Shown here in pieces: positions 1 through 64,000 of a stretch of DNA of 64,000 nucleotides. The DNA comes from Ascidiella aspersa (taxonomy: Eukaryota): assembly GCA_963924565.1 (NCBI GenBank), contig OZ004609.1:7254001-7318000 (forward strand), written 5' to 3'. The notes beneath the pieces were generated by a model. That model made no database searches. It was not told the DNA's origin and saw nothing but the letters and a program-made list of their open reading frames with translations. The translations under genes were made by a program, and so were the position numbers. Within the stretch, counting starts at the first letter, position 1, and the number at the start of each line of letters is the position of its first letter.

Positions 1-3000
1 CGAGCAAGAACAAATAAATCAAAGTTTACACAAAAAACTTTATTTCATATTAAAACTTAAAGAAGCTGACTGCATGGTTTGATAGTAATTCATTTTATAG
101 CATCCTAGATTTTAAACATACAAGCTAGGCTTATATTATAAAATATAAGCAATGAAATAGTAAAAACACTGGCCGGGTCATTAGAATGACTGCAGATACT
201 ACAGCCCAAAGTAAAGCCTTTAATGCCCAACCGTCAGGAATAAACTTTTACTTACTCCGCTTGAATGTTAGAAGCTGAAGGTATGTTGAGCTTTGAAACG
301 ACGGCTTCCAATTTTTTGCAAAAAATATTGCTGTTGCAGTAATCGAGTGACGGAGCACAGGCAAAGGTTGTCTGAGGAAAAGAAATCCCGTGTCCTACAA
401 GCAGATAAAAAAGAATTTTCAAAATCGTAAATATTGTTAACAGACCAGTACAATAAGACCTCTAATTTACAAAATGGAATCTATTGAGTTTGAGATAAAT
501 AAAAAAAAATATTTTTTTAGCACCAAAACAAAGATTCACGGGAATGTTTCCTAATAAACACTTCCGAAATGTATTTTTGCTTAACAAGGATAAATAATTT
601 ATCCTGTTTTAGTTGTGGACATTACGTCGGTAGGAAGTATGGTTCAAACAGATAAATTTACACACCCCCCCCTTTTTTTTTCACCGTTGCTAAACAGAGG
701 CCTTAACGCTGTTGGATGATATTTTTTCCGCTAATCATGACACTACTGGGCACCGACCAAAAAACACAACACAAGGCACCCGAAATAAATGCAACAGTTA
801 CCTTTAACTATTCCGGTGACATCGATGTCGTTAGTCAGACAAGCTGTCGTGCAAGAACTGCTGCTGTATGTGTCGTGCGCAAAGTTAATAGCGCCTGTGT
901 GGCAACGCAAATATTGGCCTTTCCTGGGCGTTTCGACCAAGTCGGGTCGCATGGTGCTGGCCACTGCTACACTGACCGTGGACGGGACGGTAGACATGGC
1001 GATGGACATAACTGTGGACAGGGCATTGGGCAGAACAGTTTCATTTCCCGAGCCGTAGTTTAGTTTGTAAACTTCCTTGGGCTTGTTGCAGCGGTATGTG
1101 GAGCAGCAGGTTGGCTGGCAGTTCCTGAAAGCAGTTAAGCGATTAGAAAAACTTGCCTCGATGTTAAATTTCACCAAGTACTTAAGTCGTTTTACTTCAC
1201 AAAAAATTTTCGGTCACAACATCAGCTGAAAGGGTCAAATAGTAGTTTTCCAAGTAATGCGAACTCAGTTTATGCCTTTTTATTGTATGAAAGCAACATG
1301 ACCATTTAAAGTACAGTTTGAGACGGTAAGAAAAGTCAATTTTGCCCTTAAAAACAGTAAACCTGCCCTAGTATATACGATTGGCCTATAGTTAAAACCT
1401 ATAGTTGAAATCAGTAATAATACCAAGCAACGATATATAGCTTCTACATGGAACGTTATACGTACCAGATTTCGAAAAGTTAAAGGCTTTTCGAGTATCA
1501 CTTTCCCGTAACACTTATACTTAATGCGACACTAGCAACTTTTTTGTGTTAGTAAAAATCATTCAAAAGTATATAATACTTAATTTTCACATTGCAAAAT
1601 AAAAAATCAACCCAAAAGTGGGTGCCAGTATATAAAGAAATGGACAACAATCAAGTAAACAAGCAATCTTCACGTTTATTTATTTACCTTATTTTAATAT
1701 CGTAACCTCTTACGGCGTTTTGGGCGATGTTGGTTACTCTTCTGCATGTTGCCAGTTTATCAACGCAGGAAAACCAATGGCTGGTGCAGCTAAAACTGGA
1801 CTGTAGGAAATTGATCGTCATACCTGAATTAAATATCGTCACGTCTAACTTTGCATTGCAATTTCATTAAATTATTTGATGCGAAGGGAAATTAAGTAGC
1901 AATCTTTTTTAAACAGTTGACAAAAAAAATATTTTTCACCGTTAAGGAAAGGCCTTTAGTATAAAAAAATAAGTTTTTTTTAAGTAGGGTTTTTTAGTTT
2001 CTTGAAAGTTACAACACTGCCTAACAAAAGGGGGTCTTCGAAAACATATTTTTATAGCTTAATTACCTTTTACTGTGGTGTACGCCATGTAATCGATTCT
2101 CATACATGAGGTTGTGCAAGTGGTGTCGGCGACACTATCAACAGCGTAGTTTTTTACCCCGGTCTGGCATGTAACAGCCATTGCGCAGGCAAGCATTGAA
2201 AACAGGCAGGCGAAGCTCAGCCATTTCTTCATCGTGCAACTTTTGATAGCAAGCTTAACGCTACCAGGAATGCAAATAAATTATTGAGCACTAAAAAGGC
2301 AAAAGATTCTTTATTTTAACCTTTGCCGCAGTTTCTAATGACTTAAAATGATGCGGCGTAACTTAGTTATACGTCGTTTGTTTACTCAGGTTAAATGTTT
2401 GTATTGCGAAATAAAAAAGCGAGTTTAATATTTGCCTCGATTCTGACTGTAACACAACAATAGAAGACAACCCTTCTGCGTGTTACGTTTTATGCGAAAA
2501 ATGTTGATGAAAAGCAAAAAATTAAGTGGATTTTCAGCCTGGGGCGTATAACGAAAGATTATTTCTGCCATTAGACGTGCTGCGGTGAGAGATCTCAATC
2601 GTATACGAATAGACAAAGCCTTGTCCCAAAACTCGTCAGTTCTTCGCCAAGACAAAGTTACGTCAATGCGCGTGACGCTAAAACGTCACGGTACTTTTTG
2701 AACTTTGCAATGGACGCAATTTCACCAAATCTGAGTTAAAGTTTTATTTTGCATACTTTTTCATACCCGGTTAATGATTTTTTAGTAAACACTGGTGTTT
2801 TGTGAAATATGGTCAGGTGTTTCGCAAAAAAAATTATCAATTTGACTTTTTTTTTATTAAACAATGGTAAAAATCACTGAAAAAAGCGACTTGTTTTATG
2901 AAATTAATTATCCACCATCACCAATGTGAATGCTCCGTAATTATTTTCTATATTTGTTGTTTGATATGATACAATTGTGATTGCCTGATTAGGCTACATT

Positions 3001-4630
3001 TCAATCCAAATATTAATTCATCTAAACAGGTCAAGATATAGCACTAAGAAAGACTGAATGTGAATAAAATGTCATTGTGTTGTATATGTATTTTTCTCTA
3101 TGCATCTAAATAGATTTTGCTTGGTGTTTGGCAAAATTAAGTTTAATGTGTAAACCATTTCGTGTCTCAAAATTGGTTAGAAAACTCTGCACTATGGAGC
3201 ACAGAAAACAATTGAGACGCGAAGCTAGCCTGTTGTCCAATCTCATCACCAAGTATTTTTGTAACGAGGAACCGAAATTGCCTCCGGTGCATAACGCCAC
3301 GTTCCTACTGTGACGTGCTTACTTACCTAAGTGAACGAGAAGCACATTTATAGCAAAGGAATTGCAAACCGGTCACGCTTTACAGAATTCAGAATGTTGC
3401 TCGTTAAATTGAACGAATCTAAAAAACACAAACAATGCTTTAAGCGTGTACAATTATTTTAAAAACAAATTAGGCAAAACTTGCATCACAAAATTGAACA
3501 AACGGCATTTATGCATATTATTTAAAGGTCAGTTGGCAAAACTCTTTGAAACATGAAACTTTTTGCAATTTAGGTATAGTGAATAATATCCATTCATTCA
3601 GTAGGCCAAATAAATGACTGCCAATTCAGTTCTTTTGAATATGACCAACCGCCTCTTTTTTTTTTTAAAAATAGGTCTTTGTAGTCAAGTGGTTTACCGA
3701 GAAAAAAACTGTCATTTGATAACATTGTTTAATCATAGGGGATCACCCATGTTTTTTTAAATAAAGCCTCATAAAATGCCTCTAAATTTAAAAAAAGTAT
3801 TCTATTTTTTGTGCACGAGGCTGTTAGCTGCCACCGTGAAGTGACAACAAGGTCACAATGGCTGCGCAAATATTCAAATTTAAGATTATTTTTGGGCATA
3901 ATGGTTAAAGGTTTCAGTTAGACGTATAAAAGGAATAGCATTTTGAACAATTGGAACATCTCTTTATTCATTTATTGAGATGTTCAAAATGCTATAAACT
4001 TTTATTTCAGCTTTGTGATTTATTTTATTGCGTGAAACGCGAACTAATGAAAGAGAGTATTAAAGTTTTTTTGCAAAAGATCAGCAAAACACACGAACCA
4101 GTAAATAAACAAAGCAGCTGTTTTCGATAAGGAGAAAAATTTTGATGAAAAGCAAAAAATTAAGTGGATTTTCAGCCTGGGGCGTATAACGATAGATTAT
4201 TTCTGCCATTAGACGTGCTGCGGTGAGAGATCTCAATCGTATACGAATAGACAAAGCCTTGTCCCAAAACTCGTCAGTCTGGTTTGCACATGGAATACGA
4301 CTAATTCGCGAACGACTTTAGTCGAACTAGAAACGTTAGAATAAAAAGTAAGTTTTAATTTCATGCGATGTTCACCTCAAGTCAACTACTTTAAATTTTC
4401 TTGGAAACATGTTTAAAACTTTTGTGTACACATTTTAACATGTTGACTCGAAAGCAAATTCACGTCACTTTTTGATGTGCGTTCATTTTTTTCATCAAAT
4501 TTTGATGTACTTTCATTTGTGAAATAACTTATGTCAAAGTCAAGGGTTTGAAAAAATAGCCAAGTCACCAGTAGCGCAACTTAAGTCATTATTAAGGCAA
4601 GTCATCTCCAAGTCAAATCACTAATATTGC
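1..4630. repeat. Segmental duplication unit (paralog A plus upstream region), homologous to ~16745-21925
   Basis: Colinear matches 1-470 to 16745-17215, exons of A to exons of B, and 3190-4630 to 20165-21925. A third partial copy lies at ~9720-10430. Confidence 0.85.
256..2232 (-). CDS. Two-domain Ly6/uPAR (three-finger)-like protein, paralog A; last exon lies beyond the left window edge
   Basis: GT-AG exons 2067-2232, 1688-1823, 802-1124 and 256-394 with compatible phases 1/2/1/2. Translation: MKKWLSFACLFSMLACAMA|VTCQTGVKNYAVDSVADTTCTTSCMRIDYMAYTTVKGMTINFLQSSFSCTSHWFSCVDKLATCRRVTNIAQNAVRGYDIKIRNCQPTCCSTYRCN, then an S/T-rich linker, then RCHTGAINF...CTTACLTND...FACAPSLDYCNSNIFC. Signal peptide and CCxxxxCN motif present; exon sizes match paralogs B and C. 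Confidence 0.85.
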
Positions 4631-7142
4631 AATATAACGATAAATTATTTGAATAAAACGATAACTATAGTGGTAAACAAGACCGATTATTATTATAACA
4701 GCAATCGGTCGACTAAAATTACCAAAAAAACAACATGTAATAACCAATTGGTTTCAAGCGAAAAACTTAAAACATATACAGCTCAATTTTGTGAAATAAT
4801 GTTGAGTAAAAACACTTATTTTTAACCCAAGTCATTCAAACCCATGACTGAATTCCAATTGTATTTTTTGTCCAAAGATTAATTCAAGTCCTTTTACCAG
4901 AACGACTTTAGTCATGTCATTTATTAATAGTGACTTAAGTGAACTTCAATCAAGTCATTGACTTCAGTCATTACAATTTTTTCTAATTTTCTTTTAAAGA
5001 GCGAAAACTTTACAATCGCTTGTGACATCAAAATTTTTTTTTTAATTAAAACCATCTTGTTATCCCTTGTTGCTGTGGTGTGTGACTTGCCACATGTGTA
5101 AAAACTAGACCTATAGATTCATTCGTAATTATTCTATGATGATCCATGATAGCGTGGGGACTTCTCTGGAGGTTTGAGACGCCTGGGTTGCTTCGATTCG
5201 CTCTTTGGATGTTGGCAACATCTTCTGGTACTTCAAGGGGCGCCGAGGAAACTTCAACTATCCTGCTCGCCTGATGGTCGGGACTTGGGAGGCAAAAGTT
5301 TCCCAGAGTTAGTTTGGGTGGTTTTTCACGTTGGCCTTCCTTCTTTTTGTTCGTTCTGCTGAACGCCTTATTCTCTTCCATATTTCTCTTCTTTTGTCCA
5401 GCTTTTGGCAGCTATGGCAAAAAAAAGGCCATTTATCTGGTTAAGGATAGTCCTATTTCTACTACTTGAATGGAGTTGTCTGTTGGATAAACCTCTATAT
5501 TTTTTATCACATTATTTGGTTTCCGCTGTTATGCTGGTTACTTAATAATTATTGGAAACAAGCCGAGTCATTGCTTATATTATGAGACGATAGATGTTTT
5601 ACGAGCGCTTTATTCCTATGCAAGCTGACGGCAACACCATATTATTCGCACTTTTCTGAGTGGAATTCTCGGCTATCCACTGAAGTTTAGAAATAAACAA
5701 GACAACTTGTATAAACACTGGAAAGTGGCAAAAAGAAAATCAAGCCATGAGAATTATATGTGTGGTTTGTTCTTATTTCGTACAATGCTGAACTAAATGC
5801 GCAAATTCAAATATTTTTTATTTAACTGGCGATTTTCAACTGGTTACTAAAACAAACATTTTCTCAATGTCGAAAATTGTAGATGTAATAATACTGTTTT
5901 CCACCTTAGATTTTCAATGTGCTTTGTATATCTTGTGTTTAGTCCTTGGCCACTTTATTCTGTTGTCTTTGTATCTGTATAAATTTTATGTTTAAAATCA
6001 TGTTAGAAAAACATACAAAAGCCCCCTTGCCTTAATAAGCTACATGATAGATACATATTTTTTTGTGCATTGAACGCTTAACAAAAACAAATCAGTTATG
6101 TTCTGTTAAATATCTCAGATGTTGGCTAACTTTGGTTGCAAATGCTTGCATTTTATCTAGGTCTTTATTAATTATGTGGGCCAACAAATTATTTTAGGGA
6201 CATATCTTGTTTTCCACGTATTATATTGGCTAAAAAATTGTTTTCGGGACATATTTGTTTTAGCCGGTTTGCTATTTCATGATCCGATTTTGTCCGGAGT
6301 TTATAAAAAAAGTATACATCGTAGAATTTTCAATTTTTCAGGTATGTCGTAGAGTGCTATGTAGGTGCATATGATAGGTTTATGAGTCCGCACTTCTTGG
6401 GGTTTTTGATTAGGGGGAAAATCTAAGATAATGTGACGTCATCGTTTTAGTTCTCTGTATTTAATGACTACCATCTAGCGGATTTAGAACGCCAGTACAG
6501 AATTCGTTCATATTTGCTTGCTTTGTTGAGTTTGCCAAGCAACGAAGCGACAAACACCATACTGCGCCTTTTATTGCTACTGGGGAAATAACTCGCGCGT
6601 GCGACTAGACTTTTAGAAAGAGGCTTCTCTTGGCAAAATAACTTATTGCTCTTACAGAACAACATATTTTACCGCTGCAAATTTAAATGCGAAATCTGGT
6701 GGTAACGTAGACCACTCTTTTAGCACCTGTGGTGCATGTTGCTCTAACCTAACATATCAACACCAGGCCTGCACAACCTAAAATTGTGCAAGGGCAGCAG
6801 AAAGAAAAGTGTTAATCTTGAATGTATTTTTACCGACGACATTACAAAGCTACGTAACATGCGTTTATTTGCTTTAATATGACAAAATTTTGGTGTCGTA
6901 TTGGGCACATGAAAGAGGTTTACATATTGCTCGCAAACAACAGATTTAAATTCAGTTTTAAAGGTGATTACATCGACCAAGGCATGGTTAAAAATACCGA
7001 ATAAAATCATTACTTTAAGAAACCTCAAATGACAAATACATAAACATGTTTATTCGTTGATGAAGACCTTCTGGATTCGTTCTTGCAAAAGATGTCGGCA
7101 CCCATATATTGTACACAAGATGCCTCGGAGACCGAAAATCAG

Positions 7143-8270
7143 TGACAACACAAATTTTTCATATTCTTGACAATGTAACCTTTCCATACTTCTAACAACA
7201 CAAAGTTGCCATAATTCTGACAACGTAACCTTGCCATATTCCTAACAACACAAAGTTGCCATAATTCTGACAACGTAACCTTGCCATATTCCTGAAAACA
7301 CAAAGTTGCCATATTCCTAACAACACAAAGTTGACATATTTCTGACAACGTAACCTTGCCATATCCCTTGCAACACAAAGTTGCCATATTCCTGACAACA
7401 CAAAGTTGCCATATTCCTGACAACGTAACCTTGCCATATTCCTGACAACACAAAGTTGCCATATTCCCGACAACACAAAGTTGCCATATTCCTGACAACG
7501 TAACCTTGCCATATTCCTAACAACACAAAGTTGCCATAATTCTGACAATGTAACCTTGCTATATCCCTTGCAACACAAAGTTACCATATTCCTGACAACA
7601 CAAAGTTGCCATATTCCTGACAACGTAACCTTGCCATATTCCTGACAACACAAAGTTGCCATATTCCTAACAACACAAAGTTGACATATTTCTGACTACG
7701 TAACCTTGCCATATCCCTTGCAACACAAAGTTGCCATATTCCTGACAACACAAAGTTGCCATATTCCTGACAACGTAACCTTGCCATATTCCTGACAACA
7801 CAAAGTTGCCATATTCCTAACAAAACAAAGTTGCTATATTCCTGAAAACACAAAGTTGTCATATTCCTAACAACACAAAGTTGACATATTTCTGACTACG
7901 TAACCTTGCCATATCCCTTGCAACACAAAGTTACCATATTCCTGACAACACAAATTTGCCATATTCCTGACAACGTAACCTTGCCATATTCCTGACAACA
8001 CAAAGTTGCCATATTCCTGACAACACAAAGTTGCCATATTCCTGACAACGGATGCTTGCCATATTGCTGACAATGCAACTTTACCATATTCCTGACAACA
8101 CAAAGTTGCCATATTCCTGACAACGTAATTTTGCCATATTCCTGACAACACAAAGTTGCCATATTCCTGTCAACACAAAGTTGCCATACTACTGACAACG
8201 AAAGCTTGCCATATTACTGAAAACGAAAGCTTGCCATATTCCTGACAACGCAACCTTACCATATTCCGAC
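7143..8270. repeat. 25-bp minisatellite, ~45 units, two main variants
   Basis: Units TTGCCATATTCCTGACAACACAAAG and TTGCCATATTCCTGACAACGTAACC, degenerate at both ends. Confidence 0.95.
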
Positions 8271-8714
8271 CGATAATCTCACAGTCATCGCAAAAACAAA
8301 CCGCAAGACTTTGAACCTCAGTAAGTAAAATTGCTTTGTTCGCATTTCGGTGTTAGGGAGCTTTGAGCTGTACCATTTCAATTATCCAGTCGATGATTTT
8401 GGGGTTAGATTTACTTCACTTGGCTTGATGATTGTTTGAAAAAGGCTTGAATTGCACCTACCGTACTTCGCACACAACTTGACTTGAAACAAGGTCATGA
8501 TCAAATGTGTTGTTTGGAACACTGCTTTAAGGTGGAATAATAAAAAGTGATCGTATTGTAGATGAAGTCAAAACTCAGGTGTCTCGCATAATAAGCACCA
8601 CGGCCTCAGTCGACCTGTGTTGGTTTACTCATAAAGATCACTAATTGCCTAAAAATATTCTTTTAATATCTGAGGCTATACTGTAATCCCTAAAGCAAGC
8701 CTGAACATTATGCT

Positions 8715-9490
8715 TAAAAAAAAACTTTTTTGACAAATTTCAGTGGGGACCCCATGGAAATGTTAGGTTGCGTTTAAAATCCCAACAAAACAAATCTGAG
8801 CACGTTTGGTTCAGTATTGCCCGTGCTACGTCAATTTGAAAATTCAGATTTAGGCTAAAAATTTGGAAAAAAGTAATTTGTCCTCCCCTAGATAATTTTT
8901 TTTTCTACTTTTTTGCTTTGCTTTGCAATTGGTATGAATAAATCTGTTTTACAGTTTAAAAGTAAGTGGTCATTGACATTGTATAAATGTTTCATTTTAA
9001 CAACATTTGTTAGGCTGTTTTATACAAAAAATGGCTTAAATATTTAAAATAAATTAATTGAATCACACAAGACATCAATTCAATAAAATAGTGCATTTGG
9101 TCTTCACACAATTATACCAATTACTTATCTAAAGTTCAAAAAAACGTGCTAAAAAGCCATTTTTCATACATAACAGCCTAACAAATGTTGTTGAAATGTG
9201 ACATTTGTACCACGACTACATACTTTTTTACTGTAAAACAGGTTTATTTATAGCTATTCAATTGCAAAGCAATGCAAAAAAAGTAGAAAAAAAATTATTT
9301 TAGGGGGGGAGGATAATTTATTTTTTTCCAAATTTTTAGCCTAAATCGGAATTTTTAAATTGACGTAGCACATTCACTACTGAACCAAACGTGCTCAGAT
9401 TTGTTTTGTGGGTTTTTTAGACGCAACCTAACAATTCTAGGGTATACCCACTTCAATTTGACAAAAAAGTGTTTTTTTGAACAACCCTAC
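8715..9490. mobile_element. Foldback / long-TIR non-autonomous element
   Basis: ~8715-9040 is the reverse complement of ~9150-9480 (e.g. AACAAATCTGAGCACGTTTGGTTCAGTA / TACTGAACCAAACGTGCTCAGATTTGTT), with a ~110-bp spacer. Confidence 0.8.
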
Positions 9491-10527
9491 TGAAAATTTC
9501 AACTTAGTGCTTTTCTGCAACAAGCAATATTAACTTCGCGGACCGCACACTGATTTTCATAATCAACGTCCATGATTTCGAGCGAACTAATTCGCAAATA
9601 TGCAGCTGAAATCCAAGCTATTCCCCCAAAGGGCGAAACAAATGTTTTTTTTGGTAAGCCCATTATTAAAAAAAACGTTACGCATTAAAATAAGACACTT
9701 AAAAGAGAATCGCATATATATATCGTTGTAATAAGCCGCCTGTTTTTTTAAAACGGGTCTTTGTAGTCCAGTGGTTCACCGAAAAAAATCTGTCATTTGG
9801 TAACATTGTTTAATCATAGGGAATCACCCATTTTTTTTAATAAAGCCTTATAAAATGCCTCGAAATTAAAAAAAAGTATTCTATTTTTTTGTGTATGAGG
9901 CAGTTAGCTGTGACCGTGAAGTGGCAACAAGATCAAAATGGCTGCGCAAATATTCAAATTTAAGATTATTTTCGGGCATAATGGTTAAAGGTTTCAGTTA
10001 GACGTATAAAAGGAATAGCATTTTGAACGATTCAACATCTCTTTATTTATTTATTTATTTATTGAGATGTTCAAAACGCTATAAACTTTTATTTTAGCTT
10101 TGTGATTTATTTCATTGCGTGAAACGCGAACTAATGGAAGAGAGTAGAAAGGTTGTTTTTGCAAAAGATCAGCAAAAAAAACGAACCTGTAAATGAACAA
10201 AGCAGCAGTTTGCGATAAGCAGAAAAACTTTGATGAAAAGCTAAAAATAAGTGGATTTTCACCCTGGGGCGTATAACGAAAGATTATTTCTGCCATAAGA
10301 CGCGCTGCGGTGAGAGATCTCAATCGTATACGAATAGATTACAACTTTTGTGCACCCATTTTAATTTGTTGACTGTAATTCTTCTTTGTGACACTTTTGG
10401 ATCTATTTTAATGTGTGTAATGTTGTATCGTCATGATTGATTTGTGAGTTGTGATAGGGTGCGAGCTGGAGCGAACTTTCGACGTAAAAGTGTGAAAAGA
10501 TGACTGGCAGTTTCAACAAAAATATCA

Positions 10528-10740
10528 ATGCGTTGCGTTTGGCCGATGTATGTCTGGTTGCAGTCGGTACACCACTTTGGTTTTGTGGAGTAGCGATGGT
10601 GCATCTTTTAGGTCAAACCAGGAGGCCAGCTTTGACGTTTCGTAACAAACCTCAGGTTAGCCTTGTCGTTTGTGCTTCGTTGAATAAAACGTTGGAGTTC
10701 TTGTCATATGTGCTGCAAAACAGGTCCGACAAATAGAAAT
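10528..10740 (-). mobile_element. Decayed Penelope-like retroelement fragment (GIY-YIG endonuclease region)
   Basis: With two frameshifts and a stop: LFVGPVLQHI*QELQRFIQRSTNDKANLRFV / TSKLASWFDLKDAPSLLHKTKVVY / DCNQTYIGQTQR. The KD...VVY...C...YIGQTxR signature is typical of Penelope endonucleases. Confidence 0.7.
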
Positions 10741-10847
10741 TTCATTACGCTAAAGCGCACATCTGCAACCGGCGTAATTCCGAACCCTTTTTATGGTGGC
10801 AATTATTAAGGAATTGCAAAATAGCACGGTCTACGAATGTACTAGGA

Positions 10848-11623
10848 CAGGGGCGTGCAACCTGCGGCCCGCGGGCCAAATGCTTTCGATTAGCTATACT
10901 TATGGCCATGTAAAGAAAGCTTAATAAAAATGTGTGTTTGATCTTTTTCGCTCATTTGAAATGTAATTGTTTTATATTCAATTTCAATGTTCATGTGAGT
11001 TGTAACAAAAAGAAAAAAAATTATCTGCGCAGCGCAGCTAAAAAGTAGTTTTTACCGCGAACATCTCGATCTAAATAAGTTTGCACAGCTGAGAAAATTA
11101 GTCGCTTTTAAGGTGGCATTGTCCGGTTCAACGTACGTGTGCGAGCAATTTTTTTTGTTGTAGTCACTTACACAGTGGTAGGCCAACTGTGGACCACGAT
11201 TTATTTTTGAATAGCTTGGTGTTGTCATGTACCGTATGGTTGTTGGCCGCATGATAGCCGTACATTCATTGGACTTTATTTTAACAATTGGTGTGGCATA
11301 TAATGTTTCAAATTGGCTCAGCTTGGAAAGACCCACGTGCCAAATGTGGTCTTGTGAGCGTGTAAAACTATAGTTTTTGCCAACTTTAACTCTAGGTATA
11401 CGCAAATTTTTCGCGCTTCGCGCGTATATGTACAATATTTCACCTTAAAACCAAATATCCTCTGAATCCGCCACTGTTTTCGTAGTAGTTTTACGTAGTG
11501 GGCCTTCAAGTAGCTCTGAAAAGACTACTTTGGGCCGCAACAAAACATTTGTCGACCACTGCCATAACAGGTAGAAGACGAGATATGCAAGTGGCCCGTG
11601 GGATGAAAGGTTGCACGCCCCTG
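10848..11623. mobile_element. hAT-type MITE with a nested second MITE (11173-11561)
   Basis: Perfect 16-bp TIR CAGGGGCGTGCAACCT / AGGTTGCACGCCCCTG and 8-bp TSD TACTAGGA (10840-10847, 11624-11631). The inner element CAGTGGTAGGCCAA...TGTCGACCACTG is homologous to 14345-14815. Confidence 0.88.
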
Positions 11624-12817
11624 TACTAGGATATCCTCTTTATTGTGGAAAACACAGCGTGCGTGATATTGTATGAACTGGCGATGTTATACGCCTTGGT
11701 TAAAAGAGCGTTAGCTCAATTCCGTTTGTACGTAAAGGGAATAAAACTGGACCAGTTGGCGTAAGTACCCGAGTGAGTCAGTTTACGAAAAACTTTGGTA
11801 AGTAAACCTTGACTACCGCGCTATAAAAGTACATCCCAAGTTTTGATATTTTAATTGGAATTACTAAAAAAACCCATACTGTGTTCCAAAATAACTGGCA
11901 GATTTGTCACAAATTATACGCAAATGGCACGTTGCAATGTCACGCAAAGGTGAAATTGTTAAAGTCTACGGTCAAACCGAAAAACTTTGATTTGTTTTTC
12001 TCGCGATTTGACCGTTCTGTTTTAGTAAAAATAGACTTGGTTGAGTGACGCAATTGCTCTACCTGGTTGCCGTTTGGCAACCGACATCCAAACAAATAAA
12101 GTGGACTATGCGTCAGGTAAAACTAAGCGTAGCAAGGTTGGAGTATTTACGTAAATCACGATGTCGTCATTATTACAATGAAGCTTTCAGTGCCTGCTAA
12201 ATGATGTAAACTTGTCTGAGGTATAAGTTGCTTTGGCGCGGTTAAAAATAGATAAGTCATTTTTATCGAGAACCATACAAGCAAATAACAAATGGCAACG
12301 TATATCTAATATCAACACGACAAAACTAGGTTGTGCAGCAAATGAACAGGTTTAACTCGTTCGCTTTCAGTTCGCTTTTAGCCAAGAAAAGACACATCTT
12401 ACTGAACCGAACCAATGCAACGAATCTATTAGTCTTTTTGAGGGAGATTAATTAATATTATTTAAAAAAAAATCGAAATGGCATAAATTGACGCTGTAAA
12501 ATACAAGTCGTGATGTCATGCGGGAGTGGATCGATTTTTTGACACGTTCGGTTTCATTTCAGGATTTTAACTCATTCGGTTACGGTTCGGAAAGAATTGA
12601 CCCAAAAGTGGTTCAAAAAGTTCTGGTTAGGGCCCGGTTCTACACCCTAAAGAAAACTAACATAATATAATTGAAACAACTGAAATGGTCTAAAATTGAT
12701 TCTAATCTAATTTTAAAGCGGTAAAATAAATCTAATTGCCCAATTGTGTACTCGACCATCTAAGAGGCCGCTGTATTACATCCGGACTTGGCGTTCAGCG
12801 TTCTACTGCTTTGTGTT

Positions 12818-12940
12818 GTTGCTGTGACTGTGGCTGTGGCTGTGGCTGTGGCTGTGGCTATTGCTGTTGCTGTTGCTGTTGCTGTTGATGTGGCTGTGGC
12901 TGTGGCTGTGGCTGTGCCGGTGACTGTGACTGTGGCTGTA
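12818..12940. repeat. Hexanucleotide microsatellite (GCTGTG/GCTGTT)n
   Basis: About 20 tandem hexamers, directly visible. Confidence 0.95.
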
Positions 12941-14344
12941 GTTAGACATGTAATTGACAAAACCGGTTTGAACAGTTTTAATTTGTTTATTGAGCATTTT
13001 TTATTTATTTTAGATTTGGCTTTGGACCGTTTTTAAAAACATAAAACAGCGATATTTACCTGAAAAATCCGTGCATGACCTCAAATTAGACTTCTTGTTT
13101 TTCGTGATTGTGGAGTGATTTACATTAGTTAAAAAAAATTGTATTTTCACCAAAGGCAATTACAAGGGCTAGAGGCCTTTCCTAGCGTCCACTACCTTTC
13201 AAATAATTTATTAAACGCAAATGGTACACAAAACAATTCATTGTAAAGCAGTTCGAAACCACACGCGCGGGTTTGAACTCCAAAAGATTGGTAGCTTTAG
13301 CGAAACAGCGTTTTGTTGTAACACTCCATCATCACGTCGGGGTCACCAATAAGGCGATGGCAGTCTTTATTCCAGGTGCGCCGAATCAAAAAGAACACAC
13401 TAGAACTGGCAATAAAAAGGCAGGAGAAAAATAAGAAAAAGGCAAACATAACGCTTCGATAAATCCGGGTCGGTGTAGTGTCGCTACAAGTGTTTATTAT
13501 CCAGTATGGCCGCGTGGCGCGAACTCCAACACTAAGCGCTAAATGTAGCACAGCGGCTAGCGGGTATGATAACTCGTTTGCTGATTAAAACGAATACAAT
13601 GTACCACACCACGATCAAAACGAGACTGCCGGGGTTCTCATTTCTGTAACTTCGTGCTCAGGCCGCCAAAATAAGGTCATTTACGTGGGTAGGGATAGTC
13701 CTATATTTCTACTAGTTGAAACATGTCATGGAGTTGTCGAATGGAAAAATCGAGTTGTCGGATGGAAAAAGATGGAAAAATAAAGTGCAAACTGACGGCA
13801 ACACCAGATCGATCGGCAGTAAAATTTAAAGCTTTTTGACTGGAATTCTTTGCTATCTACTAAAGTTTAGCAACAAACAAGACAGCATGTCCTATATTTC
13901 TACTAGTTGAAACATGTCATAGAGTTGTCTGATGGAAAAATCTGTATATTTTCTATCGTATTATATTGCTTCCTTAGGCCAGATATTCAACAATTGATGC
14001 TCACGAGGCGAGTCAGCCTAGAGCCCTAGAGCCTTAGATTACGAGACGATAGATATTTAACGAGTTTTCTCTTTCTATAAAGTGCAAACTGACGGCAACA
14101 CAAGATCGTTTGGAAGGAAAATTTAAAGCTTTCTGACTGGAATTCTTTGCTATCTACTAAAGTTTATCAACAAACAAGACAACATGTTGAAACACTGTAT
14201 GGTGAGCAACAAAACAAGCCATGTGGTTTGTTCGTACTACGTTAACCGTCAAACTAAGTTTGCCTATTGAACTATTTTAAATATCGACTTGTTTACTGTT
14301 TACTAAAACAAGCATTTGCCTTTACTTTTTAAAATCATTTAGAA

Positions 14345-14815
14345 CAGTGGTCGGCAAATTGTGGGACGCGGCCAAAATATGGGCCACAGAGCCATTTTAA
14401 GTGGGCTGAGAGTTACTTTTGAATAGTTTAGCGTTTTCATGTAGTTGTGAACCGCGCGATAGCCGTACAATCATTGCACTTTTTTTAAAAAGTTGGTTTG
14501 ATAAAGAATTTTTAAATTGCTCAGCTTAGAAAGGCCCACGTGCCAAATGAGGTCCTAAGAGCCTGTCGAACTATATTTTTTGCTAACTTTTCCTATATGT
14601 TATTGCAATGTTTTTTCGTGCTTTGCGCGTTAATTCTTCGTTTTATGTTTTACATTATGGCATAGCAGTGTTGTGGGCATTAAAGTGCTGTGTAATATTT
14701 CACTTTAAAATTAAATATGGCCAATCCTCCACTGTTTTCGTAGTGATTTTACGTAGTTGGCCTTCAATAGCTCTGAAAAGAGTACTTTGGGCCGCGACAA
14801 ATAGTTTGCCGACCA
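14345..14815. mobile_element. hAT-type MITE, same family as 11173-11561
   Basis: Ends CAGTGGTCGGCAAA...TTTGCCGACC; flanks ATTTAGAA/ATTTAGGA; internal similarity to 11173-11561. Confidence 0.7.
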
Positions 14816-15855
14816 TTTAGGACCAATTTGTTTTTTGCAGAATATCTGCAATATAATAACCAGCATCCGTTCATCAATGTGTCCCAATAAGATAATTAGG
14901 GTTTCTACAGAGTTCACACAGCATAGGACCGAATAAATGCTTCAACTTTACTGCAAATGATTCTGAAAGAACTTATGTGCAATCAAGCGACTGTTTATAA
15001 CTAATATGTTTGGGACTTGAGTCATTTCAAAATAGATTTCCACAACGCGGTTGCATATATGAGTAGAAAAATGTTTATTAATTTTAATAATGTTCATACT
15101 TACATACTATTTAATTTTATAAACTTATCAATGGCCTATTGTATACAGTGTTATGTACTGTGTTCGACGTTTATATATTATAAAATCAGTCATGTTTATA
15201 TATCAGTAAAACAGTTTGCGTTTATATAAATTATGAAATCTGTAGACCTATATGTTGATACTTCAGTAAAAGTGTTTATGTTACCCAACCACACAATTCC
15301 CACCACACTTTCCCACATATATCCAAGCTGCGTGGTAGATAAATAGGTTTTTTGCGGTCTGCAACGCGTGACAAGAATAAATCAGAAATGTTAAAATATA
15401 GATGTTGGCTAACTTTGGTTACAAATGCTTTAAAAAAATATTCTGCTTATTTAGCCAGGTCTTTATTAATTGGTTCTACAATTGCGGGTTCATTCGCCCT
15501 TACGATTTCAATATCTACTCGATATTCAAAGCTGCGTGCAAAAATATTTACGTGGGAATTTGATTAGAATACCGTACTAAATGCAATCATCCAAAGGAAT
15601 GTTATTTCGCCCTACTGTATTTCGTGGTACAGCGGTTGGTTGAACCGTAATGAGCCCACTTGTATTAGATTTCGAGACTTATCTTTATGATGAAACACGT
15701 CAGTTATAATGCAAGACCAAAAGTCCACGTTTATCGTATAACATTTTACCCTAAGAAGAAATCGTAAACCTGGAAGGCCTTTCATGACCTTTGCATAATA
15801 TGTACATGGTTTATTAAGCGCGGGATAAAATGTACACAGTACAGCCAACTGAGCC

Positions 15856-15945
15856 TTACGAAAGAAAGTTCAACGTGAAAACAGTTAAGATAGAAACCGA
15901 ACACAAGACGATCCATTGTCAAGCAGTTCGTTGAGCTCCGGCTTT
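15856..15945 (-). pseudogene. Orphaned GPI-signal coding relic of paralog B
   Basis: Reads KAGAQRTA*QWIVLCSVSILTVFTLNFLS* and aligns with the paralog C tail ESGAERSASQWVGLCAISILTAFKLYFQS*. TGA at 15919-15921 stands where C has TCA (Ser). Confidence 0.85.
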
Positions 15946-15957
15946 AACTGTGTAACT

Positions 15958-16302
15958 CAGGATTAGGCAATTATTTTAACAAAAGGCAGCATAAGCGACA
16001 AAAAGTGCATTTGCGGGTCAGATAAAGGGGACTGGAAATACACATAATATGAAGTGTGATTCCTTTGAAAATATACTGAAAATATTTTAGTTTTGAAAGC
16101 TAATAAGAGTGGGAATAAGTGATGATGCCTTGCATGTGAAATTGATTCACTAAAATGTTCTAAAATTACCAAAAAATGTGTTTTCTATGAAAAATGTTTT
16201 ATAAAATGTTAGCCAAGGGCCGAATTTAAATTGCTTTGCGGTCTAAATTAAATTGCTTTGGGGTCGAGCTTGGCTCGCAGGGACTTTTTCTGCCATTTGA
16301 TG
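15958..16302. mobile_element. Decayed MITE-like insertion inside the last exon of paralog B
   Basis: ~345 bp absent from the homologous exon of paralogs C and D. Starts CAGGATTAGGCAA (hAT-MITE-like end); the opposite end and the flanking duplication are degenerate. Confidence 0.55.
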
Positions 16303-19228
16303 TTGTATATTCTGGAAGGATCCCGAGCGTTGCATTTCGAAGAGTAACAACACTTTGTTTTGCAGTTTCTGTAACAAACATTCGTTGTTGTTAGTCGACT
16401 TCCATTGGATTATAAAATCCTATCCGTACATTACCGTCGAATATTTTTCTAAAAAACACTTGAATTTTAAAGTCTTACAAAATATTATTGTTAAAATTAT
16501 TTCGTAGAAAAACGCAGGACATGGTAGATTGGCATTTTATTTTGTACCAAGCTCAATGGACCATTCCACACGCAAATACAATGATCAAGGAACAAACCCT
16601 ATATTTAAACACTCTGTTTATTGATTTGAACAGAACGTAATATGTTCAAAGCTAAGATTTAGACATTTTCGAATTTATTTAGTCGTAATGCGATCTATTT
16701 GAGCAAACCACCACAGGCGATATGAGTCGCTTAACGCTGTTAGGCGAGCAAGCATAAATAAATCAAAGTTTACACAACAAAACTTTGTTGCATATCAAAA
16801 CTTAAAGAAGCTGAAGTCAGGGTTTGTAAGTAATTCTTTTTTTAAACGTGCAATTTGAGTTAGGCTTATAGTATCATAGAAACAATGAAATATCAAAAAC
16901 ACTGGCTGGATCATTAGAATGACTGCAGATACTACAGCCTAAAGTAAAGCCTTTAATGCCCAACCGTCAGCAATAAACTTTTGCTTACTCGGCTTGAATG
17001 CTAGTAGCTGAAGGTATGTCAAGCTTTGAAACGGCGGGTTTCAATTGTTTGCAAATAAGATTGTTGTTGCAGTAATCGAGATGCGGAGCACAGGAAAAGG
17101 TTGTCTGAGGAAACGAGAACCCTGTTCCTACAACGCGATAAATAAATGTTGCAATTTGAAAAATCGTTAATATTGGTAACAGACGAAAAACGTAACAAGT
17201 ACAAAAATATCTTTAATTCAGAAAAAACAAAATCTGTTGGGTTAAGAGGTATTTCTTTTGTAAGTAAAATATTTCTTCTTTTTTTTTTAGTTCAAAACTT
17301 TGTTTAGAACTGAGAAAAAGTTTCGCGGAAATGTTGCCTAATAAACAAAAAAATTAAAGCATTTATTGGTAAAAAAGATAAAGCATTTATTATTTATTTA
17401 GGCCAGTTTTGGATAGAAAAATTAGGTCTGAAGGAATTAATTTTCAAACCTCTATAGTATATGTTTCAACAGATATAACGCAAAACGAAGACAGACAAAA
17501 TGTAACCCAACCATTTTACACTCCTGCTAAAACAGCAGCTTTAACGCTGATGGCAGTTATTTTTCTGCTAACCAGGTCAATACTGGATACCGACCAAAAC
17601 TACCACACGAGTAACCTGAAAAAAGTATCATGGGTACCTTTTATCACTGCGGTGACATCGATCTCGTTGGTCAGGCAAGCTGTCGTGCAAGAACTGCTGC
17701 TGCTGTATGAGTCGTAGGCAACGTTAATAGTGCCTGTGTGACAGCGCAAATATCGGCCTTTCGTCGGCGTTTCGATCAATTTGGGTCGCGTGGTGGTGGA
17801 CACTGCTTTGCTGACCGTGAACGGGACAGTAGTCATGGCAATGGACATGACCGTGGACGAAACATTGGGCAACACGTTGTCATTTTGCGAGCCGTAGCTT
17901 AGCTTGTATTCACCCTCAGGCTTGTTGCAGCTGTTTGTGGAACAGCAGGTTGCCTTGCAGTCCCTGGAAGCAGTTAAGCGTTTCGATAAACATGCTCCGC
18001 AATAAAACTGTACCAAATACTCAAGTCGTGTTACTACACAAGAAACAACCAGTGTCAACAGTAGCTAACCTGGTCAAATAGCCGTTTGTTAAGTAACGCA
18101 CTGTCATTTTATGTCAAAAACATGGCTAACTAAAATTGAACAATACTTTCCAATAACACTTATTCTGAATACGATACTAGCAACTGCTTGGTGTGTATCA
18201 GAACATTTTTAAGACTTACGCTTTTTTAGTTTTATTTGTTTGTGGGGGTGGGGGGGTGGGGCAAAAGTGCCCTTTTCATGAAAAGCTTCCTCTCTTGTTT
18301 TACTTAAAAATAGAAAAATTAGAAAATTCAAGTAACTTTTACTAGTCCACAGGGCCGACAGGAATAGGGCTGGAGCTACAAAAAATCCAAACAAATTTGT
18401 CAAATGACATGGTTGACATTTGTTAAAACATTTTTGGTACCATTTTAAGCCAATCTATAAGGCGTGGCCGCAAAAAAAATTCCGGGCGAGTACCCCGGTA
18501 CCCCCCAATATTTCGGCTGGCTACGCTCGCCTGCAGTCTATATTGCCCTTACCAAAAAAGTTATCCCCCTTGCCCTAAAATCGCTCCAGCGTCCCAGGTT
18601 TTATATTCATGTATGTCACTTTAAAGTTGCACAAGTAACATAACCAATCATGTTATTAATGAGCATTTAAAGTTGTGCGCTTGGGAATTTAGCTTATTGG
18701 TAATTTAAAGTCGCAATGAAAGACTGAGATCGTATCTTTAGATCAAACCTATAACATGATAATCCTGTAACATTGCTAAAAATTCGACCTAGACATGGGT
18801 GGACCAGTATTTGAGAACCAACGAGCAAATAAACAAGAAAACTTTAGGTCGAGATGCTCACTCTATTTTGATAGCGAAACCTCCCGCATTGTTTTCGATG
18901 GCGTTGGTGAGTTGCTTGCATGTGGCCTCCTTATCAATGCAGGATAATCCAGCGCTGGTGCAGCTAAAACTGGATTGTTCAAAACTGATCGGCATACCTG
19001 AAATAAAAATCGTCACGAGAGGTTCTTCGAAAACATATATGTATAGCTTAATTAAGTCTTACCCTTAGCTATGCTGTGCACCATGTAATCGATTCTTATA
19101 CATGAGGTTGTGCAATTAGTGTCGGTCACAGTATCAACAGCGTAGTTTTTTACCCCGCTCTGGCATGTAACAGCCATTGCGCAGGCAATCAGTGAAAACA
19201 AGCAGACGGAGCTCAACAAGACCTTCAT
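16248..19228 (-). CDS. Two-domain Ly6/uPAR-like protein, paralog B; ~295 aa, lacks GPI tail (basic C-terminus derived from an insertion)
   Basis: Exons 19063-19228, 18862-18997, 17638-17963, 16989-17127 and 16248-16368 (888 nt, open). MKVLLSSVCLFSLIACAMAVTCQSG...DCKATCCSTNSCN...NCKTKCCYSSKCNARDPSRIYNIKWQKKSLRAKLDPKAI*. All 20 domain cysteines are retained. Confidence 0.82.
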
Positions 19229-22200
19229 CGTGCAATTTTTGATTTTAGGTTTAACGCCACCAATAATGCAAATAAAGTATTGAGCATCTAAAATTCGTGG
19301 CGCGTTTATAAGCGCCGTCCATTTTTTTCCTTTTTGTGAAATACATAACTCTCTTTGTGAAATATTCAGCGTACTAGCTCATAACGATTTATTTTAAACT
19401 TTTTTACCTCCGCAATTTCGAAAAGTCCCGACTTAAAGTTTTATTTTGTGTACTTTTCCATAGCTTCTTGTGAAATATCTAGCCGTATAGCTAATCCGAT
19501 CATAGGCGACGCATTACTATTACACAAACGAAATTTTGTGGTAAATTTAACGCGAAAGGAATCTACCATTCATGCATTTTGGTGTTGAGAACACATGAAA
19601 GAGGCACACGACTCATAAAAGCTTAACAACCAACGTTTTATGCTTTTTTAAACATTCGCGCAAAAGTTGTTGTTTTCGGTGTTCGAATGTTTGTTCTACG
19701 AAAAGTTTTTCGCCCTTTTTGCATGTTCATTACTTCGGTTTATTTAGGTATAAAAGAGCTTATTTTGCAATGTTCTTTTTCTACGTTAACGTCAAGCCTA
19801 ATCTATATAAAAGAATAGAAATGACAGAAACATTTGGCTTCGTTCAAAAATGTTTATGATTTAAGTTTAAAAGCAGCTCAAATTAAATTTCTTCGGAAAT
19901 ACATTTTCAAAGCCATTTAGAACCAAATAAAAACAAGACGTAGATACAAATTAACCACCAACTTTGTTTTTGAAAAAAGCATAAATAAAAACGAATTTGG
20001 TCTCTAACTGAATGCGTCCGCCATTAGGGACATTAATCGATTAAGTGTAAAACGTGTTAAAATAAATTCTTTTAAAATGAAGCCGTCAACTTTTGTTTGG
20101 TGTTATGCAAAATTATTTAATGGATAAAATATCCCATGTTTCAACAATGGCTGCAAAACACTGCACTACAGAGAGTGGAAAACAATTGAGACGCGAAGCA
20201 AGCCTGTTGTCTAATCTTATCACCAAGAATTTTTAAAACGAGGAACTGAAATTGCCTCCGGTGTATAACGCCTCGTTTTAATTCTGTGACGTGCTTTCAT
20301 ACCTAAGTGAACGAGCAGCCCATTTATAGCAAACTAAGCTGATCAAGCTTCACAGAATTTGTCTTCAGAATGTTGCTCATAAAATGGAACGAATCCAAAA
20401 AACACAAACGACGCTTTAAGCGTGTTTAATACGTTCAAAAACAAACTAGGCAAAAATTGCGCGTCACAAACTTGGATAAACGGCATTTATACATATTATT
20501 AAAACGCCAGCTTGCAAAACTCTTCAAAACATGCAAGTTGCTTTGCTATTTAGGTATAGTGAATGATATCCATTCATTTAGTTGGCCAAATAAACGACTG
20601 CCAATTAGGTTCTTTGAATGTGAGCATCGCTGTAATAAGCCGCCTCTTTTTATAAAAATACGAATCTTTGTGGTCAAGTGGATTACGAGAAAAACAACAG
20701 TCATTTGCTAATATTGTAATCGTTGGGACTCAATCAAGCTTTCAAAAACAGGCCGTATAAAATTATTGTTTGAAAAGTATCATTTTTTGTGCACGAGGCA
20801 GTTAGCTGTTTCCGTGAAGTGGTAAACCAAATAGGTTACTATGGCTGCACAAATCTTCAAATTTTAGATTCATCATAGGGGAAAATAGCCAAAGGTTTTA
20901 CTTAGACGTATAAAAGTAATAGCTAAGGCGAATATTTTTTTGACCTAAAAATTTAGAAATTTTGACCTAAAAAATTAAAATTTTGAGAAATTTTTACATA
21001 AAAATAATTTATTTTGACAAAATTTTGACCTGTTAGAAAAAAATTGATTTAAATAACATAGGCGTCGTTATTCACACGATTTTTTATAACGTATATTGGT
21101 CTAATGAAGATATAATACGGTTGAAAAGACTTGGCAAATTTTGACCTAACGTGTAAAAAAATTTTGACTTTTTTTGATAAATCAAAAAATATTCGCCATA
21201 GTAATAGTACAAACCATATAGAAATGCGCAGCATGTAGAACGCTGCGAACGCTGTTCATTCATTTATTGAGATGTTCAAAGCGATATGTACTTTAACATA
21301 AGTTTTGTGATTCATTTTATTTTGTGCAACGTAAAAGTAATGGAAGAGATTAGAAAAGTTGTTTTTGCAATAGAACAGCAAAATACACGAACCTGTTAAT
21401 GACCAAAGCAATTTGCGATAAGGAGAACAATGTTGGTGAAAAGCAAAAAATAAGTGGATTTTCAGCCTGGGGCGTAGAACGAAAGAATATTTCTGCCATA
21501 AGACGCGCTGTGCTGAGAGATCTTAATCGTATACGAATAGACAAAACTGATGTCCCAAAACTCGTCAGGCTGGTTTGCAAAATAGAATACGACTAATTCG
21601 CGAAGGACTTTAGTCGAACTAAAGACGTTAGTTTAAAAATGGTAAGTTTCAATTTCATGCGATGTTCACCTCAAGTCAACTGCTTTAAACTCTCTTGGAA
21701 ACATGTTTAAAACTTTTGTGTACACACTTTAATATGTTAACTCGAAAGCAACTCTGCGTCAATTTTTGTTGTACTTTCATTTTTTAAATCAAATTTTAAT
21801 GGAGTTTTATTTGTGAAATAACTTAAGTCAAAGTCAAGTCTGTGGAAAAATAGTCCAAGTTACCAGTTGCGCAAGTCAAGTCATTATTAGAACAAGTCAT
21901 CTCGAAGTCAAATCACTAATATCACGAACTAGAATCGTTGGTTAAAAAATGGTAAGTTTTAATTTCATGTTATGCTCTTCTCAAATCAACTCCTATAAAT
22001 TTTCTTAGAAACATGTTTACAACTTTTGTGCACCCATTTTAATTTGTTGACTGTAATTCTTCTTTGTGACACTTTTTGATCTATATTAATGTGTGTAATG
22101 TCGTATCGTTTAACGCATTCTTAACGACGACGTCACAAAGCTACGTCATAACATAGCGTCATAAATAAATAAATCTTGCGTTTATTGGATTTAAATTGGC

Positions 22201-23824
22201 AAAACTTTCAATATAAAAGGTGGCTTATTAGGCACATAAACGTATTTGCATATTGCTCAAAACTACAGATTTAAACTCTGTTTCAACAGTGATTGCTCAT
22301 ACCAAGGCATGGTAAAAATTTACCCAGTAAAAGTTGGAAAAAGTATAGCAAACCATAGACGTTAAATCATTTAGAGAGAATGAAAATATTGGCTTTTTAA
22401 ACATGCTAGCTGACCAAAATGTAATAACATGGCCGTAAGCATTATCTACGTAAATTTTTATTGATCAAATATATGTTTCGATCATTTCCCAAAATCTACG
22501 CCATATTTGAACCCCTTTCGCTTCAAAGCCATAAGTTATTATATTATTATACACAACTTATAATTGTGTGTTGATATGTTGGATTGGAATAACATACAGA
22601 ACAGGTGCAAATAGCAAATATTCTCCAAATACGATTTTTCCAATATTCTCCAAATCGTATTTCATCGTATTGTCGCGGTAATACACAAAGAGGTAAGGCC
22701 GTGAATAAAGTTTCACCCACCGTTCAATTAACGGAGGGAAGCATTGCGAGTAGAGATGTTCAAAGCAGAATATCGGCGACTCATTTATAATGCTTGCTTT
22801 CAATGCGGCGTTAGCTTTTTTTCGGGCGACCAATTACTTCGCGATAAGCTTCGCCTAATAATTAAGTGTCAATAGGGTGTATTTACCGCCGCAAGTTTAA
22901 GTGCGAAATCTTGAGGCAGTCTACGCCTCTCTGTTAGCACCTGTCGTGCATCTTGCTCCAACCAGCATACCAATATCAGGCCTAAACATCTAGCAAAACT
23001 TTCGATTTAATAGTTTGCGTATTGAGAACATAATAGTGTTTTTCATATTGTTTGAAACTACAGATTTAAAGCCTGTTTTAACAGTGATTGCTCGGACCAA
23101 GCCATGGTAAAAATTTACCGAGTAAAAGTTTGCAAAAGTATAGCAAACCATAGACGTTAAACCATTTTTAGTCTTTAAGAGAATGATAATATTTGATTTT
23201 TAAACACCTAAGCTGGTCAAAATTTAATAAAATGGCCATACGCATTATCTACGTAAATTCTATTTATCAAATATATGTTTCGATCATTCCCCAAATTCTA
23301 CGCCATATTTCAACCCCTTTCGCATCAAAGGCATATTTTAAGTGGGGAAGTTTTCGGCCCATATCTGTTTTTGCTTGCAGAAACAAGTTAAGGAAAATGA
23401 AAAACAAAATATATAATATAAAGTACACAATACAAAATATTAAAAAAAAAATTAAAATAAAGTAAAAATTGAAAATAAACACTAAGCCCTGAAAATATAC
23501 CCCCTGACAAAATATACAACAACCGCACCCCCGTCTAGTTCTTTTTTGGTTTCATATGGTTTGCTACGGTTTGCTATGGTTTGCTATGGCATGTTTCAGA
23601 CCGATTTTTGTCCGAAGCTTTGTAGAAAAAGTATACATCCTAGAACCTTCAAATTTTCAGACATGGCGTAGAGTGGTATGTAGGTGCTTTGTAGAAGTTT
23701 ATGAGGCTGCACCCCCAGGGACCTCTTCTTGGGGGGCAAAAACCTGAAATATTGTGTTTTAGCTCTCTGTAGCTAACGACTGCCATCTAGCAGCAGAAAA
23801 ACTTTTATACAGAATTATTGATGA

Positions 23825-24366
23825 TCACACGAATAAACAACGGATCCATGAAAATACTTCGTTGTTACTTCTCGGTGATTCATCTGAAAAGATATAAGTG
23901 TTTAGCGAATTTAAATCTGCAAAAAAAGTCCTTTAGTATCAATAAGTTTATCAAGCAAGATGAAATCAATTTCTTAAACATTACGAAGCGAAAAGTGTTT
24001 TTGTTTAACTAAAACTCACCTTTATTTATTCTTGCTCGTCTAAGTTCATATCGAGGAGTTTTGAGCTAGAAAGTAAGTTAAATTGATAAAAACATTTTTT
24101 TGTGCTTGAATTAAAGCATATATTTTGCAAAACTACGCTCATAAAATTTGATTTTTTAATATAATTAGGTTCTTGCCGAACTTCAAGTAAACTTTACCAT
24201 CTTGACCACCGAAGTAATGAACTTCATGTGCAAGTAGGAATTGAATACAAGCATTTGCAAAAAAACCAACGGATTTGAGAACGTTGACTTTTTTCCACTG
24301 ACCCTCGCTCTGATCAACTAGAAGTAGGAGGCCAAGCAGAAGCGCCATCATAACAAACTTGTTCAT
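23825..24366 (-). CDS. Small secreted peptide precursor (host-defence-peptide-like); exon structure partly uncertain
   Basis: A 5'UTR intron (donor AAG|GTAGGT at 24450, acceptor TTTTCAG) ends immediately before the ATG at 24366. Signal peptide MNKFVMMALLLGLLLLVDQSEG. Clean internal exon 24020-24065 (TTTCTAG / AAG|GTGAGT); terminal acceptor at 23883. One consistent splice gives mature QWKKVNVLKSLKTPRYELRRARINKDESPRSNNEVFSWIRCLFV*. Confidence 0.55.
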
Positions 24367-24564
24367 CTGAAAACATTAATAATTACACAAACTATATAAA
24401 ATAGATTAGAGTGGTTTAATCACTAACACGTGTTAATTACTGACACCTACCTTGGTGTGTCAATTCAGAATAAAACTGTGTGCAAACCGAGATATTTCAG
24501 CTCAATTTAAAGTTTTTTAAGTGGTAATTGTTTAACGTAAGCAGAAAATTAACTAGAAACAATA

Positions 24565-25312
24565 CGGATTTGTTTTTATTCAAATTCAACTTTGCATAGT
24601 TGCATTATTTTATATTATTTTCTTTCTTATCTGAACAATAATAGCGGAATATTTCTGAGAAACATTACGGATTTGTTCAAATTCAAAATCAACTTAAAAA
24701 GATATATTTTAGTCAAAACTAAAAATCAAGTGTTTGTGCCAAATACGTCAGTTTATTTAAATTTTATTTAAAGTTCGCGTCACGAATTACCAAACCTTTT
24801 AGTTAGCACCCGTTTATATTTATTGAAACTTTACGAAACCTTTTAGTGAAGCAGAACGTTCCTCGTCATCTGCTTTATACATTTGTTGAAAAAACTGTTC
24901 TATTCAGTTGGTTATTGTGCTTCGAATCATTTTCGTTATTGGCAAATCGAACAACTTTCCTAAAATCCGTTGCGCGAAAAAAAGTTTGGGAAGGTCTAGT
25001 CCAGATAAAACAACCAGATACAGATTAGTAAACCTTTTGTAGAAAGAAAATAATGAAATATTCAAAGTTGACATTGAATAAAAACAAATCCGAAATGTTT
25101 CTCAGAAACTTTCTGCTCATATTATTGTTCAGGTTTCAAAGAAAGAAAATAATATAAAATAATGCAACTATTCAAAGTTGATTTTGAATAAAAAAAATCC
25201 GCAATGTTTCTCAGAAATTTTCTTTTCATATTATTGTTCAGGTTTCAAAGAAAGAAAATAATATAAAATAATGCAACTATTCAAAGTTGATTTTGAATAA
25301 AAAAAATCCGCA
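24565..25312. repeat. ~110-bp AT-rich unit: tandem copies at 25055-25312 and an inverted copy at 24565-24695
   Basis: AATATAAAATAATGCAACTATTCAAAGTTGA occurs twice in direct orientation; a near-exact reverse complement lies near 24585-24620. Confidence 0.75.
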
Positions 25313-28300
25313 AGCAGCAACTGTATTGAATTCCAACTATTGAATAAAATAAAACTAACTAAGGGCCGAATTTTTCCAGGGCTTAAGGCTAGCCTTATTA
25401 GCCTAATGGTTAATCCGGCCCTGCCAGCTGCTTTGACCACTGATACAGATCAGCGGTTATAACTCAGTAAATATCATACCACTGTTAAGGCATTGTGACA
25501 CATTTCGAACGGTTAGTCGTAAACAACAAGTTTAACGCCCACCAAAAATAACTTTAAATACAACAGTTGAATACATTAATTTGTGGCACGAACATTGCAG
25601 ATCGAACTGGAAATGTGTGAAACCATTTAGTTGGCGCTAGTGTTAGTGATGTAATAATAATGCTAATGATGTGGATGTAATGTTAAGGTGATATAACCTG
25701 CGCGTTAAATCATTTGGCGTGTCCTAAAAAACACCTAGCGTGCCACAAGTGGCACGTGTGCCAGGGGTTGCCGACCCCTGCTCTAACATAATACAGCAGT
25801 GGGTATCGAGCATTTTTCCTCGCAAAGCCCTTGTAAAAATTTGTTGAACTTGTGAAACAACAAGCAATATGCATTATCATTTCTATTTATTTGTGTATAG
25901 AAAAATTAAACGACAAAAAATGTACCAACACGTACAAAAATAAGTGCAAAAAGTAGAGATAGCAACTAGGTTTGATATGCGGTCTTTCACAGGAGTGTGA
26001 CGTGTTATGCATAGCGTTAAACTTTCAAACAAAAAACTGGGTTTATTCATGAAATGCAAATATAGTAATCCTTAATGATGTCAAAATTTAACTGACATCA
26101 TGCTGTTATATATAGTGTCCCTCAAGTGTTCTGGCTTCTTTTTCAGATAAAGTTGAACCACAAGTTTTGAGCACACTTATTTATATGTAACCATTGCCTA
26201 TACAATAAATGTTAACAATTGTTTACATCATTTTGACATATACCAGGGAGTTGGGCAAACTGCGGCACGCTTCCAGTCAAATCTTAAAACTCCCAAAGGC
26301 TTGTAAAGGCTACAAGTCCAAGAGGCAAGAGTACCGTTTATGAACGCACGTAACACTAGACATAGGTCCGAAGAGTTAGTTAACGAAAAAAAGACTTATA
26401 TTCATAAATATTGTGCGTGCTATTTTGCTTTTACCGGTATTATTATTGTGGTAAATATTGCCGTTTTGTTAAATTACAATTCTGTTATTATTGCTGAACT
26501 TGCATTATTTACCGTTTTTGTATTGAAATAATTTTGAGGCCCTTTGGGTACCTGTATTTTCTGCAAATGGCTCTTTCATTGAATACATTTGCCACCCCCC
26601 CTGACATATACAGTAAAAAGTCATATGTAAATGGATGTATAAATCAGGAAGTCGAACCGAACCCTAACCGGAACTTTATGAATACGTCCTACTAAAATTC
26701 CCCCATGCTCCATGCCCCACGCCCCACACCCCATGTCCCACGTCAGGGATGGCCAACCAATCAGATACCAAAAGCCGTATTTTTTGTTACTTGGTTAATC
26801 TCTAAGAGCCACACCTTATGCTCATAGGCGGATTATAACCATTAGGCTAATAAGTCTATAGACTTAAGGCCTGGAAATATTCGGCCCTCAGTTAGTTTTA
26901 TTTCATTCAATAGTTGGAATTCAATACAGTTGCTGCATGATTGGGGATCATGCGGGTGGAATCTAAGCTTTTGGAAACGTCATAAAATAAATAAAAACTT
27001 GAAAGCACCTATTTTTGTATGCAAAAAAGCGCGAAAAACAATGCGTTTATTTGATCGAAAATGGTAAAACCATTTAAGAGCTGTTTTGTTTTTTGCATAG
27101 CCTCCATAGGTCAGTGTTCCCCAAAGTGAGCAGTACCGCCCCTTTGGACGTTAAAGAGTTACAGGGGGGCGTTGCTATGTTGGTCTTAAATCACGCTACA
27201 GCGTTTTACTTCACAAAACTCGTTAGCCTACAAATATTATTATAGAATGTACTGTTTAAGCTTGTATATCGTGGTTGTCTACTAGAAACAAACAGAGTGC
27301 GTTGTCTCCTCCTTAATGTACTTTGTTAACTTTCATGAGCCACACATAACAAATTGACAACAACTTAGTTGTACTGTGCAGTGACCACTGGACCTACATA
27401 AAAGCAGCATGTGACTCGTGACCCATGCTTTTCTAAGCCTGTAGCTCTGCACAATATCGCCTTACGAACCCGTAAAATTGCTTGCTGCAGCTTATTATAC
27501 GGTCACAATCCATTGTTATTATGTAACATAATGCATTGTTTTATAATCTGGGAAGAACTTGGTAAATATAATTAAATGAAGTTACTCCCCCGTAAAAGTG
27601 AACTATTTGATAAAAAAAACATTTTAAGAAACTAAACTAAGACAAACTAAGCACACAACTCTAAAATAAGCATGTTTCTTAGAAATAAGCACATTTGTGT
27701 TTTGTAAGACACTTCCCCCCAAAATAAGCACAAATCTTAGAAATAAACTCGGTATGGCAACCCTGCAACAGATTTCTGCGAAAAAGGTTTGGCGACGTGG
27801 CACATTGTTGCATTATCATTGAATTGACAATCGTATTTGGGACATTTGTGTATTAATTGCCAGGTTAGTTAGAGCAGTGGTTATCAACCTTTTTAGCTTA
27901 CCGTCCGGTAAAATTTCAAAACAAGTAAATAATTGAAAACTTTAAAACAAATAATTGAAACTTAAGTTTGATGAGCGATTTGCTGTTGTCTTTTTGATAT
28001 TATACGTGTTATACGTGGTTCTATTAAGTTTATCACATAAAACTGGTGTTAAAGTTTAAGACTGAAACGAGTTGTAGCCTATTTTTAAACAGTTCGCGTG
28101 CATCATGTTGGACACTCCTGATTTAAACGCTAAGAAATAGAAAGGCAGGTTTAATCATTGCCAAAAAACAATTGGTAGACCGAAAATTCGCAGACAGTGT
28201 GCATAAATTTTTGGCAAATGGTATTTTGTCTGGGTGAATGCTGAGCTCGCCTGTATGTTGATTTAGTTGCACTTAGATTTAGATCAGCTAAGACAGGAAT

Positions 28301-28642
28301 ACATTTACGATTTTCTGTAAACTCGGTTTAAATATACAAATGTTTTTTGTGCAATGTGCAAAAAAATGTGTTTTTTTTTAAATGTGCGCATATTTTTTAT
28401 TTAAAAAGTGCGCACATTTTGAGGTAAGGAGGTAAGGCGGGCACAATCCCCGAGGTAAGGCGGGCACAATTTCATGAATCTTCTTCAAACTGTTTTTCCT
28501 TTTACTCTTCATCCTTTAAGTCTGACTCTTCTCCGCTACTCTGCTACTCTGCTACTCTACTTGTTGTTTCCCTTAGTCCCTACATTACGGAACGACCCTA
28601 CAGGGAAAAAATCGTAAAATAATTTAGTGTTGACGTATAAGC

Positions 28643-28956
28643 CAGTGTTTCTTAACCTTTTTTATTTGGTGGGCACCTGGAGACGTATGAAAACGTGGCG
28701 GCGCACTTTACGAGCAAAGCGAGCGCGAAATTTTTGAGGTGTACCGATATTTCACTTAAATTTCCTGCATTTTTTATTAGATGGCTTTTATAGTTGCATA
28801 TCTATGAAGGGACTTCAATCCTTGGAGACTAAAAACGTTATTTTGTCCATTAAGGTCTTATTACGATTAATTTTGGACTTATTCCGACATGTTTGTTTCT
28901 TTCGCTCGCGGCGCACCTATAGCAGCCTTCGATGACGTACCGGTTGAGAAAAGCTG
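28643..28956. mobile_element. hAT-type MITE
   Basis: Ends CAGTGTTTCTTAACC...GGTTGAGAAAAGCTG; near-perfect 8-bp TSD GTATAAGC/GCATAAGC. Confidence 0.7.
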
Positions 28957-29949
28957 GCATAAGCGCTTTACGCTTATTTCCGTATCAAGCGGTATCAATA
29001 TCTCATAAGCAGGCATTGTTCTGGTATATTGTAGTAGTGAAGTGGGTTTGCATTCCAATAAGCTCTGAAAATAATAGTTAGAAGAGGAGCTTTTTAGGGG
29101 GGTGGTTGGTAAGACTTGAACAAAGGATTTTTGCACAGTGTTTACAAAAAAACCATAACATAAAATGTACCTTTTCATAGTAACAGTGAGTTATGTTCAT
29201 GAAACAGGTTTGTTTAATACCGAACCGTAATTATATCTGTTATCATTTTTTGCGGCTAAAGTATTAAATGTTTGTCCCAAGAAATAGCATACTGTTCATA
29301 TGTGGGTATTGACCACAATAAGAGAATATTTAGTGCGACAACGGTAAAACAATACTTACATTACCTACAATAATTTAGTTCCGTAACGTACTCGATCTGA
29401 CTCCAGAAGGGAACAGTGAGACTGCTGCTTTTGTCATAAATGAAAATCACTTATACAACATATTACAGCTGGCGATAATTAGTTTTCGTGGCATTACGTT
29501 TTAAGCACAACACACAGAACAGGAAATTTCGGACAATTGGCGAAACGCTTCCAGTAATCTGCTGACAGTTTTGTATAACAAGCACAGGCAGGCGTTGGTT
29601 AACGTCACACCGGCCAGACCGTTTTAATTGAATGGCCGGGGTTTCATCCCGGTAACAATATGAAGCAAGATGCTACACGTGCTACTAAAATATAGCAATG
29701 ATACCAATCACAAAGATAAAGTATAAACATAGTCATATATAACTTTATTAGTAAACAAAAATTAACAAATATTAACGTTGGAAGGTACATGGGTTTAGAA
29801 AAATATCTACACAAGCCGATCAAGAAAAAGTGAAGCAAGCAAAAGTTCAGTTTAAAAAATTACTTATTAGTTATAACAAAACGACATTTTTGACAATGTT
29901 AATCAATTTACGAAATTTAGCCTCTTTGTTCTGGTCGCGCCAGTGTATT

Positions 29950-30140
29950 TGTTAACCATCCCTCCATGCTTTAATATTTTAATTTATCACTTTATAAAAA
30001 AGGGGTCGGTTAACTATCCCTCCATGCTTTAATATTTCAATTTACCACTTTATAAAAAAGTGGGGTTGGTTAACTGTCCCTCCATGCTTTAATATTTCAA
30101 TTTACCACTTTATAAAAAAGTGGGGTTGGTTAACTATCCA
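29950..30140. repeat. ~60-bp tandem repeat, 3 copies
   Basis: TAACTATCCCTCCATGCTTTAATATTTCAATTTACCACTTTATAAAAAAGTGGGGTTGGT repeated. Confidence 0.9.
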
Positions 30141-30399
30141 ACCAGGTATAACAAATAAAATTCTTTTTTGTTCTCATTATACCTAAAATAGACAAATTTA
30201 CGAAAAATGGCGTAGAAATTCAAAATCAGTTTGATTTTTGTTGTTTTTGCAACATATAAAAGAACTTAAGTGCTATAATATGATGAACCAAGCCATCAAA
30301 CAAAATTCTTGGTGAACTCGTTTATCACCCAAAAATAGTTAATTAGTATTTTAAATGTGGTAACAATCGCTCATCTATAGCTAAGATTTCATTCCTGTT

Positions 30400-30545
30400 G
30401 TCAGTTATTGGTCAAAGGTGCTTTTTTCGGCATTCCGTGTTTGTTTTATTGGTCGCGCTTCGTCCAATAGGGTTTTCGCTTTGTCGATTTATGCCTTAAG
30501 TGGCACTGTAAAACAAGGTACTACACTTACGTGACGCGTGAACAC
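30400..30545 (+). promoter_or_regulatory. Probable WSCD promoter with clustered CCAAT boxes
   Basis: ATTGG twice and CCAAT within ~60 bp plus a CpG-rich ACGTGACGCGTG, ~700 bp upstream of the ATG. Candidate non-coding exon donors follow. Confidence 0.35.
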
Positions 30546-31226
30546 GACTTAGACTTCAATTGTGATCCGTTGGTTCCCGGTTATCCGCATTGCAATTATG
30601 TTTAGAAGCTTTGCAACTAGCGATTAAGCAGAACTGTTTGCTCGAGCTGTTTTTTTTACTTTTTACATTTTGGATTTGTTTTGGGAGCGCAGGGAAAATT
30701 ATAGTTATGCAATATCTACTCTAAGCCTATTTTTTTACAAAGGTATCCTTTATTTTTATTTAAATTATCAACTCAACGGTTTCCATAAACATTCTATGGT
30801 AAAAGTTTGTTAAACTAATAACATTATAAAATAATGTATAGTTCTATTTTACTAACTATACCATCCTTCGAATAATACTGGCATGCTTCTTCCAAAGAAT
30901 ACCTTTTCATTTTCATAGTTGCCGACGGTCGTCTGTATTTCATTTACTTTGGTCACAACAGACTGTCGTATAAAAGTGACCACTAATTGGATGATCAAAA
31001 AAAGTCGTGAACCCATTTACTGGCGTCAAGTTAAAAGGTATCACTTCCAACTTCCAAGTATTTTTTGTAGTTTAACAGTCAGCGAAAATATGGGATCAAA
31101 AAAAAGTCTATTTTTTGTTTTAACAGAGATAATACGTGCGGAAACGGGTTCTAAAATACCGCCCGAGACGGTTTATGATCTTTATACCAATACTTAACAC
31201 AATTGGAATTTGTTTATCAGTCGACA

Positions 31227-34200
31227 ATGAGGTCTTCTATCTTTGCATCATTCATCCTAGTCGTTTTGGCAGGTGTAACCTTCATCATCTATTCGAACAG
31301 CAGATGTCGCTACTTGTTGTTGGATGTACAACCTCAAAAGAATGCAATCGCGTTTTCTAGGTGAGAAACCTAATCTCTATGCAGTTTTTGAAACTTTCAT
31401 TGTCAAACAACCATTTCTAACATCGGTTTTAAAGTATCAGATGTTACACAGCTATATGCATACACAGTTGGTAAGGTATCGATTTAAAAATCTCTTGCTG
31501 ATGCCGTGGTTAGTTAAACTACTTTGTCGATCATTCTAAAAATCAGTTTATCCATTGTCCTACATCTTGAGTACTAGCATGCATTACTTGTGTGCACAAA
31601 GAGGTGTTATATTTATATATAATCCAAAATAAGTGATCAAAATATTCGCATAGACCGCGACAAAATTGTACTCCACAGACGCAAAACACAATGAAATACT
31701 GTATATAAATTGAAGCGAACTGAAACATGTTGAACATGAAGTCGAACTATTTGATTCATCCGGTTAAACTTTGGTTCGGGTTAGATCGAATTAAAAACTT
31801 GAATTACGGTTTGGCTTGTTTGCCTTTCACGTTTTTGTTAGTTACCTACGATATTGTTGAATTTAGCGATTGTATGGCGTGTACAGTTCATTTTTCTGTA
31901 GAGTAAAAATAATTTGGAGAGGATAGAGCATTGCTTAAATAATCGTACAATTTTTGTTTTGTTGCAGGAACTATTCCCAGCACACGTTTTGTGAAGGTAA
32001 GAGTTGATTTGTTTTCCTGAAAAAACATCTTTAAAAAAAGCAGCTTTAAAAAAATACTTTTTTTTAAATCAAGTTGGTGTTTAAAATGTTAAGCCGTACA
32101 GCTAATTTATGAAGCGGTAAAATAACCATTACCACCTTATCTTGGCCAATGGCCAGTTTGTCTAAACCTCGTTCTACTTTGTGGATAAAATGTATACACA
32201 CAAGTGCATTATTTGTCACAAAACTAAAAAAAATATATATATATATATATTTTTTTTTTTGGAAAACATTTGTTTTATGCAAATCTGTAGAAACCTTATT
32301 TTTTGCCACAAAAGTTGTTGGCGATGTATCCATGTAGCGTAACCAATCTGTGACCTTTATGTTTTGTCAGGATTCTTGTTTAACGTGTTTTTTTACAGCG
32401 ATTGACGTCGGATGTTTCAAGAAAATTGATGTTGAAAAGCTACCGGCACATGAAAGTGACTTTTCCAACAAATCCATGAGCCCGAACATGTGCATAAAGT
32501 CCTGCTATTTCAAGTAAATATAACATTAAGTTTGGTAAGCCCGTATGATTGAAGTCCCAGTCCAGTAGACCAAATACCTCAACTATCAGTACAAGTCATG
32601 GCTGACCCATATCAAGATCTTTCTAACTTCAGTAACATGGCTATATAGTCCATGTCAAGCAGTTAGTTTTGCAAATTTATGTTTAAAACTGTGTAAAAAT
32701 AAGACCTTTTCCACTCCGAGCATAAATTTACTTACTAATCATTAAAACAAATGCAAGCAACTATTTATTGAGAAAATATCCTATCTAAACATTAAAGTAA
32801 ATAACCTATATGTACAGTATACATAAAATAGCCTATTAGCATACGCTTTTGATCAAAACTAAATTTTAAGTTTTGTATTGAAAACATTATAACATTAAAG
32901 TCTTCTACAAATTATCATTGCTTTCATTTTATGTATTATGTCGCAATGTCATGTAATTGCGTACACGTCTGTGTTCACCGCCAAAATTGTGATCGTTTCG
33001 GGGTACAAAAACGTTACTTAGAATTAAACTACTTGCCATATGATTTTCTAAGGCCAAACGGGTAAATCAATGTCCGCTAACTTAACGAAAAGCCATATAC
33101 ACGGCAAGTGTTTTAAAGCGTTTTGGACGAATAAAATGTTTCCTTATATTTCTAAAAATATAGCCAATAAACGTATGTAATTTCTGCAAAAAATTAGCAG
33201 TTAGTATAAAGTTAGTGGAAGTCTTTTAAAACGACCTAATTGTCACCAATGCTAAGCTTTAAGATACAACTTTACAAGGCATCAAGAATTTCAACTCCTT
33301 TTTTCTCTCTTTTTTTGTGAATCGTTTAGACAAAGAAAGTATGCTTTTCTGACCAACGGCAGCAGGTGCTTGTGCGCCGCTTTGGTCTCCGTCGTGGCCT
33401 CGATTCGTCAGCCCGGAACCTGTGACGTCACGTGTTCGTCGGGGGAGGAAAACTGCGGCGGCCAAGACAGCGTTCGGGCCTTCTTCGTCAAAGGCCTGTG
33501 CACCCGTTGTACGTCTTATTAAAATAAAAAATATATAGAACTTTTATCTCGGCAGACTTCGAAGTATTTTGAGAATTCGCATAAAAGTATTTGTCTAAAA
33601 AACAAGTCACGAATACCGATGAAAAGCGCAAAAATATATACAATAAAAAGTTACTAGTATATAGCGAAGTTTATTGCGATGGATTCACCCTCTTTGCTTT
33701 ATTTCATTTACCTATTTTTGGGGGGTTTATCGAACTGGATTCTTTAACCTCTAAATCTGCCTCACAGGCTCCAATGATCTCACTTTGAGGAAGGCCTTCT
33801 ATAGCCTTCTAAAATGCTAGATTTGGCATACCACGGTTACCTTTTAAATAATGATCATATATACATAACTGAATTCCTTTCGCTAAATTGAAATAGAGTA
33901 TCAAACTTCTGACAATACTATAACTTAGCATCCGGTATCGGATCCAATACAACGATATCCGTATGGTTAACTACCCTTCATGCCTAGCTGTAAACTGGTA
34001 AACCACTTTTGCAGCGCCGTTCGACGACGCTTTTGTCGCGACGCGGCTTCTCGGCTGCTTCCTTTACGACCGGCGGCTGAACAACTTTCCCAGCTACGAC
34101 GCCGATACGCCGAACCTCTGCTTGCGAGCGTGCGAAGAAGACCGTCGGCCGCTCGCCATTTTCCGCTCGAGCAAGGGCGGCCAACTCTGCATTTGCGGCG

Positions 34201-37200
34201 CGATGAACCCTCGGTAAGACGAACGTCAGCCAAGGTCTATACAAGGGGTGCCGAACAATTGGTGTACCTTGCTTTGTTAACCGCAAACAATCACACCTTA
34301 CACATGGACAATAGATTCCACTTTTGTCTTAACTTACATACCTTTGCTTAACGAGTTTTTTCATGTTAGACACCAACAACACGGAGTATATAGGCTACAA
34401 AAATGCGATTTGGTATTAATACTGGAATAAATGCCATCACGCAGTCGAAGCATATCAAATCTTTTGGACTGACTCTGCAAAATGTAAAATATCTTAGTCA
34501 AAAACGGAAAAATCGGTAACTTTAGCAAATCAAATCAACAATGAACAATCCAAAGTGGTTCTCAACCTTTCATGGCTTACGGCACCCCTCAGAAATAATA
34601 AAAAGATTGCGGCACCCCTACAAGATTTTTTCCTAGGCACATCACCAGAATGTTACAATAAATGGAACTGGAACAACACACGTCAACTCTACAAAACCTA
34701 AGAAGTTATAATTGGATTTATTTCACTACAATCTTAGACAAAAAATTTTTGTAAAGAGTTGAGCAATAATCAGATTCTTAAAATTACTCAAGTATTTGCG
34801 GCACCCTTGAGCATTAGAAACGGCACACAAGTGTACGGCGGCACTTCGGTTGAGGAACACTGATCTAAAAGATATAGACGCCAAGTTCTAGAAACGCTTG
34901 CTTTAACTAAATGCAAATAATTTTTTAATGCAGGACTACGAGCGCTCCAAGACCAAAATAAGGACGACTGAAAAAATAGTAGTGCTTTTAGCAAGCAATC
35001 CCTCGAAATTTAGAATAATATGAACTGCTTTGCATTTACAACTATTGCTTTGTTTATAGTTAGAAAATACGAACTTAAATCATACATAAGGACATTACGT
35101 AGAAATAAAGACGGTATGGCAGGCCTGCCCATATGCAGTGTTGTGATGACTTAGTGCACCTAGTGACTTGACTTAAGTTTTTGGCCAAAGACATAAGGGT
35201 TTTCATTTATCATTAATTTACGAAATTGAGCTATTTATTCCAAGTTTTGCAGTTGAAAAAAATAGATTGTTACCTATTGTTTTTTGTTATTTTTTGGTTG
35301 GCCTATTGATCATATTCGGGCGAGTCTACCAATTTTAATGGTTTATCGTTTTATTTTAAAATTATAGATTTGTCTTGGAGATGGCTTACTTTAATAATGG
35401 CTTGACCACCATAGGACTTGACGTAAGCAACGGATAACTTGGACTTGTAGTTGACTTGTCATTCTTTAAAAAGGCTTGACTTGGACTTAAGTTATTTCGC
35501 ACACAACTTTAACTGACAATATTGCGGTTTCCCTAATTTGCAGATTTAATCTCACGCACAAGCTAAAGAGTTGTAGTTGGAACGATGCCTTTCACGTTTA
35601 CCGAACCACGGCGGAAGACAAGCGCTGCGGCAACATACGTTTGCTTCAGCCGAGGGATCGCAATCGAACCATGCTTAACAGCTATCCGGGATCCGGTAAC
35701 ACATGGATTCGATACCTGATCGAAAAGGCCTCTGGAGTCTATACTGGCAGCGTATATGACGATGTGACACTTTTCGGCTCGGGTATGTATGTTTTGTTGT
35801 GAACAAAGGAATATATTTTGTGACAAATACTGTCGACATGTTATTTGTTTGCTGTTTTGGTCTTACTTAATACGATGTCCCGGTTGAAAATTATGAACGT
35901 CAGCAGTAAATAAATTCCATTTAAAAAGATAATTCGTCTGTTGTTATGTCCACCTCGTGAAGTACATCTTTGATACTGATCTTCAAAAGTTATTAAAAAT
36001 GTAAAGTTTTGCTTCATACTCCTGAAGCGTATTGGGTTTGTAGGGAGCTATAAGAGGGCTGCTGACCCTGTAGACGAGGGCCGACGGCTGCCTAAGTCTC
36101 TTACAAATTCTTAATCCGACTCCAAAGGAGCAGGCCGCTAGAATACCTGTCCTTAACTTCTTGTACTCTAAGCAAAGACAATCCACTCAGTAGATAATTG
36201 CTCGTTGAGTATATTCACAAATCTCAGGAATACAGCGATAAACAGAGCGGTGATTCAAGCCGCTATTAGTAAGACGAGTATAGTAGAATGAATGCGAAAC
36301 GATCAAAGCGCACGATTCGGCGTTAGGTCACGCGTTAGTGAACAACGGTCACGTGTTTAGTGACGTAAAAGTAGGCTAACTGCTACACTCCTGTTACGTC
36401 TCCAGTAGATCATCACGAAGTGAATAGGAGTTGCTTATATTTGGTTCCAAACATAACACTAACTCGCTGCTCAGCAAAAAATGTACAAAAGTACACACGA
36501 AAGCCTATTACCCCTTCCTCCTAGTGGCAAATTCCTGTTTGAGCCAAATATAAAAACCACTGAGTGTAAAGCATGTTGTTTTTAGGGTTGAACGCGCTTC
36601 TTACCTCAAGTTGCAGTAGTTGAAGGGTGGCCACATGGCCCTTAGCTTTAAGTTTTTTCATATTTCGAAGCCATTAGCGATTATTATCCCAAATTATAAT
36701 TTGATTTTCGAGGCCACAAATGGCAAATGCAATGGTAGGCATAAAGGGTAAAAGTTTGCAGACCTATTTTTCGACTTCGTTTATTTAGCTAAATGACTTT
36801 GAGTTCAATTTGAAGAATTGTCTGAAACGTTTTCTCACTCCCTTAGATTTGTTCGCGTCAAATAGTTTTCCCGCTTCATGCTTATATTTTAGGGAAAAAA
36901 AGATTATTGGGTTTATGTAAAGTTAAACACTTGCAGATAATTTTTTGTTGTAATTCGTAACGTGATTGGATTGACTGGAATGACAATAATTCAGACTGGA
37001 ACTTGACTTGGGTATGTGTATAAATCGAATTGACTTGGCCCCAATGTATCTTTGCAAATAACTTGACTTAGACTAAAGTAAATCGAAAGTGTGTGGTTTC
37101 CTAACATTATCGCAAACTTTAATGCCACAACTTCTTTCAGGTTACCTCGGCCAACTCATGTCAGTGGGGGAGCAAAGAACGGATTTCATAAAAGATCATT

Positions 37201-38500
37201 TGGTCAGAAAACTGCAGCAGAGCCAAAGCATTCTGGTGCTTCGCAACCCTTACCGGGCCTTTATTGCTTTCGCGAATTGGGAAGTGAAAGGGCACACTGG
37301 CATCGCAACCAAGCAAGAACTATTAGAAAGTATGGATCAGGTTTAGCGTTTTGCGTTAAACAAAATACGGTAGTATCTTATATTTACGAAGTATTTATCA
37401 CAAAAACCGTTTATTAGTTAGAGCCTTGGTAAGTTTTCCAGGGGGTGTGTTGGAGTTTTAGCGTAAATCTGTCTACGGCGAAAGGTTGAGATCGTTGAAA
37501 AGTTGGAATACTTTCTGACAGTTAACCTGTTTTATATTCAGGCGTGATTTTTACAGCCGTTTCAGTTGGTTAACTAACAAAACTGAAAACTCATGAGACC
37601 AACTTCTGTCCAACTTGTAACACCCCTGCTCAGCGGTAACACCCCTGCACACCTTTTTAAACGCTACTTACAAAAATGAGAACAAGATATATGAAAAAAC
37701 ATCGCATAAAAATCAAGCATTTTTGACTTATATATTGGCTGATGGAGTATTAAAAAACAACGATGAATTTGGCTGTCATGTTGCCGAACCAAGTAATTGA
37801 CTTAACAAAAGTTTTTAAATCCTTTACATTGTCTTCGGTTTTTGTTTTTAAATGACCTTTTCAAGTTAGATATATGTTAAATCTTGGTTCTTAACTTCAA
37901 AGCACATCTTTTCTCTAAAATTTTGAGCATGTGTTATGTCAAAGTTTTGATTTTGCATTTCCTAACTTTTAATTTCCATGCAAACAACGTATTTAGAACA
38001 TTTACTTGACGTATACCATGACATTGTATCTGAAAAGCCTCGTTTACATTACTGACAATATCGCCTGACACATCTGCTTGAAATCTCCACGTTTCGTTGC
38101 AGGGTTCTCCCGTCAACCACCCAAGGTTCGCATAAATGAATGGAAGAGCATGCCGGTTACGCTAATAGCACAGGGCAAGCCGCTGCTGGTCATTTACTTT
38201 GAAGACGTTGTTGCTGATCCGATCGAGAGTGTGCGGAAAATGGTGACGTTCGCCGCCAAGGCCAACCCAGAACTTCTGCCAGCCGATTTAGACGAAAGGC
38301 TTGCTTGTCTCAGCCAGGAGACGACCGGACTTCAGAAAAGAGCTTCGCACAAGGTGATCCAGAACCTATACTCAAAAGAGTCGGTTTCGTTGATAAACAA
38401 AGCCGTGGTCGAACTACGAGCTATATTAGCGAAGGCCGGCGTCGAAAAACCTCTTCCGCCTTATGAGCTGGACCCGGATTACGCTGTTGTTCGAACATGA
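31227..38500 (+). CDS. WSCD1: WSC domain-containing sulfotransferase (WSCD1/WSCD2-like), ~493 aa type II membrane protein
   Basis: Exons 31227-31360, 31968-31996, 32399-32513, 33330-33508, 34015-34213, 35544-35782, 37141-37329 and 38103-38500 (1482 nt, phases consistent). Signal anchor [22 protein letters not shown]; WSC domains (DVGCF...MCIKSC...[12 protein letters not shown]...CDVTC...NCGG; LLGCF...CLRAC...CICG); PAPS-binding [26 protein letters not shown] and LRNPY; [17 protein letters not shown]1 versus WSCD2 orthology is not resolved. Confidence 0.9.
34553..34862. mobile_element. hAT-type MITE in a WSCD intron
   Basis: Ends AGTGGTTCTCAACC...GGTTGAGGAACACTG with subterminal CGGCACCCC motifs. 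Confidence 0.6.
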
Positions 38501-39979
38501 GGAGGCGAAACGCTGCTGCTTTAGCACGATTTATGACCGATTTCAGCCTTTCTCATCCTTTTCTGTGAAGACCAAATTACAAGCGTAAGTATAACAGACA
38601 AGATAACCAAATCGAAGCGACATACCTCAATCAAGCAGCGAGCCAGCTTTGGGTTGGCAAACACTGTTTTATTATATTAATACCTGGAATGATGTCATGC
38701 TTGTTTATGTCACACCCACAGTAACCTTGTCATACCACAGGCATAAAGCAAACGTCTTGTCCTGTGTGTTAATTATTTTTTATGTTTTATTTTTGTTAGC
38801 GAGCAGTCATGTAAAAAAAAGTTTTGTTTGCGGTATGTCTCGATTCTATTACCACTCATCACCGGACGTTTAGACAAACTGCGATGGTTTTATAGCTGGT
38901 TTTAAAACTCTAATTTTTGGCCTTTGCTTAAGAACAAATAAAATGCAAAATGAGCGTATTAAATGCAATAAAAGTAGCCCTGATCCATACCAACTTTAAC
39001 AATAACCCTAATCCTAAATCTATGTGACGTTCAAAACATTCCATGTGTGCTACGAAAAACAACTGTTTTAATGACAAAATAGAAACAACCTATTTCTTAT
39101 ATTTTTTTCTCAAAAAAGGAAGATTTTAACTGAGCTTGATTTTTTATTAAATATGTTGTTTTCTCCTTATTTAATTATCATTGCGTCTCACTCACCTAAG
39201 TTTTCTTACCTCGTTTGACTTCGCTGCAGCTGATCCTTTCACCTACGATCTATTTCTTATCTTTACACCATTCGTATCATTAGTTACGTTTTACAATTGT
39301 ACATATTGATGCTGTTAAATCGAGAAATGTTTGAAAATTAAGGGAGTTTGAAAGACAGGTTTGAGTAAAGCAAGAATAATCATTAAATTATGGCTACTTT
39401 CGTCTGAGCCCCCTTTTAGATATCGGTTGCTAATGATTTTACACTATTTGGTGTTAAATTTGTGTTTGCCGTATGCAAATTGCCAAAAAAGAAATCGCCA
39501 ACGTAATATAATTGAAGATGCTTCTTGTAGCGATTAGGCAACCATAGGCCGTCTATGGGAACTAATATTTATATATAGCAAAACCACTCAAGCACGGCTT
39601 GGATTACACAGGCTTATTCTCGCTGTGAGCGTGTCATATGAAGCACGATTGTGCGAAAGCTTGTCAAGAATCAAACCAATTGGTCGTTATATGGTGTCAC
39701 CTTGGTCCTTGATTACCATATTTTGGATTAGACAAATACAGCCATTTACGAGGAATAGATTTAGTTGCATATCGAAGGCTTGCGAGTTGGAGCAATTTAA
39801 TAGACCAAGTTGGAAATCATAAAACGGCGCATTCCCTTGTCCGTCTGTGCGGTAATGTGCACGCCAACTTAGTAGGGGTAGTATATTACATTGGCTTGAC
39901 ATTTGCTAACGCCAAAACATGAAAATGACCAGTTACATAAATGTAATAGGCATAATGTATTCAATCTAAGACTCTAAGT

Positions 39980-40223
39980 CAGTGGTTCTCAACCTGTGGT
40001 ACGCATACCACTAGCGGTACGCGAAGTCATTTTGGATGATACGCTGTACGCAGTATGTTTTTAAGTAAAATTACAGTTTTACAAAAAGGATAAGCATTTT
40101 TTTTATTGTAATAAACTATACATTTATCGTAATGATTGTATAGTTTAATACTTTATGCTTCTTAAACTTTTCGGAACATCTACTCGAGGTGGTACGCAGT
40201 GAAAAAAAGGTTGAGAACCACTG
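39980..40223. mobile_element. hAT-type MITE
   Basis: Perfect TIR CAGTGGTTCTCAACCT / AGGTTGAGAACCACTG and 8-bp TSD CTCTAAGT on both sides. Confidence 0.9.
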
Positions 40224-40859
40224 CTCTAAGTGGATAATTTTTTCCAAGTCCAACAAAGTTTCAGTCTATTTAAAAGTTTAAAATATTAAACAAATACCAT
40301 CGCAGTCGATGACTCTTTTGGTGCTATAAACCGAATTTTGGGCATGGATAAATATATGGTGCTCACAAAAATGGAAGTAAAAAAGGTAACTTGGTAGAAC
40401 ATCTAATCGTGGTATGTGTGTTCGGTTTAAGAACAGCTATAAGATGATACATATCTACGAAAGCATCTTACATAATCAACCACTCGGCATTAATTAGCTA
40501 CAATTTTCTCTAGTTTCAGATTTTGTTAGGGCAAATAGTTTTCTGGTATATAGCGGGCAGTGACATTAGCATCAAATAAAGATTACGGGAATATTTAAAT
40601 TGCTGTGGCAAGGTTAAACTTTCAAAAGCGTATACGACCGAGAGAGGTCGGGGTTTAAATTTATTGATTTTATAGTAGTAATGAAAGTTTTAACTAAAAA
40701 GTAGCCATATGGTACATTTAAATCTCTCTTCTGTTTTTTTTTTGAACACTAAACATAAAAAAAGTGTAAACAACCTAAAATAAAAGCTGGCAAATAGGAG
40801 AAATTTGATTAATGAAAGAAAAATATGTAAAATTTAAACATTTCAGTTAAAACATTAAC

Positions 40860-41168
40860 TTAAGTTTAAGTCAAGTATTTTCGAATAAATAACAATTCAA
40901 GTCCCAGTCCATGTCATCAGTTGCACAAGTCAAGTTCCAGTCAAGTCATAATTAGAGCAAGTCAACTTAAAGTCACGTCCTTATCGTAAAAGTAAAACGT
41001 CAAACAAATGGAAGTATAAAACTTTTGTGTGCAAAAATTTGGATAAGTAGCTCAATTTTATTGAAAAAAGACTTAAAACACTACATTTGAACCCAAGTCA
41101 TTTGTCCGAAAGACTTAAGTCAAGAAAAGTCATTTAAGTCAAGTTACTGACTTGAGTTATTACAACAT
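40860..41168. repeat. Dispersed AAGTC/GACTT-rich repeat family (also ~4530-4975, 21820-21920, 35140-35515, 36965-37075, 49995-50095)
   Basis: Dense AAGTCAAGTC/GACTTGACTT motifs and shared blocks such as AACCCAAGTCATT, in both orientations. Confidence 0.65.
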
Positions 41169-41177
41169 CGAAAAATG

Positions 41178-41372
41178 CTAATTGAGCGAGGAAACAACAC
41201 GCGGTCGTTCGGGGTGACCGAACAGCGGAATGCCTTGCATCCTTTTGTCATCTTTCCTTTTGTAAAGGTTGTCCACGTTGATGCCGTGCAAGATCCTGCA
41301 AAGCTGGCACCATCCGCTCTTGCACTCTGCGTTCGGCATTTCGCCTTTAGCCATCGTCACCCAATCCATGTA
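41178..41372 (-). pseudogene. Gene fragment resembling the C-terminus of a GT10 alpha-1,3-fucosyltransferase
   Basis: GC-richer island encoding YMDWVTMAKGEMPNAECKSGWCQLCRILHGINVDNLY...IPLFGHPERPRVVSSLN. The Y-x-x-W...C-x-x-C-x-x-L pattern matches GT10 C-termini from memory. No start or upstream exons. Confidence 0.4.
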
Positions 41373-41411
41373 GACGATTTGAATGTGAAACTATTCCTTA
41401 TTTTGTTGAAG

Positions 41412-42975
41412 GTCGATCAGTTTTTTTCGACATGACAACCATTGCTTGTGCTCGGTATCTCGATAACTGCAATAGCACTGTTTTTTGCAAAAGTTTGGAA
41501 AACGGCATTTCAGACCTCAACATACCATCAGCTTGTGTGGATCTTAACGTAGAGTTAGTGAAAGTCGTTTGGTAATGGTTGGTCACTAAATGCTTTAGAC
41601 TGTAGCATTTACAGTAATTTTATCATTTCGGCCAATATTTTTGTTATGCCATTATCTCGACTTAGGCCTAGCGTGAATTGCTAGGTATTTGGTTTAAAAA
41701 ATTTCTGGAAATATTATAAAAAGTCTGAAGTTATGCTCCAACATACATCTAAAGATACTTTTCAAATTAGTTCGCCGCGATAAAATAATAATTTGCCTGT
41801 TGGTTTTTATGGGTTATCACGTAAGCCAGTGGTTCCCAACCTTTTTGTTGTCGCGACCCCTTTTCCAGTTTTCGAAACTTACGCGACCCTTCAAATTTGA
41901 ATTGATACATTGACTGAAGTAAATTAGAGTCACATTTGAATTGGTAAAACGATCACATTTCTCAACCGAGTGTTGTAAATTTGGTTAAACTATACGGATT
42001 AACGAAAAAAGTATACTAGCTTATAAAGGTACGATTTAAGCCTGCAATCGCCGCATTAAGATTTTTATTCGATAACACTATTTGACTAAACTTTAGTTTA
42101 ATCGTTAATGTGATGTAATAATCGTTATTGTGATGTAATAAATATGGTTCTTGTCACAACGGTTAATAGTTTTTGCTTGTGATTTCTGTCTTTAATGAGT
42201 CTGAAGATAAACATCGTACAATATAAACAATTGCAACTTGAATTATAGGTTTAAGTTTTCACTTAAAGTTCTTTAGTAAACTTAAGTGTGTACTGTTCCA
42301 AAAAAGGTTGACAAGCACTGCCGTAGGCTACCTATGATTGATACCGGGAACTCAATAGCAAGCCTACATTGTTAAAATAATATTCTCGCACTTTCTTCCT
42401 GGCAGCTCACTGTTTGAACATTCACTATCATTACAAGTTAATTTTTTAAGCTAATTAATTCGCATTCTAGCACTAGTGATTTGTATTTTTGATCGTCGTC
42501 TTCGCGACCCCCAGAGAACATGCAAACCCCCACCCGGGGGTCGCGACCTCCAGGTTGAAAACCACTGACGTAAGCAATATAACAAAAAAAAACTAATTTT
42601 TTTCTGTAAAAAATAAAAAAAAAGTTACTTTTGCTTATTTCAAAACTTTATCCTAAAATCTTTGTAAAAGCAAATAAACATAACTAGCTACTAACATAAC
42701 GTGTACCATTTTTAAATGAGCTGACAAAGCTGTCTGACAAACATCCTTACTTCCTTGTCACCAACGCACTTAAAATTCTCCTGTAACAGCCGAAAACCAA
42801 TTTTTTGCAGAAATTGTGAAACAAAATGTTGCTACTCATCGGTTTGTAACACTCCGGATTTCTCGAGAATCCACAAAAAAAAACGTGGAGCGGAGCTGAA
42901 CGAACTGCTTCACAGTGGGTTGGCTTATGTGCGATTTCTATTGGAACTGCATTCAAGTTGTATTTTTGGTCATAA
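41412..42975 (+). pseudogene. 5'-truncated duplicate of paralog C (paralog D; exons 4-5 only, frameshifted before the GPI signal)
   Basis: Exon 41412-41553 (GRSVFFDMTTIACARYLDNCNSTVFCKSLENGISDLNIPSACVDLNVE) and exon from 42811 (NCETKCCYSSVCN). The GPI tail SGAERTASQWVGLCAISIGTAFKLYFWS* is out of frame after the A9 run at 42875-42883. Homology to C starts at ~41375; I found no exons 1-3 upstream. Confidence 0.8.
41827..42567. mobile_element. hAT-type MITE inserted in the intron of paralog D
   Basis: TIR CAGTGGTTCCCAACCT / AGGTTGAAAACCACTG; perfect 8-bp TSD ACGTAAGC (41819-41826, 42568-42575). The empty site is visible in paralog C at ~48775-48785. Confidence 0.9.
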
Positions 42976-45329
42976 ATTAAGGCCCAGTGGTGTCCAGTGT
43001 ATGTTTTGCTCCGCGTTTAATATAAACCATGTATGTATGTAAATGTCAAGAACACCTTTTCGCTTTGAGATTGTTTCTGGTAAAATAAAAAATTAAACGA
43101 CTCACCCAGGATTATCGTGTTGTCGTCAGGAAAAGATAACGTCTAACTCTAATACAAGGTAATACGTACATTCGACAAAACAGAAAAATATCGCTTTTTA
43201 CGCAAAGAATTACACAACGACGCAATATAATTTCATTAAGTCCGCAAAGTGTTTACGAGATAAAACTATACCAACGCGTTATGTGCATTGTAAGATGGAA
43301 TTTGAAATACACGACAAAAAATGTAAAATCAAGTCGTCAGTATTAAAAGATACATGAATCTAAGGGGCAAACTCATTAACATTGAAATAATTTTTAAATT
43401 AGCTGAAGTGGAACATTAATTGTTATCACTGACCTCGCCTAATTAACAAATTATTCCCTAAAAGCATTTACAATGATATACAGTAGGCCTCTATTAAAGA
43501 ATTACAAAATAACATGTAACATTATGAAACAGCCTTTTCCTTATACCGATCATGTTGCTTATTATAACTCAGAAGGAAACCATTCTCATTTTATGTTTAT
43601 TTTAACGAAATAGCAAATAACAATAATAAAGTGGGCTAAAGGCTACAGGCCAAAGTGCTTTAAAAGTGTGGAAAAGCCACGTTGAAAATGCAAAAGTGCA
43701 TTAAATAATCCTATATCTATACAGCCAGCGTACGCTAATAATCTGACCAAGGTCGGGTTGTATGTCAGCAGGGCTGCGGAGTCGGACTCGGGACTCGGGA
43801 CTCGGGACTCAAGTATGACCACGTAAAACTACTCTGGAGTACCGAGTCTGACGTGCGCATGCGCAGTATGAAATTTCGAAACTGATTGTGCCGCAATGTG
43901 TAAATTATAAAGGTGGAATAGCACATGGTCGAATATTTTCCAACAATGTATTGTGAGTGAATAAATTTTACGACACCTTTAAACTTGTATGAGTGTTTTG
44001 TGTATTTCAATTTCAATAACTATTGATTTTCGGCTGTTCACACGAATTGTTGGTGTGCTTAGTGAACGTATATGCCACCCACTATTACAAACTAAAACAT
44101 TCAAACGCTGTTTTAATATTTGGGTTAGTCTGATAAAAGCTCTCAAGGCATGAAAGCCTCCTGGTTTACATATGTCTAATAAAGATAACCAAGAAAGACT
44201 TCATGTATGAGATACAAGACTTTAGGCCAAAATATTAAAACTGAGTGAACTGGCAGATTTTGTGATTGGGCAATATACCTGCGAATTCGGTCTTGTATCT
44301 CACACATGTCTTGCTTCTGTAGAGGCCACACACCGGTAATTTTGATAAAAAAAGAATGTTTTCGCGTCAGGTTCAATGTTTGGGAACTTTTGGAACGGTT
44401 ATGTTTACGTTAGAAATGTCGTATCAAAATTTAATGGCTTGCAACAGATTTGAATTTTTGCATAGTTTTAGTTTGCCTAGCGTCAAGAAATAAAAAAGAT
44501 TAAACGATCTGCTTTTATTACTATTTAACACTTCTGTTCCTCGAGAGACTGTCAAGTATACGGCGAAACTTTTTATAATTTCGTAAATGAGAGTATTTGT
44601 ATTAATAGGCATACACCCAGCTTTTTAGACTCAAATAAACACTATTCAATACAAATTATAATATTGAGACATTTACATACAGTTTGTTGTGTTAAGGGTG
44701 ATTGTAAATTTACTATATTGTTGTTCTGTTAAAAGAGTGCCGCAAAATATTTAAGATTTTTTTAGTGTGCCACGGGCCAAAAAGTTTGGGAATCACTGCT
44801 TTAAACCATACATAGCAAGAAAAAAATCTCATCAATTGGTAAAATGTCGCACCGCCCAATAGGTTTCATGTTGCATATTACAATTAAGGTAGGTTGACAT
44901 TAAGAATGAATGGATTACGAGTAACATTTGTATCAATCGCCCAAAAAGGGTCATTATATAATGTGCAGTATTTTCGATATTTTCACATTTGCCTTTTACA
45001 CTATTTTTTAATAAATGGACCAACTGAAATCCAAAATTCACTATGAACAATAGAACACAATTCTTATCATTGTAAACTCCTCAGCACATTTAGAGTATTA
45101 ACTAGCACTTTTTGGTGGTAAGCGTGTACAAAGGAAGTCGATACAGTCTCAACGGTCAAACGTCTTTACCAAGATGATGTCGATTTACTCGATCTGTGGT
45201 GATTTAATATATGTCATCAAACAGGTAGAGAAACGTATTTATCAAGATGGGATCCGGTATAGCTTATTCACATCCGTATTATATTCGGGATATAACTAAT
45301 ATGATTTTACTCGTTTGGTAATTTTTTGA

Positions 45330-45515
45330 ACCGTGATGTTCAGGTGCGCTCTTCTTGTATCTCTGCCAGCATTGCTAAACTGTATTATGACCTTGTGGTG
45401 GGACATATTGTTTTAATAGTACTATGTTGTATTCCAGGTGTGATTAGCAATAGGTTTTATCATTTGTTACAGTCGCCAGGTTTAACAATGGATTACATCG
45501 CATAATCAAACATTT
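45330..45515. repeat. Dispersed repeat, second copy at ~53815-53990
   Basis: Shared GTGATGT.CA.GTGC.CTCTTC...GTGGTGGGAC...AGGTTTTATCA.TTGTTA.AGTCGCCAG. Confidence 0.65.
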
Positions 45516-46367
45516 TTTGTTTAGGCTTTTAGAAATAAACGTGAAAACCACACTTATAACTGCGAACGACAGCTCACCGTCGGAGATGCAGTAGGCTAAT
45601 TCGCATTGCAACTACACAGCCTAAAGGCCGACCTTGGCAATATAGTAAAAGGTTAAACTTTGGCATGGGGAGAAGTTCAAGATAAGAATTGGCACGTCGG
45701 CATGGTCGAGTTGGACACCCCTGTGATAAAGTAATTCGCAATTATAGTTTTATATAAAATTTCTTGAAAACAGCAATTTTGGAATAAAACTAAAAGATAA
45801 CAAAAAGATATCGTTTGATTTTTGTGTTTCAAACGTTTTGTTTTTGACTTGTTTCCGTTGTAATCATTATTTTTTTCTCAATTTTTATTTTCTAAACTAC
45901 ATGTAAAAATATTTGCAATAAACCAGTCGTTTTCTTATAACCGGACTGACAAGAGCTGTAGATACCATAACAAGATGAAAAGGAAAAGTACAGAAAATAA
46001 AACTTCAACACGGAATTTTACAAGTAGCGCGATTTGAAAGTTCAATTTGCATCGTGATGTGCAAGCGTCACGCGCATTGAGGTAATTTTGCGTAATCAGA
46101 GAAAAGAACGAGACGCATAAAACGTGTCACGCTGAAAAGTTATTATTGTTGCAGCAGTAAGAGTCAATAGCAGAGTCAATAGCAAGAGTTTAAATCATGC
46201 ATTACGGAGTCCGCAGATTTTTTAGGATATTTCTCAACACTGTTGACTAAATCGTTGTTGATTCACAGTTCATTGTTTGTTGCATTCCAGAATCTATAGA
46301 CAACTCATCACTTTGTTTGACATACTGGAAAGATTAAACTTGAAAACCTAAAAAATAAAGTTGAACA

Positions 46368-49053
46368 ATGAAGGTTTGGTTGAGTTTTTTCTGCTTGTTC
46401 TCATTGCTCGCCTGCGCAATGGCTGTTATTTGCAATTTGGGCAAAAAAAACTACCTTAGGCAGAGTGTTGTACTTTTTTGGTGCCCAGACTCATGCTTGA
46501 GAGCCGACTACATGATGCACAGCACAATGCTCGGTAAGGCTTTGACTTACCGTATGTAGATGGCGCTATTTTGCTGTTCTTTCGCAGTGTTATAAGTGCA
46601 AAGAGGGAACTTTTGCTACTAAAGCGTTAAAATGTTTACATCTTATAACTCTAAAAAAAATTAAGTGGGATAGTCTCGAGCCTTGTTAAGACAAGCCTAT
46701 TTCTTCCTTTAGGGGAAATAAATCCTGTTTCTTATGTTCACAATCAAGCTACCTTATTTCGTTACAAATTACGTTCCAACTTAGTTTGCTTTCAATGTTA
46801 TAAAATTAGGAAAAATCCATTACAAACTTCGACCTGAAACAATTATAATACCAATCGTGTCAATGTTTATTTCAGGTAAATCTACATATTTTCGACAATC
46901 CGATTTTAGGTGCGGCAGTCGTAGTTCATGCATTGATAAGGTGGCCGCATGCAGCAAAATCATCAACAACATCGTAAGTTTGTCATCATTCATCAGAACG
47001 ACAGCAAGGTAAGCTGTTTACAAAAAACTAGATGTTGCTTCCCTAGCCCCCGCTGAAAACATTAGACAACAAAACAACTATTACAATTACCTTCAGAAAA
47101 AGGTCACATCTCCAAATATAGAAAGAATTTAAAAAAATAAATACGTTATTTTTTTTAAGAGACTGGACACTGGCCTACGAAATTTGATAACAATGGAGAC
47201 TCTGAAACCATGTGTTACGTAGCTTAGTGCATTGACATAAAATGACCCTGACGCCCAGTTTGAACATCAAACAATGGTGGCTAATTTCCCCTGGTCAGAT
47301 AAGATGAAAATTTTTTGGATTATATATCGACCCTATATGACACAACTAAGTTGAGAAACATTTAAACGTTTTAGATATTTCACTTTTTTGCTTAAAAAAG
47401 GGATACTATGATGAAAAATATCTTTTGTAAGCAAATCAGATGCCGATGAAATCACTTTTGAAAGCAATAATGACTCGTTTGTCATTGATTCTAGCTAGTC
47501 CATTTGTAGACAGGGTCATCTATGGTAAAATCCGGGGCAAAGTTTTCTTTGGCATGTTGTTGTTATTCAATAATGATTTCTATGCAATCAAATTCTTCCA
47601 TAGGTCGATTTGTAAGTCTCTTAATACAACTCTTAGTGTAAGATTACTACGATCAATGAAATTACTCTTTCCTATTACCTAAAGTTGGTTTATGTTATTT
47701 CAGTTCCGTTTGTTGTGTCATTACAGTACCGTTACACACTGAACGAAAATCCTGGAAGGACTATCGTAATCTATATATTAATTCCGGGTGGGGTGCCGTA
47801 AGCCATAAAGTTTCGGCACCACTACAGTATAAAATCGGAGCGAAAACGCTCAACCGCTTTTCTCTTTGCTAAACGCTCAACCGCTTTCAGTGACTGTATT
47901 GCGACCTGTTGCTCAACAAACGGTTGTAATTTACCCGAGGGAGAATACACGGTCAGCAGCAACCCATCAAGAACCACCGTCCATTATTGGCTTATAAATC
48001 CGCCCACCGTCCAGTCCACCACCCAGTCCACCTCCAGCACCAGCATAGCAGTAACCAGCAACGAAACGCCGGTAATAGGCCGACTCTCGAGATGCCACAA
48101 AGGCACGCTAAGCGTCCACCAGCAGTCGTTTACGACCATTCCTTGCACGACCGCTTGCCTGACCAACGAGGTCAACGTCACCGGGAAAGTTGAAGGTAAT
48201 CATTCGCATGGCTGCGGACGACATTTAAAACAGTGGTTAAAGTTAGACGACACGGTTCGAAAAATATTTTTTATCGTTCTAGTGAGAAAATTATTCTGTT
48301 TTCACCCCTGGTTTAAAACAACCCGATCAAATCAAGTTCGTTTTGTAAATTAAAGATGTTGCTCAATTATTGGTATTTTTGCGATTCGAATGTGAAACGT
48401 TTCCTTATTTTGTTTAAGGGCGGTCAGTGGTTTTCGACATGACAACATTTGCCTGTGCTCGGTCTCTCGATTACTGCAATAGCACTCTTTCTTGCAAAAC
48501 TTTGGAAAACGGCATTTCAGACCTCAACATACCATCAGCTTCGGACCTTAATGTAAAGTAAGTGAAAGGGCTTTATGCTGTAGTATCTACAGTAATGTTG
48601 GTAATCCGGCCAATATTTTTTTATTCCTGTCTCGACTTAGGCCTAACGCGAAAGGAAAACTTGTAAAAGTCTAAAGTTATGCTTCAAACATAGCCTACAT
48701 CTAAAGATAGGCTACTTTTCAAATTAATTTGCCGCGATAAAACAATAATTTGCCGGTTGGTATTTATGGGTTATTACCTGAGCAATATAACAAACTAAAA
48801 CTAAATTTTTCACATAAAAAAATAAATATTTTTGTTCAAAACTTTAGCACTCACTCATACACGCCGAATATAACAGCCCAATTTTTTCTACAGAAATTGC
48901 GAAACAAAATGTTGCCTCTCATCGGATTGTAACACTCGGGATCTGTCGAGAACTTACAATATGGAGAGCGGAGCTGAACGAAGTGCTTCACAGTGGGTTG
49001 GCTTATGTGCGATTTCTATTCTAACTGCATTCAAGTTGTATTTTCAGTCATAA
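46368..49053 (+). CDS. Two-domain Ly6/uPAR-like GPI-anchored protein, paralog C; ~300 aa, intact
   Basis: Exons 46368-46533, 46876-47008, 47891-48195, 48419-48557 and 48894-49053 (903 nt, open). MKVWLSFFCLFSLLACAMAVICNLG...DCIATCCSTNGCN, T/S/P linker, RCHKG...NCETKCCLSSDCN, then ESGA (small residues, omega-like) and hydrophobic tail WVGLCAISILTAFKLYFQS*. Confidence 0.88.
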
Positions 49054-50521
49054 ATTAAGGTCGAATGGACTGTCAAGTGTATATTTTGCTCCACGTTTAT
49101 ATAAACCATGTATGTATGTAAATGTCAAGAACACCTTTTCGCTTTGAGATTGTTTCTGGTAAAATAAAATGTTATACTATACTTACTTACGTGTATCGTG
49201 TTTTCTCCAGGAAAAGAGATCGTTAATGCAATACAAGTTAATAGGCCTACATGTTTTAGGTGCAAACGGAAATTGTCGCTTTTAACACAAAAAAATCCAC
49301 AACCCAATATAATTTCATTAAATCGGCAAAGTGCTTTTGATAAAACACTATACCAACGGGCTGTGTGAAAAGCAAAATGCGTTTTAAATTAAAACACACA
49401 AAAAAATTGAAATATATTCTCTTCCATTTGATTCAAAAAAATTTGGATGTCGTATGCTTGCTGTGTGTTTAAAGGTTCTCTATTTCAAATAGTTGAACTA
49501 TATTCTAAAATTTTACGTCACTACTTAAAAAAACGTCGGGGCGTTTTTATCTTAAGGGTATGATTATAATAATATATACGATATCTTTTGATTAAAAAAA
49601 ATGGTTTGGTTTACTATGTCAGCTGCTTGTTTAAAAAGGTTTTTTTTACTTCAAAAAGTTCAACAATTTTCTGACGTCTTTTCACTAATTAAAAAAACAG
49701 CACGCTAGGGAATGAAAAACGTTGCGGCGTTTCAGTGTTCTAATGAATTTAGTCATTTGGGAAAAATATCTTATCTGAAGTCTTTTGGGGAAATACTTCC
49801 ACTGAAGTCTGTCGGGCAAATGACTTTGGTTAAAATAAGGTGCTTTCATTACGCATATTTTAAATACGGTTATGTATCTTTGTTTTATAATTTGTTTAGT
49901 TGTTGCCTGTTTTGTTATATTTTAGTTGCGGTATGGATCGTAATCGAGCTAGTTCACCAATTTAAGTAGTTTAAATTAACGTTTACTTTTATGGAATGGA
50001 GTTGACTTGCATTGTAACTTGACTGGGACTTGACTCGCGGCCTATTGAAAAAGACTTGACTTGAAGTTATTTTACTCATGACTTGACTGAGTATTAGTTA
50101 TTTTAAGGTTGTAGACGTCCACTTCGGAAATTTAGAGAAAAAAGAAGAAAGATCAGACACGGGTTTATTTTAGTTGGAAGAAGACGGTGAAAGTCGCACA
50201 GCGGCGAACAAAAAAACAAAACAAGATTTTGAAGGCAGCAGGAAAAGGGGGCCGAGTCGTAGAAAAAATACAAAACAACACGTTGTCAGGGGGGGAGAAA
50301 GTACAAAAATGGTGGGGCGGGGGGCAAGCGTTGAGCCTTCACAGTTGTCGATGACGGAGCCGTTAAAAAAGTGAGATTCCAACAAACGAAAGAGCGAGAA
50401 ATCCTCAGAAGTTTTTTTGGCAAAATTTTGTCGTACAGCACTCTTCCGTGTGCTATGAGGAGAGGGCATTTCGCGCGGGCGAATCGCACAAAAATGAAAG
50501 GGGGTGTGTTGATGTGCGTTT

Positions 50522-60665
<10,144 letters not shown>

Positions 60666-60873
60666 TTCAGTTTTTTTACGTTGAAATCACATAAAAGCTT
60701 AAATCCAAGCTACATCCGAGGCTAAATAAGCTTAACAGAACTTCCCAGACATAATAGCTAGCGAACTTTTGTGTAAATGACTTCTTCGCGGCCGTTACAA
60801 TTCACCTCAAAAGGCGCCTGTTCAATTTAAGTCAAGCCAGTCATTCAAAGTTTCGGTCGTCGCTTCAAAATAA

Positions 60874-60917
60874 TGACGTCAGCATTCTTTTCAGCTGTCG
60901 TTTGACGCATGACGTCA
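60874..60917. promoter_or_regulatory. Two full CRE/ATF palindromes upstream of the DAPK start
   Basis: TGACGTCA at 60874-60881 and 60910-60917, ~210-250 bp upstream of the ATG. Confidence 0.4.
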
Positions 60918-61453
60918 TGTTTAGATATGGCTGTAGTCATCGGCCGAGGAAATCGTAGGAAGGTATTTCAATTGATGTCGCTTCGCAAACAACTTTCATT
61001 TGGAGCACTATATATAGCTAAATTACGCAAAATATTATAAGTATTAGCGGAATGTGATACTATTGACATATTGTTATACAGAGTAGGCTATTTTTGTTTT
61101 TATATGTTTAAAATATTTACGCCTGTGCAGTCTTAACACTAGATGTTTGATACTTAGTACATTACTTTATTTCAATTCCGACATTTGAAATAGCCTAAAT
61201 CCACAACCGACCGATCCATGCAATACCAAATGACGTAGGCTACCTATAGTATTAAGCTAGGTATCGTTTTCCAACTTTAGACCCAATTTTTTTAGCTTTG
61301 AGAAGTTTCGTTGCGTTGGATTACTATAGCCTACTGCAATACTTTGTGGGGAAGTTGGATTACTATAGCCTACTGCAATACTTTGTGGGGAAGTTTTTCT
61401 TCTTTTTGTCGTATTTAAAACTATTGCTGAAATGTTCCTAAAAAATATACAGA

Positions 61454-61644
61454 CCGGGCTGCGGAGTCGGACACGGCACTCACCCGAGTTACTAAATGAA
61501 TTATGAAATTAAGTGGAGTTCTGAATATTCACAGTATTTAGTAACGTCAATTGGAGGAATACATGATGTAGAGTCTTATCCGCTCTCAACAAATCGTACA
61601 TTTGGCCGGAGTCGGGTTTCATTTTAACAGACTCCTCAGACTTG
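61454..61644. mobile_element. Short TIR element of the (C)AGGGCTGCGGAGTCGG family; a second end lies at 43769-43820
   Basis: GGGCTGCGGAGTCGGAC start and a degenerate inverted end GACTCCTCAGACTTGG. The same start occurs at 43769, followed by GGACTCG repeats. Confidence 0.5.
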
Positions 61645-62947
61645 GTGAATATCAGCTTACACATAGCCTAATATTGTTTTTGCAAGCATACCTATAGTTT
61701 AGAATTTAAACTTTTTAGGATCAAAACGTTAGGACTTCCACTACCGTACAGGTTTATTTCGGTTTTTGACAACAGATAAAGAAAACAATTTATTTTTTTC
61801 TGTCATAAAAAATAACTTATTGAACCACAAAATTGTTGTGCAACGAAAAAAAAGTTAAGACACACTGATAACCTACAAAGACTATAACAAAACCACCTCG
61901 CACTTTAGGCTATTATCTATTTTTAAATCCAAAATATAGCCTACACCAGTGGTTCTAATTACCTTTCTGCCGCGCCCCCCTTTGGTGGTAATTTTCTCAT
62001 GCCTTGCCCCCCTATGAAAAGCATTTCGACAATTTTCAATTAAATATTACTGAGACAACATGAAAGTAGTGAAGGGTATTATTAATTGTTGGTCGCGCGA
62101 AGCGCGAAAAAAATTGAGTTTTATTTGGTCGAATTGGCTAAACTGCTACTCGGGAGGCGTTTCGCATTGGGCACACAACAAATTGCGCGAGCTCGACACA
62201 TTGATTTTGTCGAGCTGATTTTGAAAAACGTGTTGCGAGGGCATTGACTCCACAGTTGTAAGATTGTTTGATGTCGAGCGCAAAAAATGTCAAGCGCAAA
62301 TATTAAACATTGCGTTATCGTGTTTCAAAAGATGTAACGACACACAATGCAACGGCAATATTGCAAAAACAATATAGTTTTGCGCAAAAAAATGTCGACT
62401 CCCCGAAAGGGCGATAACTTTTATCGTTTATCCATAAGTTAATTACATAGTGCGGTGATACTGCGATGTTGTCAAAAGGAGTTAGAAGATTGGCGTGCAG
62501 CGCGAAAATTTTTTGCAGTTTTAATGTTAAAGTTGGCAAAAAACAGAGTTTGTATGTAGAAATTATGCCTAACCCAAACGAAACCATTAAAATCACTGCA
62601 AAAACTTAAAAGATTGAAGTCGAGCTCGCGCCCCTTACAATTGCTATGCGCCCCCCAACGGTTCTAGTAACTTCAATATGCGGTCCGCAAAGTATTTTGT
62701 TGTTTTTGCGGCCCTTGTACCATTTTAGGTTGGCGACTCTTTTACTATTTTAAGTTGTGCAGGTTACTGTTGGTCTGAAACTATAGGATCACCCCTTAAT
62801 CAGTGGTAACTTGAATACATTCGCGACACACAACTTATAATAAATACCGTACAAAAAATGTTAAGAAAATATTGTGCACTGTGAGTTAACTCATTGGGTA
62901 CAGGCAAGCAATGGTGTATTGGTTGTTTCTCGCCTTGTTAACCTCTG

Positions 62948-63020
62948 GTCTTCAATAGCTCAGCTAATAGAGCGACGGCCCACTATAACCGGAGGTCTTG
63001 AGGTGGAATCTCAATGCAGG
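62948..63020 (+). pseudogene. Degenerate tRNA-like sequence or SINE head
   Basis: A-box-like TAGCTCAGCTAATAGAGC and degenerate B-box GGTGGAATCTC at tRNA spacing; the invariant GG and TTC are missing. Confidence 0.35.
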
Positions 63021-63220
63021 CTGTTTTTTAAGCCTGCCTTGCTTGCTTATATAATGCATGTAGTATATTAAATATAGTGTACTCGAAAACGTAAGCACTG
63101 GTTAGCCTATAATATTTGTAACAACAATAAAAAGCAATGACAAGCAATGTGCTAAGTACAATGAAATAAAAGAAAGAATATAAGAAAATGAAAATATAAA
63201 CTAAAAGTATAAATATATGT

Positions 63221-63360
63221 TCAATTTTTAATCAGTAATATGTTATTTCCGAAATCTATAAAATCCGCCAGAGGTGTATCACGGCCGACACGATATAGAT
63301 TATTATATTTCGTCACAATCCGACCTTGGCCTCCTGCAAGACGCAACGTTGCATCTAAGC
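63221..63360 (-). CDS. Possible terminal exon of an unidentified gene entering from the right
   Basis: Acceptor TTTATTTGCAG followed by an open frame GLDATLRLAGGQGRIVTKYNNLYRVGRDTPLADFIDFGNNILLIKN* and AT-rich UTR-like sequence. No convincing upstream exon was identified. Confidence 0.3.
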
Positions 63361-64000
63361 CTGCAAATAAAAGATATTTAGTAAAAATAGTTTCGCGAAT
63401 TATGCCGGAAACTGTTGCTCTGTCCACGACATAACGCAGGTTGTTTTGTTAAAACACCATATTTGTAGCCCGGCTGTCAAAACCGATTGTACGCACAACT
63501 TCATTAACGCGTTTAACAATTAGGAAATCAAGCAAATAGGACAGATTGACTATCTATCTAATTCTATACCAATGTCTTTAACGTTGATCAGCCCAGTACG
63601 AGTTAAATTGGCCCCGGCCGCAGTTACACACGTGTATTAAATTATTTACTTCATGTTTGGTACGGTAAACACAATGGTGAAATAAATGGTCAACAAGTGT
63701 CAAGAATATTTCTCTCGAAATTCTCGCTAGGGGGGAATGTTTCTATTAAACAGTGGGCAACATTGAGTAAAGCAACTAACAACACACTCTAATCCAGTGT
63801 TTTTTTACCCCGGAAAAACATTTCAAATATCTTAAATGCCAAGTTTAAAACAGCATAACGTTATGACATTTAAATAAACAACACTAATGAGTTAATCTGT
63901 AGTAAATAAAATTTTCAATATATAGGAATTCCAGTCATGCTTTGCAAACCAAAACAGCTTTTATAACTGAAAGGGTAAAATTTTCGAACATACTATATAC

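What the first reader, a model, noticed from the sequence alone, without database searches (positions are those of the whole stretch)
1688..1823. Signature of diversifying selection in domain 1 (exon 2 of A versus B)
By hand count, exon 2 of A and B differs at ~38 of 136 nt and 19 of 45 residues, with only 5 synonymous changes among the conserved codons. In contrast, the first ~75 nt of intron 4 (181-255 versus 16914-16988) differ at only ~3 positions. A and C share 17 of 20 N-terminal (signal) residues but only ~15 of 35 mature exon-1 residues. A conserved leader and cysteine scaffold with variable loops is the established pattern for toxins and immune or gamete recognition proteins.
Basis: partly seen in the sequence, partly recalled or inferred. 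Interest (0 to 1): 0.72.

Follow-up and report, generated by a model that had tools for sequence, protein, structure and literature searches.

The report
Fast-evolving exon in shuffled three-finger cluster
This exon belongs to a cluster of recombining gene copies that likely encode three-finger (Ly6/uPAR-like) surface or secreted proteins in what is probably a sea squirt; its amino acids change at or slightly above the neutral rate, which likely reflects modest diversifying selection, but the two-gene comparison first offered as evidence does not show it.

Summary
Counting all synonymous changes gives A-versus-B dN/dS of 0.56-0.77. The intron control fails: introns 2 and 3 differ at 25-26%, and A is a mosaic that matches upstream paralogues G1/G2 through intron 3 (429 vs 39 sites) and B from intron 4 on (210 vs 26). 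The quoted 75 nt are the most similar window of intron 4, beside the switch. A weaker form of the idea survives. Across six intact paralogues exon 2 has dN/dS about 1.3-1.5, against 0.5-0.6 for its counterpart exon 4 (p about 0.01) and 0.34 for the signal peptide. Site tests for dN/dS above 1 are borderline (M8a vs M8 p 0.004-0.03; M1a vs M2a p 0.015-0.10). They lose significance when doublet mutations are fitted freely and would mostly not survive correction for eight segments. The genes are spliced and expressed, with two 10-cysteine domains, predicted Ly6/uPAR-like, either GPI-tailed or tail-less. Verdict: a real fast-evolving domain in a birth-and-death cluster; diversifying selection likely but not shown.

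The parts
2067..2232 (-). Gene A exon 1: signal peptide and first part of domain 1 (three mature cysteines); phase-1 intron follows
   Evidence: joint to exon 2 in 22 RNA reads
1688..1823 (-). Gene A exon 2, the finding: middle of domain 1, three invariant cysteines, predicted helix at codons 22-36; family dN/dS about 1.3-1.5
1125..1687 (-). Gene A intron 2, the matched neutral yardstick: 26% different from B, 5.5-6.7% from G1/G2
802..1124 (-). Gene A exon 3: end of domain 1 (C-x3-CC-x4-CN), Ser/Thr linker, start of domain 2
256..394 (-). Gene A exon 4: middle of domain 2, homologous to exon 2; mixed G-type and B-type letters (17 vs 9 sites)
1..255 (-). Gene A intron 4, continuing off the window (exon 5 at G000:C3:7253535-7253655); switch from G-like to B-like sequence at about 250-245
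19063..19228 (-). Gene B exon 1
18862..18997 (-). Gene B exon 2
17638..17963 (-). Gene B exon 3
16989..17127 (-). Gene B exon 4
16248..16368 (-). Gene B exon 5, coding part: end of domain 2 with a hydrophilic tail supplied by an insert
15841..15954 (-). Displaced remnant of the GPI-type tail of B, holding a stop codon, downstream of an insert of about 350 nt
46368..46533 (+). Gene C exon 1
46876..47008 (+). Gene C exon 2
47891..48195 (+). Gene C exon 3
48419..48557 (+). Gene C exon 4
48894..49053 (+). Gene C exon 5 with a hydrophobic, predicted GPI-signal tail
41412..42972 (+). Partial copy D: exon-4-like and frameshifted exon-5-like pieces of a C-type gene (ends approximate)

Best explanation
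Exon 2 encodes the middle of the first domain of a spliced, expressed, predicted three-finger (Ly6/uPAR-like) protein in a tandem cluster whose copies exchange segments, and its amino-acid changes run at or slightly above the neutral rate, likely because modest diversifying selection acts on a predicted outward binding surface. Shown: the gene structure, splicing, mosaic ancestry of A, and a higher dN/dS in exon 2 than in exon 4. Inferred: the fold, the GPI anchor, domain 1 lying farthest from the membrane, and a recognition role (microbe, allorecognition or gamete partner unknown). The likely working is that duplication and unequal exchange recombine first domains, second domains and anchored or released tails, while cysteines, signal peptide and domain 2 stay under purifying selection. 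The A-versus-B contrast is mostly age plus recombination: their 5' parts diverged long ago and their 3' parts were exchanged later.
For: Segment dN/dS from M0 fits: signal 0.34, mature exon 1 1.05, exon 2 1.50, domain-1 end 0.28, domain-2 start 0.50, exon 4 0.58, domain-2 end 0.31; the Ser/Thr linker gives 1.05-1.19. Exon 2 exceeds exon 4: 1.43 vs 0.60, p 0.009; with doublets fitted 1.23 vs 0.48, p 0.010; domain 1 vs domain 2 p 0.012-0.013. Exon 2, M8a vs M8: p 0.015, 0.004, 0.015 and 0.014 under four frequency settings, and p 0.02-0.03 with doublets fixed near the 3.8% share measured in non-coding DNA. Null simulations with doublets reached the observed statistic in 1 of 77 and 4 of 79 runs. 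A-like reads from three runs vary at 11 non-synonymous and 1 synonymous exon-2 sites. All six full genes keep an open frame and all 20 domain cysteines. Mosaic.
Against: A vs B alone is below 1. M1a vs M2a is weaker: p 0.015-0.058 without doublets, 0.07-0.10 at the non-coding doublet share and 0.26 with the share free. The whole of domain 1 gives p 0.05 (M8a/M8) and 0.15 (M1a/M2a), and 0.39 and 0.71 with free doublets; no site passes posterior 0.95 there. Domain 2 gives a similar nominal signal (M8a/M8 p 0.03), so the site test does not single out domain 1. The signal leans on the deep branches: without C the statistic is 3.0, and A, B, G1, G2 alone give dN/dS 0.91. Among A, G1 and G2, exon-2 replacement sites vary at about 9% against 7.3% for intron 2. 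The 11:1 ratio is not significant (p 0.16-0.22). Exon 2 was picked after the fact and eight segments were fitted. No ligand, tissue or whole-domain fold was obtained.
Confidence: 0.52

Rival explanations
1. Relaxed constraint: after duplication, domain 1 is held only at its cysteines and a few core residues and drifts neutrally elsewhere, in a redundant birth-and-death cluster.
For: The neutral model M1a fits exon 2 with about 14% invariant and 86% neutral codons. Recent replacement changes run at about the intron rate. Single-domain genes S1 and S2 lack domain 1 altogether, and several copies are broken (H, J1-J3, D, F lacking its 5' exons).
Against: Domain 1 keeps 10 of 10 cysteines and its frame in six genes whose synonymous divergence reaches about 0.5-0.8. 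Its exon 2 evolves no slower than the unstructured linker, which is unexpected for a folded domain (inference). M8 beats M8a nominally.
Confidence: 0.35
2. Method artefact: doublet mutations, short conversion tracts inside exon 2 and alignment error on the long C and E branches inflate dN/dS, and the true value is below 1.
For: A free doublet rate improves M1a by more than adding a selected class does (lnL -572.2 vs -572.9). PMC6332903 (abstract) reports that M2a and M8 are very sensitive to such changes. The cluster is visibly mosaic.
Against: The non-coding doublet share is only 3.8% (9 adjacent pairs against 3.2 expected among 160 mismatches in 10,522 sites), far below the fitted 14-21%. 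The exon 2 versus exon 4 contrast persists with doublets fitted.
Confidence: 0.1
3. Secreted toxin family diversifying against prey or predator targets, like snake three-finger toxins.
For: Atlas look-alikes of exon 1 include three-finger toxin clusters, at lead-level scores of 0.79-0.84. A, B and F lack the hydrophobic tail.
Against: C, E, G1, G2 and H end in a hydrophobic GPI-type tail, and S1 and S2 carry the same kind of tail. The proteins have two or more domains with mucin-like linkers, and relatives elsewhere carry at least 6-8 repeats. The same Atlas list holds non-toxin Ly6 and receptor clusters.
Confidence: 0.03

Closest known systems
Ly6/uPAR (LU, three-finger) proteins with two domains and a GPI anchor, such as C4.4A/LYPD3 and Haldisin/LYPD5 (PMC6600238, passages)
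   Same: Signal peptide, two cysteine-rich domains ending in CC-x4-CN, a GPI-type tail or secreted form, clustered genes, and a phase-1 intron in mid-domain at the expected tip of loop 2.
   Different: By spacing, the 2-3 cysteine pair is missing and an extra pair flanks a predicted helix (inferred). Each domain has a second, phase-2 intron before its last four cysteines, the signal shares an exon with the domain start, and no sequence homologue was found in the protein searches.
Bouncer, a fish egg Ly6/uPAR protein for species-specific fertilisation (10.1101/354688, search listing and start of abstract)
   Same: A Ly6/uPAR-type surface protein acting in recognition, which is the kind of role proposed here.
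   Different: Bouncer is a single-domain protein (recalled); no gonad expression or binding is shown here.
Snake three-finger toxin gene clusters (PMC10421932, listing and start of abstract)
   Same: Tandem duplication, a conserved cysteine frame, and loss of the anchoring tail in some copies.
   Different: Most copies here keep the tail and have two domains; there is no venom context, and the selection signal is borderline.

Membership tests
Ly6/uPAR (LU) domain | 8-10 cysteines with the C-terminal CC-x4-CN signature | tested here: met
   10 cysteines per domain in all six full genes; signature in exons 3 and 5. The signature wording is recalled; the 10-cysteine consensus is from PMC6600238.
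Ly6/uPAR (LU) domain | Ancestral disulfide pattern 1-5, 2-3, 4-6, 7-8, 9-10 | tested here: inconclusive
   Spacing fits 1, 4, 5, 6, 7, 8, 9, 10 plus an extra pair, with 2-3 absent (inference). PMC6600238 says 2-3 loss and added pairs occur. Bonding was not determined.
Ly6/uPAR (LU) domain | Three-finger beta-sheet fold | tested here: inconclusive
   Only single exons were folded: exon 3 pLDDT 35, uninformative; exon 2 pLDDT 71 with helix 22-36. A whole spliced domain was not folded.
Ly6/uPAR (LU) domain | Match to a Pfam LU-clan profile or a solved LU structure | tested here: inconclusive
   0 of 9 single-exon translations hit an LU family. The only PDB hit of the exon-3 profile is uPAR at E 7.8, not significant. 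Atlas look-alikes for exons 3 and 1 are mostly LU-clan where a family is named, but score 0.84 or less. Whole domains were not scanned.
Ly6/uPAR (LU) domain | Phase-1 intron dividing the mature domain at the tip of loop 2 | tested here: met
   Introns 1 and 3 are phase 1 and lie between the third and fourth cysteines of each domain; criterion from PMC6600238. An extra phase-2 intron is a difference.
Ly6/uPAR (LU) domain | Signal peptide, with a GPI signal or secreted end | tested here: met
   Hydrophobic N-terminus in all exon 1 copies; C-terminal 15-residue hydropathy 1.8-2.0 in C, E, G1, G2, H and below -0.7 in A, B, F. No SignalP or PredGPI run was available.
Gene family under diversifying selection | dN/dS significantly above 1 at a class of sites, robust to model choice | tested here: inconclusive
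   Nominal p 0.004-0.06 without doublets; up to 0.10 with doublets at the non-coding share; 0.26 with doublets free.
Gene family under diversifying selection | Exon more divergent than its linked introns | tested here: not met
   A vs B: exon 2 28%, intron 2 26%, intron 3 25%. A vs G1: exon 2 6.6%, intron 2 6.7%.
Gene family under diversifying selection | Excess of replacement polymorphism or fixation in population data | tested here: inconclusive
   11 replacement to 1 silent site, p 0.16-0.22; alleles and paralogues cannot be told apart in short reads.
Three-finger toxin | Single secreted domain expressed in a venom or defensive gland, with toxic activity | tested here: not met
   Architecture not met: two or more domains, mostly GPI-tailed. 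Tissue and activity were not testable.

The most novel reading that the evidence does not exclude
An undescribed tunicate family of helix-bearing three-finger proteins acts as a combinatorial recognition system: exchange at exon 4/intron 4 mixes a positively selected outer domain with different inner domains and with anchored or released tails, so that individuals carry different repertoires for recognising microbes, non-self tissue or gametes.
Probability: 0.15. Interest if true: 0.72.

Novelty: new member of a known kind. Interest (0 to 1): 0.36.

Why it matters
Polymorphic, fast-evolving surface proteins in invertebrate chordates are candidates for immune, allorecognition or fertilisation specificity. 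This cluster supplies anchored, tail-less, one-domain and two-domain versions whose domain 1 differs among the sampled runs, so it can be tested directly. My three paper searches on the family listed no study of such a cluster in an ascidian, and the 2026 invertebrate survey PMC13719153 covered only the lancelet among chordates; these searches cover open-access papers only. The pattern itself, a duplicated cysteine-scaffold family with a fast outer domain, is well known. The case also shows why one intron window is an unsafe neutral control in a recombining cluster.

Tried and rejected
Pfam on 9 single-exon translations: no LU hit. Protein homologue searches with exon 3 (121 candidates) and with the middle-exon alignment (7,999 candidates): none passed. 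Profile search of 1.84 billion representatives: one hit, P0001, a 4,897-residue repeat protein with a different repeat whose most plausible Pfam hit is fn3; rejected as spurious. PDB sequence searches: uPAR at E 7.8 and a phospholipase A2 at E 0.77, neither significant. AlphaFold2 of exon 3: uninformative; no fold search was run on either fragment model. No intronless whole-domain copy was found in the four other loci fetched. The idea that 181-255 is a 3' UTR or hidden exon was rejected: exon 5 lies farther on and RNA depth is nil at 1-180. The run search listed no RNA holder; the RNA run used was an added raw-read run. Site posteriors from the exon-only fit were not used, because naive empirical Bayes on six sequences is unreliable. 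PMC7407461 mentions Ly6/uPAR only in its reference list. No earlier scan findings.

Full report
Observation. Exon 2 of A (1688-1823) and B (18862-18997) differ at 38 of 136 nt, and the first 75 nt of intron 4 at 3. 19 of 44 whole codons change the residue and 5 differ only synonymously; A and C share 17 of 20 and then 15 of 35 residues in exon 1. RNA run X9, of which about 6% was read, shows the joints of exons 1-2, 2-3 and 3-4 in 22, 20 and 25 reads, all on one strand, with no depth at 1-180. Those reads were accepted from 90% identity, so they include close paralogues.

What the genes are. The window lies at G000:C3:7,254,001-7,318,000 of a 309-Mb assembly. A cellulose-synthase-like match above the Pfam cut-off (E 4.9e-5) in an intron-bearing animal-type genome suggests a tunicate; that link is recalled knowledge and the taxon is an inference. 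I fetched about 130 kb upstream and found more copies: full genes G1, G2 and E; F, which has exons 3-5 and only a fragment of exon 1; H, with exon 2 split by about 11 kb; single-domain genes S1 and S2; and J1-J3, with a stop after the signal peptide. The six full genes (A, B, C, G1, G2, E) have open frames of 294-301 residues, two domains of 10 cysteines each and a Ser/Thr linker. C, E, G1, G2 and H end in a hydrophobic tail; A, B and F do not, because an insert of about 350 nt displaced it. Older relatives lie on C2, C6 and at C3 20.54-20.57 Mb, the last with at least 8 and 6 repeats. The cysteine spacing, CC-x4-CN end, mid-domain phase-1 intron and GPI-type tail fit the Ly6/uPAR (three-finger) description in PMC6600238 (passages), which also notes that the 2-3 bond is often lost, extra bonds occur and strand E can be a helix. 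Direct tests used single exons only and were inconclusive: no Pfam LU hit for 9 exons, uPAR at E 7.8, Atlas leads at 0.84 or less, and an uninformative exon-3 model. The exon-2 model has pLDDT 71 and a helix at codons 22-36. The fold is therefore predicted, not shown.

First, synonymous changes inside altered codons were not counted. Pathway counting gives 10.5 synonymous differences in 27.8 sites and 25.5 replacements in 104.3 sites, so dN/dS is 0.56, or 0.71 with transition weighting. ML gives 0.71-0.77, not different from 1. Second, the neutral control is unmatched. A and B differ at 26% in intron 2, 25% in intron 3, 13% in intron 4 and 3.6% in the 600 nt after exon 5. At sites that separate G1 from B, A follows G1 at 429 of 468 sites above position 395 and B at 210 of 236 sites below 255 (Fisher p 3e-106); exon 4 is mixed, 17 to 9, and the switch is at about 250-245. 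A's intron 3 is 4-5% from G1, G2, J1b and J2b, while its intron 4 is 12-13% from B and F and 24-25% from the G group. A is most simply the recombinant, with a B/F-like donor not identical to either. S1 shows a similar switch. One contig of run X2 spans 208-356 with a single difference, so the junction is unlikely to be an assembly error, although X2 is from the same study as the best-matching run. The quoted 75 nt are the most similar of all such windows in intron 4.

What survives. I wrote codon models in Python (GY94 and MG94 type; M0, M1a, M2a, M7, M8a, M8 with 8 beta classes; one IQ-TREE tree per segment; gapped columns and split codons dropped). These are not PAML runs. Exon 2 used the six full genes, with H left out. 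Exon 4 used ten genes; J1-J3 and D were left out as broken. M0 estimates are 0.34 (signal), 1.05 (mature exon 1), 1.50 (exon 2), 0.28, 0.50, 0.58 (exon 4) and 0.31, and 1.05-1.19 for the linker. Exon 2 exceeds exon 4 (p 0.009; 0.010 with doublets), and domain 1 exceeds domain 2 (p 0.012-0.013). For a class above 1 in exon 2, M8a vs M8 gives p 0.015, 0.004, 0.015 and 0.014, and M1a vs M2a 0.055, 0.015, 0.050, 0.023, 0.058 and 0.049, by frequency setting. Doublet mutations inflate these tests (PMC6332903, abstract; 10.1101/165969, listing). The doublet share in non-coding duplicated DNA is 3.8%, and near that level p is 0.02-0.03 and 0.07-0.10. With the share free, M1a vs M2a gives 0.26. Null simulations reached the observed statistic in 1 of 77 runs (low doublet share) and 4 of 79 runs (high share); neither simulation included conversion.

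Results against. The whole of domain 1 gives p 0.05 and 0.15, or 0.39 and 0.71 with free doublets, and domain 2 gives a similar nominal 0.03. Dropping C cuts the statistic to 3.0, dropping B raises it to 9.6, and A, B, G1, G2 alone give dN/dS 0.91. Among A, G1 and G2, 9 of about 100 replacement sites of exon 2 vary, against 41 of 563 intron-2 columns. Eight segments were fitted and exon 2 was chosen after inspection, so at most the smallest p value survives correction.

Other samples. Laying four runs on 1670-1840 listed 31 variant rows, 27 inside the exon, of which 26 in whole codons were classed. I assigned 12 to A-like reads and dropped 14: ten as B-type, three as from another paralogue, and one synonymous row from run X4, which has another organism label. 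The 12 are 11 replacements and 1 silent change (p 0.16-0.22 against neutrality). One dropped silent row (1801) has 8 of 23 reads in X8, more than the B-type and other-paralogue reads explain, so the ratio may be 11 to 2. At 1778, 16 of 16 X8 reads, 18 of 19 X9 reads and the X2 contig differ from A, and codon 23 shows three residues across samples. A's exon 2 as assembled is therefore not shared by these samples, though short reads cannot separate alleles from paralogues.

Mechanism and verdict. Shown: a spliced, expressed, recombining cluster in which exon 2 has lost most amino-acid constraint relative to its counterpart in domain 2. Inferred: a three-finger fold, GPI anchoring, and an outer binding domain under modest diversifying selection (0.52), against relaxed constraint (0.35), method artefact (0.10) or a toxin family (0.03). 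This is a new member of a familiar kind of system. Searches listed no paper on such an ascidian cluster, and PMC13719153 (part 1 of 4 and passages) analysed only the lancelet among chordates. No supplements were read.

Noticed in passing
window 15955-16302 (B); G000:C3:7253240-7253523 (A); 7226796-7227115 (F): An insert of about 350 nt inside exon 5 replaces the GPI-type tail with a hydrophilic one in A, B and F only, with a 5-nt overlap that may be a target-site duplication; these forms are predicted to be secreted.
   Followed up: partly
G000:C3:7193113-7194881 and 7237801-7239001: Single-domain genes S1 and S2 join the signal peptide directly to the start of domain 2 in one exon; an RNA loose end at window 907 (12 reads) fits such a transcript. 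S2 has a GC donor.
   Followed up: partly
G000:C3:7180429, 7204550, 7239712: J1-J3 share a stop codon a few residues after the signal peptide; J1 and J2 also have a fused exon 5/exon 3 without the linker.
   Followed up: no
G000:C3:7210087-7221190: Exon 2 of gene H is split by about 11 kb of inserted DNA; three reads of run X8 with a similar exon start continue differently, so the insertion may be polymorphic.
   Followed up: partly
G000:C3:20542601-20565570: Two divergently oriented relatives with at least 6 and 8 repeats of the same domain, joined by Thr-rich linkers.
   Followed up: partly
G000:C2:27794287-27800303, C2:30378158-30385125, C6:16295735-16322695: Further one- to three-domain relatives with the same exon layout.
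   Followed up: partly
G000:C3:7174181-7208301: A recent duplication of about 22 kb (G1-J1 and G2-J2, 95-98% identical); the 7 differences between G1 and G2 in domain 1 are all replacements (p 0.12-0.15).
   Followed up: yes
window 7143-8267: Tandem array with a period of about 25 nt.
   Followed up: no
window 2496-2640, 4134-4278, 10222-10338, 21425-21568: A short interspersed repeat of about 145 nt; reads of run X8 skip the copy at 2496-2640, so it is likely polymorphic.
   Followed up: no
G000:C5:19610700-19611167 (L037): Cellulose-synthase-like match, used only as a hint that the animal is a tunicate.
   Followed up: partly

What the first reader, a model, noticed from the sequence alone, without database searches (positions are those of the whole stretch)
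256..49053. Birth-and-death cluster of tandem two-domain three-finger proteins with a non-canonical cysteine pattern
Seen: four paralogs share the same exon plan and phases. Both domains follow C-x16-C-x3-C-x24-C-x6-C-x5/6-C-x~20-C-x3-CC-x4-CN (one-residue indels in B domain 2 and C domain 1) and are joined by a mucin-like S/T linker. Established: CCxxxxCN plus a signal peptide and GPI tail marks the Ly6/uPAR family (CD59, Lynx1, Bouncer, uPAR), whose members usually begin C-x2-C. Here that N-terminal pair is absent and extra cysteines lie in the third loop. Inference: a lineage-specific family of surface and secreted recognition proteins (immunity, allorecognition, gamete recognition or receptor modulation). 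The genes are invisible in the ORF track because they are split into short exons.
Basis: partly seen in the sequence, partly recalled or inferred. Interest (0 to 1): 0.85.

Follow-up and report, generated by a model that had tools for sequence, protein, structure and literature searches.

The report
Sea-squirt two-domain Ly6-like gene cluster
A small cluster of duplicated, fast-changing genes, probably from a sea squirt, appears to encode surface and secreted proteins of the well-known Ly6/uPAR three-finger kind; the sequences have no recognisable relatives, but the overall design has clear precedents.

Summary
The genes are real. C is complete (signal peptide, two 10-Cys domains, S/T/P linker, GPI-type tail). 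A runs off the window edge. B is open but has lost its GPI tail. D is only two orphan 3' exons with a frameshift, so the count is three genes plus a remnant, not four matching paralogs. The cysteine spacing is as reported, and its motifs occur 6 times against at most 0.2 by chance.

The pattern is less odd than claimed. It has the LYPD6/Lynx2 cysteine order minus the loop-I pair, which is the ACVR2/BMPR2 ectodomain arrangement. A phase-1 intron sits at the loop-II tip, as in Ly6 genes. Anchor loss and orphan exons are also known in Ly6 clusters.

The neighbouring gene's best hit is an ascidian protein. Four searches found no homolog, but this species' own proteome is not in the database. About one third of codons are frozen and the rest evolve near neutrally. 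A positive-selection signal in domain 1 depends on the model. The three-finger fold was not confirmed structurally and expression is untested.

Verdict: a lineage-specific variant of Ly6/uPAR proteins, probably binding a variable extracellular partner. Interest is moderate.

The parts
2067..2232 (-). Gene A exon 1: start codon, signal peptide (res 1-19), first part of domain 1 (Cys 1-3); phase-1 donor at loop-II midpoint
1688..1823 (-). Gene A exon 2: middle of domain 1 (Cys 4-6), phase 1 to 2
802..1124 (-). Gene A exon 3: end of domain 1 (C-x3-CC-x4-CN), 60-aa linker, start of domain 2
256..394 (-). Gene A exon 4: middle of domain 2; exon 5 expected beyond the left edge (1-445 aligns with B 16745-17184)
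19063..19228 (-). Gene B exon 1 (signal peptide + start of domain 1)
18862..18997 (-). Gene B exon 2
17638..17963 (-). Gene B exon 3 (end of domain 1, linker, start of domain 2)
16989..17127 (-). Gene B exon 4
16248..16368 (-). Gene B exon 5 to its stop: end of domain 2, then a hydrophilic, basic tail read from inserted DNA; no GPI signal
   Evidence: C-terminal hydropathy max -0.76
15955..16290 (-). About 336 bp of unrelated DNA that splits B's last exon; no full-length second copy in the window
15857..15954 (-). Stranded remnant of B's GPI-signal coding DNA, with an in-frame stop ahead of the hydrophobic stretch; poly(A) signal at about 15815
41412..41553 (+). Remnant D, exon-4 copy (C/D 81% aa identity over domain 2; extra Cys); similarity to C ends about 35 bp upstream (41375)
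42811..42974 (+). Remnant D, exon-5 copy; out of frame at the A9 run 42876-42884 before the GPI-type tail
46368..46533 (+). Gene C exon 1 (signal peptide + start of domain 1)
46876..47008 (+). Gene C exon 2
47891..48195 (+). Gene C exon 3 (end of domain 1, 54-aa S/T/P linker, start of domain 2)
48419..48557 (+). Gene C exon 4
48894..49053 (+). Gene C exon 5: end of domain 2, small-residue omega-site candidate at res 273-275, polar spacer, hydrophobic res 283-298, stop
   Evidence: hydropathy max 1.79; GPI call made by eye
45984..46090 (+). Conserved upstream non-coding element shared with A (2653-2760, 74% identity) and alignable in B: promoter or 5'-UTR exon candidate

Best explanation
A lineage-specific ascidian family of Ly6/uPAR-type proteins with two tandem three-finger domains. 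SHOWN: gene structure, 10 invariant Cys per domain, signal peptides, a hydrophobic tail on C, loss of that tail in B, and D as a remnant. INFERRED from LU-domain rules: disulfides 1-3, 2-4, 5-8, 6-7, 9-10 (the four invariant head bonds plus one loop-III bond), long loops II and III, C held on the cell surface by GPI, and B secreted. INFERRED, least certain: the membrane-distal domain 1, lifted by domain 2 and a glycosylated linker, binds a variable extracellular partner (microbial or parasite protein, toxin or enzyme, or a non-self cell or gamete). Domain 2 acts as the more constrained stalk, and anchor-less copies act as soluble binders. The domain duplicated first, then the gene duplicated and diverged, with some copies dying. 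Confidence by step: LU fold about 0.85; GPI on C about 0.8; B secreted about 0.7; variable-partner recognition about 0.5.
For: Terminal CC-x4-CN in all 6 domain ends. Cys order equals LYPD6 and Lynx2 once their loop-I pair is removed: gaps 20-6-18-5-4-10-2-0-4 and 20-7-16-5-10-8-2-0-4 versus 16-3-24-6-6-20-3-0-4 here (from disulfide lists in PMC7582953). A phase-1 intron falls at residue 13 of the 24-residue loop II in both domains, where LU genes carry theirs (PMC6600238). Weak, sub-threshold pointers agree: Atlas hits ecTbetaR2 0.78 and UPAR_LY6 0.76; the only PDB sequence hit of alignment A2 is uPAR at E 5.8. Domain-1 copies and domain-2 copies form separate clades, support 100/99. Codon ML on A, B, C: omega 0.66 (p 0.0035 against 1); domain 1 0.85, domain 2 0.54; M1a puts about 1/3 of sites at omega near 0. 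M2a vs M1a for domain 1: 2dL 9.83, p 0.007, with 0 of 72 null simulations reaching it; domain 2 shows no signal. B keeps a 295-codon frame and all 20 domain Cys at dS 0.29 from A, although its tail remnant is dead.
Against: No whole-domain structure: the single-exon models were uninformative (mean pLDDT 38 and 48). No LU-clan Pfam hit on any exon, though these were fragments. Atlas scores below 0.9 are leads only, and a third of shuffled proteins also give clan-consistent top tens. Spacing differs from known LU domains: a 3-residue head turn against 6-7, an extra phase-2 intron, and no intron after the signal peptide. The domain-1 selection signal drops to p 0.087 (F1x4), 0.075 (equal frequencies) and 0.15 (ambiguous columns removed); it rests on three sequences and a post-hoc split, and 13 of 95 A/B codons differ at 2-3 positions, which can inflate it. 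No expression or binding data.
Confidence: 0.5

Rival explanations
1. LU-fold proteins that modulate a conserved host partner (nicotinic receptor, channel, Wnt co-receptor, junction or tunic component), like Lynx/LYPD6/Sleepless/Boudin. The fast divergence is relaxed constraint after duplication in a fast-evolving lineage.
For: Closest cysteine layout is LYPD6/Lynx2. Such roles are the commonest documented for GPI-anchored LU proteins (PMC6600238). Non-Cys domain codons fit omega 0.95, not above 1 (biased upward by removing conserved Cys). The positive-selection test fails under alternative models.
Against: Domain 1 is only 40-63% identical among paralogs with omega 0.85. No sequence link to LYPD6-like proteins, which are conserved from starfish to human at 67% similarity (PMC11595613; searches empty).
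Confidence: 0.25
2. The domain is not three-finger at all, but a convergent cysteine-rich module. The nematode ET module (Pfam PF01684) is a recalled look-alike with a C-x2-G start, C-x3-C and nested pairs; its own fold was not checked here.
For: No HMM support for any LU family; atypical spacing; domains of 92-95 aa exceed the 60-90 LU range.
Against: CC-x4-CN, the loop-II-tip phase-1 intron, signal peptide plus GPI-type tail and the LYPD6-like Cys order all coincide. No ET-module hit either. Paper searches listed nothing that defines the ET pattern, so that comparison is recall only.
Confidence: 0.12
3. A GPI-anchored or secreted decoy derived from an activin/BMP type II receptor ectodomain, trapping TGF-beta-family ligands.
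For: Same described disulfide change (2-3 lost, loop-III bond gained). The top named Atlas cluster for both exon-3 queries is ecTbetaR2 at 0.78 (weak, and TGFBR2 itself has a different pattern).
Against: The BMPR2 aromatic hot spot Y67/W85/F115 (PMC9234707) is not matched. The residue after Cys3 is M/I/L in 6 of 6 domains and the residue after Cys4 is T/G/A in 6 of 6, never Trp (mapping uses partly recalled BMPR2 Cys numbers, four of them seen). No transmembrane or kinase exon is attached. Near-neutral surface change is unexpected for a binder of conserved ligands.
Confidence: 0.07
4. A decaying, largely unexpressed cluster: B and D are pseudogenes and C is drifting.
For: D is a frameshifted fragment, B's tail is destroyed, and omega is high.
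Against: All domain Cys, splice sites and frames are intact in A, B and C at dS 0.3-0.7. M0 vs M1a p about 1e-11 for a frozen site class. Upstream non-coding element conserved.
Confidence: 0.06

Closest known systems
Ly6/uPAR (LU, three-finger) superfamily, multi-LU GPI-anchored members (C4.4A/LYPD3, Haldisin/LYPD5, zebrafish chr21 two-LU cluster, starfish two-LU proteins)
   Same: Signal peptide, two tandem domains ending CC-x4-CN, GPI-type tail, tandem cluster, phase-1 intron at loop-II tip
   Different: Loop-I bond absent and a loop-III bond added in both domains; 54-60 aa S/T/P linker between the domains; extra phase-2 intron; no intron after the signal peptide; no detectable sequence similarity
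LYPD6/LYPD6B and Lynx2 (LYPD1)
   Same: Extra disulfide in loop III; Cys order identical after removing their loop-I pair
   Different: They keep the loop-I pair (12 Cys), have one domain, shorter loops II and III, and are conserved across deuterostomes
ACVR2/BMPR2 ectodomains
   Same: 10 Cys, 2-3 bond lost, loop-III bond gained
   Different: No aromatic ligand hot spot, no TM or kinase, tandem domains, fast evolution
Squamate LY6/3FTX cluster and dipteran Ly6 clusters (as evolutionary models)
   Same: Tandem expansion, orphan exons, loss of the membrane anchor giving secreted forms (PMC10421932; PMC4476152)
   Different: Those are mostly single-domain; nothing here indicates a venom or toxin role
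Nematode ET module, Pfam PF01684 (recalled, not from a call)
   Same: Recalled C-x2-G start, C-x3-C, nested internal pairs, tandem repeats
   Different: No Pfam match on exon fragments; comparison untested

Membership tests
Ly6/uPAR (LU) superfamily | C-terminal CC-x4-C followed by Asn | tested here: met
   6 of 6 domain ends in the window; 0.18 expected by chance
Ly6/uPAR (LU) superfamily | Eight Cys in the order needed for the four invariant head disulfides | tested here: met
   Order and count fit in 5 of 5 complete domains against published LYPD6/Lynx2/SLURP1 maps; the bonding itself is inferred
Ly6/uPAR (LU) superfamily | Ancestral loop-I 2-3 disulfide (C-x2-C start); typical of the family but often lost within it | tested here: not met
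   C-x2-G in 6 of 6 starts. Loss is common in accepted members (PMC6600238), so this excludes the ancestral 10-Cys subtype, not the superfamily
Ly6/uPAR (LU) superfamily | Intron at the tip of loop II, phase 1 | tested here: met
   Residue 13 of 24 between Cys3 and Cys4 in both domains; rule
Ly6/uPAR (LU) superfamily | Separate signal-peptide exon; domain on two exons | tested here: not met
   Signal peptide and domain start share exon 1; each domain spans three exons. The review gives this as typical, not obligatory
Ly6/uPAR (LU) superfamily | Signal peptide and GPI signal (or secreted form) | tested here: met
   Hydropathy and by-eye motif only: signal peptide in 3 of 3 genes with exon 1; GPI-type tail in C, lost in B. 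No dedicated predictor was available
Ly6/uPAR (LU) superfamily | Match to a Pfam CL0117 HMM | tested here: inconclusive
   0 of 16 single-exon queries and none in alignments A2, A3; whole domains were not scanned
Ly6/uPAR (LU) superfamily | Three-finger beta fold | tested here: inconclusive
   Only single exons were folded: pLDDT 38 and 48; no fold search was run on them
TGF-beta type II receptor ectodomain (ACVR2/BMPR2) | 10 Cys, 2-3 bond lost, loop-III bond gained | tested here: met
   (count and order only)
TGF-beta type II receptor ectodomain (ACVR2/BMPR2) | Aromatic hot spot on the central sheet | tested here: not met
   mapping partly from recalled Cys numbering
TGF-beta type II receptor ectodomain (ACVR2/BMPR2) | Transmembrane helix and Ser/Thr kinase | tested here: not met
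   C ends at residue 300; the kinase at the right end of the window is a separate minus-strand gene
LYPD6/Lynx2 subfamily | 12 Cys, single domain, sequence orthology | tested here: not met
   10 Cys, two domains, no similarity found
Nematode ET module (PF01684) | HMM match over a whole repeat | tested here: inconclusive
   No hit on fragments; the pattern comparison is recalled

The most novel reading that the evidence does not exclude
These genes are part of a larger, undescribed ascidian family of polymorphic two-domain three-finger receptors. The distal domain is under diversifying selection, and membrane-bound and secreted versions are generated repeatedly by loss of the anchor. The family acts as a self/non-self or gamete-compatibility system (an invertebrate-chordate counterpart of Bouncer or of variable immune receptors) that standard LU HMMs miss entirely.
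Probability: 0.15. Interest if true: 0.78.

Novelty: new variant of a known kind. Interest (0 to 1): 0.4.

Why it matters
Tunicates are the sister group of vertebrates, yet the 2026 survey of three-finger proteins in 387 invertebrate genomes used amphioxus as its only chordate (PMC13719153). Five tunicate-directed paper searches (listings only) showed no study of a tunicate Ly6/uPAR family. If the fold holds, these domains give a seed profile for a divergent LU subtype, and the locus shows a GPI-to-secreted switch with the dead anchor DNA still in place. If domain 1 proves polymorphic and gamete- or haemocyte-expressed, it becomes a testable candidate for ascidian recognition. Without that, it is one more lineage-specific Ly6 expansion, which is common in animals.

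Tried and rejected
Homolog searches, all negative: exon-3 alignment A1, 190-2000 aa, 0 of 6077 candidates at E<=1; alignment A2, 10-189 aa, 0 of 455 at E<=10; HMMER with A2 on 1.84 billion representatives gave 3 hits, all rejected as repeat artefacts (an 11-fold LCCL protein and two Lipoprotein_15 repeat proteins); PDB sequences gave only uPAR at E 5.8, an unrelated chain at E 2.5, and nothing for exon 5. These negatives are weak. Queries were exon pieces, A1 and A2 lack the middle exon, and the control search with the neighbouring gene found only one protein at 52% identity, so this species and its close kin are not represented. The cluster look-up could not be made. Viral and metagenome contig collections were not searched; bacterial, phage and plasmid collections were judged irrelevant. 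Single-exon AlphaFold models were too poor to use, so no fold search was run. A seventh CC-xn-CN hit at 34678 (-) has a 5-residue gap and no other family exon, rejected as chance. A and B as alleles or an assembly duplicate: rejected (68% aa identity, dS 0.29). Exons 1-3 for D: none in the window. Whether D's frameshift is a homopolymer error cannot be told, but D lacks its 5' exons either way. My first models had exon-3 donors one base off and were corrected. The ET-module lead could not be supported from papers. The two-finger conotoxin paper (PMC12514838, passages) was not relevant. PMC7407461 mentions Ly6 only in a reference. No supplementary files were opened; the sequence tables of PMC13719153 could hold domains with this Cys pattern from other phyla.
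Full report
OBSERVATION. The window is eukaryotic DNA of about 36% GC. A six-frame scan found six CC-x4-CN motifs, and a self-comparison linked them into four related loci. Exon models with GT-AG introns and phases 1, 2, 1, 2 give gene A (minus, 2232 to 256, four exons, fifth off the left edge), gene B (minus, 19228 to 16248, 295 aa) and gene C (plus, 46368 to 49053, 300 aa). Each has a 19-residue hydrophobic leader ending A-x-A, then two domains. The cysteine gaps are 16/17, 3, 24, 5/6, 5/6, 20/22, 3, 0, 4, then Asn, in 5 of 5 complete domains. The three diagnostic motifs each occur 6 times, against means of 0.18, 0.02 and 0.12 in 60 simulated windows.

CORRECTIONS. Locus D is not a full paralog. 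Profile searches found three copies each of exons 1, 2 and 3, four of exon 4, and exon 5 in C, D and (in two pieces) B. D's similarity to C starts about 35 bp before its exon 4. It has an extra cysteine and is out of frame at a run of nine A before the tail. B's last exon is split by about 336 bp of unrelated DNA. B's frame stops in that insert with a hydrophilic end, and the stranded anchor DNA at 15954-15857 carries its own stop ahead of the hydrophobic stretch. So B lacks a GPI signal whether or not the insert were spliced out. Only C shows a GPI-type tail: small residues at 273-275, a polar spacer, hydrophobic 283-298 (judged by eye). The linkers are 54-60 aa with 22-37% S+T and 8-9% Pro.

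CONTEXT. A WSC-domain sulfotransferase gene lies between B and D (WSC hits; tblastn). Its last exon's only database hit, 1 of 600 candidates, is a Phallusia mammillata protein at 52%, an ascidian of family Ascidiidae. I infer an ascidian genome from that one hit. It also shows that this species' proteome is not in the database. A minus-strand protein kinase gene fills the right end.

HISTORY. Domain-1 copies and domain-2 copies form separate clades (support 100/99; 7 of 7 domain rows used; long branches flagged), with 22-34% identity between the two groups. Both domains carry introns at the same two places. So the domain duplicated first. A and B then split from C (dS about 0.66-0.70), A from B (dS 0.29, with flanking DNA co-duplicated) and D from C (dS about 0.2).

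WHAT IT IS. The LU review PMC6600238 (passages; part 2 of 9) defines the domain as 60-90 residues with bonds 1-5, 2-3, 4-6, 7-8, 9-10, an Asn after the last Cys, and an intron at the tip of loop II. It states that 2-3 is often lost, that ACVR2 and BMPR2 ectodomains lost it and gained a loop-III bond, and that LYPD6 has a similar extra bond. Published disulfide lists (PMC7582953, passages) give, after removing the loop-I pair, gaps 20-6-18-5-4-10-2-0-4 for LYPD6 and 20-7-16-5-10-8-2-0-4 for Lynx2. These have the same count and order as the domains here, which differ by a shorter head turn and longer loops II and III. The phase-1 intron lies at residue 13 of the 24-residue loop II. Two-LU GPI gene clusters exist in zebrafish and two-LU proteins in starfish (PMC11595613, passages); multi-LU Cys variation is surveyed in PMC6337849 (passages). 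Anchor loss, orphan exons and birth-and-death are described for the squamate LY6/3FTX cluster (PMC10421932, passages), and tandem expansion for insects (PMC4476152, passages). The pattern is therefore a known type of variation in a new combination.

WHAT WAS NOT SHOWN. No tool result establishes the fold. Pfam found no LU family in 16 of 16 single-exon queries or in alignments A2 and A3. The ESM Atlas gave only sub-0.9 leads: ecTbetaR2 at 0.78 twice and UPAR_LY6 at 0.76. The PDB sequence search gave uPAR at E 5.8. Single-exon AlphaFold models had pLDDT 38 and 48. Whole spliced domains were neither folded nor scanned against family libraries. No homolog was found. Because the queries were fragments and close relatives are absent from the database, this shows strong divergence but not the family's true range.

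SELECTION. Nei-Gojobori gave omega 0.64-0.68 over the coding region, with upper bootstrap limits 0.89-0.98. A codon likelihood model of my own, matching IQ-TREE likelihoods to within 0.3 units, gave omega 0.66 (p 0.0035 against 1), 0.85 for domain 1 and 0.54 for domain 2. About a third of sites are frozen and the rest are near neutral. M2a beat M1a for both domains together (p 0.039; 1 of 60 null simulations) and for domain 1 alone (p 0.007; 0 of 72), but not for domain 2. Against this: domain 1 gave p 0.087 and 0.075 under other codon frequencies, and 0.15 with 27 ambiguous columns removed. Only three sequences were available (D was left out), the split by domain was post hoc, and multi-base codon changes are frequent. 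The genes are constrained as proteins and evolve fast; diversifying selection on the distal domain is suggested, not established.

MECHANISM. Most likely C is a GPI-anchored surface protein and B a secreted form. Each presents two three-finger domains whose loops bind protein partners, as LU domains generally do. The faster, distal domain 1 would be the binding end and domain 2 the stalk. I put recognition of a variable outside partner (microbe, parasite, toxin or enzyme, non-self cell or gamete) at about 0.5 overall, modulation of a conserved host receptor at 0.25, a non-LU fold at 0.12, a TGF-beta decoy at 0.07 and a dead cluster at 0.06. The decoy idea fits the cysteine layout but not the ligand surface. 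BMPR2 binds through Y67, W85 and F115 (PMC9234707, passages), whereas the positions after Cys3 and Cys4 here are M/I/L and T/G/A in 6 of 6 domains. That mapping uses BMPR2 cysteine numbers that are partly recalled; four were seen in PMC7999465 (one passage). The resemblance to the nematode ET module is recalled and untested.

NOVELTY. The 2026 survey PMC13719153 (parts 1-3 of 4 read; supplements not opened) found LU genes in all genomes examined, tens per genome in most phyla, with amphioxus as the only chordate. Five searches aimed at tunicate LU proteins (listings only) showed no paper on such a family; the library lacks most subscription journals. The family seems undescribed, but expansions of this kind are common and every architectural feature has a precedent.

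Noticed in passing
window 31229-38500 (+): Multi-exon type II membrane WSC-domain sulfotransferase gene inside the cluster; two WSC domains; best hit Phallusia mammillata at 52% over the last exon.
   Followed up: partly
window about 51864-60620 (-): Protein kinase gene (Pkinase E 7.8e-12); by recalled likeness a DAPK/ZIPK-type kinase, with a last exon encoding an acidic stretch and a coiled-coil-like C-terminus.
   Followed up: no
window 41144-41435: GC-richer, coding-looking stretch directly upstream of remnant D with three overlapping open frames of 70-94 aa and no Pfam hit; it may mark the rearrangement that removed D's 5' exons.
   Followed up: partly
window 7143-8267: Minisatellite of about 25-bp units (TRF periods 50 and 75, 1.1 kb); its minus-strand frames read as Cys-rich repeats but show no gene features.
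   Followed up: no
window 8716-9478: 763-bp imperfect palindrome (76% self-complementary), MITE/foldback-like.
   Followed up: no
window 2496-4627, 9722-10431, 20091-22109: A family of interspersed repeats, several copies 85-98% identical, clustered upstream of A and B and partly co-duplicated with them; a possible substrate for the duplications.
   Followed up: no
window 45333-45479 and 53819-53964; 22199-22533 and 22993-23335; 25311-25417 and 26829-26939: Further dispersed, tandem and inverted repeat pairs.
   Followed up: no
window 39538-39922 (+): Two overlapping open frames of 94 and 69 aa between the sulfotransferase gene and D, no Pfam hit; possibly a decayed gene or element.
   Followed up: partly
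window 12817-12939: Hexamer repeat array of about 20 copies.
   Followed up: no

What the first reader, a model, noticed from the sequence alone, without database searches (positions are those of the whole stretch)
15856..16368. An insertion severed the GPI anchor of paralog B and supplied a new basic C-terminus
Seen: right after the final CCxxxxCN, exon 5 of B runs into ~345 bp of MITE-like DNA encoding KWQKKSLRAKLDPKAI*. The original tail resumes on the far side (AGAQRTA*QWIVLCSVSILTVFTLNFLS*) and has gained a stop, while the upstream 295 codons, all cysteines and all splice sites remain intact. Inference: a membrane-bound protein was converted into a secreted one (decoy or soluble ligand), analogous to secreted versus GPI-anchored Ly6 members. 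The decay of both the insertion and the relic suggests B persisted afterwards.
Basis: partly seen in the sequence, partly recalled or inferred. Interest (0 to 1): 0.82.

Follow-up and report, generated by a model that had tools for sequence, protein, structure and literature searches.

The report
Transposon cut off a membrane-anchor signal
A small transposon landed in the last coding exon of a cysteine-rich surface-protein gene in an invertebrate, replacing its membrane-anchor signal with 17 new residues and a stop; the gene is still transcribed, and the same cut end sits on three gene copies.

Summary
Gene B (minus strand, 5 exons, 295 codons) has 345 extra bases, 15958-16302, nine codons after the last CCxxxxCN. 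At least ten paralogs in the same tandem cluster run straight on into a 39-residue tail that looks like a GPI signal.

- **The insert is a hAT-type MITE.** It has terminal inverted repeats, 8-bp target duplications and at least 40 dispersed copies. Its first 51 bases are read in frame as IKWQKKSLRAKLDPKAI and then TAA.
- **B is transcribed with the insert.** Stranded RNA-seq confirms three of B's introns, including the one ending at 16368. It shows unbroken coverage through the MITE and the relic tail to the old poly(A) signal. No read splices to a hydrophobic tail.
- **The event is not private to B.** The same MITE and the same relic stop (TCA to TGA) are in paralog A and in copy E, which has lost exons 1-2.
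- **A is a chimera.** Its head is 91-100% identical to anchored paralogs J and K. From mid exon 4 onward it is B-type.

Selection tests (dN/dS 0.5-0.9) cannot separate function from decay. Secretion is inferred, not shown. This is a clean new instance of a known mechanism, a transposon-made truncated and probably soluble protein. This scan had not noted it on other DNA.

The parts
19063..19228 (-). Gene B exon 1: ATG at 19228, signal peptide MKVLLSSVCLFSLIACAMA, and the start of cysteine domain 1
   Evidence: ORF. RNA joint 18994|19060 (5 reads, GT..AG on the minus strand). Exact splice site.
18862..18997 (-). Gene B exon 2: the middle of domain 1
   Evidence: RNA joints 18994|19060 and 17962|18861 (7 reads). 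Splice context.
17638..17963 (-). Gene B exon 3: end of domain 1 (DCKATCCSTNSCN), a Ser/Thr-rich linker, and the start of domain 2 (LRCHTG...)
   Evidence: Acceptor confirmed by the RNA joint. The donor AAAG|GTACCC was placed by sequence and homology. No B-specific read joint was seen for intron 3.
16989..17127 (-). Gene B exon 4: the middle of domain 2
   Evidence: Donor confirmed by the RNA joint 16368|16989 (10 reads, 7 start positions). The acceptor was placed by homology and frame.
16303..16368 (-). Gene B exon 5, the original coding part: NCKTKCCYSSKCNARDPSRIYN. It includes the left 8-bp target-site duplication ATATACAA at 16310-16303.
15958..16302 (-). hAT-type MITE, 345 bp, inserted in exon 5. 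Its first 51 bases (16301-16251) encode IKWQKKSLRAKLDPKAI. Its TAA at 16250-16248 now ends the protein.
   Evidence: It is absent from paralogs C, D, F, G and H. At least 40 dispersed copies at 68-79% identity occur on many contigs. Family ends CAGACCTGGGCAAAC...ATTGCCCACCCCTG and 8-bp duplications are shown. The copy is about 18% diverged from the family consensus. It is covered without a break by RNA reads.
15950..15957 (-). Right copy of the target-site duplication, AGTTACAC
   Evidence: It matches the left copy at 6 of 8 positions when A's left copy AAATACAC is used. Uninserted paralogs have this octamer only once.
15856..15949 (-). Relic of the original tail, now 3' UTR: (V)KAGAQRTA, TGA at 15921-15919, QWIVLCSVSILTVFTLNFLS, and the old TAA at 15858-15856
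   Evidence: The TGA replaces the TCA or TTA found in paralogs C, F, G and H, and A and E share it.
15810..15815 (-). AATAAA poly(A) signal still in use by the gene
   Evidence: Read from the sequence. RNA depth falls to 3.6 in 15741-15887 and is zero below 15741.
1..2232 (-). Paralog A, exons 1-4. Its exon 5, MITE and relic lie just left of the window at G000:C3:7253135-7253660. A is a chimera with a J/K-type head and a B-type MITE-cut tail.
46368..49040 (+). Paralog C, an uninserted reference copy. Its tail is NTRDLSRTYNMESGAERSASQWVGLCAISILTAFKLYFQS and then the stop.

Best explanation
A non-autonomous hAT transposon (a MITE of about 310-345 bp) inserted into the last coding exon of one member of a tandem family of secreted-pathway proteins. 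Each member has two 10-cysteine domains that resemble Ly6/uPAR domains.

**The insertion.** It lies nine codons after the final CCxxxxCN and just before the small-residue site (..KAGA..) of a 39-residue C-terminal signal that looks like a GPI-attachment signal. The element is read in frame for 17 codons and then supplies a TAA. Because the stop lies in the last exon, the mRNA should escape nonsense-mediated decay. The mRNA keeps the MITE and the old tail as 3' UTR and still uses the old poly(A) signal.

**The predicted product.** It has a signal peptide, two cysteine domains and a short basic tail. It has no hydrophobic C-terminus, so it should be released as a soluble protein rather than lipid-anchored.

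**Spread of the cut end.** The cut 3' end was then copied within the cluster. Duplication gave E, which has since lost exons 1-2. Recombination inside exon 4 put the cut end onto a different head and gave A. A's ectodomain is nearly the same as that of the still-anchored paralogs J and K.

**Shown here:** the insertion, its kind, the new stop, transcription and splicing of B, the sharing among A, B and E, and the chimeric make-up of A.

**Inferred:** GPI anchoring of the uninserted paralogs, secretion of A and B, and any function.
For: - **Insertion relative to 5 paralogs in the window region, with the tail contiguous in at least 10 copies:**
- **MITE family, inverted ends and target duplications:**. 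Of 19 copies, 9 have 8-bp duplications matching at 6 or more of 8 positions, and 2 are perfect.
- **New reading frame and stop:**
- **RNA:** stranded reads come from the gene's strand only. Joints 16368|16989 (10 reads), 17962|18861 (7 reads) and 18994|19060 (5 reads) are all GT..AG. Depth is 16-28 across 15888-16328 with no joint inside 15741-16368, and coverage ends near the AATAAA.
- **A is probably transcribed too:** A-type variants appear in the MITE reads, namely C after 16096 in 14 of 31 reads and G after 15955 in 8 of 12.
- **Shared MITE and shared TGA in A, B and E:**
- **A is a chimera with its breakpoint in exon 4:**
- **B's 885-nt frame is intact.** Intron 4, which A and B share by descent, is 15-20% diverged. 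Introns carry about 1 indel per 10 substitutions, while the exons carry a single in-frame indel.
- **A-B dN/dS is 0.59, below 1 at P = 0.0075:**
- **Decay in this cluster is visible where it happens:** E lost about 700 bp at only 5% divergence.
Against: - No protein-level data exist. Secretion and GPI anchoring are inferred from sequence only, and no GPI predictor was available.
- dN/dS is high throughout the family: B-E 0.66, A-J/K about 0.54, and J-K has 11 non-synonymous changes to 1 synonymous. It therefore cannot separate diversifying selection from relaxed constraint.
- Part of the A-B divergence predates the insertion, because A's head comes from another lineage. The open-frame argument is weaker than it first looked.
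- The new tail itself evolves at about the neutral rate: 24% between A and B against 15-20% in intron 4. Its sequence is probably not what matters.
- The RNA reads carry variants that match neither B nor any reference copy exactly (17036, 17825). Some coverage may therefore come from unassembled alleles or copies.
- Only about 6% of one RNA run was read.
Confidence: 0.6

Rival explanations
1. A and B are transcribed but functionless. The MITE killed the anchor and the copies are young, decaying pseudogenes that have not yet picked up a frame break. Gene conversion from working neighbours keeps parts of them looking intact.
For: - E, the closest copy to B, has already lost exons 1-2.
- dN/dS is 0.66 for B-E and about 0.9 for A against J/K over exons 1-3, neither different from 1.
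- A's head is 91-100% identical to working-looking J and K, so recent conversion could explain its open frame.
- The far 3' ends of A and B were homogenised recently, to 97-100% identity.
- The new tail shows no amino-acid constraint.
Against: - B's head has no close donor in the cluster. Its best match other than E is about 65-71% amino-acid identity. Yet it has no stop, no frameshift and good splice sites.
- The MITE-bearing 3' ends of A and B are 15-20% apart in intron 4, and the MITE is about 18% from its consensus.
- In neutral simulations, 78 substitutions leave the frame open only 7% of the time, before counting indels.
- B is spliced correctly and expressed.
- Overall A-B dN/dS is below 1 (P = 0.0075).
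Confidence: 0.3
2. B is still membrane-bound. Either transcripts bypass the MITE by splicing to the relic or to another hydrophobic exon, or the stop is read through.
For: An AG lies just before the relic (..ttacacag|TTAAAG), so an acceptor is conceivable.
Against: - No joint of any kind was seen within 15741-16368, although 10 reads cross intron 4 just upstream. Coverage is continuous through the MITE.
- The relic carries its own in-frame TGA in A, B and E.
- MITE plus duplication adds 353 bp, which is not a multiple of 3, so read-through would be out of frame.
Confidence: 0.03
3. The insertion is an assembly artefact or a rare allele of the sequenced individual.
For: None beyond the general risk in repeat-rich tandem clusters.
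Against: - The same junctions occur at three separate loci.
- DNA contigs of two runs cross the left junction (16171/16177-16329), and RNA reads from another sample cover both junctions.
Confidence: 0.01

Closest known systems
Transposon-derived truncated or soluble receptor isoforms in vertebrates, for example IFNAR2-S made by an exonised element (PMC10515820), IL18R1-Short from a LINE2 (PMC13232192) and IL-13Ra1-LOR1a (PMC7617988)
   Same: A mobile element supplies the last coding residues and the stop. The extracellular part is kept and the membrane-attachment part is lost. A still-anchored counterpart with nearly the same ectodomain exists (J/K against A).
   Different: Here the element sits directly in the terminal coding exon, so the truncation is constitutive and not an alternative splice. 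The element is a DNA-transposon MITE, not a retroelement. What is lost is a putative GPI signal, not a transmembrane and signalling domain. The anchored and cut forms are separate paralogs. No decoy activity has been tested.
Ly6/uPAR (LU, three-finger) family, with GPI-anchored members (CD59, Ly6) and secreted members (SLURP1/2); from general knowledge
   Same: The domains have ten cysteines and about 95 residues. The first Cys is at position 3 (VTC, LRCH). Each domain ends in CC-x4-CN and is followed, in most paralogs, by a short spacer and a hydrophobic C-terminus. Anchored and tail-less members coexist.
   Different: No sequence-profile or fold evidence was obtained here. There are two domains on a Ser/Thr-rich linker. 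No homologue was found in 1.84 billion representative proteins with the exon-3 query. How secreted vertebrate members arose is not known to involve a transposon.
hAT-superfamily MITEs; from general knowledge
   Same: Short non-autonomous element, terminal inverted repeats that begin with CAG, 8-bp target duplications of the nTnTAnAn kind, and tens to hundreds of copies.
   Different: No autonomous partner was looked for. The superfamily is assigned from target-duplication length and end sequence only.

Membership tests
Ly6/uPAR (LU) three-finger domain | C-terminal CC-x4-CN signature and 8-10 cysteines in 70-95 residues, with the first Cys near position 3 | tested here: met
   Domain 1 has Cys at mature positions 3, 20, 24, 49, 56, 63, 84, 88, 89 and 94, then N95. 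Domain 2 has the same pattern and ends CCYSSKCN. Read from the exon translations.
Ly6/uPAR (LU) three-finger domain | Significant match to the Pfam UPAR_LY6 / toxin clan profiles | tested here: inconclusive
   Exon-by-exon hmmscan found no LU family. Each domain is split over three exons, and the spliced protein was deliberately not submitted. phmmer against the PDB found nothing. phmmer against 1.84 billion representatives gave only two spurious bacterial hits through the Ser/Thr linker.
Ly6/uPAR (LU) three-finger domain | Three-finger beta fold | not tested
   Structure prediction would need the joined exons, and that step was left out. The only lead is a feature match of 0.78 to the TGF-beta receptor II ectodomain, itself a three-finger fold. 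That score is below the level that counts.
GPI-anchored protein (the uninserted paralogs) | C-terminal signal: small omega and omega+2 residues, a polar spacer of 5-10 residues, then a hydrophobic stretch of 15-20 residues that ends the protein | tested here: met
   C, F, G and H end ..LK-SGA-ERTASQ-WIVLCAISILTAFKLNFLS, always 39 residues after CN. Mean Kyte-Doolittle value of the last 17 residues is 1.2-1.9, against -0.8 to -0.9 for A, B and E. This is by inspection only; no GPI predictor was available.
hAT-type MITE | Terminal inverted repeats, 8-bp target-site duplication, short length without a coding frame, many copies | tested here: met
   Ends are CAGACCTGGGCAA.. and ..TTGCCCACCCCTG. 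Among 19 copies, duplications are 8/8 in 2, 7/8 in 3 and 6/8 in 4. There are 40 scored matches out of 108 candidates.
Transposon-made truncated protein isoform | Element sequence lies inside the mature mRNA and provides the in-frame stop | tested here: met
   RNA reads run from exon 5 into and through the MITE with no joint.
Transposon-made truncated protein isoform | The truncated protein is made and is soluble | not testable with these tools
   This needs proteomics, or tagged expression with PI-PLC treatment or phase partitioning.

The most novel reading that the evidence does not exclude
The MITE-terminated last exon acts as a portable 'release' cassette inside a fast-evolving tandem cluster. 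Recombination has moved it onto at least two different ectodomain types. This created matched pairs of an anchored protein (J, K) and a soluble protein with nearly the same head (A), that is, receptor and decoy or cell-bound and diffusible ligand. Selection keeps both forms.
Probability: 0.2. Interest if true: 0.6.

Novelty: new member of a known kind. Interest (0 to 1): 0.38.

Why it matters
This case shows in one locus, step by step, how a lipid-anchored surface protein can become a soluble one through a single transposon hit in the last exon, and how that new end can then be passed to other paralogs by recombination. A against J/K forms a natural near-isogenic pair, with the same head and either the anchor signal or the cut tail. 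That pair would allow a direct test of what anchoring does for this uncharacterised family. The principle of transposon-made truncated receptors and of secreted versus anchored Ly6 members is already known. The value is therefore that of a clean, datable example in an invertebrate, not of a new mechanism.

Tried and rejected
- **Insertion private to B: rejected.** A and E carry it with the same target duplication and the same relic TGA.
- **Positive selection on the new basic tail: rejected.** The 54 tail-coding bases differ at 13 sites between A and B, against about 6% in the rest of the MITE. But synonymous changes are as frequent (pS 0.47, pN 0.19). The 24% divergence matches the 15-20% of intron 4, and the higher identity further 3' is a later conversion tract.
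- **A-B open-frame conservation as proof of constraint after the insertion: weakened.** A's head comes from the J/K lineage.
- **A short target duplication of another kind (15 bp, as for retroposition): rejected.** The family ends fix the element at 15958-16302 with 8-bp duplications.
- **Homologue searches led nowhere.**
  - Exon 3 against 1.84 billion representatives gave two bacterial proteins matched through the Ser/Thr linker. Their Pfam domains are unrelated.
  - The PDB sequence search found nothing.
  - Pfam searched exon by exon found nothing.
  - The atlas gave only a 0.78 lead.
- **Literature search for a transposon cutting a GPI signal:** nothing specific was found.
- Exons were searched separately by reference, and scripts handled them piece by piece.
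Full report
**Setting.** The window is G000:C3:7254001-7318000 of a 308-Mb animal genome. It is AT-rich (GC 0.32-0.41) and has spliced genes. The finding concerns gene B on the minus strand.

**The observation.** On the minus strand, an acceptor at 16368 opens the last exon. It reads NCKTKCCYSSKCNARDPSRIYN, then IKWQKKSLRAKLDPKAI and TAA at 16250-16248. About 290 bases further on comes AGAQRTA, a TGA at 15921-15919, QWIVLCSVSILTVFTLNFLS, the old TAA at 15858-15856 and an AATAAA at 15815-15810. Alignment with paralogs C and D and with F, G and H shows that these copies run straight from ..SR.Y.. into ..LKSGAERTASQW.. and a hydrophobic end. That end is always 39 residues after CN.

**What the insert is.** A search of the whole genome with 15940-16320 found at least 40 dispersed matches at 68-79% identity on many contigs, out of 108 first-look candidates. 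I aligned eleven of them with flanks and built a consensus.
- The consensus defines an element of about 310 bp.
- Its ends are CAGACCTGGGCAAAC... and ...ATTGCCCACCCCTG, which are inverted repeats of each other.
- Of 19 copies with both ends recognisable, 2 have perfect 8-bp target duplications, 3 match at 7 of 8 and 4 match at 6 of 8. Chance would give about 2 of 8.
- The duplicated sites resemble nTnTAnAn.

Together these are the marks of a hAT-type MITE. In B the element occupies 15958-16302. It is flanked by ATATACAA (16310-16303; AAATACAC in A) and AGTTACAC (15957-15950), and uninserted paralogs carry this octamer once. The B and A copies are 18-19% diverged from the family consensus, against 7-20% for the other copies, so the insertion is not recent.

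**Gene model and RNA.** One stranded RNA-seq run with the same species label was laid on 15300-19700 at 97% likeness. About 6% of the run was read.
- All first mates lie on the + strand, which means the RNA comes from B's strand.
- Joints with GT..AG ends on the minus strand confirm three introns: 16368|16989 (10 reads, 7 start positions), 17962|18861 (7 reads) and 18994|19060 (5 reads).
- With this gives exons 19228-19063, 18997-18862, 17963-17638, 17127-16989 and 16368 onward, and a frame of 295 codons.
- Intron 3 was placed by homology only.
- Depth is 5-28 from 16475 down to 15888, 3.6 in 15741-15887 and zero beyond. Depth is also zero in the bins that lie wholly inside introns 3 and 4; two intron-2 bins (18240-18533), which hold a high-copy repeat, have depth below 1.
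- No joint lies inside 15741-16368.

The MITE and the relic tail are therefore kept in the mature mRNA as the end of the last exon, and the old poly(A) signal is still used. Because the stop lies in the last exon, nonsense-mediated decay is not expected (general knowledge).

**Not private to B.** The full query, covering the exon end, the MITE and the relic, recurs at 92% identity at C3:7226776-7227152 (copy E) and at 86% at C3:7253204-7253607. The second place is exon 5 of paralog A, just left of the window. A, B and E share the element, its position, the target duplication and the relic TCA-to-TGA change.

E is a B-like copy, about 95% identical, with a deletion of roughly 700 bp. The deletion removes most of exon 1, all of intron 1, all of exon 2 and part of intron 2. 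E is best read as decayed.

**The cluster.** The terminal exon with its contiguous tail is present, without any stop, in at least 10 copies. All lie within C3:7.177-7.303 Mb. With the neighbouring 90 kb fetched, about 18 copies can be mapped. Some have one cysteine domain and some have two. Only A, B and E are cut.

**A is a chimera.** Sliding-window identity and informative sites give a clear picture.
- From its promoter to the first third of exon 4, A is 91-100% identical to two uninserted two-domain paralogs. These are J (window -79323..-76330) and K (-57610..-54618). Over the same stretch A is only 34-86% identical to B (70-86% where the two align).
- Within exon 4, at about A 360-250, A switches to the B/E type: 80-92% through intron 4, then 97-100% from the right half of the MITE onward.
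- The far 3' end of A is closer to B than E is. For the relic this is 98% against 91%, so a second, later conversion must have occurred.

The cut 3' end has therefore been placed by recombination on a second kind of head. A and J/K now form a pair with nearly the same ectodomain and different ends. Two A-type variants, an extra C after 16096 in 14 of 31 reads and an extra G after 15955 in 8 of 12, appear among the RNA reads. This suggests that A is transcribed through its MITE too.

**Is it functional?**
- *In favour.*
  - B is expressed and correctly spliced.
  - Its 885-nt frame has no stop and no frameshift.
  - All ten cysteines of both domains are in place.
  - Its head has no close donor in the cluster that could have repaired it.
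  - The MITE-bearing ends of A and B are 15-20% apart in intron 4.
  - Introns carry about one indel per ten substitutions, while the exons have one in-frame 3-nt indel.
  - Neutral simulations leave the frame open in 7% of runs with 78 substitutions and in 0.8% of runs with 156.
  - A-B dN/dS is 0.59 (P = 0.0075).
- *Against, or neutral.*
  - Part of the A-B divergence predates the insertion, because of the chimera.
  - B-E dN/dS is 0.66 and A against J/K is 0.53-0.55 over exons 1-4. Neither is significantly below 1.
  - In exons 1-2, A against J/K shows 11 non-synonymous changes to 1 synonymous.
  - J against K shows 11 non-synonymous to 1 synonymous over exons 1-4.
  - The family as a whole evolves at a ratio near or above 1, so this measure cannot tell diversifying selection from decay.
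  - The new tail differs at 13 of 54 bases between A and B, which is about the neutral level, with pS 0.47 and pN 0.19. Its stop probably matters and its sequence probably does not.

I put about 0.6 on the whole reading of working soluble proteins and about 0.3 on transcribed pseudogenes.

**What the family is.** Both domains have ten cysteines, a first Cys at position 3 (VTC, LRCH) and a CC-x4-CN end. This is the Ly6/uPAR signature. No profile or fold evidence was obtained.
- Pfam searched exon by exon found nothing relevant.
- The PDB sequence search found nothing.
- The search of 1.84 billion representatives gave only spurious hits through the linker.
- The atlas gave a sub-threshold lead, 0.78, to the TGF-beta receptor II ectodomain.

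Each domain is split over three exons. GPI anchoring of the uninserted paralogs is inferred from the shape of their tails.

**Comparison with what is known.** Transposon-supplied ends that truncate receptors into soluble or decoy forms are documented in vertebrates (PMC10515820, PMC13232192, PMC7617988). This case differs in four ways. The truncation is constitutive because the element sits in the terminal coding exon. The element is a DNA-transposon MITE. What is removed is a putative GPI signal. The cut end was then shuffled among paralogs. A search for a described case of a transposon cutting a GPI signal found nothing specific. I class this as a new member of a known kind.

**Open points.** Some RNA reads carry states that match no reference copy.
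- The variants 17036 G>C (10 of 10 reads) and 17825 G>T match none of A, B or E.
- An exon-2 end reading ..ATTCTACCTATCAAAATAGA is joined to B's exon 3.
- Seven reads that may be copies of one molecule join an exon-4 end encoding IPSASNLQAE to the B-type exon 5.

The RNA donor probably has alleles or copies that are absent from the assembly. Template switching in the library cannot be excluded.

Noticed in passing
G000:C3:7174678-7177671 (J) and 7196391-7199383 (K), against window 1-2296 plus 7252850-7254000 (A): J and K are 96-100% identical two-domain paralogs about 21.7 kb apart, so they come from a recent segmental duplication. They keep the hydrophobic tail. A shares their head at 91-100% identity but has the MITE-cut tail, and the breakpoint lies inside exon 4.
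   Followed up: yes
G000:C3:7224135-7227359 (copy E; loci L002 and L032): E is a B-like duplicate, about 95% identical. It keeps the promoter and the first 11 codons, but a deletion of roughly 700 bp has removed the rest of exon 1, intron 1, exon 2 and part of intron 2. It also has a 9-bp deletion inside its MITE.
   Followed up: partly
window 16989-17127 (exon 4 of B): B and E differ at 18 of 139 bases here (12.9%), against 3-5% in the flanking introns. Most changes are on B's side and include 8 amino-acid changes. Synonymous sites are raised as well (pS 0.19). A conversion from an unsampled donor is as likely as selection.
   Followed up: partly
window 18240-18533 (intron 2 of B): DNA contig depth rises from about 200 to 3,400-21,000 in two runs. 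Many loose ends and joints lie here. This is a very high-copy repeat inside the intron.
   Followed up: no
window 7143-8267: A tandem array of a 25-bp unit (TGACAACACAAAGTTGCCATATTCC) with about 45 copies at 81-85% match. It also produces a spurious 156-codon ORF on the minus strand.
   Followed up: no
window 12817-12939: A hexanucleotide microsatellite, (TGTGGC) repeated about 20 times.
   Followed up: no
ext region, window coordinates -16199..-15074, -60887..-59212 and others: There are one-domain members of the family in which the signal-peptide exon runs directly into domain 2 (MKVWLSSVGLFSLLACAIAVKRCHTGAINF...). The family therefore varies in domain number through internal deletions.
   Followed up: no
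window 16255-16368 and 17963 (RNA reads of run X5): Some reads join B-type exon 5 to an exon-4 end encoding IPSASNLQAE. Others join B's exon 3 to an exon-2 end that no reference copy has. These may come from unassembled alleles or copies in the RNA donor, or from template switching in the library.
   Followed up: partly
window 41378-43060 (+): Partial paralog D has only exon 4 and exon 5. Its tail is frameshifted and reads on for 63 residues after CN. It is probably a dead fragment.
   Followed up: no
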